From a virus: DNA of 37,978 bases. How positions within the stretch are numbered: the stretch's first letter is position 1; each line of letters starts with the position of its first letter. The notes under the pieces were generated by a model that was not told where the DNA came from, did not search any database, and saw only the letters and a list, made by a program, of their open reading frames with translations. The position numbers and the translations under genes were made by a program. Below are positions 1 through 37,978 of the stretch, in pieces. The DNA lies in the UHGV virus genome UHGV-0283905. One strand, given 5' to 3'.

Positions 1-173
1 ACAGCAACCACGCCACCGGCTCCTGCTCCATGCCAGCCGTCAGCGCTTCCAGTGCGATTTTGAAGATTTGCGCATCGAGTTGCGCTTCTTCAAAATCAGG
101 GTAATGGGTTGTTACCGCAAGACGGCGCTCAAGCTCCTCAATCAACTGCTCTTTCGTAAATTCAGCCATATCC
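1..173 (-). CDS. hypothetical protein, N-terminal part only (ORF runs off the window start)
   Basis: ATG at 173..171 on minus strand, open to base 1; translation MAEFTKEQLIEELERRLAVTT...; continues the minus-strand early-right operon. Confidence 0.35.
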
Positions 174-545
174 CTACTCCCCCTTGATGCCAGCGGCGCT
201 AAGCTTGGTATTCACATCACCTTCAAAAATAGGCAGTACACCAATTGCAGCGGCCCAGTTTTTAGCTAACTCAGGGTCAGATGTCTCGTCGGTGTAGTCT
301 GATGCCCGCCACCCAATCAGTCGTTTCTGACCAGGAATGTCAGAGTTTCGCTTCTCCGTTGCTTGCTCTAGAGCATTAAGAAGTGTACGTATTTCATGCT
401 GCTGAGTAGAGATGCTTGAGTCTTTGGCTTCCAGCTCATCAAGCAGCGCCAGCACATCCCGAGTGGGGACCATAAAGTTCGGCATGAAGTTATCTTTTGC
501 CTTTTCTGCTGTTAGGCGCAGCGCCTGTTTGTCGATGTTGCTCAT
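174..545 (-). CDS. hypothetical phage early protein
   Basis: 123-aa ORF, 4-nt overlap with upstream gene (542..545); no family recognised. Confidence 0.5.
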   Translation of the reverse strand: MSNIDKQALRLTAEKAKDNFMPNFMVPTRDVLALLDELEAKDSSISTQQHEIRTLLNALEQATEKRNSDIPGQKRLIGWRASDYTDETSDPELAKNWAAAIGVLPIFEGDVNTKLSAAGIKGE

Positions 546-1195
546 TGCGCGTCCCCCTTGCGAATCTGGGCGGCGATGTCTTCGAGTACACCATCAGCGA
601 ACGAGCGATCGAAATCGCCTTCCGGCGCATCATCCATAAACTCTGTGGAGGTCAGTATCATTCGTGCGATGTCCGCAGCGTTCTTCGCTGTGTCTTCGAT
701 AAACCCAGCCTCCCATGCAGCCAGCATTCGGTTGGCAACAAAGTGAGCGCCTTCCTTGTGGGCTTGCGCCCGCACTTCAGCCAGGAAAGCATCGGTGGCT
801 GGAATGGGCTTTTGTGGTGATATAGCAATGCGAATTGTCTCAAGGTCTGGATCTGTTTCCGCTGCTGGCACCTTGATATAACCCACCTGCACCCCATTCA
901 TGATGAACCTGCGACGGTCATCACATATCGCCTTTAGCCCCGCATTCTCCGCCGCCAGCGCCGAAAACTTCTCGTGTGCCAACTTAACAGCTGCATCAGC
1001 CTGCTTAATTGACTCAATCGCTTTCTGTTGGTCTTCGGCCAGCGCATTAGCACGCACCAGTTGCACTTCCAGTTGCGTTGCCAAATCGCTGATCAGCTTT
1101 GCCACACTGCGCATATCAACGGCACCACATTCTGCTTTCAGTTCCGAAGCCATCTCATGCCCGGCGGAAACTAACCATTTGATATTACCGTCCAT
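542..1195 (-). CDS. hypothetical phage protein, coiled-coil-rich N-terminal half
   Basis: 217-aa ORF in the same operon; Ala/Glu/Lys-rich heptad-like N-terminus; no confident family. Confidence 0.5.
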   Translation of the reverse strand: MDGNIKWLVSAGHEMASELKAECGAVDMRSVAKLISDLATQLEVQLVRANALAEDQQKAIESIKQADAAVKLAHEKFSALAAENAGLKAICDDRRRFIMNGVQVGYIKVPAAETDPDLETIRIAISPQKPIPATDAFLAEVRAQAHKEGAHFVANRMLAAWEAGFIEDTAKNAADIARMILTSTEFMDDAPEGDFDRSFADGVLEDIAAQIRKGDAQ

Positions 1196-1256
1196 CTTTA
1201 CCCTCGCTTATCCACATAACTTATTGATTACATTGATAACTAAAAAGATCGTCGAT

Positions 1257-1601
1257 TCAGAACTCTTCGATGTTCCAGCCACCACCTGCTTTCTTTGGCT
1301 TAACCGTTACCCCGATGATTCGGAACGGATACTGATCTGCGGCGACTTTGGTTTTCACTCTGGCGTCATCGGTCCAGAAACCTTTCACTTCGTGTAGTTC
1401 CATCTCGCCGGTGGCGAGCATCACAGCAAAATCGGGCGTATAGAACGTGTTGTCAGCTAACCGCAGCTTGATACCCTCGAATCGATACCAGGCGATTTCC
1501 CCTGCACGTTTACGCAGCTCAAGGTGCTGGCAATACGCAGATTCTGTTTTGTTCATCTGGCCTGTTTTGAGTCGACCAAGAGCCTGTATCTGTTTTCTCA
1601 T
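1257..1601 (-). CDS. putative small PD-(D/E)XK-type nuclease (DUF1064-like)
   Basis: 114 aa; motif YTPDF...ELHEVKG resembles a D...E.K nuclease core; start codon sits 3 nt after a TTACC-N5-GGTAA site. Confidence 0.4.
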   Translation of the reverse strand: MRKQIQALGRLKTGQMNKTESAYCQHLELRKRAGEIAWYRFEGIKLRLADNTFYTPDFAVMLATGEMELHEVKGFWTDDARVKTKVAADQYPFRIIGVTVKPKKAGGGWNIEEF

Positions 1602-1718
1602 GATTTACCTCTAAGGTAATTAAAAACCACATAAGACACGAAATCAATAGAGTTTAGAATATTTTATTACCCAACAGGTAATTATCAAGGCGTAAAAAAA
1701 TGCGCTATCGCGCTGGTA

Positions 1719-2519
1719 TTACTTGATAAATCCTGCCGCCTTTCCCCGCCTGTATTCCTCCATCAGCCACTGCGCCGGTGTTATTCCCCCAAGGGTGGCG
1801 GCGTTAGGCATGCACCCGAAACTTCGCCCTGGTGGATGGTAAACGTCTCTCCCTGTGTCCGGAGGCGTACTCATGGGTTCTGGCTTTGCCTGTATGCTGA
1901 TCACCGGATCGGGTATCTGCTGTCCGGAAGCCACCTTTTTCGCCCAATCATCGAGCAGCCTGCGCGCGTGTTTCTCAACCTCTATCTCGCTAAGCTGGCG
2001 CTGATACATTGCACGGCGGGTATCACATACGACCCAGTACATAACCGGATGCCGCCACGGGAATCTTTCGGGACCACCAGGATATAAACTTTTTTCCTTG
2101 CTGTACCGGTGAAACTCCGTCATCACATCGTCAATGGTGACGCCAAGAACCATCTTGCTGTCTTTGCACCACTTGATGAATTGCCCTGGCGACGGCCAGA
2201 ACGGAGATTCACTGGCGCGGGCGTGGCGCATACCAGCAGAAACCTGTTCACGGGTTCGGATCCCCCCTTCGGCAAACGCAGCAATCCACTGCTGTTTTGC
2301 AGCAACTTCCTGCTCTGGCGTCTTCAGGTTGGTTACCACTGCCGCCGGAAACAGTTGTTTCAGCTGTTTGAAAAGGGCATCAACAAGCCTCTCTGCTGAC
2401 ATGTTCACCACGTTGTCATTGTTGGTGTACTGATGCTCATAACCTGACATGCGAGAAAGGGCTTCTCCGTCACGGTTTTGTATCGCGGTAAAAACGTTGT
2501 TCACAAGAAATCCTCCCAT
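1719..2519 (-). CDS. replication protein P-like (DnaB helicase loader)
   Basis: Segment QQWIAAFAEGGIRTREQVSAGMRHARASESPFWPSPGQFIKWC closely matches my recollection of lambda P (QWVLAFRENGITTMEQVNAGMRVARRQNRPFLPSPGQFVAWC); lies directly downstream of the O-like gene. Confidence 0.8.
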   Translation of the reverse strand: MGGFLVNNVFTAIQNRDGEALSRMSGYEHQYTNNDNVVNMSAERLVDALFKQLKQLFPAAVVTNLKTPEQEVAAKQQWIAAFAEGGIRTREQVSAGMRHARASESPFWPSPGQFIKWCKDSKMVLGVTIDDVMTEFHRYSKEKSLYPGGPERFPWRHPVMYWVVCDTRRAMYQRQLSEIEVEKHARRLLDDWAKKVASGQQIPDPVISIQAKPEPMSTPPDTGRDVYHPPGRSFGCMPNAATLGGITPAQWLMEEYRRGKAAGFIK

Positions 2520-3292
2520 GCTTCAGGGCTGTTCCAGTGCGGAACGTTGTTATCAGGTAATGTTGATTGCTTCTGTCTGCTAATCTGCAGCCGCCTTGCC
2601 AGCTTCTGCTCCCACTGTGCCTGATGGTATGCCTTACCCTCAGCCATCCAGTAAATTCTGAACTCTGCAAGTTCCTGTGCCGTTGGCAGACTGTCCAGGT
2701 AGATCCCCTGCAAGGAGCTTTTCCGAAGAAAGTCATCTGATGGCTGCCATTGTTCATGCATGACAAATTTGCCTAATTGCCCTGGCCCACCAGGAGGAAC
2801 AAAGTTATTCATCACGGCGTTGTTTGCGCCGGGGTCATGAGGCACAGAATCCCCGTTTTTTGTCCTGCTCTCCCTCTCTTGGTTAAATGACTGGTTATAT
2901 GACTGGTTCTGGATCCCGTTTTTGGGATCATTCAACATCCCGTTTTTGGGTATATTCCCGTTTTCGGTAACATTACCGTTTTCGGGTTCATTGCCCCCCT
3001 CCCGGTTGCCTTTAATGTTCCCGTTTTTGGTTATATTAAGAGAGAAAACCCGCACTCTTTTCGTCGCTCCCTTTCTCTCTCCGGTATCTGAAATAAGCCC
3101 CATTTTCATGAGCGATATAAGCCCGGCCTGCACGGTTTTTTTATTCAGGCAAGTGTCTTTAACGAGGCGTTCTATGCTGGGGTAGCAGAGGTTATATTCA
3201 TCGGCTCTGTCAGCCATCGAGAGCAGTATGAGCTTTAATGACGAGCTACCTGGATCTGTCTCCCAGGCCCAATCTGTTGCATGTCTGCTCAT
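2501..3292 (-). CDS. replication initiator, lambda O-like, with origin iterons inside the coding sequence
   Basis: 263 aa; N-terminal winged-helix-like segment; central KNG/ENG peptide repeats encoded by DNA iterons; immediately upstream of the P-like gene. Confidence 0.65.
   Translation of the reverse strand: MSRHATDWAWETDPGSSSLKLILLSMADRADEYNLCYPSIERLVKDTCLNKKTVQAGLISLMKMGLISDTGERKGATKRVRVFSLNITKNGNIKGNREGGNEPENGNVTENGNIPKNGMLNDPKNGIQNQSYNQSFNQERESRTKNGDSVPHDPGANNAVMNNFVPPGGPGQLGKFVMHEQWQPSDDFLRKSSLQGIYLDSLPTAQELAEFRIYWMAEGKAYHQAQWEQKLARRLQISRQKQSTLPDNNVPHWNSPEAWEDFL
2912..3030. repeat. candidate origin iterons (about five copies of CCCGTTTT(T/C)GG) inside the O-like gene
   Basis: Copies begin near 2914, 2939, 2957, 2974 (variant) and 3020, followed by AT-rich TTATATTAAG; a separate tandem TGACTGGTT x2 lies at 2889..2910. 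Confidence 0.6.
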
Positions 3293-3307
3293 GATTAATC
3301 TCCGCTA

Positions 3308-3508
3308 TCAGCTTGAATATTGTGGGGAGGAATTAATCATGATCTGCTTAATCTCTGCCCTGATGCGACGGTTTGATTCCATGGTGCACTCAACACAGTG
3401 TCCGTTGTAAACCCAGCGTTCACTGTCATGTCCGTGCTTACATGGTTTTCCGGTGTAGTAGCGTTTAAGTCCGCGCTTTGCGGCATCAATACGTGTAATG
3501 ATTTCCAT
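3308..3508 (-). CDS. small zinc-ribbon protein (CxH.H ... CxxC)
   Basis: ORF table gives 3308..3571; internal ATG at 3508 (MEIITRID...) preferred because the longer N-terminus is hydrophobic and lacks an RBS; motif YYTGKPCKHGH...NGHCVEC. Confidence 0.4.
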   Translation of the reverse strand: MEIITRIDAAKRGLKRYYTGKPCKHGHDSERWVYNGHCVECTMESNRRIRAEIKQIMINSSPQYSS

Positions 3509-3658
3509 GGTAAGCCCTGTTATTAGTATTTGGATTACGGTTATTTTGTGCTGACACAAAAAAAAGATCAACCAGATTTGGTTTTTTATTACCTTTGAGG
3601 TACGGATAGATATGAAAAGACCGCCGGGTGGCGGTCTACAGAGGGTTGTAGCTGGATA

Positions 3659-3889
3659 TCATGAGTAGAAGAAGTATGCCAGTTCTGCTTTTGAGCGCAG
3701 CCATTGTCTTGTTTTACAGGCTTTAAAAAGCCCATTCATCAATACTTTACCTGGCATTTTGCGCTTACCTGTTAAGTGAGTCTGGATATAGTGACTCGTC
3801 GTTCCGGCTTCCTGTGCGAAGGCTTCACGCTCATCCGGAGTAAGTGCAAGCCAGTGCTTTTTGAAATCGAAATGTCCGTTATCGCTCAT
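3659..3889 (-). CDS. Cro-like small HTH regulator, first gene of the early-right operon
   Basis: 76 aa, divergent from the repressor gene across an intergenic region holding three dyad sites; HTH-like segment AFAQEAGTTSHYIQTHLTG. Confidence 0.45.
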   Translation of the reverse strand: MSDNGHFDFKKHWLALTPDEREAFAQEAGTTSHYIQTHLTGKRKMPGKVLMNGLFKACKTRQWLRSKAELAYFFYS

Positions 3890-3925
3890 AGCTATTGCCT
3901 GATATTTATTTCAGATAATAAATAT

Positions 3926-3988
3926 TCACCCATAAGGTAACAAAAATCAAGGATAGTTACCTATGGGGTGCATTTACCTGTTGGGTAA
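3926..3988. promoter_or_regulatory. OR-like operator cluster: three TTACC-N5-GGTAA-type dyad sites between the divergent Cro-like and repressor genes
   Basis: TCACCcataaGGTAA 3926..3940, TTACCtatggGGTGC 3957..3971 (one half degenerate), TTACCtgttgGGTAA 3974..3988. Confidence 0.6.
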
Positions 3989-4043
3989 TATTGCTTTAAA
4001 TTGAATCATCTACTGATTCATATATGAGGCGATTTTCCAGAAA

Positions 4044-4628
4044 ATGAAAAGTATCCAGGACGTCCGCAGGCAAAATCTCAACGACTTGATCGACCGTGAA
4101 TTCAATGGTGTTCAGACGCGGATGGCAGAAAAACTTGGAACTCAGGCAAATCTGGTAAACCGCTGGGCTCTTGGCAAGAAGGTTATCGGCGACCAGGTTG
4201 CACGAAAAATTGAAGCTGCCGCCAATAAACCCCGTAACTGGCTTGATATTGATCGTTCGCTTTCTCAGGAGGGTTTTCAGCCTGTCGGACCAAGCGACAT
4301 TGGTCAACTGGCGGCTCACAACCTGGAACGCTGGATGAGCGAAAGCCGCGACCTTTCAACACAGGGAAAACTTCACCGCGCATCCGGCGTAGCCCAGGTG
4401 ACAATCAGCCGCCTGTTAAACAATGAGGTCAGCGTTTCCATTTCCACCCTGGAGAATGTTGCATCCGCATTCGGGCGTCATGGCTATGAATTACTGATTC
4501 ACCCGCACGACCCTGCGACCATCAACTATGATCGCTCGCGCTACGCATTGTTACCCGAAACCGAGAAAGCAAAGATCGAAAGTTACATTGAATTTGTCAT
4601 CAACCAGAACGAAAAAAGCAAACAATAA
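4044..4628 (+). CDS. candidate immunity repressor, dual HTH (XRE-type), no peptidase S24 domain
   Basis: 194 aa; two HTH-like segments (about residues 20-45 and 115-140); no recognisable Ser/Lys autocleavage motifs; occupies the cI position opposite the Cro-like gene. Confidence 0.6.
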   Translation: MKSIQDVRRQNLNDLIDREFNGVQTRMAEKLGTQANLVNRWALGKKVIGDQVARKIEAAANKPRNWLDIDRSLSQEGFQPVGPSDIGQLAAHNLERWMSESRDLSTQGKLHRASGVAQVTISRLLNNEVSVSISTLENVASAFGRHGYELLIHPHDPATINYDRSRYALLPETEKAKIESYIEFVINQNEKSKQ

Positions 4629-4650
4629 AACCATAGTTTTCAGTAAGTAA

Positions 4651-4673
4651 GCCGCCTCATGGCGGCTTTTTTA
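4651..4673 (+). terminator. intrinsic terminator downstream of the repressor gene
   Basis: GCCGCC-tcat-GGCGGC hairpin followed by TTTTTTATT. Confidence 0.7.
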
Positions 4674-4685
4674 TTGCCAGATAGA

Positions 4686-4762
4686 TTACCTTACGGGTAA
4701 TTTTTTTAACTCATATCTATTGACACCAAACCAAATAAGCATAATTATTACCCCAACGGTAA
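4686..4762. promoter_or_regulatory. OL-like operators: two dyad sites upstream of the early-left operon
   Basis: TTACCttacgGGTAA 4686..4700 and TTACCccaacGGTAA 4748..4762, between the repressor terminator and the first early-left ORF. Confidence 0.55.
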
Positions 4763-4781
4763 CAGACCGAGGTAACAAGTT

Positions 4782-4934
4782 ATGCAGTGGAAAATCATCA
4801 ACGGTTGGTACTGCGTTACTGCATGCGGATTCATGAGCTGGAAGTTCCGCACCTTACAGGAAGGCATTAAGTGGGCTTTCGTCAGCAAAGAAGCTCGCGA
4901 TGTGGCCAACGATAACGAGATATGGGAGGGCTGA
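4782..4934 (+). CDS. small hypothetical protein (50 aa), first early-left gene; not in the ORF track
   Basis: ATG 4782 preceded by GAGGT at about 9 nt; translation MQWKIINGWYCVTACGFMSWKFRTLQEGIKWAFVSKEARDVANDNEIWEG; stop TGA 4932..4934. Confidence 0.35.
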   Translation: MQWKIINGWYCVTACGFMSWKFRTLQEGIKWAFVSKEARDVANDNEIWEG

Positions 4935-4936
4935 TA

Positions 4937-5236
4937 ATGAACGTTAATCAGCAGAAAAATCTTCAAAAAATCATGCTGGCATTCGACAAGGACTACCGCC
5001 TGTCAGAACAGCTATATGACCGACAAGTTGAACTGATTGAGAGCATCCGACTTCATCAACTGTCCTCAACTTTCGACGTTGTAACAGGCAAAGGCGTTCG
5101 TCAGGAAGTACTGGAGGCTGCTAAAGACAGCCCTGAGTTCGAAGAACTGATGGATGCCTATCGGCGAGAGGCAATGGCAATTATCGCCCGCTGGGATCTG
5201 GCGGATCAGCTTGATGGGCAGAGGGACGCGGCATGA
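4937..5236 (+). CDS. hypothetical early protein (99 aa)
   Basis: ORF table start 4922; ATG 4937 preferred (GGGAGGG 6 nt upstream); stop overlaps exonuclease start (ATGA at 5233). Confidence 0.5.
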   Translation: MNVNQQKNLQKIMLAFDKDYRLSEQLYDRQVELIESIRLHQLSSTFDVVTGKGVRQEVLEAAKDSPEFEELMDAYRREAMAIIARWDLADQLDGQRDAA

Positions 5237-6132
5237 TGCGGAACGCTGGAATCATGGATAGAACAAAATACATCGGAGGAAGCGATGTTGCAGGGATTCT
5301 TGGAATTAGCCCATGGCGCACCCCGCTTGAGGTTTATCTGGATAAGGTCCAGCCACGTGTCAAACCAGTAGACCCAAGCAAGCAGAAAGTTTTCACGCGT
5401 GGCCAGCGTATGGAGCCATACGTAATAGACCTGCTTTCTGAGGAAACAGGGATGGAAATCGTTCATCGCGGAAACCGCTATATCCACCGTGATTACGATT
5501 TTATTGCAGCTGAGATCGATGCAGAAGCAGCGTCAGGCGAGAACATTGAGATCAAAACAGTTAGTCCGTTCAAAGCCAAAGAATGGGGAGAAATCCAGAC
5601 AGATGCAATTCCTGTGCATTACACGGCCCAGGCCATGCACGGGTTGATGGTTACAAACAAACAGGTATGCGTTTTCGGTGTGCTTATCGGTGGCGACGAC
5701 TTCCGAATCTATCGGGTTGAGCGTGATGAAGAAACTATCCAGGCGATCTTAGAAAAAGAAATCGCTTTCTGGGACCGAGTGAAAAATCTTAACCCGCCGG
5801 AAGCTACCAGCGTAAGCGATGTATCGCTGATGTTTGAGAAAGATGCCGGGACAAGTATCGAGGCTGACGGAAAGGCACTCGCACTATTCAACAATCTACG
5901 AGACATGAAATCACGCAGAAAATCACTGGAAGAAGAAATAGCTATATCAGAAGAGAAGCTGAAGATGTACATGCAAGAGCACTCAGTCCTGACCCTGGAC
6001 GGAAAGCCGCTCTGCACATGGAAATCTCAGATCAGCAACAGATTCGACCAGAAGCTATTCCAGTCAGTACACCCTGAGTTATTCGAAAAATTCAAAACAA
6101 CAACGACACAACGCGTCTTCAGAATGAAGTAA
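5233..6132 (+). CDS. YqaJ-family viral recombination exonuclease (lambda Exo-like)
   Basis: N-terminal KYIGGSDVAGILGISPWRTPLEVYL matches the YqaJ signature; immediately upstream of a RecT-type gene. Confidence 0.8.
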   Translation: MMRNAGIMDRTKYIGGSDVAGILGISPWRTPLEVYLDKVQPRVKPVDPSKQKVFTRGQRMEPYVIDLLSEETGMEIVHRGNRYIHRDYDFIAAEIDAEAASGENIEIKTVSPFKAKEWGEIQTDAIPVHYTAQAMHGLMVTNKQVCVFGVLIGGDDFRIYRVERDEETIQAILEKEIAFWDRVKNLNPPEATSVSDVSLMFEKDAGTSIEADGKALALFNNLRDMKSRRKSLEEEIAISEEKLKMYMQEHSVLTLDGKPLCTWKSQISNRFDQKLFQSVHPELFEKFKTTTTQRVFRMK

Positions 6133-6141
6133 GGAGAAAAA

Positions 6142-7164
6142 ATGTCTATCAATGCACTTAAGGCAGCGGCTACCGGTAACCAAGTTGCACATCATAATGA
6201 GAAACCAACAACTCTGGCCGGACTTCTGGCAGACCCAAAAATTAAAGCTCAGATGGCTTTGGCACTTCCAAAGCACATGACAGCAGACCGTCTGGCGCGC
6301 ATAGCAACCACAGAGATCAGAAAGGTTCCAAAACTTGCATCATGCGACCAAGCCAGCTTCCTGGGGGCAATTATGCAATGTGCCCAATTGGGTCTTGAAC
6401 CAGGCGGAGCTCTTGGACACGCTTACCTGATACCGTTCGACAAACGCCAGAAAGTAAATGGAAGATGGGAAACCGTATCTACAGAAGCACAGCTGATTAT
6501 CGGCTATCGCGGAATGATTGACCTTGCCCGCCGCTCTGGGCAGATCCTGAGTATCTCGGCTCGTACCGTACATACAAACGACAAATTCAGCTACTCATAC
6601 GGCCTGGAAGAAACGCTCGAGCATTTACCTTGCGAAACAGGTGACAGCGGAGAATTAACGCACGTTTACGCCGTTGCACGACTGAAAGATGGCGGAGTCC
6701 AATTTGAAGTTATGAGCCGGGCAGACGTTGAGAAAGTTCGTGCACTGAGCAAAGCCGGTAGCAGTGGCCCATGGGTTGATCACTTCGATGAGATGGCTAA
6801 AAAAACAGTAATTCGCCGACTGTTCAAATATCTTCCTGTTTCTATTGAAATGCAGAAGGCTGTTGTTATGGATGAGCGCGCTGAAGCTGGACTTAGCCAA
6901 GATAACGCAGCTGTTATCACTGGTGAATATTCCGTAGTTGACGATGAGCGTCAACACCTGTCGCCAATTTCAGATTCAGAACGAGAAGAAGCTCGAGAAT
7001 ATATCATCGCGATACTTAATAGCCTGGATCCATCTGCTGAAGATGCAAAAACGATGTTCAAGCGCGCTGAAAATGAAATTAACACCATGGCTGAAAAGCT
7101 CGGTGATGAATATCACCAAAAATTCATGATGACGCTTAACGATATGCGTCCAGAATTCGAGTAA
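6142..7164 (+). CDS. recT: RecT-family single-strand annealing protein
   Basis: 340 aa; LGHAYLIPF and QLIIGYRGMIDLARRSGQ motifs typical of RecT/Bet; AGGAG RBS; paired with YqaJ exonuclease. Confidence 0.85.
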   Translation: MSINALKAAATGNQVAHHNEKPTTLAGLLADPKIKAQMALALPKHMTADRLARIATTEIRKVPKLASCDQASFLGAIMQCAQLGLEPGGALGHAYLIPFDKRQKVNGRWETVSTEAQLIIGYRGMIDLARRSGQILSISARTVHTNDKFSYSYGLEETLEHLPCETGDSGELTHVYAVARLKDGGVQFEVMSRADVEKVRALSKAGSSGPWVDHFDEMAKKTVIRRLFKYLPVSIEMQKAVVMDERAEAGLSQDNAAVITGEYSVVDDERQHLSPISDSEREEAREYIIAILNSLDPSAEDAKTMFKRAENEINTMAEKLGDEYHQKFMMTLNDMRPEFE

Positions 7165-7166
7165 CC

Positions 7167-7185
7167 ACCACCGCGGCGCCACGTG
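7167..7185. other. 19-bp perfect palindrome GCGGCGCCACGTGCGCCGC after recT (hairpin without U-run)
   Basis: Read directly; no adjacent T-run, so not a canonical intrinsic terminator. Confidence 0.4.
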
Positions 7186-7213
7186 CGCCGCACTGCAACC
7201 AAGAGAGGTATTC

Positions 7214-7462
7214 ATGAAAGGTGCATTAGGTAAGAAAGAACTCCTGGCGGTGGTGCCACTGTCATGGAGCACTATCGACCGTATGGAGCGCGCAGGGGAA
7301 TTTCCTAAACGCTGGTATATCACCGATAAACGCTGCGCATGGAACCGTGATGAAGTTGAGCGTTGGCTTGATGAACGTCAGGCAGCAAGCCCGGCAGAGT
7401 TCCAGGGTAAAAAGCCTCCTGTTCAGCAACGTGTATATCGTCCCGTGAGCAACGCTGCATGA
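7214..7462 (+). CDS. AlpA-family phage transcriptional regulator / excisionase-like HTH protein
   Basis: 82 aa; LLAVVPLSWSTIDRMERAGEFPKRWYITDKRCAWNRDEVERWLDE fits the AlpA/MerR-type HTH pattern; commonly partnered with P4-type integrases. Confidence 0.7.
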   Translation: MKGALGKKELLAVVPLSWSTIDRMERAGEFPKRWYITDKRCAWNRDEVERWLDERQAASPAEFQGKKPPVQQRVYRPVSNAA

Positions 7463-7571
7463 GTGCGCTGCTAAGGCACTGGAGCAAATGGTCAGGATGG
7501 TACTTATTCCTGGCCTCTGTTTCAGCATGGCTTTATCTGCTGGCATTAATTTTCAGAGAGGGTTGGATTAA

Positions 7572-7871
7572 GTGAGAAAGTTAAGCCGACTTGAAAAATA
7601 TCACATGAATAAGGTTTCAATGCGCAGTCCGTCAAAGATTGTCGCCGTTACTCCTGCGGCGATAGAGATCGAAAAACGCGCGATTGAAAGAGAGAAAAAA
7701 GGGCAATTCCGCATTGCCGCTCACCTTTGGCTTCAGTGTATGGATGTTGCTTCTGGTGATGTTGAACGTGCAAGGATCGCGGTTCGCAGGGACCAATGTA
7801 TCACAAAAGGTAACGGCCTTCGCCGTGGCGACTATAGCGGTATAGGATGTTGCGGGGTGGTTTATGACTAA
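7572..7871 (+). CDS. PerC-like transcriptional regulator (tentative)
   Basis: 99 aa, GTG start at 7572 (alternative ATG 7605); segment AIEREKKGQFRIAAHLWLQCMDV...RRDQC resembles my recollection of PerC family proteins. Confidence 0.35.
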   Translation: MRKLSRLEKYHMNKVSMRSPSKIVAVTPAAIEIEKRAIEREKKGQFRIAAHLWLQCMDVASGDVERARIAVRRDQCITKGNGLRRGDYSGIGCCGVVYD

Positions 7872-8514
7872 GAAATACACACTAATCTATGCAGATCCAC
7901 CCTGGGTATACCGGGACAAAGCCGCAGATGGTAATCGCGGTGCCGGTTTTAAATATCCGGTTATGAGTGTGATGGATATCTGCCGCCTTCCTGTGTGGGA
8001 TTTGGCCGATGAAAACTGTCTGTTGGCCATGTGGTGGGTGCCAACACAACCACTCGAAGCACTAAAAGTTGTTGAAGCCTGGGGATTCCGTCTGATGACC
8101 ATGAAGGGATTCACGTGGATAAAATGTGGTAGTCGACAACCAGATAAACTGGTTATGGGTATGGGTCACATGACTCGCGCCAATAGTGAAGATTGCCTGT
8201 TTGCAGTAAAGGGAAAACTACCTCCGCGCATTAATGCAGGGATCGTTCAGTCATTTACCGCACCGCGGCTTGAGCATTCAAGAAAACCAGATGTCGTTCG
8301 TGAAAAACTTGTGCAATTGTTAGGCGATGTTTCTCGCATTGAACTGTTCGCCCGCCAGTCGTCTCATGGCTTCGATGTTTGGGGTAATCAGTGCGAAGAC
8401 CCGGCAGTGCAACTACACCCTGGATACGCGTTGGATATTGCCAGATTAACAAATGCATTCAGCAATGCTCCGCTGTCACCAACAGACAACCAGGGGCGGG
8501 AGCGTGCAGCATGA
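7864..8514 (+). CDS. MT-A70-family DNA N6-adenine methyltransferase (orphan)
   Basis: 216 aa; catalytic DPPW motif in YADPPWVY; no adjacent restriction endonuclease gene. Confidence 0.85.
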   Translation: MTKKYTLIYADPPWVYRDKAADGNRGAGFKYPVMSVMDICRLPVWDLADENCLLAMWWVPTQPLEALKVVEAWGFRLMTMKGFTWIKCGSRQPDKLVMGMGHMTRANSEDCLFAVKGKLPPRINAGIVQSFTAPRLEHSRKPDVVREKLVQLLGDVSRIELFARQSSHGFDVWGNQCEDPAVQLHPGYALDIARLTNAFSNAPLSPTDNQGRERAA

Positions 8515-8705
8515 ACCGGGCATCACCAGCAGATTTAAGGAAATGCCTTGAAACTGCAAACATGCTTGCACACAGCGGGATCAGGTTTGTTCCAATTCCC
8601 GCTGTCACCGATGCTGAATTTGCAACGCTGTCAGCAATATTCGAAGACAAAATTGAATCACTGGCAGCAGAAGCCGAGATGGAAGAAAATCAGCAGAATA
8701 ATTAA
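8511..8705 (+). CDS. hypothetical small protein (64 aa) abutting the integrase gene
   Basis: ATG 8511 overlaps the MTase stop (ATGA); ORF table lists a longer frame from 8391; ends 3 bp from the convergent integrase stop. Confidence 0.4.
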   Translation: MNRASPADLRKCLETANMLAHSGIRFVPIPAVTDAEFATLSAIFEDKIESLAAEAEMEENQQNN

Positions 8706-8708
8706 ACG

Positions 8709-9959
8709 TTATTCCCCCGCCATCCACTTCTCAAACTTCGACGGGGAGAACGGAATCAGATCCGTATGCTCCCCGTCAATCCAAGAATCAATCATATCGG
8801 CCCACTGCTGCAACATGTAGGCGCGCTGTCTGGCGTATTCCGCTTTGTTATATACGGCGCGCACACCTTTCTGCTCATGTGCCAGAGCCTTTTCAATCCA
8901 GTCTGAAGGATAACCAGCCTCATGCAACAACGTACTGGCTGTACGGCGCATATCGTGTACGGTGAAGTCCTGAATATGCTCACCATCTTCATTTATTATT
9001 TTCACCGTTCTGTCGATCAGAGAGTTCAGTGCGGCATTAGATAATGGCTTCCGGAAATTGTAACGACCAGGAACCAGGTATTCACTTCCACCAGCGCACA
9101 TCTGCAACCCGACCAATATATCCTGTGCCTGTTTAGGCAGGTAAATAACGTGCGCCCGGCTTCCTTTCATGCGGTCTGAAGGAATTGTCCATGTCCATTT
9201 TTTAAAATCTATTTCATCCCACGTTGCATTGGTGAATTCGCCCTTACGAACCATAGTGATAAGCACCAGTTTTAAAGCCATTTTCATAGTGCCCATAGCA
9301 CCAATGGCATCCAGCGTGCGGAAGAACAGGCCAATTTCTTCTGGTGTCAGTGTTCGCTCTCGTGGTTTAAATATGGCGATAGACGAAGGTTTAATGTCAG
9401 CCGCAGGATTAAACAAACCATGACCACGGTCATTGGCGTGACGGTATACGCTGCTGATGATCTCCCTGGCCTGCACTGCTGTTGCCCGGCCACCGCGTTC
9501 GACAATCCGGTCACACAAATCACGAACCATCGATGTGGTAATTTCAGCCATCATTTTATTGCCAAGAACCGGAAGTATGTCACGGTCGATCACCGCCTGT
9601 TTCATTGCGCGGGTACTGTCAGCCAGGATGACGTGTTTCATATAACTGTCGGTATGTACCGCAAACGTCTCGGCACCACGAATCTTTTTGATACCGTCAC
9701 GTTTAGCCGCAGCCGGTGACTGGCCTGCTTTAAGCAGCTTCTTTGCAGCAATCAGTTCTTCTCGCGCTTCTGCCAGGCTGATACCGTCACGCCCATACTG
9801 CCCGATTACCAGCGTTTCGCGGCGACCGTTGATACGGTAGTCGTAGCGAAACGAGACCGTGCCTGACGTAAGCACAGCCACATACAGCCCGTCACGATCG
9901 GAAACTTTGTACAGTTTGTCCTGTGGCTTGAGGTTTTTTAATTTTGTATCGGTAAGCAC
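8709..9959 (-). CDS. int: tyrosine integrase, P4-type
   Basis: 416 aa; N-terminal arm-binding-like segment LKPQDKLYKVSDRDGLYVAV; C-terminal catalytic region with HDMRRTASTLL and AHEQKGVRAVY (catalytic Tyr). Confidence 0.9.
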   Translation of the reverse strand: MLTDTKLKNLKPQDKLYKVSDRDGLYVAVLTSGTVSFRYDYRINGRRETLVIGQYGRDGISLAEAREELIAAKKLLKAGQSPAAAKRDGIKKIRGAETFAVHTDSYMKHVILADSTRAMKQAVIDRDILPVLGNKMMAEITTSMVRDLCDRIVERGGRATAVQAREIISSVYRHANDRGHGLFNPAADIKPSSIAIFKPRERTLTPEEIGLFFRTLDAIGAMGTMKMALKLVLITMVRKGEFTNATWDEIDFKKWTWTIPSDRMKGSRAHVIYLPKQAQDILVGLQMCAGGSEYLVPGRYNFRKPLSNAALNSLIDRTVKIINEDGEHIQDFTVHDMRRTASTLLHEAGYPSDWIEKALAHEQKGVRAVYNKAEYARQRAYMLQQWADMIDSWIDGEHTDLIPFSPSKFEKWMAGE

Positions 9960-10001
9960 AATTCACCCGTATAGAAACCATTTTCATGACGGTATGAGAG
10001 T

Positions 10002-10016
10002 ATACCTTTAAGGTAA
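10002..10016. promoter_or_regulatory. dyad site ATACCtttaaGGTAA about 43 bp upstream of the integrase start
   Basis: Variant of the TTACC-N5-GGTAA motif. Confidence 0.45.
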
Positions 10017-10248
10017 TACCGTCACCTGTACCGCCAAAAAATATGGTGTAGAGTGAATAGAAATGAATACATAAAAACAAAAACCCTCTGCAAAAACAGA
10101 GGGTTAAGTTGACATCTGAATAGAAATGATTTGCTATGAGTTAGCTGTTAATCATTCCCACTCAATTATTTACGGACACCATAACTAATTGAGTGATAAC
10201 ATTTTTCCAAAGATGAATTTTTCTCGTACCGTTTTATATACCGTCACC
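10016..10248. repeat. direct repeats in the int-proximal non-coding region (candidate attP arm sites)
   Basis: TGAATAGAAATGA at 10054..10066 and 10118..10130; ATACCGTCACC at 10016..10026 and 10238..10248; they flank a hairpin at 10084..10103. Confidence 0.4.
10072..10103 (-). terminator. intrinsic terminator ending the lysis/late transcript before int
   Basis: CCCTCTG-caaaaa-CAGAGGG hairpin; minus-strand RNA continues UUUUUGUUUUU. Confidence 0.7.
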
Positions 10249-10276
10249 GGAAATCAGTACCATGAAAAATGCCATG

Positions 10277-10759
10277 CTATCTGGTCAGTGTGTCGTACTG
10301 TTTTTCGCAGACTCTTCCGGCTTCGGCTGCCCGGTCAGCATACTCTGCCAGTTGTCTGTTTCTCTCGAGAGATTTGCTGAGCACGTCGGCAAGCAAAACT
10401 CCGGTGTCTGCGGCTGACGTCCCAGCGCCGACAATGGCGTTATACTGCCTGAGCTGCTCACGGATGGCAAAGAGTTGTTGCTGCAACCGGCCAGCGCGAG
10501 CGGCAGCATCAAGAGCATCATTGCGCGCCTGGTCGATCCTCTGCTGAGCTTCACGTTCATTGGCCACTTTCTCCTGTTCGTAGTACTGACGAACTTTGTC
10601 TTCTTCGGCTTTGCGGTCTTCTTCCGCCTGCGCATACCCGGCATCGTACTGGCGACTGCCGTGTATATTCCAGGAAACCACTCCGACGATGAACAGAGCA
10701 GCAAGCATCAACACAATAAGCATCTGTTTCCAATATGCTTTTACGAATGCCCAGATCAT
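10277..10759 (-). CDS. i-spanin (Rz-like)
   Basis: 160 aa; N-terminal TM helix MLIVLMLAALFIVGVV then charged coiled-coil periplasmic domain; directly downstream of the endolysin (ATGA overlap). Confidence 0.75.
   Translation of the reverse strand: MIWAFVKAYWKQMLIVLMLAALFIVGVVSWNIHGSRQYDAGYAQAEEDRKAEEDKVRQYYEQEKVANEREAQQRIDQARNDALDAAARAGRLQQQLFAIREQLRQYNAIVGAGTSAADTGVLLADVLSKSLERNRQLAEYADRAAEAGRVCEKQYDTLTR
10285..10560 (-). CDS. o-spanin (Rz1-like lipoprotein) embedded in the +1 frame of Rz
   Basis: Internal ATG at 10560 gives MNVKLSRGSTRRAMMLLMLPLALAGC... with lipobox LAGC and a Pro/Ser-rich mature part; AGGAG upstream; ORF table frame is 10285..10704. Confidence 0.6.
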   Translation of the reverse strand: MNVKLSRGSTRRAMMLLMLPLALAGCSNNSLPSVSSSGSITPLSALGRQPQTPEFCLPTCSANLSRETDNWQSMLTGQPKPEESAKNSTTH

Positions 10760-11385
10760 ATAGCCAGCACCTTACTGGCAGTGACGTACCGCGCGCGCCG
10801 GTCGTCGATGCCGTTCCGGCCACCATTGATAATCAGAGTTACACGTGCAATATCGCCGGTATACTTCATGCATCCTTTGCTGGCAAAGAACCACGCCGCG
10901 CTACGAGCCGCGTATTCGTCCTGCGCCAGCAGTTCAGGACTCTCCAGCAGGTCAACCTTAAGACCGTTTCCACAGTCACGATAGTTATTCAAACCGGTAA
11001 TCTGGATAAGTCCGCGACCACGGTAATTCCAGCCATCACCAGAGGCATTGTTACCCATGCGTTTGCTGTACACCAGATTTGCGATCGCGCGCTGGCGCTC
11101 GAGTGGCAATGGTGGCTCACCAGCACGGCGGCCCAGTGCGTTAGCCTGTCCCTGGGTGAGACGCCCAGCCCGAACGAAGTTAGCCAGTCCGGTGACGCTG
11201 TAGTTGAAATTTTCCTGCAACCGGTTGAAGCCACCAGACTCATGCCCGACCTGAGCAATAAACATTGCCTGATCTTCGGGTTTGCTGATACCAAACTCTT
11301 TCATCGCAGAAGTTATATGCGAGAACCAGCGTGCGGCCAGCGCCTCGCTAATACCAGCAGCTCGCTGGAATTGTTTAATCTCCAT
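10756..11385 (-). CDS. endolysin, glycoside hydrolase family 19 (chitinase-like)
   Basis: Start at internal ATG 11385 (MEIKQFQRAAG...); motifs FIAQVGHESGGF and YRGRGLIQITGLNNY; resembles epsilon15/SPN1S-like endolysins from memory; the longer table ORF (to 11616) is a hydrophobic extension overlapping the holin gene. Confidence 0.85.
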   Translation of the reverse strand: MEIKQFQRAAGISEALAARWFSHITSAMKEFGISKPEDQAMFIAQVGHESGGFNRLQENFNYSVTGLANFVRAGRLTQGQANALGRRAGEPPLPLERQRAIANLVYSKRMGNNASGDGWNYRGRGLIQITGLNNYRDCGNGLKVDLLESPELLAQDEYAARSAAWFFASKGCMKYTGDIARVTLIINGGRNGIDDRRARYVTASKVLAI

Positions 11386-11683
11386 GTTTAGACCTCGATA
11401 TTTTGAAAATATGAACAACGTTACCGCGTGTTTTAATAACCGCGGCAAGCATGACAGCGTTGATAATGACCTCAGATAAATCCACAGCCATTGGCGTGCG
11501 TAACCAGATTGCATAGACGACACGAACAGGAATACTTGCCGCAGCAACAATAAGGAAATAAGCAAGCCACCCTCCCCATCTTCGATGTTGAGAGCCGTTA
11601 CGCCGGAATGTGACAACGCGAATTGCTATGCCAGTACAAATAACTGCATTGGTGATAAGCAAAAAAAACTCATGCGTTACCAT
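11375..11683 (-). CDS. holin-like membrane protein
   Basis: 102 aa, three predicted TM segments, charged C-terminus, ends 11 nt into the endolysin start. Confidence 0.5.
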   Translation of the reverse strand: MVTHEFFLLITNAVICTGIAIRVVTFRRNGSQHRRWGGWLAYFLIVAAASIPVRVVYAIWLRTPMAVDLSEVIINAVMLAAVIKTRGNVVHIFKISRSKHGD

Positions 11684-12074
11684 CGTCTTTTCTCCCCGGA
11701 ATTAACTCGCGTGGATTATCGGAACGGTGATAGAGCCAGATGCCAATACGCACGGCGACAATTGCTGACACGAATGCGCCTGCAGAGAAAACAATCCCTT
11801 TTTCAAAAGAGTCCTGCGTGATGGTAGGGATCAGGCTGGCTATGCCGATAAGAATTGATGCTGCTGGTTTGTAAAAGAGAAGGCCGCAAAGAAAGCTGAG
11901 CATCGACAGGAGCACCCGGCGACGGATGGGGTACTCTACTGCAGAGGTAACAAAAATTACCGCCCCAGCCAAAGCCCCTAAAGCAACCTCCGGAGGGACA
12001 CCTGCAATAACCGCAGCAAGAGAACTAACACTAAGCCACTGATTTGAAGTTTCATTGGTTAGTTGGAATGACAT
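11670..12074 (-). CDS. multi-pass membrane protein (second holin or antiholin candidate)
   Basis: 134 aa, 4-5 hydrophobic segments, first gene of the lysis cassette. Confidence 0.45.
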   Translation of the reverse strand: MSFQLTNETSNQWLSVSSLAAVIAGVPPEVALGALAGAVIFVTSAVEYPIRRRVLLSMLSFLCGLLFYKPAASILIGIASLIPTITQDSFEKGIVFSAGAFVSAIVAVRIGIWLYHRSDNPRELIPGRKDDGNA

Positions 12075-12146
12075 AACGAAACCCGTTTATTTGCAAACAC
12101 CCTGCTTCAGGAAAAGTATACCGCGCAACAACACACCATTTACGGT

Positions 12147-14609
12147 TCAATTCCCTGTTAATTGCAAAACTTGCTCTTCCAGCTTTTTAACCCTGCGTCT
12201 CATCATCGCAGATTCCAGAATCAGAGCCTCTTCATAACGGATACCGTAACATTCACCAGCCTCGACGGCTTCGCGTACCAGAACCTTTGTCTGTATAAGT
12301 GGGTAAACTCCTGCAGAATGCTCTTCTTCCGTCACATCCCTGTATTCTGCCGGGGTCTCATTCCACTTGTCATAACAGATAAATGCCAGTCGTGACACAT
12401 CTATGCCTTCATTCTGAAATACACTGATAACATGCTGCGCAACTGCACCAAAGTGCCATCTTGCTCCGTCTTTACCTTTCACTTCGATCCTGTCAAGGTA
12501 CTGGTATGAAACCCATTCCACTCTTTCCCATGCGTCCAGTATTTTCTCATCAATAACCTCTGGAGCAGTCTTGAAACGCGCATCGGACAGCACCGTAAAC
12601 GCTGACTGGGTAAATCCCCCCGACCATGCACGACCAGCCAACCCAAGAGAATAAGTATTCGTTGTCGATGGTGTCATGGCTGAATCAGAAAACTGTATAT
12701 ATTCTGAATTTCCAGTAGATATTCGAATATTTCCATTTATTAGCGACATAGTGCCTTTAGTATTATCACTATTGAATAATTTCAATTGCGAACTTATACC
12801 GCCTCCCACAGCCAGAGATACATCGCCTTCAGCAAGCATTCTGAATTTATCTGCAGAAACAAGCGTCTGGTTAGCAAGGTTAAAATATTTAACCCACCAT
12901 TCAAAACGCCCTGACATAGTCCCAACGTACTGACCAAGCGCAGGGACGTGAACAACATTGCTATTTGTAGTGCCGTCTATACTGGAAATACCAGTCACCG
13001 CTGATGCAGAACTCAGAATATTATTTCTGTCACCCGGATGTTTAATTTCAACAAAGTTCCTGATACACCCTTCCTCGAAGGTAACCACGCCGGAAGAACT
13101 ATACATGGGGAATATTGACGCATAATTACTGCGTGCAGCATCTAAGAAACGAATGGTTGTAGATGCCTGCAGATCTCCTGATTCATTTTTCCCATCACAC
13201 CCAGTCATTAGAATATTACTGGCAATATTATTATTTCCCTGAACGGTGACGCCGTGCGCCTGCTTTGCGTCCGATTCAGAGTAATCAACCAGCACATCCG
13301 AAATCAGGTTACCAGTCCCCTTGCCAACAACTACTGCGGCGTATTTTGGGTTGTTAGCCATTACACTGCTAATGATATTATTCGTTGGGGCAGTTTCCGT
13401 CTCAGTTCCATTGTAAACAACGTGCTGACACTCTTCACCAATAACATTGCTGACAATGTTATATTTTGCTGCTGTTTTAAGTTCCACTGCACCAAACTGA
13501 GGATAATTTCTGGCTATCACACCATCAATTAGCGTATTTTGCGATGAATCAAAAAGCACACAACCTGCTTTTTTATTATTTGCGAACCCTAAATACTCTC
13601 CTCTTATATCTCTAACAATGTAACCTGACGGAATACCATTATCCGGATAAGCGATCAAGCTAAATCCTGGTCCTCGCGTATTTGTAAATCTGATATTTTT
13701 AACCGATACATCATGGCCACCTGAAAATGACACCTGGTGTCCCTGCACACTATCATCTGATTTATTTCCCATAATTGTTAGCGTACTAAGCATGCCACCA
13801 TCGGGCATGTTAAAAACCAGATGATTACCATCTCTGTCATACTGTTTTATCGTTCCCCCACCTGTTCCGTACAAGCCACAACGTGAAAGAGAAACTAAAG
13901 ATGTATTGAATACCCCTTCCGGAACAAAAACACTGCTAAACGAATGTAATGATTTTGTAAAAGCATCCTTGTTATCATTTAAGATTCCATTTTGAGCTCC
14001 AAAATCCTTAATGCTGACACCATCACGCATCTTATCCTGGAACGTTCTGTATACCGCTCCAGAACCATACTGAATAAACCAACCAAAACCACCAATAACT
14101 CCGGCGATTGCAGCATCGACATAATTACGCATTGAGCGATTATTTACAGCGTCCTGCTCAAGTGATGGATCGGCAAGGTTAGATATTCTGTTTTGCTTTG
14201 CATCGTAATATTTTGCAAGCAAAGATGGTTTCATCAATGCACGTCTGAACCACCCAAAACATCGCTGGATCAGCATCGTCAGGTAGTCAAATGCATCCTC
14301 ATGAACTTCGGGGAAAAATTTTCCCTGATTGCGAAGATCAGTCTCCTGCACCACATCAAGCACACGCTCTATCGTGATTCGCCAGCCAGCAGCAAGCGGC
14401 GACGGAAGAACCACTGCACCGCCACTATAAGTTCCCGCCCCTGTTACCGTATAACCAGCATCCAGCACTAGTTTTGTAACGTTACCGTTAAGGTCAGACA
14501 CCTGAACAACCAGGTCGGATTTTTTGAAAATACGGAAGGTATACGGAAATGATGTCGTAACGCCGTTACCTGTGTATTCGTTGTGGTCAACTTCGGTTGA
14601 GACCGTCAT
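12147..14609 (-). CDS. tailspike / tail fibre with central beta-helix (depolymerase-like) and C-terminal S74-type intramolecular chaperone
   Basis: 820 aa; conserved N-terminal particle-binding segment; AT-richer middle with beta-helix-like repeats; C-terminal LSDARFK...RWHFGAVAQ autoproteolytic chaperone motif. Confidence 0.85.
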   Translation of the reverse strand: MTVSTEVDHNEYTGNGVTTSFPYTFRIFKKSDLVVQVSDLNGNVTKLVLDAGYTVTGAGTYSGGAVVLPSPLAAGWRITIERVLDVVQETDLRNQGKFFPEVHEDAFDYLTMLIQRCFGWFRRALMKPSLLAKYYDAKQNRISNLADPSLEQDAVNNRSMRNYVDAAIAGVIGGFGWFIQYGSGAVYRTFQDKMRDGVSIKDFGAQNGILNDNKDAFTKSLHSFSSVFVPEGVFNTSLVSLSRCGLYGTGGGTIKQYDRDGNHLVFNMPDGGMLSTLTIMGNKSDDSVQGHQVSFSGGHDVSVKNIRFTNTRGPGFSLIAYPDNGIPSGYIVRDIRGEYLGFANNKKAGCVLFDSSQNTLIDGVIARNYPQFGAVELKTAAKYNIVSNVIGEECQHVVYNGTETETAPTNNIISSVMANNPKYAAVVVGKGTGNLISDVLVDYSESDAKQAHGVTVQGNNNIASNILMTGCDGKNESGDLQASTTIRFLDAARSNYASIFPMYSSSGVVTFEEGCIRNFVEIKHPGDRNNILSSASAVTGISSIDGTTNSNVVHVPALGQYVGTMSGRFEWWVKYFNLANQTLVSADKFRMLAEGDVSLAVGGGISSQLKLFNSDNTKGTMSLINGNIRISTGNSEYIQFSDSAMTPSTTNTYSLGLAGRAWSGGFTQSAFTVLSDARFKTAPEVIDEKILDAWERVEWVSYQYLDRIEVKGKDGARWHFGAVAQHVISVFQNEGIDVSRLAFICYDKWNETPAEYRDVTEEEHSAGVYPLIQTKVLVREAVEAGECYGIRYEEALILESAMMRRRVKKLEEQVLQLTGN

Positions 14610-14713
14610 GTTAAATCTCCAGATAGTCGCAGCACCCGTTGCGCCGCATATCTGGTTATTCTATTACCCAAAAAACCATATATGGATAGAAAGACTGTGA
14701 ATATGAATAGATA

Positions 14714-14728
14714 TTACCTTTCAGGTAA
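14714..14728. promoter_or_regulatory. dyad site TTACCtttcaGGTAA upstream of the LexA-box promoter
   Basis: Exact motif; identical in sequence to the site at 33667..33681. Confidence 0.5.
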
Positions 14729-14746
14729 TTTGCAAAACGTGCTGGA

Positions 14747-14767
14747 TAGCAAACAAATTATTTGCTA
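14747..14767. promoter_or_regulatory. inverted repeat TAGCAAA-N7-TTTGCTA abutting the LexA box
   Basis: Read directly; second palindrome in the same promoter region. Confidence 0.35.
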
Positions 14768-14783
14768 CTGTATAAATATACAG
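14768..14783. promoter_or_regulatory. LexA (SOS) box CTGTATAAATATACAG
   Basis: Fits the enterobacterial CTGT-N8-ACAG consensus with AT-rich centre; 22 bp upstream of the RBS of the 85-aa gene. Confidence 0.75.
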
Positions 14784-14805
14784 TTATTGCATGGAGAAGA
14801 TTAAG

Positions 14806-15063
14806 ATGCAGCAGTATCACTATCCACTGGAAGAGGGATTTACCGAAAGGATTCACACGCCGGGAGGCGTCAGGTCACTGGTGGAGGGATCGCACTTGAT
14901 GAAATTACTCCGGGATCTCGATAAGGATGGATTTAATGTCGATGGCCCACTTGCCGAACTGACTGCACTGATTAACTACGTCACCAGCTCACAGATGTCT
15001 ATGCGGGATCTGCAAACACATCTCGACTATTGTGCCGAACAATTACGAAAACAAACCAGATAA
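14806..15063 (+). CDS. small SOS-controlled protein, candidate antirepressor (85 aa)
   Basis: ATG 14806 preferred (GGAGAAG 6 nt upstream; table start 14791); paralogous to the C-terminal domain of the Bro-N protein. Confidence 0.55.
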   Translation: MQQYHYPLEEGFTERIHTPGGVRSLVEGSHLMKLLRDLDKDGFNVDGPLAELTALINYVTSSQMSMRDLQTHLDYCAEQLRKQTR

Positions 15064-15094
15064 GGTTTGCAATTACCAAGTGGAGTGCTTATAT

Positions 15095-15109
15095 TTACCT
15101 TTGAGGTAA
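15095..15109. promoter_or_regulatory. dyad site TTACCtttgaGGTAA
   Basis: Exact motif, flanked by inverted GGAGTGC / GCACTCC. Confidence 0.45.
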
Positions 15110-15200
15110 ATTTACATCGCACTCCTCTTATGCCATAGTAATCGGGCACTGGCAAAATCCAGTGCCGGGATTGGCGTCCCGGGTTACTAAGTGGCGCATA

Positions 15201-15222
15201 CCACGCCAGACGTGGTTTTTTT
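15201..15222 (+). terminator. intrinsic terminator inside the intergenic region between the two antirepressor-locus genes
   Basis: CCACG-ccaga-CGTGG hairpin followed by TTTTTTT. Confidence 0.7.
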
Positions 15223-15351
15223 ATGCGTTAAGCACAGCTCAGCTATATCCGAATTATGGTGGGCTGGGCAGGGGTCCGAAAGGACGCCGGTACCACTTAG
15301 GCCGGTACGCCAACCTTGTCCAGTTCACCACCAGTAATTGGCGTTGCGGTG

Positions 15352-15365
15352 GTGATTAAAATCAC
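15352..15365. promoter_or_regulatory. 14-bp palindrome GTGATTAAAATCAC immediately upstream of the Bro-N gene RBS
   Basis: Perfect dyad; ACTAAGTGG direct repeats at 15186..15194 and 15364..15372. Confidence 0.4.
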
Positions 15366-15383
15366 TAAGTGGAGATAACCACC

Positions 15384-16094
15384 ATGGCTAATGCTCAAAC
15401 TGCCATCTTCAAATTTGAATCTGTTAACCCTATCCGTTCCATCATTATCGATGGCCAACCATGGTTTGTAGCCCAAGACGTTTGTAGTGCGCTGCGTATC
15501 CAAAACGTCACCCAAGCACTTGAAAAACTGGATGATGATGAAAGGTCTATGTTCAACATAGGGCATGAACATCGTGCAATTTTTGACAGCCGAGTAAAAG
15601 AGATCAACATCATCTCCGAGTCAGGCCTCTACACACTGATCCTCCGCTGCCGCGACGCAGTGACACCAGGCACTATCCCCTACCGCTTTCGCAAATGGGT
15701 TACAGGTGATGTTCTTCCTCAGATCCGTCGCACCGGAAGTTACATTAAAAACTCGCTCCCGCAGGAAGAACGCATAAAGATGGTTGCCGACCAGGTAGCC
15801 AGCGCCACAGCATCAGCAGTGATGCAGGCAATGAAGGTAGAGAACAAAACCTACAGCGCCCCACTGAAGCCCGGCTACCGCAGCCTGATTCATTCGCCGT
15901 CTGGTGTTCTTGGCCTGACGGAGAACTCACTGCTGATGAATCTGCTGAACCAGTTACAGGACGACGGGCATGACGTATCGGGCGCGGCGGCGGAGCTGAC
16001 CACCATGTTCTGCTACATCGTCGGTGTGAGCAAATGCCTGCGTGATATCCAGACGCACGCGGAGTACATCAGCGACAAAGCAGGGTTCTTCTGA
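15384..16094 (+). CDS. Bro-N domain protein (antirepressor-type) with C-terminal domain paralogous to the upstream 85-aa protein
   Basis: ATG 15384 with GGAGA RBS (table start is GTG 15369); N-terminus FKFESVNPIRSIIIDGQPWFVAQDVCSALRI fits Bro-N. Confidence 0.75.
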   Translation: MANAQTAIFKFESVNPIRSIIIDGQPWFVAQDVCSALRIQNVTQALEKLDDDERSMFNIGHEHRAIFDSRVKEINIISESGLYTLILRCRDAVTPGTIPYRFRKWVTGDVLPQIRRTGSYIKNSLPQEERIKMVADQVASATASAVMQAMKVENKTYSAPLKPGYRSLIHSPSGVLGLTENSLLMNLLNQLQDDGHDVSGAAAELTTMFCYIVGVSKCLRDIQTHAEYISDKAGFF

Positions 16095-16160
16095 CGGGCG
16101 GCGGCACAGGGATGTGCCTTTAAAATAATCATTGGCGATGTGATGTAGATTCGCGTAATA

Positions 16161-16175
16161 TTACCTTAAAGGTAA
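16161..16175. promoter_or_regulatory. dyad site TTACCttaaaGGTAA overlapping the RBS region of the 55-aa gene
   Basis: Exact motif, followed directly by AGGAGG and ATG 16188. Confidence 0.5.
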
Positions 16176-16187
16176 AGGAGGCGCGAT

Positions 16188-16355
16188 ATGACAGCGTTGA
16201 AAAATCGTACTCAGCACAATGAACAAGCCAAGCAATGCTGGGATGTCATTGGAAAAGTTATGCTTGGTCGCGCAAGCAAAGAGCGCGACAAGGATATGGT
16301 TTACCAGACAGGAACATCTTTTAGCGACTTCAAGGCGGCATTTCGCTCCAAATAG
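16188..16355 (+). CDS. small hypothetical protein (55 aa); not in the ORF track
   Basis: ATG 16188 with AGGAGG RBS; translation MTALKNRTQHNEQAKQCWDVIGKVMLGRASKERDKDMVYQTGTSFSDFKAAFRSK; stop TAG 16353..16355. Confidence 0.4.
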   Translation: MTALKNRTQHNEQAKQCWDVIGKVMLGRASKERDKDMVYQTGTSFSDFKAAFRSK

Positions 16356-16375
16356 AAGCACATCAGGAGTTTTCC

Positions 16376-16819
16376 TTGAAGTTTAACATTAGAATATCTA
16401 ATAGTTTTCTACATGGGGAAAGCAACACCCCTTTCGCTGTAGACGGACCTTTCCTTACTGATGATGAAATAAAAATCATACAAAGGTTTTTAGAGGATGT
16501 TGCCAATGGAAGGGCGCTTGTTGGAAAAAACAAGCCATCGTGGGTTGATGATAACCATGATAAAATTCCCGGCTCAGACAATTATGAGCAAGAGAATTAT
16601 TGGCATTATCATTGTGGGCCAACATGGTATCCAAACACATTTAAGAATTATACCATTAACTTAAATTTCAACCCTGGCGGAATGCATTCTAATGAATGCA
16701 TTCATTATGCAAAAAATGATAATGAAATTGTCATTGTTGGATTTTCAAGAGAACACATACCTTTCCTTTCATCAGATGGAAACAACAATCCGCTTTTTAA
16801 TGATGAAGAAGAAGAATAA
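16376..16819 (+). CDS. AT-rich acidic hypothetical protein (moron), 147 aa, TTG start
   Basis: Markedly lower GC than neighbours by eye; CAGGAG 6 nt before TTG; about 23 Asp/Glu vs about 11 Lys/Arg; C-terminal NDEEEE; followed by a strong terminator. Confidence 0.5.
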   Translation: MKFNIRISNSFLHGESNTPFAVDGPFLTDDEIKIIQRFLEDVANGRALVGKNKPSWVDDNHDKIPGSDNYEQENYWHYHCGPTWYPNTFKNYTINLNFNPGGMHSNECIHYAKNDNEIVIVGFSREHIPFLSSDGNNNPLFNDEEEE

Positions 16820-16840
16820 GCCCGCGCTGCGGGCTTTTTT
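16819..16840 (+). terminator. intrinsic terminator after the AT-rich moron
   Basis: AGCCCGC-gct-GCGGGCT hairpin plus TTTTTT. Confidence 0.75.
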
Positions 16841-16912
16841 GTGGACGAAACAAAAGTCAGTGCTACACTCATTGACGCCACATTGAGGTGGCTTATAGAT
16901 GGAAATTTCACA

Positions 16913-17074
16913 ATGAAAAAAGCATTTGCTGCACTGTTCGTTTTGTTGTCTCTGGTAGCTTCAACTCAGGCCTTTGCCGGTCGTTGTCAGCACGACAGCG
17001 ATACTGCCGCTGACGGCTCCCGCTGCGGTGGGCGTTCTGCGGATTCCCGCCCGGGCGGCGGTGGCATTCGTTAA
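16913..17074 (+). CDS. small secreted peptide (53 aa) with signal peptide
   Basis: Internal ATG of table ORF 16841..17074; MKKAFAALFVLLSLVASTQAFA then a 31-aa Gly/Arg/Asp-rich part with two Cys. Confidence 0.4.
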   Translation: MKKAFAALFVLLSLVASTQAFAGRCQHDSDTAADGSRCGGRSADSRPGGGGIR

Positions 17075-17096
17075 AAACAAGGCCGCGAAAGCGGCC
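17073..17096 (-). terminator. hairpin GGCCGC-gaaa-GCGGCC with minus-strand U-run (bidirectional-like terminator)
   Basis: Minus-strand RNA reads hairpin then UUGUUUUU; the palindrome GTGACATGTCAC lies 1 nt away. Confidence 0.6.
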
Positions 17097-17097
17097 T

Positions 17098-17109
17098 GTG
17101 ACATGTCAC
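17098..17109. promoter_or_regulatory. 12-bp perfect palindrome GTGACATGTCAC (copy 1 of 3)
   Basis: Overlaps the stop codon of the 98-aa membrane protein gene; adjacent to terminator hairpin. Confidence 0.5.
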
Positions 17110-17402
17110 GCTCTTTTTCTGAATGATAGCCATTCGAAAAATGATGACATTCCACCGCAGACAATAGCAAAGATGATCCCACCAAAGAAGAGAAGGCCAG
17201 CCTGCCACCACTCCCACCGCCATACATCCACAGCGCCAACCATACCAACAATAGCTCCAACAAATGGAATATAGCTCACGATGAAAGCAATGGGGGCTGC
17301 AATTATCCAGTGCAATCCCCACCATGATTCAAGCCCAGCCATAATTGCTGCCAACTGAAAAAGACCAACGACGATATAAACAATGAATCCTATAGCTTGC
17401 AT
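17106..17402 (-). CDS. small multi-pass membrane protein
   Basis: 98 aa, 3-4 hydrophobic segments, Trp-rich loops; last gene of this minus-strand block. Confidence 0.5.
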   Translation of the reverse strand: MQAIGFIVYIVVGLFQLAAIMAGLESWWGLHWIIAAPIAFIVSYIPFVGAIVGMVGAVDVWRWEWWQAGLLFFGGIIFAIVCGGMSSFFEWLSFRKRA

Positions 17403-17441
17403 GTAGTCACCTATTTACCCAGTAAAAATCAGAGGCCTCCC

Positions 17442-17588
17442 CTCAATAAGGCTTGCAACAAGAACTATTCCCTGCACAACAAAGATGAACCAGCAAATAG
17501 CTTGAGTCTGAGGGTTAAGAAAATATTTGTAGCGGTCAATAAATAACAACCCACCAAAAATTATCACACTCAAAATAATTAAAAACAC
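17442..17588 (-). CDS. possible small membrane protein (48 aa, GTG start); not in the ORF track
   Basis: AAGGAAG 5 nt upstream of GTG 17588; hydrophobic translation VFLIILSVIIFGGLLFIDRYKYFLNPQTQAICWFIFVVQGIVLCCKPY; hand-translated, may be non-coding. Confidence 0.25.
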
Positions 17589-17597
17589 AACACTTCC

Positions 17598-20072
17598 TTA
17601 TTGCGGAGTGACATCCTGAGGTCGCCACCAGTATGTCTGGTTAAACTCTTTCTTCGAACGTTGCTCCATTTTACGCAAATAGCCTGGTGAAAAATACTCC
17701 TGCATCTGGTTAAAAATCATGTGATCGAGAGCCGCCTTCAAGTACCAGAGATTCGCACCTGGCATCAAACCTTTCCCCAGCTTCACCAGATCACCACCAG
17801 TCTGCTCACTCTTCCCTTCCACAGCATTTAACGGTATGCCCTGAGCAATCTTCACTACGTCATCAACCAGACCAGCTACCGGGCCAAGCATCGACGCCAG
17901 CGCGCCGCTTCCGTACCTAGTGTGATCTGACAATAAAAAGTCACCGTAAAGGCCAAGACCACCACCTTTCAGTAGAGCACCAAGCCAAAATTTAGCAGCA
18001 TCTTCTCCTGTCATCTCGCGAGGATTACGACCAGACGCAAGGTCGTTAAGTTGCTGCGACAAAGCGCCAAGAATGGTCGTACTGGCAATAAACGTCGCAA
18101 TATATGCCGCACGCCCACCAGCAGACGGCATACCCATAGCGCGTGACCAGTGACGCATAACCACCGAGATAGGGAACGATTTAAACAGGAAAACACTTCT
18201 CGTTAATTCACCTTTCCATGTTCCACGCTGAATACCAGAACCGGTTATCAGTTGCTCACGTGCTCCTGGTGTAATAACAGCCATATCAACTTCTTCAGTT
18301 ACGGCACCGAGCAGTTTACGCATTGCCTCAAATTTCACGCGTTCAGGCTCACCAAGATGTTTAACTGCTGAATCAGGGATACGCATAATGCTTTCCGGTG
18401 TCAGCATCGTATTATTACCGTTCCCCCAGTCCTCCTGTTGCGCCAGCTTCCATACGCTCCAGTCTGTGTCAGTAATCCCTTTGCTTTTCAGGATACGAAA
18501 ATCAGAGTCATCGAGGCTACGAAGGTCTGGTGTCCGTGACACTACTTCTCCCAGGCTTCCCATCATGGTTACGCCATAGGCGCGCTTGTGCGCATCTGAC
18601 CATGCTGTAAGCCCACTGGCACGCATTACCGCCGTTGCCGCCCAACGAGACACTGACGGCCCCATATTATCCATCGCCCAGCGGTTAACGCTGCCAAGTA
18701 GAGATTCCATCGCCAGACCAGCGCGGCGCGCCCGCGCAAGTTCTGTACGGTTCGTTGGGTCCATAGCTTCAAGCTGGTTGCGGAATAACTGGTTCATTGG
18801 AAGGTTGGTCACCTTCGCAGACAGATACATGGTTCCAAGATCAGAGAACGATGATAGCAACGCAGATCCGAGTCTGCTGGCAACCAGCCAGTTGCGGATA
18901 TTGTCAGACCATCGCGCGATGTGCGGATTCGCTACAGGCTGTGTCTTTCCGGAAATAAAGTTGTACAGATTCTCTGTGTTGTTCGCCAGCCGCTCGACTT
19001 TACCGGTTTTACTCGGGTTAGCTGTTGCCGTTTCTGCCTTCACCTGATCAAGAAGAGAGCGGAAAACATGATCGGGGTTTGGGCCATATGTTTCCACCAG
19101 TGCAATATCTTTACTGATACCTTCCAGGTGACCGACCATGATTTCCCATAGAGAGCGATCGCCATAAAGTTGCTGATATTGCAGATAGGAATCTGCATCT
19201 TTGAAATGTATCTGTCGTGATGCATTACCACGGTTAGCACGTGCGCCGGAAATTCGCATTCCGGTATCAGTAAGCTTATTCAGCCCACCAGTAGCGATCG
19301 TGTTATAAGCCTCTCCAAGAAATGCAGACAACTCGGCATCGTTCATCAGTTGTCCATCGGCTCGGATATAATATTTGCGATCCAGCTTACCTATAACATC
19401 GCTAACCCACTTATCCTTTGATACCGCCCCAACCTTTTCCATAGAATGATGTTGAGGGAACCCCCAGTTTTCGAGATAGCCAATGTCCCCACCAGCATCA
19501 TTAAACCGGCGGCGCAGTAGATCTGTCACTTCTCTCCACGCCTTAGCACCTTTTCTTGCTTTAGCATTGCCAGTATTTTGCCCTCGCATTTCATATACCA
19601 GGTCACGTACGCCCGCTTCATCTTCAAACAGACCAAAAAAGCGAGGATCAACTGCTTCGAATGCCTCCTGCAATTGACTCAATGCATAATCACGAGTGGC
19701 TTTTGTTCTGGACTCAACAGAGAGGAAATTCGATTTACCGTCTGCATTAAAAGCAATAGTACGGTTAAGAGCGCCAAGTTTCCCATCAGCCCCTTGATAG
19801 CTATTGATAAATTTATCCAATCTCTGACGTGCGGCTATAGTGAGGGCCACACGACGTTTCTTTAATGCCGCTTCTCGCTGTAATTCTTCAGATGCCAATT
19901 GTGCTGCACGATATAGCCGCTCTGATTCGGAAAGTTGTCTCCACGACATCGGGTCATCACGAGCAATGGAGCGCATATTTCGATAAATGCGGTCTTCAAT
20001 GCTCTGTATTTCTCGCGCCGTTAACGTGCGCTGCGCCGCCTGCTGGACCGCTTGTATACATTCCTGTCTCAT
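17598..20072 (-). CDS. large internal virion / ejection protein
   Basis: 824 aa, position after the other internal virion genes in a T7-like order; hydrophobic Gly-rich segment near the C-terminus. Confidence 0.55.
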   Translation of the reverse strand: MRQECIQAVQQAAQRTLTAREIQSIEDRIYRNMRSIARDDPMSWRQLSESERLYRAAQLASEELQREAALKKRRVALTIAARQRLDKFINSYQGADGKLGALNRTIAFNADGKSNFLSVESRTKATRDYALSQLQEAFEAVDPRFFGLFEDEAGVRDLVYEMRGQNTGNAKARKGAKAWREVTDLLRRRFNDAGGDIGYLENWGFPQHHSMEKVGAVSKDKWVSDVIGKLDRKYYIRADGQLMNDAELSAFLGEAYNTIATGGLNKLTDTGMRISGARANRGNASRQIHFKDADSYLQYQQLYGDRSLWEIMVGHLEGISKDIALVETYGPNPDHVFRSLLDQVKAETATANPSKTGKVERLANNTENLYNFISGKTQPVANPHIARWSDNIRNWLVASRLGSALLSSFSDLGTMYLSAKVTNLPMNQLFRNQLEAMDPTNRTELARARRAGLAMESLLGSVNRWAMDNMGPSVSRWAATAVMRASGLTAWSDAHKRAYGVTMMGSLGEVVSRTPDLRSLDDSDFRILKSKGITDTDWSVWKLAQQEDWGNGNNTMLTPESIMRIPDSAVKHLGEPERVKFEAMRKLLGAVTEEVDMAVITPGAREQLITGSGIQRGTWKGELTRSVFLFKSFPISVVMRHWSRAMGMPSAGGRAAYIATFIASTTILGALSQQLNDLASGRNPREMTGEDAAKFWLGALLKGGGLGLYGDFLLSDHTRYGSGALASMLGPVAGLVDDVVKIAQGIPLNAVEGKSEQTGGDLVKLGKGLMPGANLWYLKAALDHMIFNQMQEYFSPGYLRKMEQRSKKEFNQTYWWRPQDVTPQ

Positions 20073-20077
20073 TTAAT

Positions 20078-21880
20078 TTAACCTCTCAAGAAACACGCCA
20101 CAGCGACATCAAACAGGCTGGAATCCTGTATTGCCTGCTCACTTTCCCTGTTCGCTTCATCCAGTACTTCACGCGCACTGCGCGATTGTGGATTACCATC
20201 ATCATCCAGCACGGTGATTATCATGTCCGGAGATTCAAGCAGCGAGTCTTCAGCTATACGCAGATCAATATCTCCTGCCGGATCTGCCATCATTTTTTGT
20301 TCTGTCTGTTGCAATATCTTACCGGGCTCAAAAGGAGCTACTTCGTCTGGCGTCCTGACCTCTGCTGTTTTATAGAATGAAACAGCCTGAGCATTAAGTT
20401 CACTTTCTGCCTGCTGTCGTCGTGCCAGTTCTGCTCGAGCTTCAAAAAACTGACCTCCAGGCTCGTGCGGCGCCAACGCGTTACGAGAAAATTCCAGGCG
20501 TTCTTGTGCCTGCCGGATTCGTTGGTCAATATCGCGAAGTCTGGCCTGTTTATCTGATCGAGCACGAGATAAAGCCTTACCGCTACCGGTTGGCTCTTCT
20601 GCAAGAATTTGTGCGCGCTGTTCAGTGAGATTTTCAATAATTCGTTGGCTATTAGCGATTTCAGACTGGTAAACCTGTCTATCGCCACGCGACAAAAGCT
20701 GCGCGGCCTGTTCTTCAAGCAACCGATTTTCTATAGCGCGCGCCGTTACTCCATCATCTACAGATGACAGAGCCTCATTAACTGCCTGAGACAGCAGACT
20801 CTTGCGCCCAGGAATTTCACTGAAAGATGCAGACTCAACAATGCTGGCAACGTCTACAGGTCTCCCCTGGCTAACATCAGACATGGCTTTTCGCAGAGCC
20901 TGAATGTGCGAATTACGCGAAAGCACGTTGATCGGAACGCCGGGAGCAATATCAATTTCAGCATGATGAGCGGCATTCGCCGCCAGTGCAGCATCAATAT
21001 CAACTGGTGAAAAATTTGGTGTGCTTGTAGACTCGCCGCGAGAGTTAATAAATCTGCCGACACCACCAAACGCCACCCCAAGAACAGCATCAATAGCAAT
21101 TGCCTGTCGATCCAACACATCATACTGGTTAGCCATTTCGCTATAGCCACCATCACGAAGCGTTTTTGCAGTAAGCCCACGCTGTGCCATACCGAACGCA
21201 ATATTTGTACCTGCGGCATAGGCAATATCTGGCGTTGCACGTACTGCTGTTGCTGCGGCGCGTCGCACTGAACTTTCACCCGTCCGCGCAAGCTGAGCCG
21301 CCACACCTTCCGCCAGCGCACCACCAGCACGTAACCCGAGGCTCATAGGGATCAGTGTTCCGGCACCAGCAGTAATACCCTGCACTAATCCCGCTTCCTG
21401 CGCCGTCCTGAAATCAACACCCTGTGCTGTCAACCGTTCAAACTCAGAAAAACCCTGTAGAGAAGTTACCGCCGCAGCACCTCCGACCGGACCACCGAGC
21501 GTTGTACCGACAACAGCCTGCCCGCCCATATCGAACAACCCATAAAGGACCTGCCCGGCGGTTCCGGTTGTCGCGGCATCAGGCGTCAGCCGCTTAACCT
21601 GCTGCTCTGCTAGTTTTCTCTGCTCAGCAATGTATGAAACTGAAGTGTCATTGAGCGAGGTGTTTTCGTTAACAAGCTGAGCAATCGGTGATACGATTTT
21701 ATCCATCCCTGCCCATAGCAACTGATCTGGCTTTGCCACCAGCCCGGAGTACAAACCAGACAATGCCGCTCCTACAGCATTGTCGAAAAAACCAACATCG
21801 CTGTTAAAGCCAACTGGATTTGATGCTGCTTCGTCAAGCTGCTGATTCTGGTTTACTGGATTAAGGCCAAAGTAACTCAT
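20078..21880 (-). CDS. internal virion / ejection protein
   Basis: 600 aa, Ala/Gly-rich, coiled-coil C-terminal half; 4-nt overlap with upstream gene. Confidence 0.5.
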   Translation of the reverse strand: MSYFGLNPVNQNQQLDEAASNPVGFNSDVGFFDNAVGAALSGLYSGLVAKPDQLLWAGMDKIVSPIAQLVNENTSLNDTSVSYIAEQRKLAEQQVKRLTPDAATTGTAGQVLYGLFDMGGQAVVGTTLGGPVGGAAAVTSLQGFSEFERLTAQGVDFRTAQEAGLVQGITAGAGTLIPMSLGLRAGGALAEGVAAQLARTGESSVRRAAATAVRATPDIAYAAGTNIAFGMAQRGLTAKTLRDGGYSEMANQYDVLDRQAIAIDAVLGVAFGGVGRFINSRGESTSTPNFSPVDIDAALAANAAHHAEIDIAPGVPINVLSRNSHIQALRKAMSDVSQGRPVDVASIVESASFSEIPGRKSLLSQAVNEALSSVDDGVTARAIENRLLEEQAAQLLSRGDRQVYQSEIANSQRIIENLTEQRAQILAEEPTGSGKALSRARSDKQARLRDIDQRIRQAQERLEFSRNALAPHEPGGQFFEARAELARRQQAESELNAQAVSFYKTAEVRTPDEVAPFEPGKILQQTEQKMMADPAGDIDLRIAEDSLLESPDMIITVLDDDGNPQSRSAREVLDEANRESEQAIQDSSLFDVAVACFLRG

Positions 21881-24390
21881 TGCGGAATATCTCCGGAGAA
21901 TCTCTGACGCTTCTGTGTCAGATCAAGAACAACGGGAGAACCATCATCTTTTAGCAGATAACCAGTACCAAGTTTCACCAGGTACTGACTATCGCCGTAA
22001 CTTTGCAAACCATACTGACCAGGCGGTGTTTTTATCCCTGTGCCAACAACTTGTTCATTCCAAGCCTGATTAACCTGCTTATCGAATTGCTCTGCAGACA
22101 TTCCCCACGGCAAAAGAACATTCCCCATTCCGTTATAGTCATGCACGCCACCTGTAGCTACGTTAACAGCCTGTTTCCAGATATCATTGTCAATTTCGCC
22201 TGATACCACGCCTTTTTTCGCCATCACACCAGCGTAATAGTCCTTTGCGATCTCGTATGCCATTGATGCCCCCTGAGCATCACCAGCAAATGCATCCTTC
22301 ACCATGTCAGAAAACTCAAGGCGAAGATCAGCATCTTTAGGCATCGGAATACCTTTCGCGTCATCAGTACCTTTACGAGCCGCCGCGCCAGCAAGAATTG
22401 TCTGCGCAGCGGTTTCTGGAGACACGGAAACATCCGGATTAAACCAGTTTTTTTCTGCCAAAATACCACCTGGCTTATCCATCAGTATCCCGGCAACGGC
22501 AGCAGATGGAGCGTTGGCACTGATCTGCTGTAGTGCTGACATATACACCTGCCCACCACCAGTGCTCTGCCTGATGGTATCGAGATATGCTGCCTGTTGG
22601 GAAACGGGCGCATCACGAAAGAAAACACCGATCTGATTGGCCTCGTCTTTGGAAAAGAACGTCAGTGGAGTGCCATATGACTTAGCAAGGTCACTGACCT
22701 GAGCAGCACGCAAGGCAACGCTCTGTCCAAAGTTATCCTTATTGCTCATGTCGATAGGCTTTGCCTGTCCGGCGGCAAGAGAGAACTGTACAGGATCAGC
22801 CTGTCGCTGCTTTATCACCTGACTTGCAGCCGACACAACGTTGTCATAAAGAGCGGCTCGTGCCGCATAACCCTCCCCTGTCTCACCAGTATCCGGGCGT
22901 AATTGCTCAACATATGCTGTAATGCTGCTTGTCGGCATGTTGCGGAAAGAGCCTATATACTGTCCGGCGATTTGCGTATTTCTGAACTCGGTATATCGCA
23001 GGTTTCCTTCTCTTACTCCATAAGCTGCAATAAAATCAGCCTCACCAGGTGGGTTAGGAAATTCAACGCCACGCATATACGCAGCTGTCGCATCGCGAAC
23101 CTGGCTGTCAATCATCGTTTTATATTCAGCCTGCTGCTGCCGACGCAGTTGATCCGCCTGTCGCATAAAACTTGCCTGCGCCTCAGGAGATGCCGCATCG
23201 AATGCTGCATTACCGGTATAGCGTTTGGTGTTGGTTGGAATTGTTGATAAACCAAGTGCTGCACTGACACCAGCAGTTAACTGCTGATCACTGTATGGCT
23301 GGCTACCGTTCTCATGATGGATAATGGCTGCACAAAGCGCCTTCAGGGTATCAGGATTAGATGCATCGAGAGGCTCATCAGCAGAAACGCCAAGTTGTTC
23401 GCACACTGCTTTGATATACGACATAGTGTCATTTTTATCAGCAGGCGGTGCCCAGCGATTAATTATCTCGCTGACGGTATCAATACCCTGCCTCTGATAC
23501 GACATCAGGTTCCGCCCTAATGCACGAATCCCGTGTTCAGGTGTTTCGAATTTAGCAAATCGACCATCATCACCGGTCTGGCCTACCCACGGATTAGTTT
23601 TGCTGTATTCGAGATTTCCTGGGTTATTGTTGCGTATGCCACGGGCACGCTCGGAAGAGTCACTATCTGCTACAGCACGGCGAGCTCCAGCAGCAGTATC
23701 ACTTAACTCGCCATTACTTTGGATGAATGCGGTCGCATTGTTTGCCGACCACTGGGACAATGCAGCATCAGCAACCTTCTCTTTAAACTCGATTTTCTTG
23801 GCCTGGATTTGCTCGTTGCTCCAGCCATGTGCAACACCGTACTCCTCAATTTGCTGGAAAGTTTGCTTGTTAGCCAATACGTATGCGGCGTTGTCGCCAT
23901 ACAATGCTGCGGCATTTTTACCATTGTTCAGCAGTGTCGCCTGAAACTGGCCTTCTTCGTAGGCATTAATTTGCCCTATCTCGTGTCGCCCGGCCTGCGT
24001 AGTGAACTGAATGCGCTGCTGCTGCGCCTGCTGCATGAAAGCATTACGAGCCTGTTCATCCGGCAGCGACATAGCCAGTTGTTCGACCTGAGCATCAAAC
24101 TGCTGCGTATACTCATGGCCTTTTCCAATAGCATTTTTCCCTTTCAGGTTAAGCAATCCTGTTTCAGGATTATTCAGCAGATCGCTGCTTATCTGACTGA
24201 GGTTAAGAGATGCCTCCTGAGCCAGAGCGATATTGGCACGCTGTTTTGCCTGCCCCAAAACATCAATTGCCTCTGTCCCTGCCCGAACAAAAGCATCACC
24301 AATACCTTGCTGAGAAAACGTCTGCAAGCCTGCTGACTGAACTCCACGACTCTCAACCTGACGTCCGGATACTGTTGGTACGACTGGCAT
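21877..24390 (-). CDS. internal virion protein (T7 gp15-position) with conserved RNNNPGNL-containing domain
   Basis: Start set at ATG 24390 (TAATG overlap with upstream stop, GGAGG 6 nt upstream); table ORF begins 24465; function of the internal domain unknown. Confidence 0.55.
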   Translation of the reverse strand: MPVVPTVSGRQVESRGVQSAGLQTFSQQGIGDAFVRAGTEAIDVLGQAKQRANIALAQEASLNLSQISSDLLNNPETGLLNLKGKNAIGKGHEYTQQFDAQVEQLAMSLPDEQARNAFMQQAQQQRIQFTTQAGRHEIGQINAYEEGQFQATLLNNGKNAAALYGDNAAYVLANKQTFQQIEEYGVAHGWSNEQIQAKKIEFKEKVADAALSQWSANNATAFIQSNGELSDTAAGARRAVADSDSSERARGIRNNNPGNLEYSKTNPWVGQTGDDGRFAKFETPEHGIRALGRNLMSYQRQGIDTVSEIINRWAPPADKNDTMSYIKAVCEQLGVSADEPLDASNPDTLKALCAAIIHHENGSQPYSDQQLTAGVSAALGLSTIPTNTKRYTGNAAFDAASPEAQASFMRQADQLRRQQQAEYKTMIDSQVRDATAAYMRGVEFPNPPGEADFIAAYGVREGNLRYTEFRNTQIAGQYIGSFRNMPTSSITAYVEQLRPDTGETGEGYAARAALYDNVVSAASQVIKQRQADPVQFSLAAGQAKPIDMSNKDNFGQSVALRAAQVSDLAKSYGTPLTFFSKDEANQIGVFFRDAPVSQQAAYLDTIRQSTGGGQVYMSALQQISANAPSAAVAGILMDKPGGILAEKNWFNPDVSVSPETAAQTILAGAAARKGTDDAKGIPMPKDADLRLEFSDMVKDAFAGDAQGASMAYEIAKDYYAGVMAKKGVVSGEIDNDIWKQAVNVATGGVHDYNGMGNVLLPWGMSAEQFDKQVNQAWNEQVVGTGIKTPPGQYGLQSYGDSQYLVKLGTGYLLKDDGSPVVLDLTQKRQRFSGDIPQ

Positions 24391-24935
24391 TATAATCCTC
24401 CGGGTAATCTGGTTCCTGCTGCTGCCCCGATTGGCGCAGGAGTTCTTTGAGTAAACGGACTCCACGTCCCACCAAACATCTGGTATGCACCGTATGCCTT
24501 CAGAGGCGCAGTGAGCAATGTTGTTGCTGCTCCCACATTCCCCTGTTTACGGGCTGAACTGGCTTCTGCTTTATAGTTGGCAGCCTGAACCTGATAACCG
24601 TAAGCCTCGCGTTGCGCGTTATTCACCGTCGTCAGCGAATCAAGAGCGCCAAACTGGGCAGTGTCGCCAAATATATCCAGCGCGTTACCGGTAGATAAAT
24701 CGGCGCCGGTCGCCCCCATTGTCGCCGCCTGTGTACCAAGCCGCTGTCGTGTCTCTCTGCGCCGTTGCTCAGCTTCAGCGTTACCTCTGTTTATTGCATC
24801 ATTTGCCTGAGCTGTGGCTATATCTGCGTTCGCTTCTGCAACCTTCGAGGCATACTTTCCCTGTTGGTACTGGGTGTATGCCTGAATGCCACTCATGGCG
24901 AGCATTGCGCCACCAGCAATAACCGGATCGCACAT
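24390..24935 (-). CDS. internal virion protein (T7 gp14-position)
   Basis: 181 aa, Ala/Gln-rich, low complexity. Confidence 0.4.
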   Translation of the reverse strand: MCDPVIAGGAMLAMSGIQAYTQYQQGKYASKVAEANADIATAQANDAINRGNAEAEQRRRETRQRLGTQAATMGATGADLSTGNALDIFGDTAQFGALDSLTTVNNAQREAYGYQVQAANYKAEASSARKQGNVGAATTLLTAPLKAYGAYQMFGGTWSPFTQRTPAPIGAAAGTRLPGGL

Positions 24936-25399
24936 TATTTTCTCTCCATGTGAAATCTGTGGAAATTAAGACCAAGAGCACCATAAGGCGCGGCTTCTTC
25001 AAGCCTGAATCCAAGCCAGTGCAGCCATGCTTTGGCAACATGGTTTCGCTCGTCGACGTAGTTTTCCAGGCGCGGATAAACTGCCAGCATCTGCTGCAAT
25101 ACAGGGCGGCAGTGGCGCAGAAATGTCTTCTGATATTTTTCAATACGGCTGGTTCCTACCAGCCAGGGCGTACCATTGCCACCGATCATTGACGCCGGAG
25201 ATACACCAAACATGGTCACCAGTTCTCCGTTCGCGAACCCTGACCAGGCCATAGTCGCAGTGCGAAGACCAACGCGCAGCGCATCTTCGGTAGTCATCAG
25301 CGATACCGCATACAGTTCGTCAATATCAGCCTGACGAACATCCGGCAAAATCATCTGAAGATGCTCTTCGGTAGCGGGAATAATTTGAACATCGATCAT
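24935..25399 (-). CDS. hypothetical virion protein (T7 gp13-position)
   Basis: 154 aa, between the tail-tube B and gp14-like genes. Confidence 0.35.
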   Translation of the reverse strand: MIDVQIIPATEEHLQMILPDVRQADIDELYAVSLMTTEDALRVGLRTATMAWSGFANGELVTMFGVSPASMIGGNGTPWLVGTSRIEKYQKTFLRHCRPVLQQMLAVYPRLENYVDERNHVAKAWLHWLGFRLEEAAPYGALGLNFHRFHMERK

Positions 25400-27870
25400 C
25401 AGAATCCCCCAACAGTAAGGCGAGGAATAACGGCAAGAACAGACAGCGGCAACGGGTCAAGCTGACGGATTCTTACACGTCCGTTTTTGCCCCAGTTACT
25501 GTCAAGTTTCACTTCTACTTTTCCGGTAGCGTCATCAACAGGATCATCGTAGAACTCGAATTCACGCTGTTGATATTCGTACCATTTACCGCCGGGCGTA
25601 GTCGCCCAGATGCCGCGGCTGGCATTCACAACCAGAGTAACGGATGGGATCACCTGTTTTTTGTCCAGCAGCGTTTCCTGTCCGTTAATGTTGATATCCA
25701 GTGTTTCGAATTCAGCAGTTATTGGCAGGCCGATGTGCACTACAGCCCCCGGTGATTCCAGCGTGACGGCACCTCCGGAAACTACTTTCTGTGGTTCCAC
25801 GTTCGCATCAGAGAGGATGTTTACGGTCTGACCTTCAAGATGAGACAAGCCGCCAAATGCCCGGCGCGCCATCTGCCAGTTCGTGGTGGCCACATTCCTG
25901 ATGGATGGCGGGACGTTCCTGTTAGCACGAACCACTACAGCGGTGTTGCTGGTTACAGAAATAATGTCGCAACGTAATTCTTTTGACACTTCATCGCCAG
26001 TATCAGGATCAGTTCCGGTATAAGGGAACTGTAGTTGCGCACCGACATCACTACTGGTGAAGTACGCACCACCAGAAACACTGATTGTATATTCCGCGCG
26101 GTAATCCCATTCACCAGAACCACCAGTGATGGTCATCGTTCTGTCAGACGTATTTCTTCCATCATAGCTAAGGCCAGAATCAACAAAGAAAGCATCTTCA
26201 TCGCTGGTAAATAAACGGCTGGACAGTCGCTCGATGTATCTCACTGTTTGCCCGTTAACGGTTCGGTTAACGACGAAATACACCGCATCTTCATTGCCTT
26301 CGCTGATACTGCATGTGCTTTCATATTTTCCGGTACTGGACTGTGGTGCCCATGCAAAAACCTGTTGATCACGCAGATAGGTCATCACCAGTAATTTACC
26401 GTCATCACGAATGCAGAAGGCGCTGGAGTAAGGGACAATAGAGAAGCACCAGTCAACAATGCTGTGCTTCTGAAAAAGATGATTGGCAAGGATGGTCAGG
26501 TCGTTCCCCTGATAGCCGTCAACATCGAATGAGTAGGCCAGATCACGGACAACACTGCCTTTCTCCTGGACGAACAGAGCAATATTCGCCACGGCAATTG
26601 GTGGGACATTGCTCGAGCCATTTGATCCCTGAGAGCTGAATGCAAATGATGATGGGGTTAACACTTTGTTCTGGTCGCCGGTGATGACGTACTCACCTCC
26701 GGAAGTCAGTGCCACCAGCGAACCGACATCAATCAGGTGGCGGATCTCATTAACCTGACGCCCGGCATAGGTGTAGATAATTCTGTCGTCATCCTGCGTA
26801 GGATTGCTTTTGCCAAAATCCTTATAATCCCCGGTACGGCTGGCCCAGATAGTCTGAGGGAACGCAGTCGATGCGGCGAAGTAAAGGCGTTGTTGATAAT
26901 AAACAACAGTGCCAGGATAACCGTTAATACTGTTCCAGGCATATTTAGCCCATTTATAGCTGGCATTATCCTCGCCAACTACCTGCGAAGGGATATAGGA
27001 AATCACCTCGGCAGTTGCAGTAGTTCCATTTGCAGCAGAGATACGGGCAATGCCAAAACCACTGTGCAGATACTCCCACTCAATGCCGGTATCATCATCA
27101 CCGGATCCGCCCCAGCCATCCCATGATGTGCCTTCTGTATGCGAAGGGCGCAAAGTGCCTGTTTTGCCTGCTGTAACGGCGCGATAGTAGTTACTGTCTG
27201 CACGGCGAATATCGCCAATCGACGTACTCTTACTGGTTTCCCATACCGGCACAGAATCCACTGCAGGCTGTTCCAGATAGAACAATTTGCCTACCTGCTC
27301 CGCGCCAAAAATTGAGGCGCTTGCCGTTAACGTAATTGTCCCGGTGCTGGCGCTGGCATAAACCGTCACTGACTCGTCAATATTGATATCTTCAAATGGC
27401 CCGTTCTTCGTTACCACATCAACCAGTTGCCAGTTGTCATGCGCATAGCGGCGCAACTCTTTCGGCGGGTATGCCGGATGAACCAGCGTAAGCACGTCTG
27501 CGCTTTGCGTGAATTTAATTCGGAACAGATCGGCTTCAGTATATGGCGTGGCAATTTCATAAATAACATTGCTGCTGTTCAGCACCAACGCACCATCTTT
27601 GATAACGCGCATGTACTGGTGTCCGAACTCCAGAGCATAAGTCTGAACCGTCGAGAACTGGAACGGGATCAGGCGGCATTTCCGATTTGGGTATTTGGCG
27701 GCACCGACAAAACGCGTACCAGGTCGATTCTCAACGCCGCCATACTGCCGCACGATAAAGTTATCGCACTTGCGCAATGCCACCTGGTACTTCGCCATGT
27801 CGATACGACCGTACAACGACGGTCCAATCTCACCACCGGCAAAGCTGGGCTGGATCCAACTGATAGCCAT
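25399..27870 (-). CDS. tail tubular protein B-like (nozzle)
   Basis: 823 aa; N-terminus SWIQPSFAGGEIGPSLYGRIDMAKYQ parallels the T7 gp12 N-terminal pattern; follows the tail-tube A-like gene. Confidence 0.55.
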   Translation of the reverse strand: MAISWIQPSFAGGEIGPSLYGRIDMAKYQVALRKCDNFIVRQYGGVENRPGTRFVGAAKYPNRKCRLIPFQFSTVQTYALEFGHQYMRVIKDGALVLNSSNVIYEIATPYTEADLFRIKFTQSADVLTLVHPAYPPKELRRYAHDNWQLVDVVTKNGPFEDINIDESVTVYASASTGTITLTASASIFGAEQVGKLFYLEQPAVDSVPVWETSKSTSIGDIRRADSNYYRAVTAGKTGTLRPSHTEGTSWDGWGGSGDDDTGIEWEYLHSGFGIARISAANGTTATAEVISYIPSQVVGEDNASYKWAKYAWNSINGYPGTVVYYQQRLYFAASTAFPQTIWASRTGDYKDFGKSNPTQDDDRIIYTYAGRQVNEIRHLIDVGSLVALTSGGEYVITGDQNKVLTPSSFAFSSQGSNGSSNVPPIAVANIALFVQEKGSVVRDLAYSFDVDGYQGNDLTILANHLFQKHSIVDWCFSIVPYSSAFCIRDDGKLLVMTYLRDQQVFAWAPQSSTGKYESTCSISEGNEDAVYFVVNRTVNGQTVRYIERLSSRLFTSDEDAFFVDSGLSYDGRNTSDRTMTITGGSGEWDYRAEYTISVSGGAYFTSSDVGAQLQFPYTGTDPDTGDEVSKELRCDIISVTSNTAVVVRANRNVPPSIRNVATTNWQMARRAFGGLSHLEGQTVNILSDANVEPQKVVSGGAVTLESPGAVVHIGLPITAEFETLDININGQETLLDKKQVIPSVTLVVNASRGIWATTPGGKWYEYQQREFEFYDDPVDDATGKVEVKLDSNWGKNGRVRIRQLDPLPLSVLAVIPRLTVGGF

Positions 27871-28478
27871 CAGGACAACCTCGCAATGGTAAACTCGTCA
27901 ACCGGTGGCTGTGGTTCCTGTGATTCATTCTGGCTATGCGAGCCAGCACTAAGAATCACGCGATTGTACATATTGAGGGCAAACGTACCGAGGTCTGCAT
28001 TCCCAGTCAGCGCCATGTTAATAGCTGCCGCAAGACGCCAGGCCAACGCCTCCATAAAAATGGCATCAAACATGTTCACATCTGAAACGCGAGAGACATA
28101 CTTGAGCCATGCCTGCGGCTGGTCTGTGTAGATCAACTTTCCTGTTCCGTTGGTGTCTGCACCAACTTCGTACTGAACGCGCATTGCTGCTGTTGGATTG
28201 CGTACACCAGGAAGCATAATTTCAGTAATGCGCAGACAATCGGACGGGTACTGGTACGCATATTCCCAGTCAGGCGGTGGATTGCTCGTATCTGCAAGCG
28301 CCACGCGTTTGGTAGCAAAGTTCCAGTCAAAATCAGAAAGAACAGCATCACGGCAGGCCTCAAAGTGCAGCGAACATTCACCCGCTTCCTTGCTGGCTTC
28401 CGTCAGGCTGTTAATACTGCGGCTGTTGCCAATATTGGACAGCGCACGATTACAGATCTCTACTACAGAGGCCATCAC
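27870..28478 (-). CDS. tail tubular protein A-like (adaptor)
   Basis: 202 aa; N-terminal ICNRALSNIG resembles T7 gp11 N-terminus (VNDILASIG) from memory. Confidence 0.45.
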   Translation of the reverse strand: MMASVVEICNRALSNIGNSRSINSLTEASKEAGECSLHFEACRDAVLSDFDWNFATKRVALADTSNPPPDWEYAYQYPSDCLRITEIMLPGVRNPTAAMRVQYEVGADTNGTGKLIYTDQPQAWLKYVSRVSDVNMFDAIFMEALAWRLAAAINMALTGNADLGTFALNMYNRVILSAGSHSQNESQEPQPPVDEFTIARLS

Positions 28479-28804
28479 TCACCTCCGTTACCGTACAGAG
28501 TTTCAGCCGCTGATTTTTCTACATCCCTGGAAACAGGAGCGATCGCCATATCAGTGATCTGCAGATCGGCGCTGCGATTAACACCATCGTCAGTTTCTCT
28601 GGCAGACAGGCCTCGAATAACAGCCTTTGCAGTTATCATCACTTCTGTTCCGACGCCCTGAGGTTGCGCCTTCAGCTTATTCAATGTGTCGTTATTAAGA
28701 GTGATGCACAGCCCCCACGGGTATTCATCGCGAGTTCTGGTTTCTCCGCTCTCATCCTGGTAGCTGTCAGTGCCGGTTTTGAGGTTTACGAGTTCCATAT
28801 ACAC
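28475..28804 (-). CDS. hypothetical structural protein
   Basis: 109 aa, within the head-tail block. Confidence 0.4.
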   Translation of the reverse strand: MYMELVNLKTGTDSYQDESGETRTRDEYPWGLCITLNNDTLNKLKAQPQGVGTEVMITAKAVIRGLSARETDDGVNRSADLQITDMAIAPVSRDVEKSAAETLYGNGGE

Positions 28805-28848
28805 TCCTGCAATAAAGGGGCCGAAGCCCCTTGTCGGATTCGCGAGGC

Positions 28849-29193
28849 TTACACGCCCAGTTCTTTACGCTTATCTGCGATCTTCTCGCGGAGCGTTTCG
28901 GCTTTAGCGTTATGGTGTGGCTTCTCGTTAAAGAGCAATTCGTACTCTTCACGGAGCTTATCCAGTTCACCATCATCTGACACATCGTTGATGATTTTGG
29001 TGCTGGTTGCTGCCATAGACACCTTTCCTGCTACCTTTGCTTTTGCCTGTCTGGCTGCATCGTTAACAGGTTCCAGTGCGCTACCAGGCTCACCTTCGTA
29101 TTCGATTTCTTCCCCCTCCGGCCACAGTGTGTTATGGATATGAGAGAGGCGCAGAACGCGGTATCTTGGTTTCTCACCTGACATCGATATCAC
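28849..29193 (-). CDS. hypothetical structural protein
   Basis: 114 aa; followed by hairpin AAGGGGC-cgaa-GCCCCTT at 28812..28829. Confidence 0.4.
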   Translation of the reverse strand: MISMSGEKPRYRVLRLSHIHNTLWPEGEEIEYEGEPGSALEPVNDAARQAKAKVAGKVSMAATSTKIINDVSDDGELDKLREEYELLFNEKPHHNAKAETLREKIADKRKELGV

Positions 29194-29194
29194 C

Positions 29195-29632
29195 TTAACC
29201 AGTTACTTTTGAGCGGATCGGGTACGGCGTATTGGCATCAACATCCAGACTGATACCCGCAGTGAATTTGCCGGCCGTTAGTGGGCCAGTTGCGACGGAG
29301 TAGTTAACACGCAGATATCGCTGAACACCGGCAGGCACCTTTGCAGAAACAACTCGTTTACCTGCTGTCAGGGTAGCCTTTGCCAGTGCGCCACTATCAT
29401 AAATAGTGGACCATGAGCTGTTATTCTCACTCGTCTGCAACTGGATGTTTACAGTTGCCTCACCACTTGCCGTGGCGGCTTCGTTAACCAGCACCCAAAA
29501 CTCAAGCGGATAACCCACGCCGATATCGCGACGGTTTCCATCAATTGGACCGAGATCGATTACGTCAGTAGAAGCCGCGGTATTCGTAACCGCCTGAGCT
29601 TCGGAGAACATCAACAGTTTGTCGGTGATCAT
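29195..29632 (-). CDS. hypothetical capsid-associated protein (decoration or staple candidate)
   Basis: 145 aa, Thr/Ser/Ala-rich, immediately after the major capsid gene. Confidence 0.35.
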   Translation of the reverse strand: MITDKLLMFSEAQAVTNTAASTDVIDLGPIDGNRRDIGVGYPLEFWVLVNEAATASGEATVNIQLQTSENNSSWSTIYDSGALAKATLTAGKRVVSAKVPAGVQRYLRVNYSVATGPLTAGKFTAGISLDVDANTPYPIRSKVTG

Positions 29633-29683
29633 CTTCTTTCTCCATTAGTGGGTCTGTTACGACCCACAGGTTAATAACAGGCG

Positions 29684-30676
29684 TTACACCACGCGGGCTT
29701 CTGTTTCCAGAAGCGCATCAGTTTCACGGATTGGTACACCACGGAATGAAGTCCACCACTCGCCTTCAGTCTCTTTTACGCTGATCGCCAGAGATGTTTT
29801 CTCCAGAGATTGCAGATCAAGAGCCTGGCCTACAGTGCGGTTCATGTAGAACACCGGGCGACCCATTCCACGGTTTGGAATGCGATGCAGTGCTTTAACC
29901 ATCAACTTCGCAATATTTGCGGCAGAGGAAGGTTCTGAAAGATTGCTGACATCGATGTTTGCAATGCGAACAACATAACGCCAGTCACGCAGAGCAAGTC
30001 CGTTGTCCCATTTGTAATGGGTGCGATAGCCTTCGTACTTGCCGCCATTAGCATCTTCCAGTGTCACCTGGCCTTTATCTTCCATCTGGATGCCAGCCTT
30101 CTGCCCTTTCGGGAAGATGCCATGCACGGTGTTTTCGCCCCACACCACTAACCAGATTGAGGTGTTATCTGTACCCGTGCCACCAGCATCAATGATGTTC
30201 TGAGCATTACCCGCAGACAGGCTGGAATAGCGGGAGGACAGTCCCATAAACTGCTGAGGGTTAACGCTGGAATCACCATAAAACAGCGTCTGCGCCATCT
30301 GCTGATTCATCGCTTCAATAAATGCGCGGTCTTCAGACAGGCGGAATTCAGCGGTATTGCCGTTCAGATCAGCCAGTGATTTATCGACTTCAGCATAGGT
30401 TTCCAGCATGCCAACGTAATCGGTTACCTGCACTGTGGTTGATTTGCTTGGCTGTACGCCATAGTTCAGCAAACGCCAGGTAGCTGAAGGTAAACCAGAA
30501 CGAATGGTGGTTCGGTGTCCGGTAGGAAGGTTCCCTTCGACAAAAGGCATATCCTGAAGGATCGGGTTAGTTTGACCGAGAAGCTCGATAATCTTATCGA
30601 CTTTCCCGTTTGGATCGACGCGCTTACCCCAGTCAGCCAGCGTTAGCGCAGTTAAGCCTTTAACAGCCATTGTCAT
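29684..30676 (-). CDS. major capsid protein
   Basis: 330 aa, position after scaffold and portal; followed by stem-loop GTGGGTC-tgttac-GACCCAC (29648..29667). Confidence 0.7.
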   Translation of the reverse strand: MTMAVKGLTALTLADWGKRVDPNGKVDKIIELLGQTNPILQDMPFVEGNLPTGHRTTIRSGLPSATWRLLNYGVQPSKSTTVQVTDYVGMLETYAEVDKSLADLNGNTAEFRLSEDRAFIEAMNQQMAQTLFYGDSSVNPQQFMGLSSRYSSLSAGNAQNIIDAGGTGTDNTSIWLVVWGENTVHGIFPKGQKAGIQMEDKGQVTLEDANGGKYEGYRTHYKWDNGLALRDWRYVVRIANIDVSNLSEPSSAANIAKLMVKALHRIPNRGMGRPVFYMNRTVGQALDLQSLEKTSLAISVKETEGEWWTSFRGVPIRETDALLETEARVV

Positions 30677-30684
30677 TTCCTCTC

Positions 30685-31386
30685 TTATTTGCCATAGAGC
30701 ACTTCGGCCGCACTACGCTGGCCTTCATTACCACCGGTGACCATGCCATCTTCAGACATCGCCTTTCCGATTTTCACGAACGTTTTGACCAGATCAGGGT
30801 GATTACCCAGCCCGGTGGTGTTCAGATATTCTTTGAGTTCAGGTGTCCCGAACTGGTCAAGCGCACGCTGTGCGGCGCTAAGGTTAGAAATCAACTTGTC
30901 GCCACCGATTTCTTTGTCAGCTTTTACATCCGCAGCCCACTGCTCGGTTGTTTTCTGCCAGGCTTCTGCCTGGCGCTGCTGAACACCTGCCAGAATCTTC
31001 GGATAAGCATCAACCAGCTTTTGCGCTTGCTCGTTGGTCAGGTTAAGTTCTCGCGCCACCGGCTCGAATTCCTTCAACGCTTCTGTATCCAGCTCTACGC
31101 CTTCGGCAGCCTGAAACTCGTACTTCTCAGGCGCACCCTCTGGTTTATCGCCGTCCTTTTTTTCATCCTGCTTATCGTTTTCAGGCTTTTTGTCATCAGC
31201 AGGTTTATCGCCATCAGCAACAGGTTGTGGCTTATCACCTTCCTGTTGTGATGGATCACCAACTGGAGCAGGGTTATCACCTGCAGGCGCTGACGGTTCT
31301 GACGCAGCCGGAGCTGCTCCACCATCGACTGGTTGCTCATTGCAAAGACGGCGATACAGCAAACGCTCAAATAAACTCATGATCAC
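30685..31386 (-). CDS. scaffolding protein
   Basis: 233 aa, acidic, Pro/Ala-rich N-terminal third and Lys/Asp/Glu-rich region; between portal and capsid genes. Confidence 0.55.
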   Translation of the reverse strand: MIMSLFERLLYRRLCNEQPVDGGAAPAASEPSAPAGDNPAPVGDPSQQEGDKPQPVADGDKPADDKKPENDKQDEKKDGDKPEGAPEKYEFQAAEGVELDTEALKEFEPVARELNLTNEQAQKLVDAYPKILAGVQQRQAEAWQKTTEQWAADVKADKEIGGDKLISNLSAAQRALDQFGTPELKEYLNTTGLGNHPDLVKTFVKIGKAMSEDGMVTGGNEGQRSAAEVLYGK

Positions 31387-31679
31387 TCCTGTTCACTGGC
31401 CTCTTTGGCCATCTTCAAATACTGTTCAGGGCAATGCGCCATAACGCGCTGAAACAGTTCCAGCGCCAGATTGCGTTGCCCCTCATTAAATGCCATTGCC
31501 ATAGCGTCCATCGGTGAGATAGCGGAAAACACACGGCCTTTCTCCAGCACCGACCAGACAACGCGACGCCCCTGTTCACTGCTCATGACAAAGCGAATGT
31601 CATCAATTTCACGCTGCGCCATGTCACGTTGCTTACGGGCGTTTTCTTCTTTCAGTTGATCGTCTTCGTAATCTGTCAT
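31383..31679 (-). CDS. hypothetical protein between portal and scaffold
   Basis: 98 aa, overlapping neighbours by 4 nt at both ends. Confidence 0.4.
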   Translation of the reverse strand: MTDYEDDQLKEENARKQRDMAQREIDDIRFVMSSEQGRRVVWSVLEKGRVFSAISPMDAMAMAFNEGQRNLALELFQRVMAHCPEQYLKMAKEASEQE

Positions 31680-33355
31680 TGTGATTGCCCACCCTGACCA
31701 CTAACTGCATTCGCCATAGCTGACAAAACACTCGGATCCGAAGTTTTAGCTTCGCTTAGCGTCTTGGCCCCCTGTGCCGCCGCCATCCCCATCGCCATCA
31801 TTTGTTGCTGCTGTTGTTGCTGTGCCCGTTGCTGGCGAGCCTGCTCAACCTGTTCCTGCGGAACAATGACGGTTGGAGACACTCCGGACATATCAGCGAA
31901 TGCATCGATCGCCTGATCAACGTTGAGTTTGTCGAGAGCTTCTGGTTTCGCTTGCGCAAGTTGACCAATGAAGTTGACCGTAGACGCCAGACTGGACAGG
32001 CCGATAGACTTCTGCGCCTGAGCCATGACGGAAATGTATTCGACCTTCAGGGGCATACCTTCCATCGCGTCAGGCGGTGGCGGCAGCATGTTTTTACGCA
32101 CCATCATCGAGAAAGCGCGGTCAATGAGAGGATTAAGACATTCGTCGTTCAGACGCTCCAGAACCGGCCCCAACATCAGAAGTTTTTCTTCTTTCATTTC
32201 GATCACTGCTTCAACAGGCATCGAGCGGGTATTGATGTTCTGCAACATCATGAACAGATCGACAAAGTAGGCGCTGTTAATGATTTGACGAGTGTCCTGA
32301 ATGTCTGCTACCAGATCTGCTGTACTGGGGTTAACCAGATAAGCAGGCCTGAAGCCATCCTGACCAGTAATCTGATCGATATACGTGATGTCACCAGGAA
32401 GAAGGGAGGCGCGCTGATTCTTGAGGGAAGTCGGAGCAACCATCGGCGGATTGGTGGCTTTATCAATCAACTGCGACTTGCGCTCCTGGAGAAGTTGCAA
32501 TGCCTTAACAGGTCCAAGCGCCAGCATACCCGGGCATGATGATCCATAAACATCTTCGCCATTAACTTCCCAGCGCGGAGCCATAATTGGAAACTCATCA
32601 AATCCGGACTCACGCAACAACTTGTCGTTATCGCCACCAACCTCGTAATAAACCGATTTGAATGGCTTGTTCTTGCTATCCAGCTTCGATGTATCGCGGT
32701 CAATGTTCGGGTAAACCGAATGCATCACTTCAATCCACTTCTCGTAGGTGCCGCTTTCCCACATGCTTTTTACGGATTCGCTGACGTTATTTAGTCCGAA
32801 CTCCTGAACAAGCTGACGAACAGTCATAGAGAACTTGCGAAAACAGGTGTCCACACTGCCACGAGGTGAGTTAGCCAGGTAGTAACTTCCTATCGGGAAT
32901 GGCATTGTACGAATGATGTCCTCGTCATCCTCCAGCACCGCCATTGCGCCAGTGCTGTATGTGCCGAGGCTTCCGTATAACTGCGGCAGCGACTGATAGA
33001 GATTCGACTTATTGAACATATCGTTCATGCGGTTCTGCACCGCCTCAAGCCACAACTTAACAGGGCCATAATCCATCATTTCAGGATCTGGCGTAGCCAG
33101 GCGAAACCACGGACGCGCGGGGCTTGTGATGCCTGACATCATGCCGCTGGCGAGAGTGCGCGCCGCCATAGTCCCGGTCGAATCAATAATGCGTGTATTG
33201 CGTCGATCGTTACGGTTGACCTCAGAAGTCAGAAAGCGGGAACCACGCGGGTTGATGTAATCACTCAACTCGCGCCAGTGCGGCTCGAACGACTGACGCT
33301 CGCTTTCAAGTTGTGCGAACTGTTTGTTCAATCGCTCTTTAGTTGTTTCCGCCAT
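31676..33355 (-). CDS. portal protein (T7 gp8-like head-to-tail connector)
   Basis: 559 aa; C-terminal Gln-rich tail QQRAQQQQQQQMMAMGMAAAQG resembles the T7 gp8 C-terminus from memory. Confidence 0.8.
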   Translation of the reverse strand: MAETTKERLNKQFAQLESERQSFEPHWRELSDYINPRGSRFLTSEVNRNDRRNTRIIDSTGTMAARTLASGMMSGITSPARPWFRLATPDPEMMDYGPVKLWLEAVQNRMNDMFNKSNLYQSLPQLYGSLGTYSTGAMAVLEDDEDIIRTMPFPIGSYYLANSPRGSVDTCFRKFSMTVRQLVQEFGLNNVSESVKSMWESGTYEKWIEVMHSVYPNIDRDTSKLDSKNKPFKSVYYEVGGDNDKLLRESGFDEFPIMAPRWEVNGEDVYGSSCPGMLALGPVKALQLLQERKSQLIDKATNPPMVAPTSLKNQRASLLPGDITYIDQITGQDGFRPAYLVNPSTADLVADIQDTRQIINSAYFVDLFMMLQNINTRSMPVEAVIEMKEEKLLMLGPVLERLNDECLNPLIDRAFSMMVRKNMLPPPPDAMEGMPLKVEYISVMAQAQKSIGLSSLASTVNFIGQLAQAKPEALDKLNVDQAIDAFADMSGVSPTVIVPQEQVEQARQQRAQQQQQQQMMAMGMAAAQGAKTLSEAKTSDPSVLSAMANAVSGQGGQSQ

Positions 33356-33369
33356 TTCAATGACTCCGG

Positions 33370-33576
33370 TTACTGACCAAGCAGCGTTTTACCGCTGGTA
33401 TTAGCGGTTGATGTGTCGCCCTGAGAACCGGTAAGCAGCGTAGAACTACGACCAGCAGCAGCGCGACGGCGACGAGTTTCTTCGTAGCGGGCATCAACAA
33501 CGGCGGCATCCTGCTCCTGTGGTGCTGCCTGAACTTCTGGTGTTGCAGGCACTGACGGTGAGCTACCCATGCACAT
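33370..33576 (-). CDS. hypothetical small protein upstream of portal
   Basis: 68 aa, GGAG 8 nt upstream of ATG 33576; overlapping 79-aa frame 33357..33596 judged less likely. Confidence 0.35.
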   Translation of the reverse strand: MCMGSSPSVPATPEVQAAPQEQDAAVVDARYEETRRRRAAAGRSSTLLTGSQGDTSTANTSGKTLLGQ

Positions 33577-33666
33577 ATCAATGACTCCGTACGCAATTAA
33601 ATTATTACCAATTTAACCACATATGATTTATTTATCGTAGACAGTTGACATTTAATGCACGAATTA

Positions 33667-33681
33667 TTACCTTTCAGGTAA
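33667..33681. promoter_or_regulatory. dyad site TTACCtttcaGGTAA; possible -35 TTGACA at 33644..33649
   Basis: Exact motif at the start of the non-coding region leading to the tRNA. Confidence 0.45.
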
Positions 33682-34003
33682 GTAAATGGTTCATTCCGGT
33701 TATTAACCTGACTGGCTTGTCGTTAAATTGAACAGGTGGAGTGAGCTTTTATTTTGAGCAGTACGGCGTATGGCACATGCGCCGATAGCGGTCTGGATAC
33801 GTTTAAGGGGCACCCTCCCTTGCTCGGGCAAACGAACCAGGTAGCCGGAATGTGCAAGTCGAGCGGTTTTATTCCGCGCACGGGGATTCACCATCCCGGC
33901 GATTCGGTGTGACGCCTCGGAAGAGACGAGGGTACAACGATGAGAGCATTTATGGAGCCGCGACAAAGTGTGGCGCCTTAACAGGCTAAGTGCTCTCAGC
34001 GTT

Positions 34004-34080
34004 GTGGCATTAGCTCAGTTGGACAGAGCAACCGCCTTCTAAGCGGTTGGTCGCAGGTTCGAATCCTGCATGCCACGCCA
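34004..34080 (+). tRNA. tRNA-Arg (anticodon UCU), CCA encoded
   Basis: Hand-folded cloverleaf: acceptor GTGGCAT/ATGCCAC, D-arm GCTC-AGTTGGACA-GAGC, anticodon arm ACCGC-CTTCTAA-GCGGT, T-arm GCAGG-TTCGAAT-CCTGC, discriminator G, CCA. Confidence 0.85.
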
Positions 34081-34123
34081 GAATCACGCCTAAGGACCGT
34101 GATGCCAGAAGTTCCAGGTGCTT

Positions 34124-34165
34124 GGCGGTGATGGTTTCCCTTGAAGGACTATCACCGCCCTTTTT
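34124..34165 (+). terminator. terminator-like hairpin after the tRNA
   Basis: GGCGGTGAT ... ATCACCGCC stem followed by CTTTTT. Confidence 0.55.
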
Positions 34166-34243
34166 ACAGCAGGACGCCATTGCGATGACTTCATGCTGTA
34201 AACCAGTACAGCCACGGAAGGCATAACTCATTGCTTCCAGTTC

Positions 34244-34267
34244 GCCCGGTTCGCCGGGCATTTTTTT
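34244..34267 (+). terminator. intrinsic-terminator-like hairpin in the leader of the DUF2829 gene (attenuator candidate)
   Basis: GCCCGG-ttcg-CCGGGC plus TTTTTTT, ending 12 nt before ATG 34279. Confidence 0.6.
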
Positions 34268-34278
34268 AAGGTGAGATT

Positions 34279-34575
34279 ATGAGCGAAACATCAACAGTAT
34301 CTTTCTCCACTGCTTTGTCATCACTCAAAGATGGTAAGCGCATTGCACGTGCCGGATGGAATGGCAAAGGCATGTATCTGCAACTGGTTAAGCCACCGCA
34401 ATCGGCCACTCCGAACGAGTGGCGATTTGACGTTACATGCGGTGACGAGTATACATTTGTACCTGGCGTTAAACTTCTACCGTGGATTGGGATGAAAACT
34501 GCTGACGGTTGCTTTGTACCGTGGCTGGCATCTCAAACCGATCTGCTATCTGATGACTGGATTGTAATTCAATAA
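34279..34575 (+). CDS. DUF2829-family protein (Tad2-like, candidate anti-Thoeris sponge)
   Basis: 98 aa; N-terminal FSTALSSLKDGKRIARAGWNGKGMYLQL and C-terminal VPWLASQTDLLSDDWIVI fit my recollection of the DUF2829 pattern; opposite orientation to flanking structural genes, own terminator. Confidence 0.55.
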   Translation: MSETSTVSFSTALSSLKDGKRIARAGWNGKGMYLQLVKPPQSATPNEWRFDVTCGDEYTFVPGVKLLPWIGMKTADGCFVPWLASQTDLLSDDWIVIQ

Positions 34576-34579
34576 CACC

Positions 34580-34591
34580 GTGACATGTCAC
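34580..34591. promoter_or_regulatory. 12-bp perfect palindrome GTGACATGTCAC (copy 2 of 3)
   Basis: 4 nt upstream of terminator hairpin 34596..34622. Confidence 0.5.
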
Positions 34592-34595
34592 AAAC

Positions 34596-34622
34596 AGCCA
34601 GCCTATGAGCTGGCTTTGTTTT
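34596..34622 (+). terminator. intrinsic terminator after the DUF2829 gene
   Basis: AGCCAGC-ctatga-GCTGGCT plus TTGTTTT. Confidence 0.7.
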
Positions 34623-34665
34623 ATCCTCACCAGAGGATATCAACGACATTATCCCCACCAGCGGA

Positions 34666-36141
34666 TTAAGCATAGGGATCGTAATCTGTAATGGCCTTGC
34701 CTTGCTGGTTCTGCTGACCTGGAATTCGCAGACGCTTCGACACAGGGAAAGCAAACGTCAGCAATAGCGCATCGCCTTTACCAGGAGAACGCCCAAGCCG
34801 CTCCTTGATATCTTCCTTCGGTTCGATAACGATTTTACCGTCCACTCGAACTTTGTACTCTGCCGCCGACAGGTCGTCCGCTGTTTCCTGGTCATCAAGC
34901 ATGCCGCCCAGCCTCAGCCATGTCTTGCATGAGTTGAACATCTCCCCGCGCTTATTGAGCATCTGCGGGTCAGTAGACGCGCCACCGAACGGAACAAGTT
35001 GCCATGTACGACCCCAGCCATCACCGATTGACTTCAGACCAGTTCCGTAACCGAAGTCGATGAACACTGCGTCAGCCTGGTACTGGTCTTCAAAGTCAGC
35101 GATACGCTTCGCCATAATCAGATCGTCAGTGGTCTTGTTGCCGGTCCACAGCACCTTACTGTGCAGCCCCTGCCGCAGATATATCACCGCGTCATCAACA
35201 CCGGAGTATGCCGGGTCAACGCCGATTATCACCGGAGCATGTGCAACCTGCGCAGCGGTGACCACCCGTTTCATTGCCTCGTCAGTAAGTCCGGTAGGGA
35301 TAAACTGCAATTCAGATGCATCCGGGAATATGCCGCGCACACGGATTTTAACGAAGTCGCTATCTTCCCCGTAGTCATCAACCCATTTCTGCAACTGCTG
35401 TTTGTTAGTGCCTTCCACCGTCCGGCTGTCAATCTGCGCAGTTTTCCAGCGGTGTTTGTATTTGCGGAAACATTCGCGAAAACGCCCGGTATTACGTGTA
35501 GGGTTTCCGAACGCCACCCAGATAATCTCAGTGTCTTCGTCCGTAAGCGCACCCTCAGCAACTTCCCACACCAGATCCGCAATGTTCGACGCTTCATCGA
35601 ATACCACGATGATGCGTTTGCGCTCGTTGTGTAGTCCGGCGAATGCCTCAGTGTTGTGCTCAGACCAGGGGATTGCGTCAGCTCGCCACCGCTTGTCGTG
35701 CCCAGGATCATTGCTGTACATCGCAGTAGCGGTACAGGTAAACCAGTCTTTCGTGATAGCAAGGTTCGACCACTTGATAATTTCCGGCCAGGTCTTCGTT
35801 CGTAGCTGGTTGTCGGTGTTGGCGGTCACCACGACCTTACAATCCTCGCAAGTGGACATGCCCCAGTTGATCAGCATTGAGATGAATGCGGATTTACCAA
35901 TACCGTGACCCGAAGCACGTGCCAGCATAAGCGGCTGATAGCGCGTCTCTGGATTCTGCAGGTGATCACGTATCTCTCGGAACGCATCAGCCTGCCACTG
36001 ACGTGGGCCGGTAGCATGTGCCAGTTCAGTCCCCTCTTCCCCCCACGGGAACGCATAGAGGGCATAGCCAAGCGGATCGTGAGTGAACCCTGCAATATCC
36101 TCGATCAACTGCTCTTCAGGAGATAACGCTGTATCTGTCAC
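34666..36141 (-). CDS. terminase large subunit
   Basis: 491 aa; Walker A-like GHGIGKSAF; ATPase then nuclease layout; start overlaps small-subunit stop (ATGA). Confidence 0.85.
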   Translation of the reverse strand: MTDTALSPEEQLIEDIAGFTHDPLGYALYAFPWGEEGTELAHATGPRQWQADAFREIRDHLQNPETRYQPLMLARASGHGIGKSAFISMLINWGMSTCEDCKVVVTANTDNQLRTKTWPEIIKWSNLAITKDWFTCTATAMYSNDPGHDKRWRADAIPWSEHNTEAFAGLHNERKRIIVVFDEASNIADLVWEVAEGALTDEDTEIIWVAFGNPTRNTGRFRECFRKYKHRWKTAQIDSRTVEGTNKQQLQKWVDDYGEDSDFVKIRVRGIFPDASELQFIPTGLTDEAMKRVVTAAQVAHAPVIIGVDPAYSGVDDAVIYLRQGLHSKVLWTGNKTTDDLIMAKRIADFEDQYQADAVFIDFGYGTGLKSIGDGWGRTWQLVPFGGASTDPQMLNKRGEMFNSCKTWLRLGGMLDDQETADDLSAAEYKVRVDGKIVIEPKEDIKERLGRSPGKGDALLLTFAFPVSKRLRIPGQQNQQGKAITDYDPYA

Positions 36142-36734
36142 TGATTACCATCCTGACGTTCTTTGAGTCGCTTCCTGGCTGCTGCTATGCGATCAGCAAT
36201 TGTCACATTCACATTAACATCCAGACGTTCTTTGAACGCGTTGACATCAACATGCTTACCAATCAGCTCAAGGTTCTTCACCTTGTCAGGCCATTTAATT
36301 TTTTTGAGGATTGTCTCTATCGAATCCTCGTTCATGTTCATGATGGTCGATGACAGATCAAAGCCACTAAGCGTAGTGCGCCAGATTTTCGGCCACTCAC
36401 GGATTGGTTTAAGGCTCCCATCGTCGTTGAGGATGTCGATCACGTCCATCTGGTCGATCTGCACCAGGCGCATGAGAACGTAATCAGCACTGACGCGCAT
36501 TCGTTTGTTGCGCTCCTCCATCAACTCGGCAATCCGTTTTTGAATGCGTTCATCGCGCATCATGACACTGGCTTTAACTGCCGCTGTATTTGGGGAGAAT
36601 CCTGCGTTAATCGCTGCCTGAGTCTGGTTTTCAGGCGTTTTGATGTATGACTGGCAATAAGCCTCCTGCATTGCTGTTAGTGGCTTAAATTGCGTTGATT
36701 TGCGTTTATAGGTTTTAGGTTCAGCAGGCATCAT
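36138..36734 (-). CDS. terminase small subunit
   Basis: Start at ATG 36734 or 36731 (MMPAEPKTYK...), GGTGG upstream; the table's longer ORF (to 36812) would read through a terminator hairpin and is treated as spurious. Confidence 0.6.
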   Translation of the reverse strand: MMPAEPKTYKRKSTQFKPLTAMQEAYCQSYIKTPENQTQAAINAGFSPNTAAVKASVMMRDERIQKRIAELMEERNKRMRVSADYVLMRLVQIDQMDVIDILNDDGSLKPIREWPKIWRTTLSGFDLSSTIMNMNEDSIETILKKIKWPDKVKNLELIGKHVDVNAFKERLDVNVNVTIADRIAAARKRLKERQDGNQ

Positions 36735-36741
36735 AACCACC

Positions 36742-36770
36742 GTGGTAATAGTTACCGTTGTGGTAATAGT
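36742..36770. repeat. direct repeat GTGGTAATAGT x2 just upstream of the terminase small-subunit start
   Basis: Copies at 36742..36752 and 36760..36770; contains an inverted GGTAA-N3-TTACC arrangement. Confidence 0.4.
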
Positions 36771-36775
36771 ACCAT

Positions 36776-36803
36776 ACAAAATAAAGCCGCCATAGTTGGC
36801 GGC
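36776..36803 (-). terminator. intrinsic terminator between the late-leader genes and terminase (tR'-like)
   Basis: GCCGCC-aactat-GGCGGC hairpin then UUUAUUUUGU on the minus-strand transcript. Confidence 0.65.
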
Positions 36804-36844
36804 AGTATTCAAAACCCATCAAATTCATCATGCATAATCTACTC

Positions 36845-36856
36845 GTGACATGTCAC
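36845..36856. promoter_or_regulatory. 12-bp perfect palindrome GTGACATGTCAC (copy 3 of 3)
   Basis: Overlaps the stop of the Cys-rich gene, about 41 nt upstream (in transcription direction) of terminator 36776..36803. Confidence 0.5.
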
Positions 36857-37194
36857 ACTATTAATTTCGTTTCATGCCAGCCTTTAGTCACCCAGCATTG
36901 CGAGTCACCATTACACGGGCATGAATTAACTGGAACTCTCTCGCCGCACTTACCGCAACATTTTCTGCTGATCGATTTTATACGCCCGCGCACGCGTGCA
37001 TCATCCTGGCGGATCAGTAACGCTATATACTCACCAAATTCGTAAGGCGCACGCCCGGGGCGACGCGTGGCACAGTTACGCTCCAGCATTTCAATTTCCT
37101 GAGCATCCAGCACAATCTCCAGCTTACGTACACCGGATGCAGCTTGTCTGGCTCTCTGAGCGGCTTTGCGCTCTGCTGCTGATTTAGCCATCAA
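36853..37194 (-). CDS. Cys-rich small basic protein (putative zinc-binding regulator; late-activator candidate)
   Basis: 113 aa; basic N-terminus; C-terminal cysteine cluster CCGKCGERVPVNSCPCNGDSQC; immediately upstream of the palindrome/terminator/terminase arrangement. Confidence 0.45.
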   Translation of the reverse strand: MMAKSAAERKAAQRARQAASGVRKLEIVLDAQEIEMLERNCATRRPGRAPYEFGEYIALLIRQDDARVRGRIKSISRKCCGKCGERVPVNSCPCNGDSQCWVTKGWHETKLIV

Positions 37195-37465
37195 TATTTA
37201 CCTTTATCGCGAACACCTTTACCGGTTTATCGCCGAAGTGCGGATGTGTGATTGTCTTGATTTCATATCCGTCATACGGAATATCAATTCTGCGGCTGGA
37301 ATCGTCGCGCTTCGGATATCCCTTTGTGATAATCAGACGGTCATACTTACGGTTAACGAGTCGCTTTTTCCAGTAGTCATTACACAAGCGATACTCTTCC
37401 GTTTTCTCTCCGCGAATCATGGCATTGAAGTATTCACCTTTTACGGCAAGTTGCAGGTTAGCCAT
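37184..37465 (-). CDS. ASCH/DUF3850-like small protein (tentative)
   Basis: Start at ATG 37465 (TAATG coupling to upstream stop; table start 37486); family call is a low-confidence pattern match. Confidence 0.4.
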   Translation of the reverse strand: MANLQLAVKGEYFNAMIRGEKTEEYRLCNDYWKKRLVNRKYDRLIITKGYPKRDDSSRRIDIPYDGYEIKTITHPHFGDKPVKVFAIKVNIDG

Positions 37466-37725
37466 TACCGCACCTCCAGTCTCCATACCGCCTGACCAAT
37501 CCGGCTGGCATGGTTATCTTTAGATACTGTTCCGTCTTTAGCAATCTCCATAAGAATTTTGCGCAAATCTGCCGAGCGCCATTCTTCATCAGGAAATTCC
37601 TTCTCCATTGCCAACCGCAGATTCCAGGTTGCTATCGTGAATGGATATTCCCCGCCGAGAGCTTTCTCTTGCAAGGCAGCACGGGAACGCATCACCTGCA
37701 AAACCTTCTCTTTTACATCCATCAT
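37465..37725 (-). CDS. hypothetical small protein
   Basis: 86 aa, 4-nt overlap with the upstream gene. Confidence 0.4.
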   Translation of the reverse strand: MMDVKEKVLQVMRSRAALQEKALGGEYPFTIATWNLRLAMEKEFPDEEWRSADLRKILMEIAKDGTVSKDNHASRIGQAVWRLEVR

Positions 37726-37934
37726 TTTGCCTCCTGCGGCGGTTCTGGTAGCTGCATCCAGTGGGTTACCTCTTTGAGATACAGGTCTTCGCCATCACCG
37801 TCATCCCAAGTGGGATTGCCATCATTAAACCAGTCGCCATATACGCCGACCTGAGTGTTGGGGATGTTTGGTGGGTAGTTGTTTTTAAAGTCAGCTGCTA
37901 ACACATAGCATTGTCGCTCTCCCATTTCTGGCAT
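37722..37934 (-). CDS. DUF551-like small phage protein
   Basis: C-terminal WMQLPEPPQ matches the DUF551 C-terminal signature (W.PLPEPP); in-frame TAA upstream of a second candidate ATG at 37961 shows the ORF is complete. Confidence 0.5.
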   Translation of the reverse strand: MPEMGERQCYVLAADFKNNYPPNIPNTQVGVYGDWFNDGNPTWDDGDGEDLYLKEVTHWMQLPEPPQEAK

Positions 37935-37978
37935 CTGCTCACTACAGCTTATCCAACCATCCGGAGTTACCGGAGAAT

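What the first reader, a model, noticed from the sequence alone, without database searches (positions are those of the whole stretch)
17098..36856. Perfect palindrome GTGACATGTCAC occurs three times, each next to an intrinsic terminator
The three copies are at 17098..17109, 34580..34591 and 36845..36856. Each sits at the 3' end of a gene and within 1-45 nt upstream, in the transcription direction, of a hairpin plus U-run terminator (17073..17096 minus, 34596..34622 plus, 36776..36803 minus). The 36845 copy lies between a Cys-rich small protein gene and the terminator that precedes the terminase/structural operon. That layout is reminiscent of lambda pR'-qut-tR', so the Cys-rich protein could be a Q-like antiterminator or late activator using the palindrome as its site. 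It could equally be a roadblock or processing site.
Basis: seen in the sequence. Interest (0 to 1): 0.65.

Follow-up and report, generated by a model that had tools for sequence, protein, structure and literature searches.

The report
Phage protein's conserved 12-bp binding site
The thrice-repeated palindrome is real and is almost certainly the DNA docking site of the small Cys-rich phage protein encoded next to it, an uncharacterised protein-site pair that is shared by many unrelated temperate phages and resembles the host's MatP/matS chromosome-organising system rather than lambda's Q antiterminator.

Summary
Observation confirmed. GTGACATGTCAC occurs exactly three times (0 expected), each beside an intrinsic terminator at an operon junction of an epsilon15-like (Uetakevirus) phage.

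The same 12-mer sits at the same three places in epsilon15, SPN1S, phiV10 and Tyrion.

The motif GTGAC-N2-GTCAC travels with one gene family, the 113-aa Cys-rich protein (epsilon15 gp49 / N15 gp46, PHROG 536):
- It is found in podo-, myo-, sipho- and P2-like phages that carry the gene, often overlapping the gene's TGA stop.
- Among 80 P2-like loci, 7 of 8 with the gene have the motif and 0 of 72 without it do (p = 2.5e-9).
- In a Pseudomonas clade the site shifts to GTTAC-N2-GTAAC, so site and protein co-vary.

The protein models confidently as a basic helix, a ribbon-helix-helix domain and a zinc knuckle. It is not Q-like, and relatives co-exist with genuine Q proteins.

The half-sites equal those of host matS (13 bp), but the spacing here is strictly 12 bp.

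Best reading: this is the cognate operator of a new RHH-Zn protein. Here it marks three operon boundaries, and its effect there (roadblock or insulator versus MatP-like bridging) is unresolved. The Q-like antitermination idea is not supported.

The parts
36845..36856 (.). Palindrome site A, GTGACATGTCAC. Its TGA (36855-36853, minus strand) is the stop codon of the gp49-like gene. It lies about 41 nt upstream of terminator A and about 115 nt upstream of the likely terS start.
   Evidence: The site is syntenic and exact in epsilon15, SPN1S and Tyrion, and has 1 mismatch in phiV10.
34580..34591 (.). Palindrome site B, between the convergent terL (minus strand) and Tad2-like gene (plus strand). 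It is 4 nt from the terminator hairpin.
   Evidence: It is syntenic in four relatives although the hairpin sequence differs. It is lost or mutated in 17 of 76 loci with 99-100% identical terL that have enough DNA downstream to judge (80 loci in all).
17098..17109 (.). Palindrome site C, at the end of the structural (late) operon. Its TGA is the stop codon of the 98-aa ORF, and it directly abuts terminator C.
   Evidence: It is syntenic in four relatives.
36853..37191 (-). Gene for the 112-aa protein (ATG at 37191; the ORF list starts it at TTG 37194). The protein has an N-terminal basic helix, a ribbon-helix-helix domain, a long helix and a 4-Cys zinc knuckle. It belongs to the epsilon15 gp49 / N15 gp46 family (PHROG 536) and is the inferred binder of the palindrome.
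   Evidence: The gene-site linkage rests.
36776..36803 (-). Intrinsic terminator A (GCCGCCAACTATGGCGGC followed by TTTATTTTG), at the end of the early-right operon.
   Evidence: It is conserved in relatives.
34596..34625 (+). Terminator B hairpin plus T-run. It is a good terminator for the Tad2-like gene direction. In the terL direction the T-run is replaced by GTTT plus the palindrome.
17070..17097 (-). Intrinsic terminator C (AGGCCGCTTTCGCGGCCT followed by TGTTTTT), at the end of the structural operon.
36733..36767 (.). Two tandem repressor-type operators (ATTACC-N5-GGTAAT, 1 mismatch each) between terminator A and the terS start codon. They are context for site A.
   Evidence: The epsilon15 record annotates the same motif as repressor binding sites.
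34666..36731 (-). Terminase operon bracketed by sites A and B: terS (likely ATG at 36731, ending at 36138) and terL (36141-34666).
17106..17402 (-). 98-aa ORF (PHROG 3075, unknown function), the last gene of the late operon. Its stop codon lies inside site C.
34279..34575 (+). Tad2-like (anti-Thoeris) accessory gene. Its 3' end faces site B.
   Evidence: PF11195, E = 3e-24.

Best explanation
GTGACATGTCAC is the DNA recognition site (operator) of the phage's own small ribbon-helix-helix/zinc-knuckle protein, the 113-aa ORF at 36853-37194 (epsilon15 gp49 / N15 gp46 family).

A dimer is inferred to read the two GTGAC half-sites with its beta-ribbon and its N-terminal basic helix.

In this phage the three sites occupy three operon junctions:
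- the end of the early-right operon, just before terS;
- between terL and a convergent Tad2-like cargo gene;
- between the last structural gene and the convergent ant/cargo operon.
Each site abuts an intrinsic terminator.

The protein is the last product of the early-right operon. It is inferred to occupy these junctions during lytic growth and to act as a boundary element. Most likely it is a roadblock or insulator that reinforces or tunes termination between adjacent transcription units. It may pair sites through oligomerisation: sites A and B are 2.26 kb apart, and arrays with 33-34 bp spacing occur in relatives.

Shown: the sites, their deep conservation, the gene-site linkage, the co-variation, and a high-confidence model with the RHH fold.
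Inferred: binding itself, the stoichiometry, and any effect on transcription.

My split of probability is about 0.9 that this is the protein's cognate site, about 0.4 that its main role is transcriptional boundary control, and the rest on the rivals.
For: - There are 3 exact copies where 0 are expected.
- The 12-mer is exact at the same three syntenic junctions in epsilon15, SPN1S, phiV10 and Tyrion, although flanks and hairpin sequences differ.
- The motif is present in every unrelated phage type that carries a homolog: ZF40 (3 copies, one 3 nt after the gene), phiKO2 (GTGACTGGTCAC on the gene's stop codon plus 2 more), a Yersinia P2-like phage, and Vibrio K303.
- 46 IMG/VR loci with the gene hold 83 motifs in 759 kb. 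In 26 loci the motif's TGA is the gene's stop codon, and in 14 more a motif starts within 10 nt after the last matched codon.
- Spacing is strict in the enteric and Vibrio loci: N2 = 100 and N0, N1, N3-N6 = 0 in 1.04 Mb. One 13-bp site turned up later in Vibrio phage K303.
- In P2-like loci, 7 of 8 with the gene have the motif against 0 of 72 without it, p = 2.5e-9.
- In the Pseudomonas clade the site becomes GTTAC-N2-GTAAC: 32 copies in 270 kb there and 0 in 1.03 Mb of enteric loci.
- Terminator-like hairpins lie within 50 nt of 38 of 100 sites against 7% of random positions.
- Sites are enriched outside long ORFs: 53% lie in a long open frame against 89% of random positions.
Against: - There are no binding or expression data for any family member.
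- Terminator adjacency is lineage-specific. The ZF40 and phiKO2 sites lie inside ORFs or between co-transcribed genes. The Pseudomonas clade has 5-10 sites per 20 kb, several of them inside the terS-like ORF, terL and the portal gene. That pattern fits an architectural role better than a boundary role.
- Geometry does not obviously favour a roadblock that helps the adjacent hairpin. RNAP would stall before the hairpin is transcribed. This is an inference from known RNAP footprints.
- Site B is point-mutated or replaced in 17 of 76 loci with 99-100% identical terL that have enough downstream DNA to judge, and site A carries a mismatch in phiV10-type phages. Single sites are therefore dispensable, at least in prophages.
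Confidence: 0.55

Rival explanations
1. This is a MatP/matS-like architectural system of the phage. The RHH-Zn protein binds dispersed matS-like sites to bridge or loop phage DNA, or to exclude or unload SMC complexes (MukBEF/Mks-type). Transcription is not the target, and the sites sit at operon ends only because that is where non-coding DNA is.
For: - The half-sites GTGAC/GTCAC are identical to matS (GTGAC[AG]N[TC]GTCAC; PMC3603311, PMC8669397).
- Half-sites are invariant across proteins that are only 32-40% identical, as is typical for architectural sites.
- The Pseudomonas clade has many sites per genome, some inside ORFs.
- Site pairs 33-34 bp apart, and sites 2-3 kb apart, recur.
- One true 13-bp matS-type site occurs in Vibrio phage K303.
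Against: - Sequence-profile similarity to MatP is insignificant (hhalign probability 2%).
- The protein has no four-helix bundle and no coiled coil. It has a zinc knuckle instead.
- Spacing is 12 bp, never 13 bp, in 1.04 Mb of enteric and Vibrio loci. The single 13-bp site in K303 is the only exception seen.
- The family also lives in Pseudomonas phages. Their hosts lack MatP (my own knowledge) and the site differs there.
- The tight, conserved abutment to hairpins in Uetakeviruses is left unexplained.
Confidence: 0.2
2. This is a lambda Q-like module. The Cys-rich protein binds the palindrome at site A, loads onto RNA polymerase and lets it read through terminator A into the terminase and late genes.
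For: - The gene sits immediately before the late genes.
- The order at site A is site, then 30-41 nt, then terminator, then terS.
- The palindrome contains a -35-like GTGACA with a weak -10 at 17-18 nt in two lineages (9 of 12 matches).
- There is a marginal sequence resemblance between the C-terminal helix plus zinc finger and the RNAP-binding TraR/YbiI proteins (E = 0.02-0.04; hhalign probability 61%).
Against: - There is no Q-family domain, and the model has an RHH fold.
- Sites B and C have no late genes or promoters downstream.
- Repressor operators sit in front of terS, gp3 and the tailspike gene, which suggests separate repressor-controlled promoters.
- Homologs co-exist with bona fide Q-like proteins in ZF40 and phiKO2 and occur in P2-like phages.
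Confidence: 0.12
3. The palindrome acts at the RNA level, as a 3'-UTR element (GUGACAUGUCAC) just 5' of the terminator hairpin. It would serve as a processing, stability or dimerisation signal for the three mRNAs that end there.
For: All three copies are transcribed immediately before a terminator in one direction. A self-complementary 12-mer could pair between RNAs.
Against: - On its own it forms only a 4-5 bp mini-hairpin.
- No Rfam family lies at the sites.
- In other lineages the sites lie inside ORFs, between co-transcribed genes or far from terminators.
- Perfect dyad symmetry, strict spacing and co-variation with an RHH protein are hallmarks of a double-stranded DNA site.
Confidence: 0.04
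4. The sites are variant matS sites bound by host MatP, or they are chance or hitch-hiking parts of the terminators with no function of their own.
For: The half-sites are identical to those of matS (PMC3603311, PMC8669397).
Against: - Presence depends on the phage gene: 0 of 72 P2-like loci without it have the motif.
- Apart from one 13-bp site in Vibrio phage K303, the 13-bp spacing is not seen.
- The site changes in the Pseudomonas clade.
- Prophages otherwise avoid matS (PMC3603311).
- Hairpin sequences diverge while the 12-mer stays exact.
- The chance expectation is about 0.002 per genome.
Confidence: 0.04

Closest known systems
MatP / matS (Ter macrodomain organiser of E. coli and relatives)
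   Same: - The DNA reader is a ribbon-helix-helix domain preceded by a basic helix.
- The site is a short palindrome with identical GTGAC...GTCAC half-sites.
- There are a few dispersed sites per replicon.
- Most hosts of the phage family (Enterobacterales, Vibrio, Aeromonas) are MatP-bearing taxa, according to my own knowledge.
   Different: - The site is 12 bp (N2) rather than 13 bp (RNY).
- There is no four-helix bundle and no C-terminal coiled coil. A 4-Cys knuckle takes their place.
- Sequence similarity is not significant.
- The family extends to Pseudomonas phages with a shifted site.
- The protein is encoded by the phage, and one site usually overlaps its own stop codon.
Phage and plasmid RHH repressors with palindromic or tandem operators (P22 Arc/Mnt, CopG, omega, antitoxins such as MazE/TacA)
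   Different: - The sites are not at the protein's own promoter but at gene 3' ends and operon junctions.
- The specificity is almost invariant across very divergent phages, rather than diversifying as immunity determinants do.
- The protein has an extra zinc knuckle.
- There is no toxin partner.
Lambda Q with qut and tR' (late antitermination)
   Same: The gene lies just upstream of the late genes. At site A the DNA site is followed by a terminator and then by late genes. The protein is Cys-rich.
   Different: The fold and family differ. Two of the three sites have no late genes downstream. Homologs co-occur with true Q proteins. No promoter-proximal pause element has been identified.
Global regulators with operators dispersed over a replicon (P1 C1, RK2 KorB). 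This comparison rests on my own knowledge.
   Same: One protein has several identical palindromic sites scattered over the genome.
   Different: Those sites sit at promoters. Here they sit at operon ends or inside ORFs. The protein folds are also unrelated.
TraR/DksA C4 zinc-finger RNAP-binding proteins
   Same: There is a marginal profile match of the helix plus CxxCG..P..G..C segment to TraR and YbiI.
   Different: Single family members give no PF01258 hit. There is no structural match. The last Cys of the signature is displaced. The helix that would correspond to TraR's channel-inserting helix is helix B of the RHH core.

Membership tests
Lambda Q-type antitermination module | The protein belongs to a Q antiterminator family. 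| tested here: not met
Lambda Q-type antitermination module | The binding element is embedded in a late promoter. | tested here: inconclusive
   Only weak promoter-like matches that use GTGACA as the -35 are found at site A (9 of 12). None reads towards late genes at sites B and C, and one relative has none. A promoter-proximal pause signal was not looked for.
Lambda Q-type antitermination module | A terminator lies between the site and the late genes. | tested here: inconclusive
   This is met at site A. It is not met at sites B and C, where the DNA beyond the terminator is the 3' end of a convergent accessory gene.
Lambda Q-type antitermination module | The protein is the phage's dedicated late regulator. 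| tested here: not met
   Homologs co-exist with annotated Q-like proteins in ZF40 (gp25) and phiKO2 (gp38), and occur in a P2-like phage downstream of gpA.
Ribbon-helix-helix DNA-binding proteins (Arc/MetJ/CopG superfamily) | The fold is beta-strand, helix, helix. | tested here: met
Ribbon-helix-helix DNA-binding proteins (Arc/MetJ/CopG superfamily) | Sequence-profile membership (Pfam RHH families). | tested here: inconclusive
   Only 1-2 of 58 members touch RHH_5, RHH_1 or RepB-RCR_reg at E = 0.01-0.07. There is a weak hit to the CopG-type 'LexA regulated protein' (E = 0.004-0.05).
Ribbon-helix-helix DNA-binding proteins (Arc/MetJ/CopG superfamily) | A dimer binds a symmetric DNA site. | not testable with these tools
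   The support is indirect: the palindrome is perfect, the spacing is strict, gene and site are linked, and site and protein co-vary.
MatP / matS | The site is the 13-bp GTGAC-RNY-GTCAC. | tested here: not met
   All 100 sites in 1.04 Mb of enteric and Vibrio loci have N2 spacing and none has N3. One N3 site is seen in Vibrio phage K303.
MatP / matS | MatP architecture: four-helix bundle, RHH and C-terminal coiled coil, with detectable homology. | tested here: not met
MatP / matS | Restricted to MatP-bearing gamma-proteobacteria. | tested here: not met
   Family members occur in Pseudomonas and Shewanella as well as in Vibrio and the enterics.
DksA/TraR C4 zinc-finger proteins | PF01258-type zinc finger and TraR-like fold. 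| tested here: inconclusive

The most novel reading that the evidence does not exclude
Temperate phages of gamma-proteobacteria carry their own miniature MatP/matS-like system. An early-expressed RHH-Zn protein binds a 12-bp 'phage matS'. In enteric and Vibrio phages this site has the same half-sites as the host's 13-bp matS, and it is shifted by one base per half-site in Pseudomonas phages. The system would fold or bridge the phage genome, or keep host SMC machines (MukBEF, or Mks/Wadjet-type defence) off it. The one-base difference in spacing would keep the phage system insulated from host MatP, which prophages otherwise avoid attracting.
Probability: 0.15. Interest if true: 0.85.

Novelty: new variant of a known kind. 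Interest (0 to 1): 0.62.

Why it matters
- It gives a testable function, sequence-specific DNA binding with a defined 12-bp site, to a widespread 'hypothetical' phage protein family (PHROG 536, no Pfam family). The family is found in podo-, myo-, sipho- and P2-like temperate phages of Enterobacterales, Vibrio, Shewanella and Pseudomonas.
- The sites mark operon junctions and the edges of accessory-gene cargo. Here these are a Tad2-like anti-Thoeris gene and the antirepressor region. In P2-like phages the gene and a site array bracket a variable insert. The sites are therefore useful landmarks for annotation and for studying how morons are insulated.
- The identity of the half-sites with matS, one base pair out of register, raises a concrete question about cross-talk with, or deliberate insulation from, the host chromosome-organising machinery. 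That question is directly testable by EMSA and ChIP.

Tried and rejected
- **Literature.** The 12-mer, 'matS-like', 'MatP-like/homolog', and epsilon15/phiV10 gp49 gave nothing relevant. The ZX5 paper studies only the repressor, antirepressor and integrase.
- **Repressor operators.** The palindrome is not the prophage repressor's operator, which is ATTACC-N5-GGTAAT. That motif has 10 sites in the window, elsewhere.
- **Host factor sites.** CRP, FNR and LexA sites were considered from memory and rejected on spacing and flanks. True LexA-like boxes lie elsewhere.
- **Promoter reading.** GTGACA as a -35 element is weak and inconsistent.
- **RNA structure.** The palindrome forms only a mini-hairpin, and Rfam has nothing at the sites.
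- **Foldseek against PDB.** Uninformative.
- **MatP homology by hhalign.** Not significant.
- **Terminator orientation.** The bias of palindrome before terminator (31 to 3) was discounted. It is largely automatic when the palindrome abuts the hairpin or overlaps a stop codon.

Full report
**Observation**

GTGACATGTCAC occurs exactly three times in the 37,978-bp window, at 17098, 34580 and 36845. No copy appeared in 100 dinucleotide-preserving shuffles. Relaxing to two mismatches adds only one chance-level hit.

- Site C abuts the minus-strand hairpin 17097-17080, which is followed by TGTTTTT.
- Site B lies 4 nt before the plus-strand hairpin 34596-34615, which is followed by TTGTTTT.
- Site A lies about 41 nt before the minus-strand hairpin 36803-36786, which is followed by TTTATTTT.

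The TGA inside the palindrome is the stop codon of the 113-aa Cys-rich ORF at site A and of a 98-aa ORF at site C. Site B starts 4 nt after the stop of ORF 34279-34575.

**What the window is**

The window is an epsilon15-like (Uetakevirus) temperate podophage, in reverse orientation to the phiV10 record.

The minus strand carries the early-right operon, whose last gene is the Cys-rich ORF. After it come terS-terL, then the long structural operon.

The plus strand carries two accessory regions that converge on sites B and C:
- a Tad2-like gene (PF11195, E = 3e-24) preceded by a tRNA-Arg gene;
- an isrK/C4-RNA plus antirepressor-type operon.

The prophage repressor's operators, ATTACC-N5-GGTAAT, are a different motif. 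They occur ten times, including in front of terS, gp3 and the tailspike gene.

**Conservation**

The exact 12-mer is present at the same three junctions in epsilon15, SPN1S, phiV10 and Tyrion. In phiV10 and Tyrion the records are cut through site A, and the phiV10 copy has one mismatch.

The flanks and even the terminator stems differ between these phages while the 12-mer and its position stay the same. In epsilon15 the TGA again serves as the stop codon at sites A and C.

Among 80 IMG/VR loci with 99-100% identical terL:
- 56 keep both A and B;
- 17 have lost B, six by a point mutation and eleven by replacement of the downstream module;
- a few carry the phiV10-type mismatch in A.

Single sites can therefore decay in prophages, although the set is kept across genera.

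**The motif travels with one gene**

tblastn with the Cys-rich protein finds homologs in quite different phages. Each of those I fetched carries the motif:
- Pectobacterium myophage ZF40 has three exact copies, one of them 3 nt after its homolog gp22.
- The N15-like siphophage phiKO2 has GTGACTGGTCAC overlapping the stop codon of its homolog gp45, plus two more copies.
- A Yersinia P2-like phage has two copies 33 bp apart.
- Vibrio phage K303, whose homolog is 32% identical, has three copies, one of them 31 nt upstream of terS.

In 46 IMG/VR loci fetched through the ZF40 homolog there are 83 GTGAC-N2-GTCAC motifs in 759 kb. In 26 loci the motif's TGA is the homolog's stop codon, and in 14 more a motif starts within 10 nt after the last matched codon.

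Spacing is strict. In 1.04 Mb of these loci N2 occurs 100 times and N0, N1 and N3-N6 never.

A natural experiment settles the linkage. Of 80 P2-like loci fetched through gpA, 8 encode a strong family member and 7 of those have the motif. The 72 without a strong family member (1.08 Mb in the 70 with no hit at all, plus two loci with only marginal hits) have none. Fisher p = 2.5e-9.

A divergent Pseudomonas clade of the protein has a shifted site, GTTAC-N2-GTAAC. It occurs 32 times in 270 kb there and not at all in 1.03 Mb of enteric loci. Hybrid GTGAC-NN-GTAAC copies sit at the gene's stop codon and near its start.

Gene-site co-occurrence in five genome architectures, plus co-variation, is what a cognate protein-operator pair predicts. 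It excludes chance, a pure terminator appendage and a host-factor site.

**The protein**

There is no Pfam or NCBIfam family, only PHROG 536, which is labelled 'transcriptional regulator'. The family is small: 152 clusters at 50% identity.

The alignment shows, in order:
- a basic N-terminal segment (RKxxQRxR);
- a beta-strand;
- two helices;
- CxxCG..P..C..G..C.

**The matS resemblance**

matS is GTGAC[AG]N[TC]GTCAC, with consensus GTGACATTGTCAC (PMC3603311, PMC8669397). The phage site is that consensus minus one central base.

MatP reads matS with helix alpha4 and strand beta1 (PMC8669397). The phage protein has the same order of elements.

Bobay et al. found no true matS in 500 prophages (PMC3603311), and my loci contain only one, in K303.

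Membership fails, however:
- the spacing is 12 bp, not 13 bp;
- hhalign against MatP gives probability 2%;
- the four-helix bundle and the coiled coil are absent;
- the family reaches Pseudomonas and Shewanella.

So the protein may work like MatP at the level of DNA reading, but it is not a MatP.

**Terminators**

Across all loci, 38 of 100 sites have a terminator-like hairpin within 50 nt, against 7% of random positions. Sites also avoid long ORFs: 53% lie in a long open frame against 89% of random positions.

Much of this enrichment follows from placement at operon ends. The orientation bias is largely automatic.

In ZF40, phiKO2 and the Pseudomonas phages, several sites lie inside ORFs or between co-transcribed genes.

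The tight palindrome-hairpin abutment is thus a conserved feature of the Uetakevirus lineage, not of the family.

**Mechanism**

I commit to the following. The palindromes are operators of the RHH-Zn protein (about 0.9). In this phage the protein, made at the end of the early-right operon, occupies three operon junctions. Most likely it acts on transcription there, as a roadblock or insulator that tunes termination between early, terminase, structural and accessory units (about 0.4).

The main rival is a MatP-like architectural role, bridging DNA or excluding SMC complexes (about 0.2). That rival better explains the invariant half-sites, the phased 33-34 bp arrays and the many intragenic sites of the Pseudomonas clade.

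Site A does have the order site, terminator, late genes, with a weak promoter-like match. But the fold, the other two sites and the co-occurrence with real Q proteins speak against it.

RNA-level, MatP-site and chance readings are unlikely.

**Limits**

Nothing here shows binding, stoichiometry or any effect on RNA. All functional statements are inference from comparative sequence analysis and a predicted monomer structure. Many of the loci compared are related by descent, so counts of sites are not counts of independent events. The independent lines are the five phage architectures, the P2-like with/without test and the clade-specific site change.

Noticed in passing
window 34279-34575 (+), with 34196-34211: A Tad2-like (Thoeris anti-defence 2) gene (PF11195, E = 3e-24) converges on terL. 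A LexA-box-like CTGTAAACCAGTACAG lies 68 nt upstream of it, so the gene may be SOS-controlled.
   Followed up: partly
window 15146-15335 (+) and 14768-14783: Rfam finds isrK (Hfq-binding RNA) and a C4 antisense RNA in tandem upstream of the plus-strand antirepressor-type operon that ends at site C. A near-perfect LexA box, CTGTATAAATATACAG, lies between this operon and the divergent tailspike gene.
   Followed up: partly
window 34004-34080 (+): A tRNA-Arg (anticodon TCT) gene lies in the accessory region between site B and the structural operon.
   Followed up: no
window 1604, 1666, 3973, 4685, 4747, 14713, 16160, 33666, 36733, 36751: There are ten copies of the repressor-type operator ATTACC-N5-GGTAAT (0.05 expected), including in front of terS, gp3 and the tailspike gene. 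This suggests that the repressor controls the late operons directly. The GGTAAT half-site doubles as a -10-like element.
   Followed up: partly
window 36731 versus 36812 (minus strand): The ORF list, and the phiV10 annotation, start terS at a TTG that overlaps terminator A. Comparison with epsilon15 and Tyrion puts the real start at ATG 36731, directly after the operators (MPAEPKTYK...).
   Followed up: partly
L004 (SPN1S) 26722: A one-mismatch copy, GTGACATGTCAT, overlaps the TGA stop of the last lysis gene (Rz-like). This may be a decayed or weak fourth site at another operon end.
   Followed up: no
L054 (Vibrio phage K303) 6769-6781: A true 13-bp matS-type sequence, GTGACACCGTCAC, overlaps a gene's TGA stop in a phage that also has three 12-bp sites. 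It is the only N3 site seen in the loci I scanned for spacing variants (about 1.3 Mb; the terL and P2-like sets were not scanned for N3).
   Followed up: no
L006 11675-11719 and L153-L159, L173: In P2-like phages the site is part of a conserved block of about 90 nt. The block holds a terminator-like hairpin, a degenerate site GTGACATGGCAC, the perfect site 33 bp further on, and sometimes a third site about 34 bp beyond. The distance from the homolog gene to this block varies from 0.5 to 4.5 kb, so gene and block bracket a variable cargo insert (an 'Smc-like' gene in L006).
   Followed up: partly
L055-L072 (Pseudomonas phage contigs): There are five to ten GTKAC-N2-GTMAC sites per 20 kb. Several lie inside ORFs (the terS-like ORF, terL, the end of the portal gene) in the reading frame V-T-R-N. 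N1-spaced variants also occur (10 copies). One site lies in the first codons of the homolog and one lies on its stop codon.
   Followed up: partly
L005 (ZF40) 5125 and 7622: The two extra ZF40 sites flank the immunity region (cI-cro-cII), 2.5 kb apart. Each is a few hundred bp to about 1 kb downstream of where the early promoters should lie, and inside annotated ORFs. The arrangement is conserved in ZF40-like IMG/VR contigs.
   Followed up: partly
window ends (1-545 and 37184-37978): Early-right-operon genes lie on the minus strand at both ends of the window. This is expected if the window is a circularly permuted, near-complete phage genome rather than an integrated prophage with host flanks. 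I did not verify it.
   Followed up: no

Follow-up and report, generated by a model that had tools for sequence, protein, structure and literature searches.

The plus strand island and its genes

The window, i.e. the whole stretch of 37,978 nucleotides analyzed here (UHGV-0283905), is a phiV10-like Uetakevirus prophage of the phiV10 type from E. coli. Its terSL/portal operon is encoded on the minus strand and includes the genes for TerS (36138-36812, PF03592), TerL (34666-36141), a 68-aa protein (33370-33576) and the portal protein (31676-33355, PF12236). Inside this operon lies an island of which all features are found on the plus strand, in agreement with the counter-orientation described in a first-pass annotation of the sequence. 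The location given there was borne out as well, but the proposed extent (33600-34622) is slightly short; since the flanking minus strand genes bound the stretch, the island reaches from about 33577 to 34665 (1.09 kb). Every feature that had been described is present where it had been placed, beyond what chance would produce. The island is conserved within the phiV10-like Uetakevirus group and also present in phiV10, though poorly annotated there. As first described, the island is nothing unusual among phage accessory islands, comprising a tRNA gene and a member of a known anti-defence family. The RefSeq label DUF2829 of its protein and the anti-defence function of the Tad2 family were already known, and the new elements are an exchangeable one-gene slot, a structured RNA termed R1 and a palindrome present in three copies. 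The explanation that we consider best, and regard as probable as a whole, is that the island is a self-contained accessory operon of the 'moron' type, typical of phiV10-like Uetakevirus prophages.

The region at 33601-33673 (plus strand) may function as the island promoter, as judged from its sequence. A -35 element TTGACA (33645-33650) is followed after a 17-nt spacer by TACCTT (33668-33673), a weak -10 hexamer (3/6). TTGAC(A/C), the 17-nt spacing and TACCTT are kept across relatives from E. coli, Salmonella and Klebsiella, whereas the spacer sequence varies. Two copies of ATTATTACC (33601-33609 and 33663-33671) as well as an inverted repeat TTACC-N5-GGTAA flank or overlap these elements. The overlapping candidate TAGACA-18-AATTAT, which was chosen by a consensus promoter scanner, is not conserved. 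With TTGACA-17-TACCTT as its own promoter of the host type, the island operon would be transcribed from near 33680 and against the late operon. The predicted transcript would contain, in this order, R1 (~185 nt, pseudoknotted), tRNA-Arg(UCU), the terminators T1 and T2, the one-gene slot and finally a 12-bp palindrome with the last terminator.

The tRNA-Arg gene with the anticodon UCU, which reads AGA and AGG, is located at 34004-34080 on the plus strand. It is complete, as had been claimed, and was detected by ARAGORN as well as by the Rfam tRNA model (RF00005, 73.3 bits, E = 2e-14). In the Rfam alignment (model positions 1-71) all four stems are standard without flagged non-canonical pairs. 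The CCA end is encoded (GCCA at 34077-34080). The tRNA is kept in about 30 related loci, and related phage records annotate it as tRNA-Arg. It is followed on the same strand by a trailer hairpin, AUCACG...CGUGAU (34083-34104), in which ACG/CGU is changed to ACA/UGU in a compensatory manner across relatives.

A terminator scanner returned four terminator-like matches on the plus strand, as compared to 1.6 +/- 1.2 in shuffled sequences, and none on the minus strand. T1 (plus strand hairpin 34124-34159, with CUUUUU to 34165) has a 14-bp stem (-22.8 kcal/mol, z -5.4) that covaries between GGCGGUGAUGG, GGCGGUGGCAG and GGCGGUACCAG, each with the matching 3' arm. This stronger terminator between tRNA and ORF had been missed in the first-pass annotation, which reported only the second one, T2 (34244-34267, plus strand). 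The latter consists of GCCCGG-UUCG-CCGGGC (34244-34259; -12.7 kcal/mol), a single A and seven U residues (34261-34267). Its last T is 11 nt away from the ATG at 34279, so that the earlier distance of 12 nt is essentially right. The sequence of T2 is identical in 111 IMG/VR loci irrespective of the gene that comes next, and in an alignment of lineages its stem changes in a compensatory way from GCCCGG/CCGGGC to GCCCAC/GUGGGC. Between T1 and T2 lies a conserved structured spacer (34166-34243, plus strand), for which an alignment of eight lineages revealed the stems ACAGCA...UGCUGU and GGAAG...CUUCC together with the invariant stretch ACGCCAUUGCGAUGAC. The 213-nt leader from the tRNA to the ATG as a whole folds at z -3.7. 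An Rfam match near T2 (RyhB, 18 bits versus a gathering score of 55) is at chance level only.

The ORF downstream of T2 (34279-34575, plus strand) encodes a 98-aa protein of the Tad2 family (DUF2829, Pfam PF11195), and its Shine-Dalgarno sequence AAGGTGAG is found at 34268-34275. The island is closed by T3 (34596-34624, plus strand), in which the hairpin AGCCAGC...GCUGGCU (34596-34615; -12.1 kcal/mol) is followed by UUGUUUUAU with the U-run UUGUUUU; the stop codon of terL, on the opposite strand, is 42 nt away. The T3 hairpin also forms on the minus strand (-13.7 kcal/mol), but there it lacks a U-run. The annotation of phiV10 lists T3 as a terminator.

A protein-coding reading of the minus strand at 33700-34260 was rejected. 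The 87-aa and 83-aa ORFs in this stretch have no Pfam match, one of them overlaps the tRNA, and the homologous regions show indels of 3 and 4 nt as well as compensatory stem changes. PhiV10p04 and mEp460 gp37 are annotated at the corresponding region.

R1, a structured RNA in the 5' third of the island

The 5' 400 nt of the island, previously left uninterpreted, contain a structured non-coding RNA element of about 185 nt, R1 (33749-33942, plus strand), which shows strong covariation. R1 is composed of four helices and a pseudoknot between a loop and a downstream segment. H1 is formed by CGGCGUAUG/CAUGCGCCG, H2 (GUCUG/CAGGU) encloses a variable domain, H4 (GGGA-UUCACCA-UCCC) carries the loop CACC that pairs with a downstream GGUG, and H5 is CCUCG-GAAGAGA-CGAGG; the invariant core reads GGUAGCCGGAAUGUGCAAG. 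In the alignment 96.5% of the cells are paired as compared to 26-55% in slid controls, and 12 of the 27 pairs show double compensatory changes. Frame-breaking indels among the homologues argue against the region being coding. A long-range pairing GCACAU/AUGUGC suggested by RNAalifold was discarded, as it competes with H1 and, unlike H1, does not covary. The R1 covariance model scores the element with 154 bits (E = 5e-46). Searches against Rfam 15 gave no match for 33749-33942 or the leader in the gathering scan or, apart from chance-level matches near T2, at E<=10, and only the tRNA passed; a literature search on the R1 core sequence and put-like RNAs retrieved nothing relevant.

R1 is thus an RNA with covariation support that is named in no database and never annotated, yet 1840 of 5426 complete E. 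coli genomes (34%) carry it. It occurs across Enterobacterales prophages, namely in lambdoid phages, in phiV10/epsilon15-like podophages and in P1-like plasmids, including well-studied phages such as P1, Stx2 phages and mEp460, with one copy per phage. Exact 18-mer matches in contigs from Azonexus, Bacteroides and Oscillospiraceae do not match the full model and were regarded as fortuitous or partial.

In lambdoid phages R1 starts at or within ~50 nt of a promoter past the cI terminator and operator repeats, i.e. at the position of putL or nutL, and R1 and T1, in the same arrangement as in the island, precede all of the early-left operon (recombination, xis/int). The GGCGGU...ACCGCCCUUUUUACA module of T1 likewise follows R1 in these phages. 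In mEp460, the sole lambdoid case examined, no N gene is annotated and none of the first ORFs downstream has a match to an N-like family. R1 nearly always has a terminator on the same strand 140-260 nt downstream. Among 92 non-redundant R1 loci, a fold-based finder detected an intrinsic terminator on the same strand within 700 nt downstream in 90%, versus 25% upstream. A strict terminator finder gave no downstream enrichment, a result that was set aside because this program misses bulged stems.

Predicted read-through of the leader terminators

The claim that expression of the ORF needs read-through holds, as T2 is real and conserved with compensatory changes. That expression would be conditional, as also suggested earlier, is a possibility only. 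A scanner found no sigma-70-like promoter between T1 and the ATG, and two candidates picked by eye in this stretch, TTGCGA-17-CCAGTA and an extended -10 TGcTGTAAA, lack essential bases. As T2 directly abuts the Shine-Dalgarno sequence and no promoter follows T1, the sponge gene would be transcribed only by read-through of T1 and T2.

We tentatively propose that R1 is a put-like cis-acting antiterminator that allows this read-through. R1 would then render the polymerase that has transcribed it resistant to terminators, so that transcripts from the island promoter would reach the cargo and stray transcripts would not. Passage of T1/T2 would be licensed in this way for the early-left operon in lambdoid phages and for the anti-defence slot in the island. 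R1 might even be a new class of RNA, a processive antiterminator that acts in cis and independently of proteins, similar to HK022 put in its action and unrelated to it otherwise, and we regard this, too, as a possibility only. If R1 is not an antiterminator, expression of the cargo would simply be attenuated leak-through.

It is also possible that the terminators work as they look. The product of the island would then be RNA only, R1 and tRNA-Arg ended at T1/T2, with the ORF receiving a trickle of read-through or stray transcription independent of antisense effects, and R1 would be a stand-alone RNA acting in trans or in tRNA processing. An R1 followed by a terminator 140-260 nt further on has the anatomy of a discrete ncRNA gene, the 14-bp hairpin makes T1 a strong terminator, and R1 is often found beside tRNA genes (about 45 of 127 loci, with tRNA-Arg downstream or tRNA-Ile2 upstream) and next to tRNA-like modules in lambdoid phages. 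R1 also has no sequence similarity to put and a different architecture. Against antitermination speaks that a second copy for a right operon, the analogue of putR, was found neither in mEp460 and phiV10 nor in the window and the P1 segment. Whereas the position of R1 is compatible with antitermination in lambdoid phages and in Uetakevirus, the context in P1 fits poorly; there, R1 lies upstream of ban and directly after trnI, 2.3 kb from Pban, and no obvious terminator precedes ban. On the other hand, the slot has a strong Shine-Dalgarno sequence exactly 1 nt after the U-run, and ORFs that are intact and actively exchanged in 112 of 113 slots imply selection for expression. Furthermore, efficient termination behind R1 in lambdoid phages, with no N found in mEp460, would kill the lytic programme.

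The R1 model gave no match on an 8-kb HK022 segment, which may not include pL and pR. A comparison of H5 with a lambda boxB-like hairpin and of the upstream GAGCUUUUA with boxA was dropped, as neither element occurs consistently and an N protein was not detected.

For antitermination by R1, the significance would extend beyond the island. In lambdoid phages without N protein (checked for mEp460), R1 occupies the place expected of an antitermination signal, and if it is one, it would explain how the early-left operon is expressed in those phages. Antitermination by RNA alone would then have a second example in phages.

An exchangeable gene slot and the palindrome at its border

The comparison of related loci shows that the ORF is one of at least five alternative cargos in a fixed slot, which is a recombination hot spot with constant borders between which single ORFs can be exchanged. 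The window and phiV10 are near-identical up to the Shine-Dalgarno sequence and again from 4 nt past the stop codon, with unrelated ORFs in between; phiV10 itself carries a PF13876 gene in this position, and PF13876 is the Acb4 sponge family (bioRxiv 10.1101/2024.12.30.630793). A census of 113 related loci sharing the 33-nt left flank yielded 82 PF13876 genes, 21 genes for a 140-aa protein, seven Tad2-like genes, two genes for a 143-aa and one for a 138-aa protein, and one empty slot. A relative from Klebsiella has a different Tad2-domain protein of 173 aa at the same slot, and in other phages Tad2 and Acb4 are fused. The borders are common to all cargos: the T2 hairpin, U7 and Shine-Dalgarno sequence on the left, and the palindrome GTGACATGTCAC with the terminator on the right. 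For the 140-, 143- and 138-aa cargos Pfam gave nothing significant, and PHROGs returned only unnamed or weakly named families. PADLOC gave no matches for any of the cargo proteins; judged by this library, the slot does not qualify as a hot spot of defence systems. The slot may be seen as a natural sponge socket that alternates between Acb4, Tad2 and at least three uncharacterized small proteins, and phrog_4846, phrog_18493 and phrog_11227 become candidates for counter-defence functions through guilt by position.

The palindrome GTGACATGTCAC follows the stop codon of the ORF, as reported before, with a spacing of 4 nt (34580-34591). All cargo types are followed by it, also in cases in which the adjacent terminator has another sequence, and 93 of the 113 loci retain it. 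What had escaped notice is that the same 12-mer occurs exactly three times in the window, versus 0.17 occurrences expected, and that the copies mark boundaries of the late operon. The second copy (17098-17109) lies at the end of the minus strand late operon directly before a minus strand terminator (17097-17080 plus UGUUUUU), and phiV10 has it at the same position (19493-19504) next to an annotated terminator (19505-19522). The third copy (36845-36856) is located between terS and a gene for a 113-aa regulator (36853-37194, minus strand), which matches phrog_536 'transcriptional regulator'. The GenBank record of phiV10 is linearized within this third palindrome.

Possibly, the palindrome, T3 and T2 are mere scars or linkers of recombination without a regulatory role, and the three copies of the palindrome were left behind by module exchange. 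Mosaic phage genomes are known to have conserved linkers where modules meet, and each swapped cargo ends on its right side precisely at the palindrome. Against this explanation, the three exact 12-mers occupy functionally equivalent sites, one where the late operon starts, one past terL and one where the late operon ends. With respect to the direction of transcription, two of them directly precede a terminator, and they are conserved in phiV10. Placement and conservation point to a putative protein-binding site. As a corollary of antitermination by R1, GTGACATGTCAC may bind a roadblock or boundary protein that stops terminator-resistant polymerases at operon ends, and the triple palindrome offers a handle on an undescribed regulation of the late operon in phages of the epsilon15/phiV10 type.

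The Tad2-family cargo and its ligand

Membership of the 98-aa protein in DUF2829, which had been proposed on the basis of its terminal motifs, was established by the HMM search: PF11195 'Tad2-like' matches with 85.7 bits against a cutoff of 25 (E = 3.1e-24), covering residues 8-97 and profile positions 2-73 of 73. The resemblance to Tad2 was upheld by sequence alignment of residues 5-98 to solved Tad2 chains (E = 1e-11 to 3e-15), namely HgmTad2 (8kbi, 3e-15), ModTad2 (9eib/8v3e, ~2e-14), SptTad2 (8wjd, 4e-13) and SPO1 Gp34.65, the SPO1 Tad2 (8sme, 1e-11). By sequence, this homology to solved structures settles the predicted fold, and there is good support for the protein being a sponge of the Tad2 family. 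RefSeq lists a 100% identical 'DUF2829 domain-containing protein' in strain ECSC054, and the nearest relative in the phage database is a protein of IME10 (76% identical), unannotated there.

In HgmTad2 the gcADPR pocket includes W21/N22/G23 and S90/T92/D93, where mutations were introduced (PMC10680739). Both motifs are retained in the 98-aa protein as GWNG (residues 26-29) and ASQTD (residues 84-88), identical to HgmTad2 and with W27-N28-G29 and S85-T87-D88 in register with its pocket residues. Judging from these conserved residues, the protein most likely forms a homotetramer that would sequester the 3'cADPR/gcADPR made by TIR proteins, and with the cyclic ADP-ribose signals sequestered the Thoeris effector would not be triggered. 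At the positions of R31, S47, F70 and N85 of the dinucleotide pocket of HgmTad2, the 98-aa protein has K, a residue that is not alignable, L and P, respectively, and it lacks the long beta2-beta5 insertion of that protein (~30 versus 41 aa); the lack of the pocket residues argues only against a second activity of the HgmTad2 type (cGG/cGAMP).

It is rather unlikely, but has to be considered, that the sponge takes up a signal other than the 3'cADPR of type I Thoeris, e.g. His-ADPR, N7-cADPR, cyclic mononucleotides or cyclic dinucleotides, or that it has a non-immune nucleotide-binding role. Inhibition by Tad2 homologs extends to Thoeris of types I, II and IV, to CBASS and to Pycsar, and many of the 18 homologs tested acted on more than one of these systems (PMC12393519). 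The ligand is therefore not readable from membership in a family of such functional diversity. In addition, the insertion between the two conserved motifs (~30 aa versus 41 aa in HgmTad2) is intermediate between SPO1 Tad2 and HgmTad2 and has no counterpart in solved structures. Against another signal stand the gcADPR motifs, which are identical to those of HgmTad2, a binder of 1''-2' and 1''-3' gcADPR, and the lack of conservation of its dinucleotide pocket. The His-ADPR binder ModTad2 carries TPSVSD in place of ASQTD, and the gcADPR site is kept in about 99% of short Tad2 proteins (PMC10680739). In lysogens of another E. coli prophage, a Tad2-domain gene is the most highly expressed prophage gene (PMC12922286).

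Codon usage and the role of the tRNA

The comparison of AGA/AGG usage suggested earlier was carried out for the phage side, with 6.6 AGA and 4.9 AGG per 1000 codons counted in the window on the basis of crude ORF calls and set against general reference values for the host. The AGR codons are concentrated in the tailspike gene (20.7/1000) and in early genes and are near zero in head genes. The tRNA-Arg would supply a rare AGA/AGG decoder to phage genes rich in these codons.

Phage tRNAs can replace host tRNAs that are depleted or cleaved in infection, e.g. in T5 against PARIS, and colicin D-type nucleases cleave tRNA-Arg, both of which would fit a tRNA that substitutes for a host tRNA cut by an anticodon nuclease and an island that is a counter-defence unit as a whole, as would the co-location with anti-defence cargo; we consider this improbable, as the standard anticodon loop CUUCUAA gives no indication of a nuclease-evading change, the strong over-use of AGA/AGG in several phage genes is a sufficient explanation, and we know of no defence nuclease specific to tRNA-Arg(UCU).

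Comparison with known systems

The 98-aa protein shares with the characterized Tad2 sponges (SPO1 Gp34.65 and HgmTad2, also known as 'AcrIIA7') a single DUF2829 domain, a size of ~90-100 aa and an alignment over the full length, but identity is at best 40-50% and the central insertion differs in length and sequence. The Acb4 anti-CBASS sponges (PF13876, 'N4 gp49 / Sf6 gp66') are found in exactly this slot, downstream of an identical terminator and Shine-Dalgarno sequence. They are likewise small tetrameric signal sponges, but have an unrelated fold and bind cyclic dinucleotides, and they are absent from the window.

Accessory hot spots of phages include the lambdoid 'morons', the defence hot spots of P2/P4 and the PeSL cassettes of T4 that flank shuffled ORFs. 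The slot resembles these in its fixed position, its unrelated alternative genes and its conserved border sequences, which are possibly recombination linkers. In contrast to them, it holds a single ORF between borders that are precise to the nucleotide, its left border is a terminator with a Shine-Dalgarno sequence instead of a promoter, the cargo identified is counter-defence (sponges) and not defence, and it lies on the opposite strand inside a head-gene operon.

Complete tRNAs for codons that are rare in the host and used more by the phage are also encoded by trnA/trnT/trnI of P1 (ban operon) and by the post-Q tRNA genes of P22-like and Stx phages. Like these, the tRNA-Arg of the island is embedded in a polycistronic accessory transcript, and P1 trnI is flanked by the same leader RNA, R1. 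In contrast to other phage tRNA genes, the tRNA-Arg is a single gene preceded by a structured leader RNA and followed by two terminators.

Finally, R1 resembles HK022 put and EAR-type RNAs in that it is found, in lambdoid phages, in the promoter-proximal leader of the early-left operon, followed by intrinsic terminators and then by essential genes. As for put, there is no dedicated protein partner common to the three phage types that carry R1. However, put is an RNA of ~70 nt with two stems that occurs twice per genome, whereas R1 (~185 nt) has four helices as well as a pseudoknot and occurs once per genome.

Layout of the island

The late operon of the phiV10-like prophage follows the order TerS (PF03592), TerL, island, a 68-aa gene and portal (PF12236), with all flanking genes on the minus strand, and genes p01-p07 of Escherichia phage phiV10 show the same order. 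By BLAST against phage records, the island (about 33577-34665) is 97-99% identical to that of phiV10 and its relatives (Uetakevirus; epsilon15 group) save for one replaced segment. The stretch 34240-34625, which runs from the terminator-like hairpin T2 to the hairpin T3 and includes the cargo gene, matches a prophage of strain ECSC054 (E. coli) with 100% identity. Every element that the first-pass annotation had placed here was located, namely the tRNA, the 98-aa ORF, the hairpin with its U7 run and the palindrome. The direction of transcription is fixed, since all four terminator-like sites present in 33300-34900 (expected 1.6) are on the plus strand.

Comparison with relatives revealed a putative plus-strand promoter region with the conserved motif TTGAC(A/C)-17-TACCTT at the 5' end of the island. 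The intergenic block 33601-33673, which separates the island from the 68-aa gene, shows almost no variation among E. coli, Salmonella and Klebsiella relatives, and it contains two copies of ATTATTACC as well as an inverted repeat, TTACC-N5-GGTAA, that overlaps the proposed -10 element. These repeats suggest an operator and perhaps also a divergently oriented late promoter from which the portal operon is read. Two minus-strand ORFs lying over the RNA element and the tRNA (33703-33966 and 34010-34261) are almost certainly spurious, as they have no family match, overlap the tRNA and are broken by frame-breaking indels in homologs. The same applies, almost certainly, to the counterpart minus-strand annotations PhiV10p04 of phiV10 and gp37 of mEp460.

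Overall, the comparisons show what appears to be an autonomous plus-strand unit composed of promoter, the structured RNA element R1, tRNA, T1, T2, an exchangeable ORF, palindrome and T3. The island is a moron-type hot spot. In its first description it ranked between ordinary and moderately interesting, and its value grows with the additional findings on the sponge socket, on R1 and on the palindrome.

The cargo is a Tad2-family protein

The 98-aa ORF (34279-34575, plus strand) had been ascribed to the DUF2829 fold from its terminal motifs, and an HMM search bears this out with a match to PF11195 ('Tad2-like') at E 3.1e-24. The protein aligns end to end with the solved Tad2 proteins HgmTad2/'AcrIIA7' (8kbi, 3e-15), ModTad2, SptTad2 and SPO1 Gp34.65. 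The gcADPR pocket of HgmTad2 is built from W21/N22/G23 and S90/T92/D93, and binding is lost when these residues are mutated (PMC10680739). In the alignment to solved Tad2 they correspond to G-W27-N28-G29 and A-S85-Q-T87-D88 of the 98-aa protein and are identical in sequence. ModTad2, the ligand of which is His-ADPR (PMC12393519), carries TPSVSD at the second motif, where the 98-aa protein has ASQTD; therefore, the latter looks like a 3'cADPR-type Tad2. In contrast, the cyclic-dinucleotide pocket residues R31, F70 and N85 of HgmTad2 are not kept, and the insertion building this pocket is shorter. Each test of family membership that was run supports placing the protein in the Tad2 family as a new member. 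The systems inhibited by one or another of the Tad2 homologs assayed so far include Thoeris I, II and IV as well as CBASS and Pycsar (PMC12393519), so that the ligand specificity is a matter of inference here.

An identical protein was not found among phage records. The nearest phage relatives (about 75%) are encoded by the P22-like phages IME10 and Huey, where the gene is located between the lysis genes and terS. Of 5426 complete E. coli genomes, no more than 3 have the cargo of the window, with the RefSeq name 'DUF2829 domain-containing protein'.

An exchangeable slot for probable counter-defence genes

When compared to phiV10 and O157 typing phage 9, the island is near-identical from 33577 to the Shine-Dalgarno sequence, and near-identity resumes 4 nt past the stop codon. 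Between these borders, phiV10 contains an unrelated 123-aa ORF that belongs to PF13876, the Acb4 anti-CBASS sponge family (bioRxiv 10.1101/2024.12.30.630793). To take a census of the slot, IMG/VR was scanned with its 33-nt left border (T2 plus Shine-Dalgarno), which yielded 111 loci. Together with the loci found earlier, 113 were readable through the slot and four more end at a contig edge. The cargo is an Acb4-family (PF13876) protein in 82 loci, a 140-aa protein (phrog_4846) with two C-terminal variants in 21 (e.g. L121, L195, L030), the Tad2-like protein of the window in 7, a 143-aa Cys-rich protein (phrog_18493) in 2 (e.g. L077) and a 138-aa membrane protein matching phrog_11227 in one (L055); the slot is empty in one further locus (L179). 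In all cargo classes GTGACATGTCAC and a terminator follow within about 4 nt of the stop codon, even where the terminator sequence differs. Furthermore, a Klebsiella phage of the same terL-island-portal layout has a different, 173-aa Tad2-domain protein behind tRNA-Arg, and Tad2 and Acb4 domains are often fused in other phages.

Judged by these contents, the slot appears to be a counter-defence socket, which provides independent contextual support for the sponge reading of the 98-aa protein and turns the uncharacterised cargos into counter-defence candidates. The PADLOC defence models matched none of the cargos. The phrog_4846, phrog_18493 and phrog_11227-type proteins gave neither a Pfam nor a PADLOC match and are candidates for possible new counter-defence proteins. 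The phenomenon as such is known, and this precise single-ORF slot, in which sponge families alternate, adds a neat new example of it.

In two 173-aa proteins, L230 2285-2806 (Kapi1_043) and L231 2285-2806 (Klebsiella phage ST512-KPC3phi13.3), the Tad2 domain occupies residues 77-173, and the unassigned 76 residues ahead of it may constitute a further sponge domain. One of the two is found at a P22-like late-operon moron position, the other in the Uetakevirus slot.

Leader terminators and palindrome

The hairpin with U7 reported ahead of the cargo gene is present on the plus strand; 11 nt separate it from the ATG, in essential agreement with the 12 nt given. This is T2, whose perfect 6-bp GC stem is capped by a UUCG loop and followed by a U7 run ending at 34267, directly before the AAGGUGAG Shine-Dalgarno sequence. 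Two further plus-strand terminator-like hairpins were absent from the first-pass annotation: T1 (34124-34165), located between the tRNA and T2 and having a 14-bp stem (-22.8 kcal/mol), and T3 (34596-34624) after the palindrome. Eight diverged lineages, among them E. coli and Salmonella SPN1S, share one architecture between tRNA and ATG, which consists of a trailer hairpin, T1, an invariant stretch, a further hairpin, T2 and the Shine-Dalgarno sequence. The invariant single-stranded stretch, ACGCCAUUGCGAUGAC, sits within a stem, between T1 and the further hairpin. Among the eight lineages, compensatory changes are found in the trailer hairpin, T1 and T2, and the 213-nt leader folds far better than its shuffles (z -3.7). 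As far as can be read from sequence, this arrangement is under selection and not accidental. No promoter-like site was found downstream of T1, so the cargo would be transcribed only through read-through, as had been proposed on the basis of the leader hairpin.

The 12-bp palindrome GTGACATGTCAC occurs in three exact copies in the window. It is found at the start of the late operon between the gene of a 113-aa regulator (phrog_536) and terS (36845-36856), after the cargo, equivalently after terL, at the internal break of the late operon (34580-34591), where it had already been noticed behind the stop codon, and at the extreme end of the operon, immediately ahead of the operon's terminator (17098-17109). 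Read along the transcribed strand, two of the sites run stop codon, palindrome, hairpin, U-run. phiV10 has the palindrome at the same three sites, its GenBank record being cut inside the first (regulator-terS) copy. The palindrome is likely a protein-binding boundary element.

The listed TTG start of terS puts 26 residues before the MMPAEPK... start. As the Pfam domain begins only at residue 45 and a GCCGCC-N6-GGCGGC hairpin followed by UUUAUU lies within the additional N-terminal stretch (36735-36812, minus strand), the true start may be downstream, and 36735-36812 may form a structured 5' leader after the palindrome. Elsewhere in the window, 15146-15222 and 15252-15335 (plus strand) match the Rfam families isrK (67.7 bits) and C4 antisense RNA (66 bits), both above the gathering score, directly upstream of a Bro-N antirepressor-like gene (15369-16094). 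By these matches, this appears to be a P1/P7/Gifsy-type antisense-controlled antirepressor module.

tRNA-Arg and codon use

The tRNA-Arg(UCU) at 34004-34080 (plus strand) is complete, as described before, and canonical. AGA and AGG use, which the first-pass annotation had proposed to compare with that of the host, is 6.6 and 4.9 per 1000 in the window by crude ORF calls, as compared to roughly 2 and 1 per 1000 in E. coli. These codons are nearly missing from the terminase, portal, scaffold and capsid genes (29195-36141, minus strand; 0-2 per 1000). The 820-aa tailspike (12147-14609, minus strand) contains 17 of them (20.7 per 1000), and several small early genes reach 30-40 per 1000. This strong skew would fit both a foreign origin of the tailspike and dependence on the phage-borne tRNA. 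For what is a standard phage tRNA, the simplest role is codon supply; no pointer to a nuclease-decoy role was found.

A conserved structured RNA upstream of the tRNA

The segment 33763-34006 shares 83% identity with unannotated lambdoid DNA (mEp460, cdtI, 2H10, Stx2a/2c phages) and 80% with P1/P7, and its exact 19-mer core GGTAGCCGGAATGTGCAAG retrieved more than 120 loci from IMG/VR. Fifty-one diverse representatives support an RNA element of about 185 nt, R1, whose fold has four helices plus a pseudoknot that pairs the H4 loop (CACC) with a downstream GGUG. Its cells are paired in 96.5%, versus 26-55% with slid partners. Double compensatory changes occur in 12 of 27 pairs, none of 500 shuffles reached the observed covariation score, and in the pseudoknot five sequences show a C-G to A-U double change. 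R1 is not coding, because it contains frame-breaking indels.

A search against Rfam 15 gave no match. The covariance model finds exactly one copy each in the window (33749-33942, 154 bits), phiV10 and mEp460, and one each in the searched P1 and Klebsiella-phage segments; it also detects the element at full length in representative species from a dozen genera of Enterobacterales. BLAST detects R1 in 1840 of 5426 complete E. coli genomes, both chromosomally and on P1-like plasmids, and it is never annotated. To judge by Rfam 15 and the literature searched, R1 is undescribed.

In lambdoid phages the order is invariable: cII-like, cro-like and cI-like genes, the cI terminator, operator-like repeats with a good promoter, and R1, which starts 0-50 nt past the predicted transcription start site. 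R1 is followed by a tRNA-like module, a T1-type terminator (GGCGGU...ACCGCCCUUUUUACA), a long stem with a terminal U-run and a Shine-Dalgarno sequence, and the genes behind this leader are the early-left set (DUF2303, recombination, xis/int). Taken as a whole, this pL leader (about 600 nt) gives the appearance of a single large RNA built from modules. For mEp460 no N gene is annotated, and the first downstream ORFs match no N-like family. In P1, trnI ends 15 nt upstream of R1, and ban begins about 100 nt downstream. A tRNA gene abuts R1 in about 45 of 127 loci, either Arg-UCU downstream or Ile2-CAU upstream. With a fold-based detector, a same-strand intrinsic terminator was found within 700 nt downstream of R1 in 90% of 92 non-redundant loci, mostly at 140-260 nt, as compared to 25% for the 700 nt upstream. 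The island looks like a lambdoid early-left leader module that moved into the Uetakevirus head operon with one cargo gene attached.

The tRNA-like modules of mEp460 (L002 3245-3560) and Stx2a_WGPS2 (L005 2690-3120) stand where the island has tRNA-Arg and are not called by ARAGORN. They are closed by a 7-bp stem (GUGGUGA/UCACCAC), their GGUUCAAUUCC and GUUCGAUUCGG hairpins resemble T-arms, and the T1-type terminator follows.

Proposed mode of expression and relation to known systems

Host polymerase would transcribe the island without phage factors, which would allow action early in infection or in the lysogen, and tRNA-Arg would be cut out of the transcript. A fraction of polymerases would pass T1 and T2 and the sponge would be made; the Tad2-like protein would then mop up TIR-derived cADPR isomers. 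How T1 and T2 are passed can be explained in two ways. R1 and the tRNA might be a plain RNA gene ended by T1/T2, with cargo expression as mere leak-through; we regard this main rival as possible, about on a par with our own suggestion. Our own tentative suggestion, made by analogy and with no more than limited confidence, is that R1 could let polymerases pass T1/T2, working like the put RNA of HK022. The put RNA binds its own transcribing polymerase, and the terminators it suppresses can be many kilobases away (PMC9378689). It has no homology with R1, and in lambdoid phages R1 stands where lambda has nutL and HK022 has putL.

What the first reader, a model, noticed from the sequence alone, without database searches (positions are those of the whole stretch)
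36734..36860. Terminase is preceded by terminator, direct repeats and palindrome; the ORF-track N-terminus of the small subunit looks spurious
The table's 224-aa small-subunit ORF would have to be translated through a hairpin plus U-run (36776..36803) and through GTGGTAATAGT x2. Its first 26 residues are a low-complexity Thr/Val run. An ATG pair at 36734/36731 with GGTGG upstream gives a 198-aa protein. The arrangement suggests the late structural transcript starts or is antiterminated here.
Basis: seen in the sequence. Interest (0 to 1): 0.45.

Follow-up and report, generated by a model that had tools for sequence, protein, structure and literature searches.

The report
Repressor-controlled start of phage terminase operon
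This is the ordinary early/late gene junction of an epsilon15-like temperate phage: a terminator, then a likely promoter covered by two binding sites for the phage's own repressor, then the true terminase start codon 27 codons downstream of the ORF-track (longest-ORF) start.

Summary

- **Small-terminase start.** The 224-aa ORF is an artefact. The conserved start is the second ATG (36731, 197 aa). It is invariant in 29 distinct relatives, while the extension carries 1- and 2-bp indels and in-frame stops in some of them.
- **Direct repeats.** "GTGGTAATAGT x2" is really two tandem 17-bp inverted-repeat operators (ATTACC-N5-GGTAAT) for the phage repressor, Rep. The window holds 16 such sites against about 1 expected. 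One homologous site is already annotated as a repressor site in the epsilon15 GenBank record, along with the terminator and a short terS.
- **Promoter.** Immediately upstream of the first operator is an invariant TGnTAnTAT, a probable extended -10 promoter. It sits in the same register as other operator-overlapped promoters in the window. The terminase transcript therefore most likely starts here under direct Rep control. Nothing supports antitermination.
- **Palindrome.** GTGACATGTCAC belongs to the upstream regulator gene, whose TGA stop lies inside it in many species. It occurs three times per genome. Its function is unknown.

Overall this is an ordinary, largely already-annotated module. 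The practical point is a start-codon error seen in RefSeq and several GenBank records.

The parts
36853..37191 (-). Last gene of the early-right operon: a 112-aa gp49-like protein (PHROG 536, labelled 'transcriptional regulator'). It has a basic N-terminal region and a Cys-rich C-terminus.
   Evidence: ORF. phrog_536 E = 8.5e-55. No Pfam or NCBIfam match. Homologous to epsilon15 gp49, N15 gp46 and ZF40 gp22.
36845..36856 (.). 12-bp perfect palindrome GTGACATGTCAC containing the TGA stop (36855..36853) of the regulator gene. Probably the cognate site of that regulator.
   Evidence: The gene-plus-palindrome linkage holds in 22 of 38 species loci, and in 19 of them the stop codon lies inside the palindrome; the background rate is 0.004 per equivalent stretch. 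As RNA it folds weakly: -2.9 kcal/mol, z = -0.3.
36809..36840 (-). Deletion scar: the last few codons and the TGA of a 70-aa ORF that is intact in many close relatives. That TGA overlaps the TTG at 36812 that opens the spurious 224-aa ORF.
   Evidence: Relatives such as L016 carry 186 extra bp and the ORF MPKIRYDLEDM...DEFDGL* in this position.
36778..36803 (-). Intrinsic terminator closing the early-right operon: stem-loop 36803..36786 and T-run 36785..36778.
   Evidence: Conserved across E. coli, Salmonella, Enterobacter, Klebsiella and Citrobacter relatives while the upstream spacer varies. Annotated as a rho-independent terminator at the homologous place in epsilon15.
36766..36774 (-). Candidate extended -10 promoter element TGgTACTAT: TG at 36774..36773 and hexamer at 36771..36766. 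Predicted transcription start near 36759 (inferred).
   Evidence: TG, T1, A2, T4, A5 and T6 are invariant in 29 of 29 distinct upstream sequences, while the 'n' and hexamer position 3 vary. The element is retained in BUCT554 and Kp4865-1, where the upstream context is unrelated. The -10/operator register matches promoters at 4720-4748, 33638-33667 and 15067-15095.
36751..36767 (.). Operator O1, ATTACCACAACGGTAAC: a Rep repressor site with one mismatch to the consensus.
   Evidence: Homologous to the epsilon15 feature 'protein_bind repressor' at 12-27. Half-sites are invariant and the spacer varies across relatives.
36733..36749 (.). Operator O2, ATTACCACGGTGGTTAT: a second, weaker Rep site covering the Shine-Dalgarno sequence and the first ATG.
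   Evidence: The epsilon15 counterpart at 29-45 has 2 mismatches. It is degenerate in the Klebsiella phages.
36737..36741 (-). Shine-Dalgarno-like GGTGG, 5 nt before the conserved ATG.
   Evidence: Read directly from the sequence. Mostly GGTGG in relatives, with variants GGCGG, GGTAG and GGTGT.
36138..36731 (-). Small terminase subunit (TerS), true CDS, 197 aa, starting MPAEPKTYKRK.
   Evidence: Pfam Terminase_2 at 104 bits, starting at residue 45 of the 224-aa ORF, which is residue 18 of the 197-aa form. SF6 G1P (PDB 3ZQP) aligns from residue 13. The ATG is invariant. TL-2011b and Tyrion annotate 594 nt and epsilon15 annotates 597 nt.
34666..36141 (-). Large terminase subunit. Its GTG start overlaps the terS stop (GTGA).
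   Evidence: Annotated as the large terminase in relatives.
34580..34591 (.). Second exact copy of the palindrome. It lies between the terL stop and a convergent Tad2-like gene, 4 nt from the hairpin at 34596-34615.
   Evidence: The homologous copy in epsilon15 is at 2142-2153.
17098..17109 (.). Third exact copy of the palindrome. It contains the TGA stop of the ORF at 17106..17402 and directly abuts the terminator at 17097..17080.
   Evidence: The homologous copy in epsilon15 is at 19517-19528, just before an annotated terminator.
4044..4628 (+). Rep, the immunity repressor presumed to bind O1 and O2.
   Evidence: Matches the SPC32H repressor, PDB 5D50, at E = 3.5e-42 over residues 1-190. Pfam HTH_3. 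Flanked by operator copies at 3973, 4685 and 4747.

Best explanation
The stretch is the junction between the early-right operon and the packaging and structural genes of an epsilon15-like (Uetakevirus) temperate phage. All of it is read on the minus strand.

The early operon ends with a small regulator gene whose TGA stop lies inside a 12-bp palindrome. Next comes a scar of a deleted small ORF, then a strong intrinsic terminator.

Directly after the terminator's T-run lies an extended -10 promoter, TGgTACTAT. Its last two bases are the first two bases of operator O1. A second operator, O2, follows one base later and covers the ribosome-binding site. Both are 17-bp inverted repeats (ATTACC-N5-GGTAAT) recognised by the phage's Rep repressor.

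In a lysogen, Rep on O1/O2 would occlude the -10 and the transcription start, keeping terS-terL silent. When Rep is inactivated, RNA polymerase would start near 36759. The roughly 28-nt leader carries GGTGG, and translation begins at ATG 36731, giving a 197-aa TerS.

The 27 extra codons of the ORF-track protein are just the terminator, promoter and operators read in frame. The Thr/Val run is ATTACC and GGTAAC translated.

Status of each step:
- Shown here: the sequence elements, their over-representation, their conservation pattern, and the conserved start codon.
- Inferred: Rep binding, by homology and by the epsilon15 annotation.
- Inferred: promoter activity and the position of the transcription start.
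For: Start codon:
- The second ATG is invariant in 29 distinct upstream sequences from E. coli, Salmonella, Enterobacter, Klebsiella, Citrobacter and other hosts. The first ATG is lacking or mutated in many.
- Indels of 1 bp (L184, L186) and 2 bp (BUCT554) lie inside the supposed extension.
- In-frame stops lie 9 codons upstream (Klebsiella ST512 phage) and 13 codons upstream (BUCT554). Epsilon15 and Tyrion have no start codon at the long-form position.
- Pfam Terminase_2 and the SF6 G1P structure align only from residues 13-18 of the short form. Distant homologues begin there too.

Operators:
- 16 motif hits against 0.97 expected in the window, and 18 against 1.12 in epsilon15.
- All 10 hits with at most 1 mismatch fall between long ORFs.
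- The epsilon15 record annotates the homologous site as a repressor site, and also annotates the terminator.
- A Rep homologue is encoded in the window.
- Half-sites are invariant while the spacer varies.

Promoter:
- TGnTAnTAT is invariant in 29 of 29 sequences, with variation exactly at the two positions least constrained in such promoters.
- It is retained where the upstream DNA is unrelated and there is no terminator.
- Three consensus-scan promoters elsewhere in the window end their -10 hexamer on the first two bases of an operator, as this one does.

Terminator: with conservation shown.
Against: - No -35 element accompanies the proposed promoter, and the consensus scan did not report it.
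- There are no transcript-start data. I could not obtain the epsilon15 or SPC32H papers.
- Part of the conservation of TGnTAnTAT could reflect shared ancestry, because homology in BUCT554 and Kp4865-1 extends about 5 nt upstream of the TG.
- Rep binding to these two sites has not been tested here. O2 is degenerate in the Klebsiella phages, so it may be dispensable.
- An operator pair just downstream of a terminator could equally act as a roadblock for read-through transcription.
Confidence: 0.7

Rival explanations
1. No promoter lies here. Terminase and late genes are transcribed by read-through or antitermination of the terminator from the early-right operon, in lambda style. The two operators only act as a Rep roadblock in the lysogen.
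For: All genes from the immunity region through terS share one orientation. The proposed promoter lacks a -35. A regulator gene sits immediately upstream of the terminator.
Against: No Q- or N-like family was found among the early-right ORFs held in the window. The gp49-like gene is not next to late genes in ZF40 or N15, and ZF40 has its own annotated Q-like protein. TGnTAnTAT shows a promoter-like conservation pattern, and it persists in BUCT554 and Kp4865-1, which have no terminator upstream of terS.
Confidence: 0.2
2. The repeats are the packaging (pac) recognition site bound by the small terminase, as in SPP1 and SF6, where pac spans the 5' end of the terS gene.
For: TerS belongs to the same Pfam family as SPP1/SF6 G1P. 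From memory, not checked here: epsilon15 DNA is reported as circularly permuted, so a pac site must exist somewhere.
Against: The motif is not unique. Ten copies with at most 1 mismatch are spread over intergenic regions, including several around the repressor gene. Epsilon15 annotates them as repressor sites. A pac site elsewhere in or near terS is not excluded, but the repeats themselves do not point to one.
Confidence: 0.04
3. The palindrome's GTGACA half acts as the -35 of a late promoter (GTGACA-18-CATGAT) whose short transcript stops at the hairpin unless modified. This would be a Q/pR'/tR'-like module served by the gp49-like protein.
For: Promoter-like match of 9/12 at 36856..36827. The order regulator gene, site, terminator, late genes resembles lambda Q-pR'-tR' (established knowledge).
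Against: The -10 match and the spacing are not conserved. Epsilon15-type relatives have a different, shorter spacer. Many E. coli relatives have a 70-aa ORF in this position, and other relatives have a LexA-box promoter and gene. The palindrome accompanies the gene even where no late genes follow.
Confidence: 0.05
4. The 224-aa ORF from TTG 36812 is the real small terminase.
For: The frame is open. RefSeq/PGAP and several GenBank records annotate it.
Against: Frame-breaking indels and in-frame stops in relatives. No start codon at that place in epsilon15 or Tyrion. No Shine-Dalgarno sequence before the TTG. The extension runs through a hairpin of -16 kcal/mol.
Confidence: 0.02

Closest known systems
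Salmonella phage epsilon15 (NC_004775): junction of gp49 and the terminase small subunit
   Same: Same gene order, same hairpin, same operator and same palindrome. The record annotates a rho-independent terminator at 39646-39672, a repressor-binding site at 12-27 and a 198-aa terS starting at the homologous ATG.
   Different: The window's DNA differs by about 20-25% in this stretch. It has an extra ATG codon and a scar of a deleted ORF. The second operator, the extended -10 and the three palindromes are not annotated in epsilon15.
Rep/Ant/LexA immunity system of Salmonella phage SPC32H (repressor structure PDB 5D50)
   Same: The window encodes a Rep homologue at E = 3.5e-42. It also has a perfect LexA box at 14766-14785 in front of a small ant-like gene. 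As described for SPC32H (PMC9638917, plus my recollection of Kim and Ryu 2013), Rep is inactivated by an antirepressor rather than cleaved.
   Different: Binding of Rep to the terS-proximal sites has not been tested here, and I could not read the primary papers. The operator set in this window was derived by motif search.
Lambda-type immunity operators overlapping promoters (OR/PR)
   Same: Tandem palindromic 17-bp operators overlap the -10 and the start site of a promoter, with conserved half-sites and free spacers.
   Different: Here the immunity repressor has sites scattered through the genome, including in front of packaging, tail-fibre and accessory genes. That implies direct repression of late functions rather than control only through an early cascade with Q.
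Lambda Q-pR'-tR' late control
   Same: A regulator gene is followed by a cis site and a terminator just before the late genes.
   Different: No Q-family protein was found. No conserved promoter lies between the site and the terminator. The site travels with the gene in phages where late genes are elsewhere.

Membership tests
Small terminase, Pfam Terminase_2 (PF03592; SPP1/SF6 G1P type) | Profile match above the curated threshold | tested here: met
   104 bits against a cut-off of 26.1, covering residues 45-200 of the 224-aa ORF. phrog_51 E = 7e-58.
Small terminase, Pfam Terminase_2 (PF03592; SPP1/SF6 G1P type) | N-terminal helix-turn-helix domain near the N-terminus, as in solved G1P structures | tested here: met
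   3ZQP residues 20-99 align with residues 13-92 of the 197-aa form. The long form would add 27 unmatched residues.
Small terminase, Pfam Terminase_2 (PF03592; SPP1/SF6 G1P type) | Gene immediately upstream of, and coupled to, the large terminase gene | tested here: met
   The terS stop and the terL GTG overlap as GTGA at 36141..36138.
Small terminase, Pfam Terminase_2 (PF03592; SPP1/SF6 G1P type) | Binds a pac site and activates the large subunit | not testable with these tools
   Needs biochemistry.
Intrinsic (rho-independent) terminator | G+C-rich hairpin directly followed by a T-run | tested here: met
   7-bp stem with 6 G-C pairs, a 4-nt loop and TTTATTTT. Energy -16.2 kcal/mol, z = -4.7.
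Intrinsic (rho-independent) terminator | Placed at the end of a transcription unit and conserved among relatives | tested here: met
   It follows whichever gene is last in the early operon, and the stem is unchanged apart from A-T to G-T at the loop-closing (7th) stem pair. No compensatory changes were seen, so conservation is the only comparative support.
Intrinsic (rho-independent) terminator | Stops RNA polymerase in vivo or in vitro | not testable with these tools
   Needs 3'-end mapping or a read-through reporter.
Operators of the epsilon15/SPC32H-type Rep repressor | 17-bp inverted repeat ATTACC-N5-GGTAAT | tested here: met
   O1 and O2 each have 1 mismatch.
Operators of the epsilon15/SPC32H-type Rep repressor | Cognate repressor gene in the same genome | tested here: met
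   The ORF at 4044-4628 matches PDB 5D50 at E = 3.5e-42.
Operators of the epsilon15/SPC32H-type Rep repressor | Multiple intergenic copies, including around the repressor gene; homologous to sites annotated in epsilon15 | tested here: met
   16 hits against 0.97 expected. Epsilon15 annotates 8 sites, one of them at the terS position.
Operators of the epsilon15/SPC32H-type Rep repressor | Bound by Rep | not testable with these tools
   Needs a gel-shift or footprint. The primary literature is not held.
Extended -10 sigma-70 promoter | TG one base upstream of a TAnnnT hexamer | tested here: met
   TGgTACTAT at 36774..36766, invariant at TG, T1, A2, T4, A5 and T6 in 29 of 29 sequences.
Extended -10 sigma-70 promoter | Mapped transcription start 6-8 nt downstream | not testable with these tools
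   No transcript data are available.
Lambda-like Q antitermination module | Q-family antiterminator encoded just upstream | tested here: not met
   The gp49-like protein has no Pfam or NCBIfam match. No Q- or N-like PHROG appears among the early-right ORFs. About 1-2 kb of the phage lies outside the window.
Lambda-like Q antitermination module | Conserved constitutive promoter between the regulator gene and the terminator | tested here: not met
   Only a 9/12 match, and it is not conserved in position or sequence.
pac site of SPP1/SF6-type phages | Sequence unique in the genome, at the 5' end of terS | tested here: not met
   The repeat motif recurs at 10 or more other places.

The most novel reading that the evidence does not exclude
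The 12-bp palindrome may be the binding site of the uncharacterised gp49-like protein. That family has no Pfam domain and no structural match. It forms a mobile gene-plus-site cassette in which the gene's own TGA stop is built into the site.

In epsilon15-like phages the three copies mark the ends of three transcription units, each next to an intrinsic terminator. The protein could therefore be a DNA-bound factor that modulates termination or read-through at operon boundaries, including the early-to-late boundary in front of the terminase genes. That would be a mode of phage transcription control different from N, Q or put.
Probability: 0.12. Interest if true: 0.6.

Novelty: already known. Interest (0 to 1): 0.22.

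Why it matters
The main value is annotation hygiene.
- The locus matches at ≥90% identity (nearly all ≥95%) in 502 of 5426 complete E. coli genomes.
- In the RefSeq genome inspected, and in the phiV10, PAS61, PAT1 and SPN1S phage records, it carries the 27-codon-too-long TerS.

Placing a Rep-controlled promoter in front of terS also supports a broader picture for this phage group. The immunity repressor appears to silence packaging and other late functions directly, at many scattered operators. That is useful to anyone engineering phiV10/epsilon15-type phages or reading prophage transcriptomes.

The palindrome and regulator cassette is a small, apparently undescribed lead. A full-text search for its sequence found nothing.

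Tried and rejected
- **Literature.** The epsilon15 genome paper and both SPC32H papers are not held. The ZX5 paper says nothing about this region. Full-text searches for the palindrome and for operator or late-gene terms found nothing useful.
- **Viral-contig scans.** Scans with TerS and with the regulator alignment returned only near-identical E. coli prophages. They helped with micro-variation but not with distant comparison. The species-level genome scan and tblastn against phage records gave the diversity needed.
- **The gp49-like protein.** There was no Pfam, NCBIfam or PDB sequence match. The large protein search found 725 clusters, the 120 listed being 'hypothetical' or 'phage protein' and essentially all without a Pfam domain. 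The AlphaFold model had mean pLDDT 70, and Foldseek against the PDB gave no match below E = 1. My impression of a ribbon-helix-helix or RepB/CopB-like N-terminus therefore remains an unverified recollection.
- **Rfam.** Only the tRNA was found in 33300-37978.
- **RNA structure of the operator region.** The predicted hairpin is not better than shuffles (z = -0.9). I therefore read the operator region as a DNA site, not an RNA element.
- **Promoter upstream of the terminator.** I considered the GTGACA-18-CATGAT match and rejected it as a conserved promoter.
- **CRP-like reading of TGTGA...TCACA.** Rejected because the spacing is wrong. This rests on reading the sequence, not on a tool result.
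Full report
**What the window is.** The window is a temperate podovirus of the epsilon15/phiV10 group (genus Uetakevirus). The 1.2 kb around the finding is 99% identical to Escherichia phage PAS61 and 97-98% identical to phiV10, TL-2011b and the O157 typing phages 9 and 10. The intergenic stretch plus the start of terS is 75-86% identical to Salmonella phages epsilon15, SPN1S and PAT1 and to Enterobacter phage Tyrion. All genes concerned lie on the minus strand. Their order is: a 112-aa gene (36853..37191), the intergenic region of the finding, terS, then terL (34666..36141).

**Checking the observation.**
- The hairpin GCCGCCAACTATGGCGGC (36803..36786) with TTTATTTT is picked up by the terminator scan. 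It folds at -16.2 kcal/mol with z = -4.7.
- GTGGTAATAGT occurs twice, 18 bp apart.
- GTGACATGTCAC lies at 36845-36856.
- ATGATG at 36734/36731 follows GGTGG.
- The longest ORF starts at TTG 36812 and gives 224 aa.

**The N-terminal extension is not coding.** I collected 29 distinct versions of the 75 bp upstream of terS from phage records, viral contigs and one-genome-per-species prophages.
- The second ATG (36731) is present in all 29.
- The first ATG is found only in the E. coli group and BUCT554. It is changed to ATT or ACG in three close relatives.
- Indels of 1 bp (L184, L186) and 2 bp (BUCT554) lie inside the supposed extension.
- The Klebsiella ST512 phage has an in-frame TAA 9 codons upstream of the conserved ATG, and BUCT554 has a TAG 13 codons upstream. 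Epsilon15 and Tyrion have no start codon at the long-form position.
- The Terminase_2 profile begins at residue 45 of the long ORF. The SF6 G1P structure aligns from residue 13 of the short form. Distant homologues align from residue 15-18 onward, often within a few codons of their own starts.
- GGTGG lies 5 nt before the second ATG but only 2 nt before the first. There is no such sequence before the TTG.
- Annotators disagree. TL-2011b and Tyrion use 594 nt and epsilon15 uses 597 nt. phiV10, PAS61, PAT1, SPN1S and a RefSeq E. coli chromosome use the long form.
- The Thr/Val run is simply ATTACC and GGTAAC read in frame.

**What the direct repeats are.** The epsilon15 GenBank record annotates a rho-independent terminator at the homologous hairpin, and a "protein_bind: repressor" feature 12-27 immediately after it. 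It lists seven further repressor sites, clustered around the repressor gene and in front of several other genes. The annotated site is the palindrome ATTACCAAAACGGTAAT.
- Searching ATTACC-N5-GGTAAT with up to 2 mismatches gives 16 hits in the window against 0.97 expected, and 18 in epsilon15 against 1.12.
- Two of the window's hits are adjacent: O1 at 36751-36767 and O2 at 36733-36749.
- Across relatives the half-sites of O1 never change, while four of the five spacer positions do. That pattern fits a protein-binding palindrome.
- The window encodes the cognate repressor. ORF 4044-4628 matches the SPC32H repressor structure 5D50 at E = 3.5e-42. It is surrounded by further operator copies.
- According to PMC9638917, and to my recollection of Kim and Ryu 2013, this repressor binds palindromic sites as a tetramer. 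It is inactivated by a LexA-controlled antirepressor.
- The window has a perfect LexA box at 14766-14785 before a small ant-like ORF.

**A probable promoter.** The nine bases upstream of and overlapping O1 read TGgTACTAT.
- In the 29 sequences, T-G, then T-A, T and A-T are invariant. The base after TG (G/T/A) and the third hexamer base (C/T/G) vary. That is the constraint pattern of an extended -10 promoter.
- The element persists in BUCT554 and Kp4865-1, where the DNA further upstream is unrelated and there is no hairpin.
- Three promoters found by the consensus scan end their -10 hexamer on the first two bases of an operator, in the same register: TTGACA-17-AATTAT at 4720-4748, TAGACA-18-AATTAT at 33638-33667 and TTGCAA-17-TATATT at 15067-15095.
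- I therefore infer a Rep-occluded promoter with a start near 36759 and a leader of about 28 nt carrying O2 and the ribosome-binding site.
- Promoter activity is inferred, not shown. There is no -35, and there are no transcript data.
- The same layout (gene, terminator, operators plus promoter, next gene) occurs after the Rep gene itself: hairpin at 4649-4668, operators at 4685 and 4747, promoter at 4720-4748.

**Antitermination.** I found nothing to support it.
- The early-right ORFs in the window are replication, recombination and unknown-function families.
- The space between the palindrome and the hairpin is evolutionarily fluid.
  - Many E. coli relatives hold a 70-aa ORF there. The window retains only its last codons, and their TGA overlaps the spurious TTG start.
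  - Other relatives hold a LexA-box promoter and gene there.
- The weak promoter-like match at 36856..36827 is therefore not a conserved feature.

**The palindrome.** It belongs to the upstream gene rather than to the terminase.
- In 38 prophage loci from different species, with protein identity down to 35%, GTGAC-NN-GTCAC lies within -15 to +80 nt of the gene's stop in 22. In 19 of those the TGA stop is the TGA inside the palindrome. The background rate is 0.004 per equivalent stretch.
- The same holds in the myovirus ZF40 and in N15, where the downstream genes are unrelated to packaging.
- The window, epsilon15 and ZF40 each contain exactly three perfect copies.
- In the window and in epsilon15 the other two copies are at homologous places: just after terL, and at the stop of the last ORF of the structural operon. 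Each is beside a terminator hairpin.
- As RNA the palindrome folds poorly, so a DNA site for the encoded protein is the simplest reading.
- The protein has no family, structural or literature assignment that I could find. What it does is unexplained.

**Comparison with what is known, and verdict.** The terminator, one operator and the short terS are already in the public annotation of the genus's type phage. On its main points the finding is therefore already known, and the module is an ordinary repressor-controlled operon start. New here are four details:
- the second operator;
- the promoter call and its register;
- comparative proof that the long TerS is wrong, although RefSeq and several phage records annotate it (the locus is present in about 9% of complete E. 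coli genomes);
- the gene-linked palindrome.

I score interest low. The palindrome cassette is the only part that might repay an experiment.

Noticed in passing
window 36845-36856, 34580-34591, 17098-17109; L010 (epsilon15) 2142, 19517, 39612; L220 (ZF40) 5125, 7622, 14944: GTGACATGTCAC occurs exactly three times per genome in three phages. It is co-inherited with the gp49-like gene, whose TGA stop lies inside it in 19 of 38 species loci. The central dinucleotide varies by lineage: AT, CT, GC, TG or AG. The function is unknown.
   Followed up: partly
window 33638-34615, plus strand: A reverse-oriented accessory cassette lies between terL and the portal region. It consists of a promoter overlapped by an operator (33638-33682), tRNA-Arg(TCT) at 34004-34080, a Tad2-like Thoeris anti-defence gene at 34279-34575 (PF11195, E = 3e-24), and a terminator at 34596-34615.
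   Followed up: partly
window 14766-14785 and 14791-15063, plus strand: A perfect LexA box (TACTGTATAAATATACAGTT) lies directly before a 90-aa ORF. That ORF matches phrog_450 and, weakly, an anti-repressor PHROG. It is probably the Ant of a Rep/Ant/LexA switch.
   Followed up: partly
window 36809-36840; compare L016 1212-1423: The window has a 186-bp deletion relative to many E. coli relatives. It removes a 70-aa ORF (MPKIRYDLEDM...) between the palindrome and the terminator.
   Followed up: yes
L006 (BUCT554) 790-850; L007 (Klebsiella ST512 phage) 875-925; L181, L182, L187: In several relatives a LexA-box promoter and a small gene sit directly after the palindrome, between the regulator gene and terS. 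The palindrome ends 2-8 nt before the -35.
   Followed up: no
window 4649-4668 compared with 36786-36803: The terminator after the Rep gene (GCCGCCTCATGGCGGC) and the one before terS (GCCGCCAACTATGGCGGC) have nearly the same stem. Each is followed by operators and a promoter.
   Followed up: no
L219 (E. coli ECSC054 chromosome), features at 789-1463: RefSeq/PGAP annotates the 224-aa TerS (WP_113419320.1) on a stretch 100% identical to the window. The locus is present in 502 of 5426 complete E. coli genomes.
   Followed up: yes
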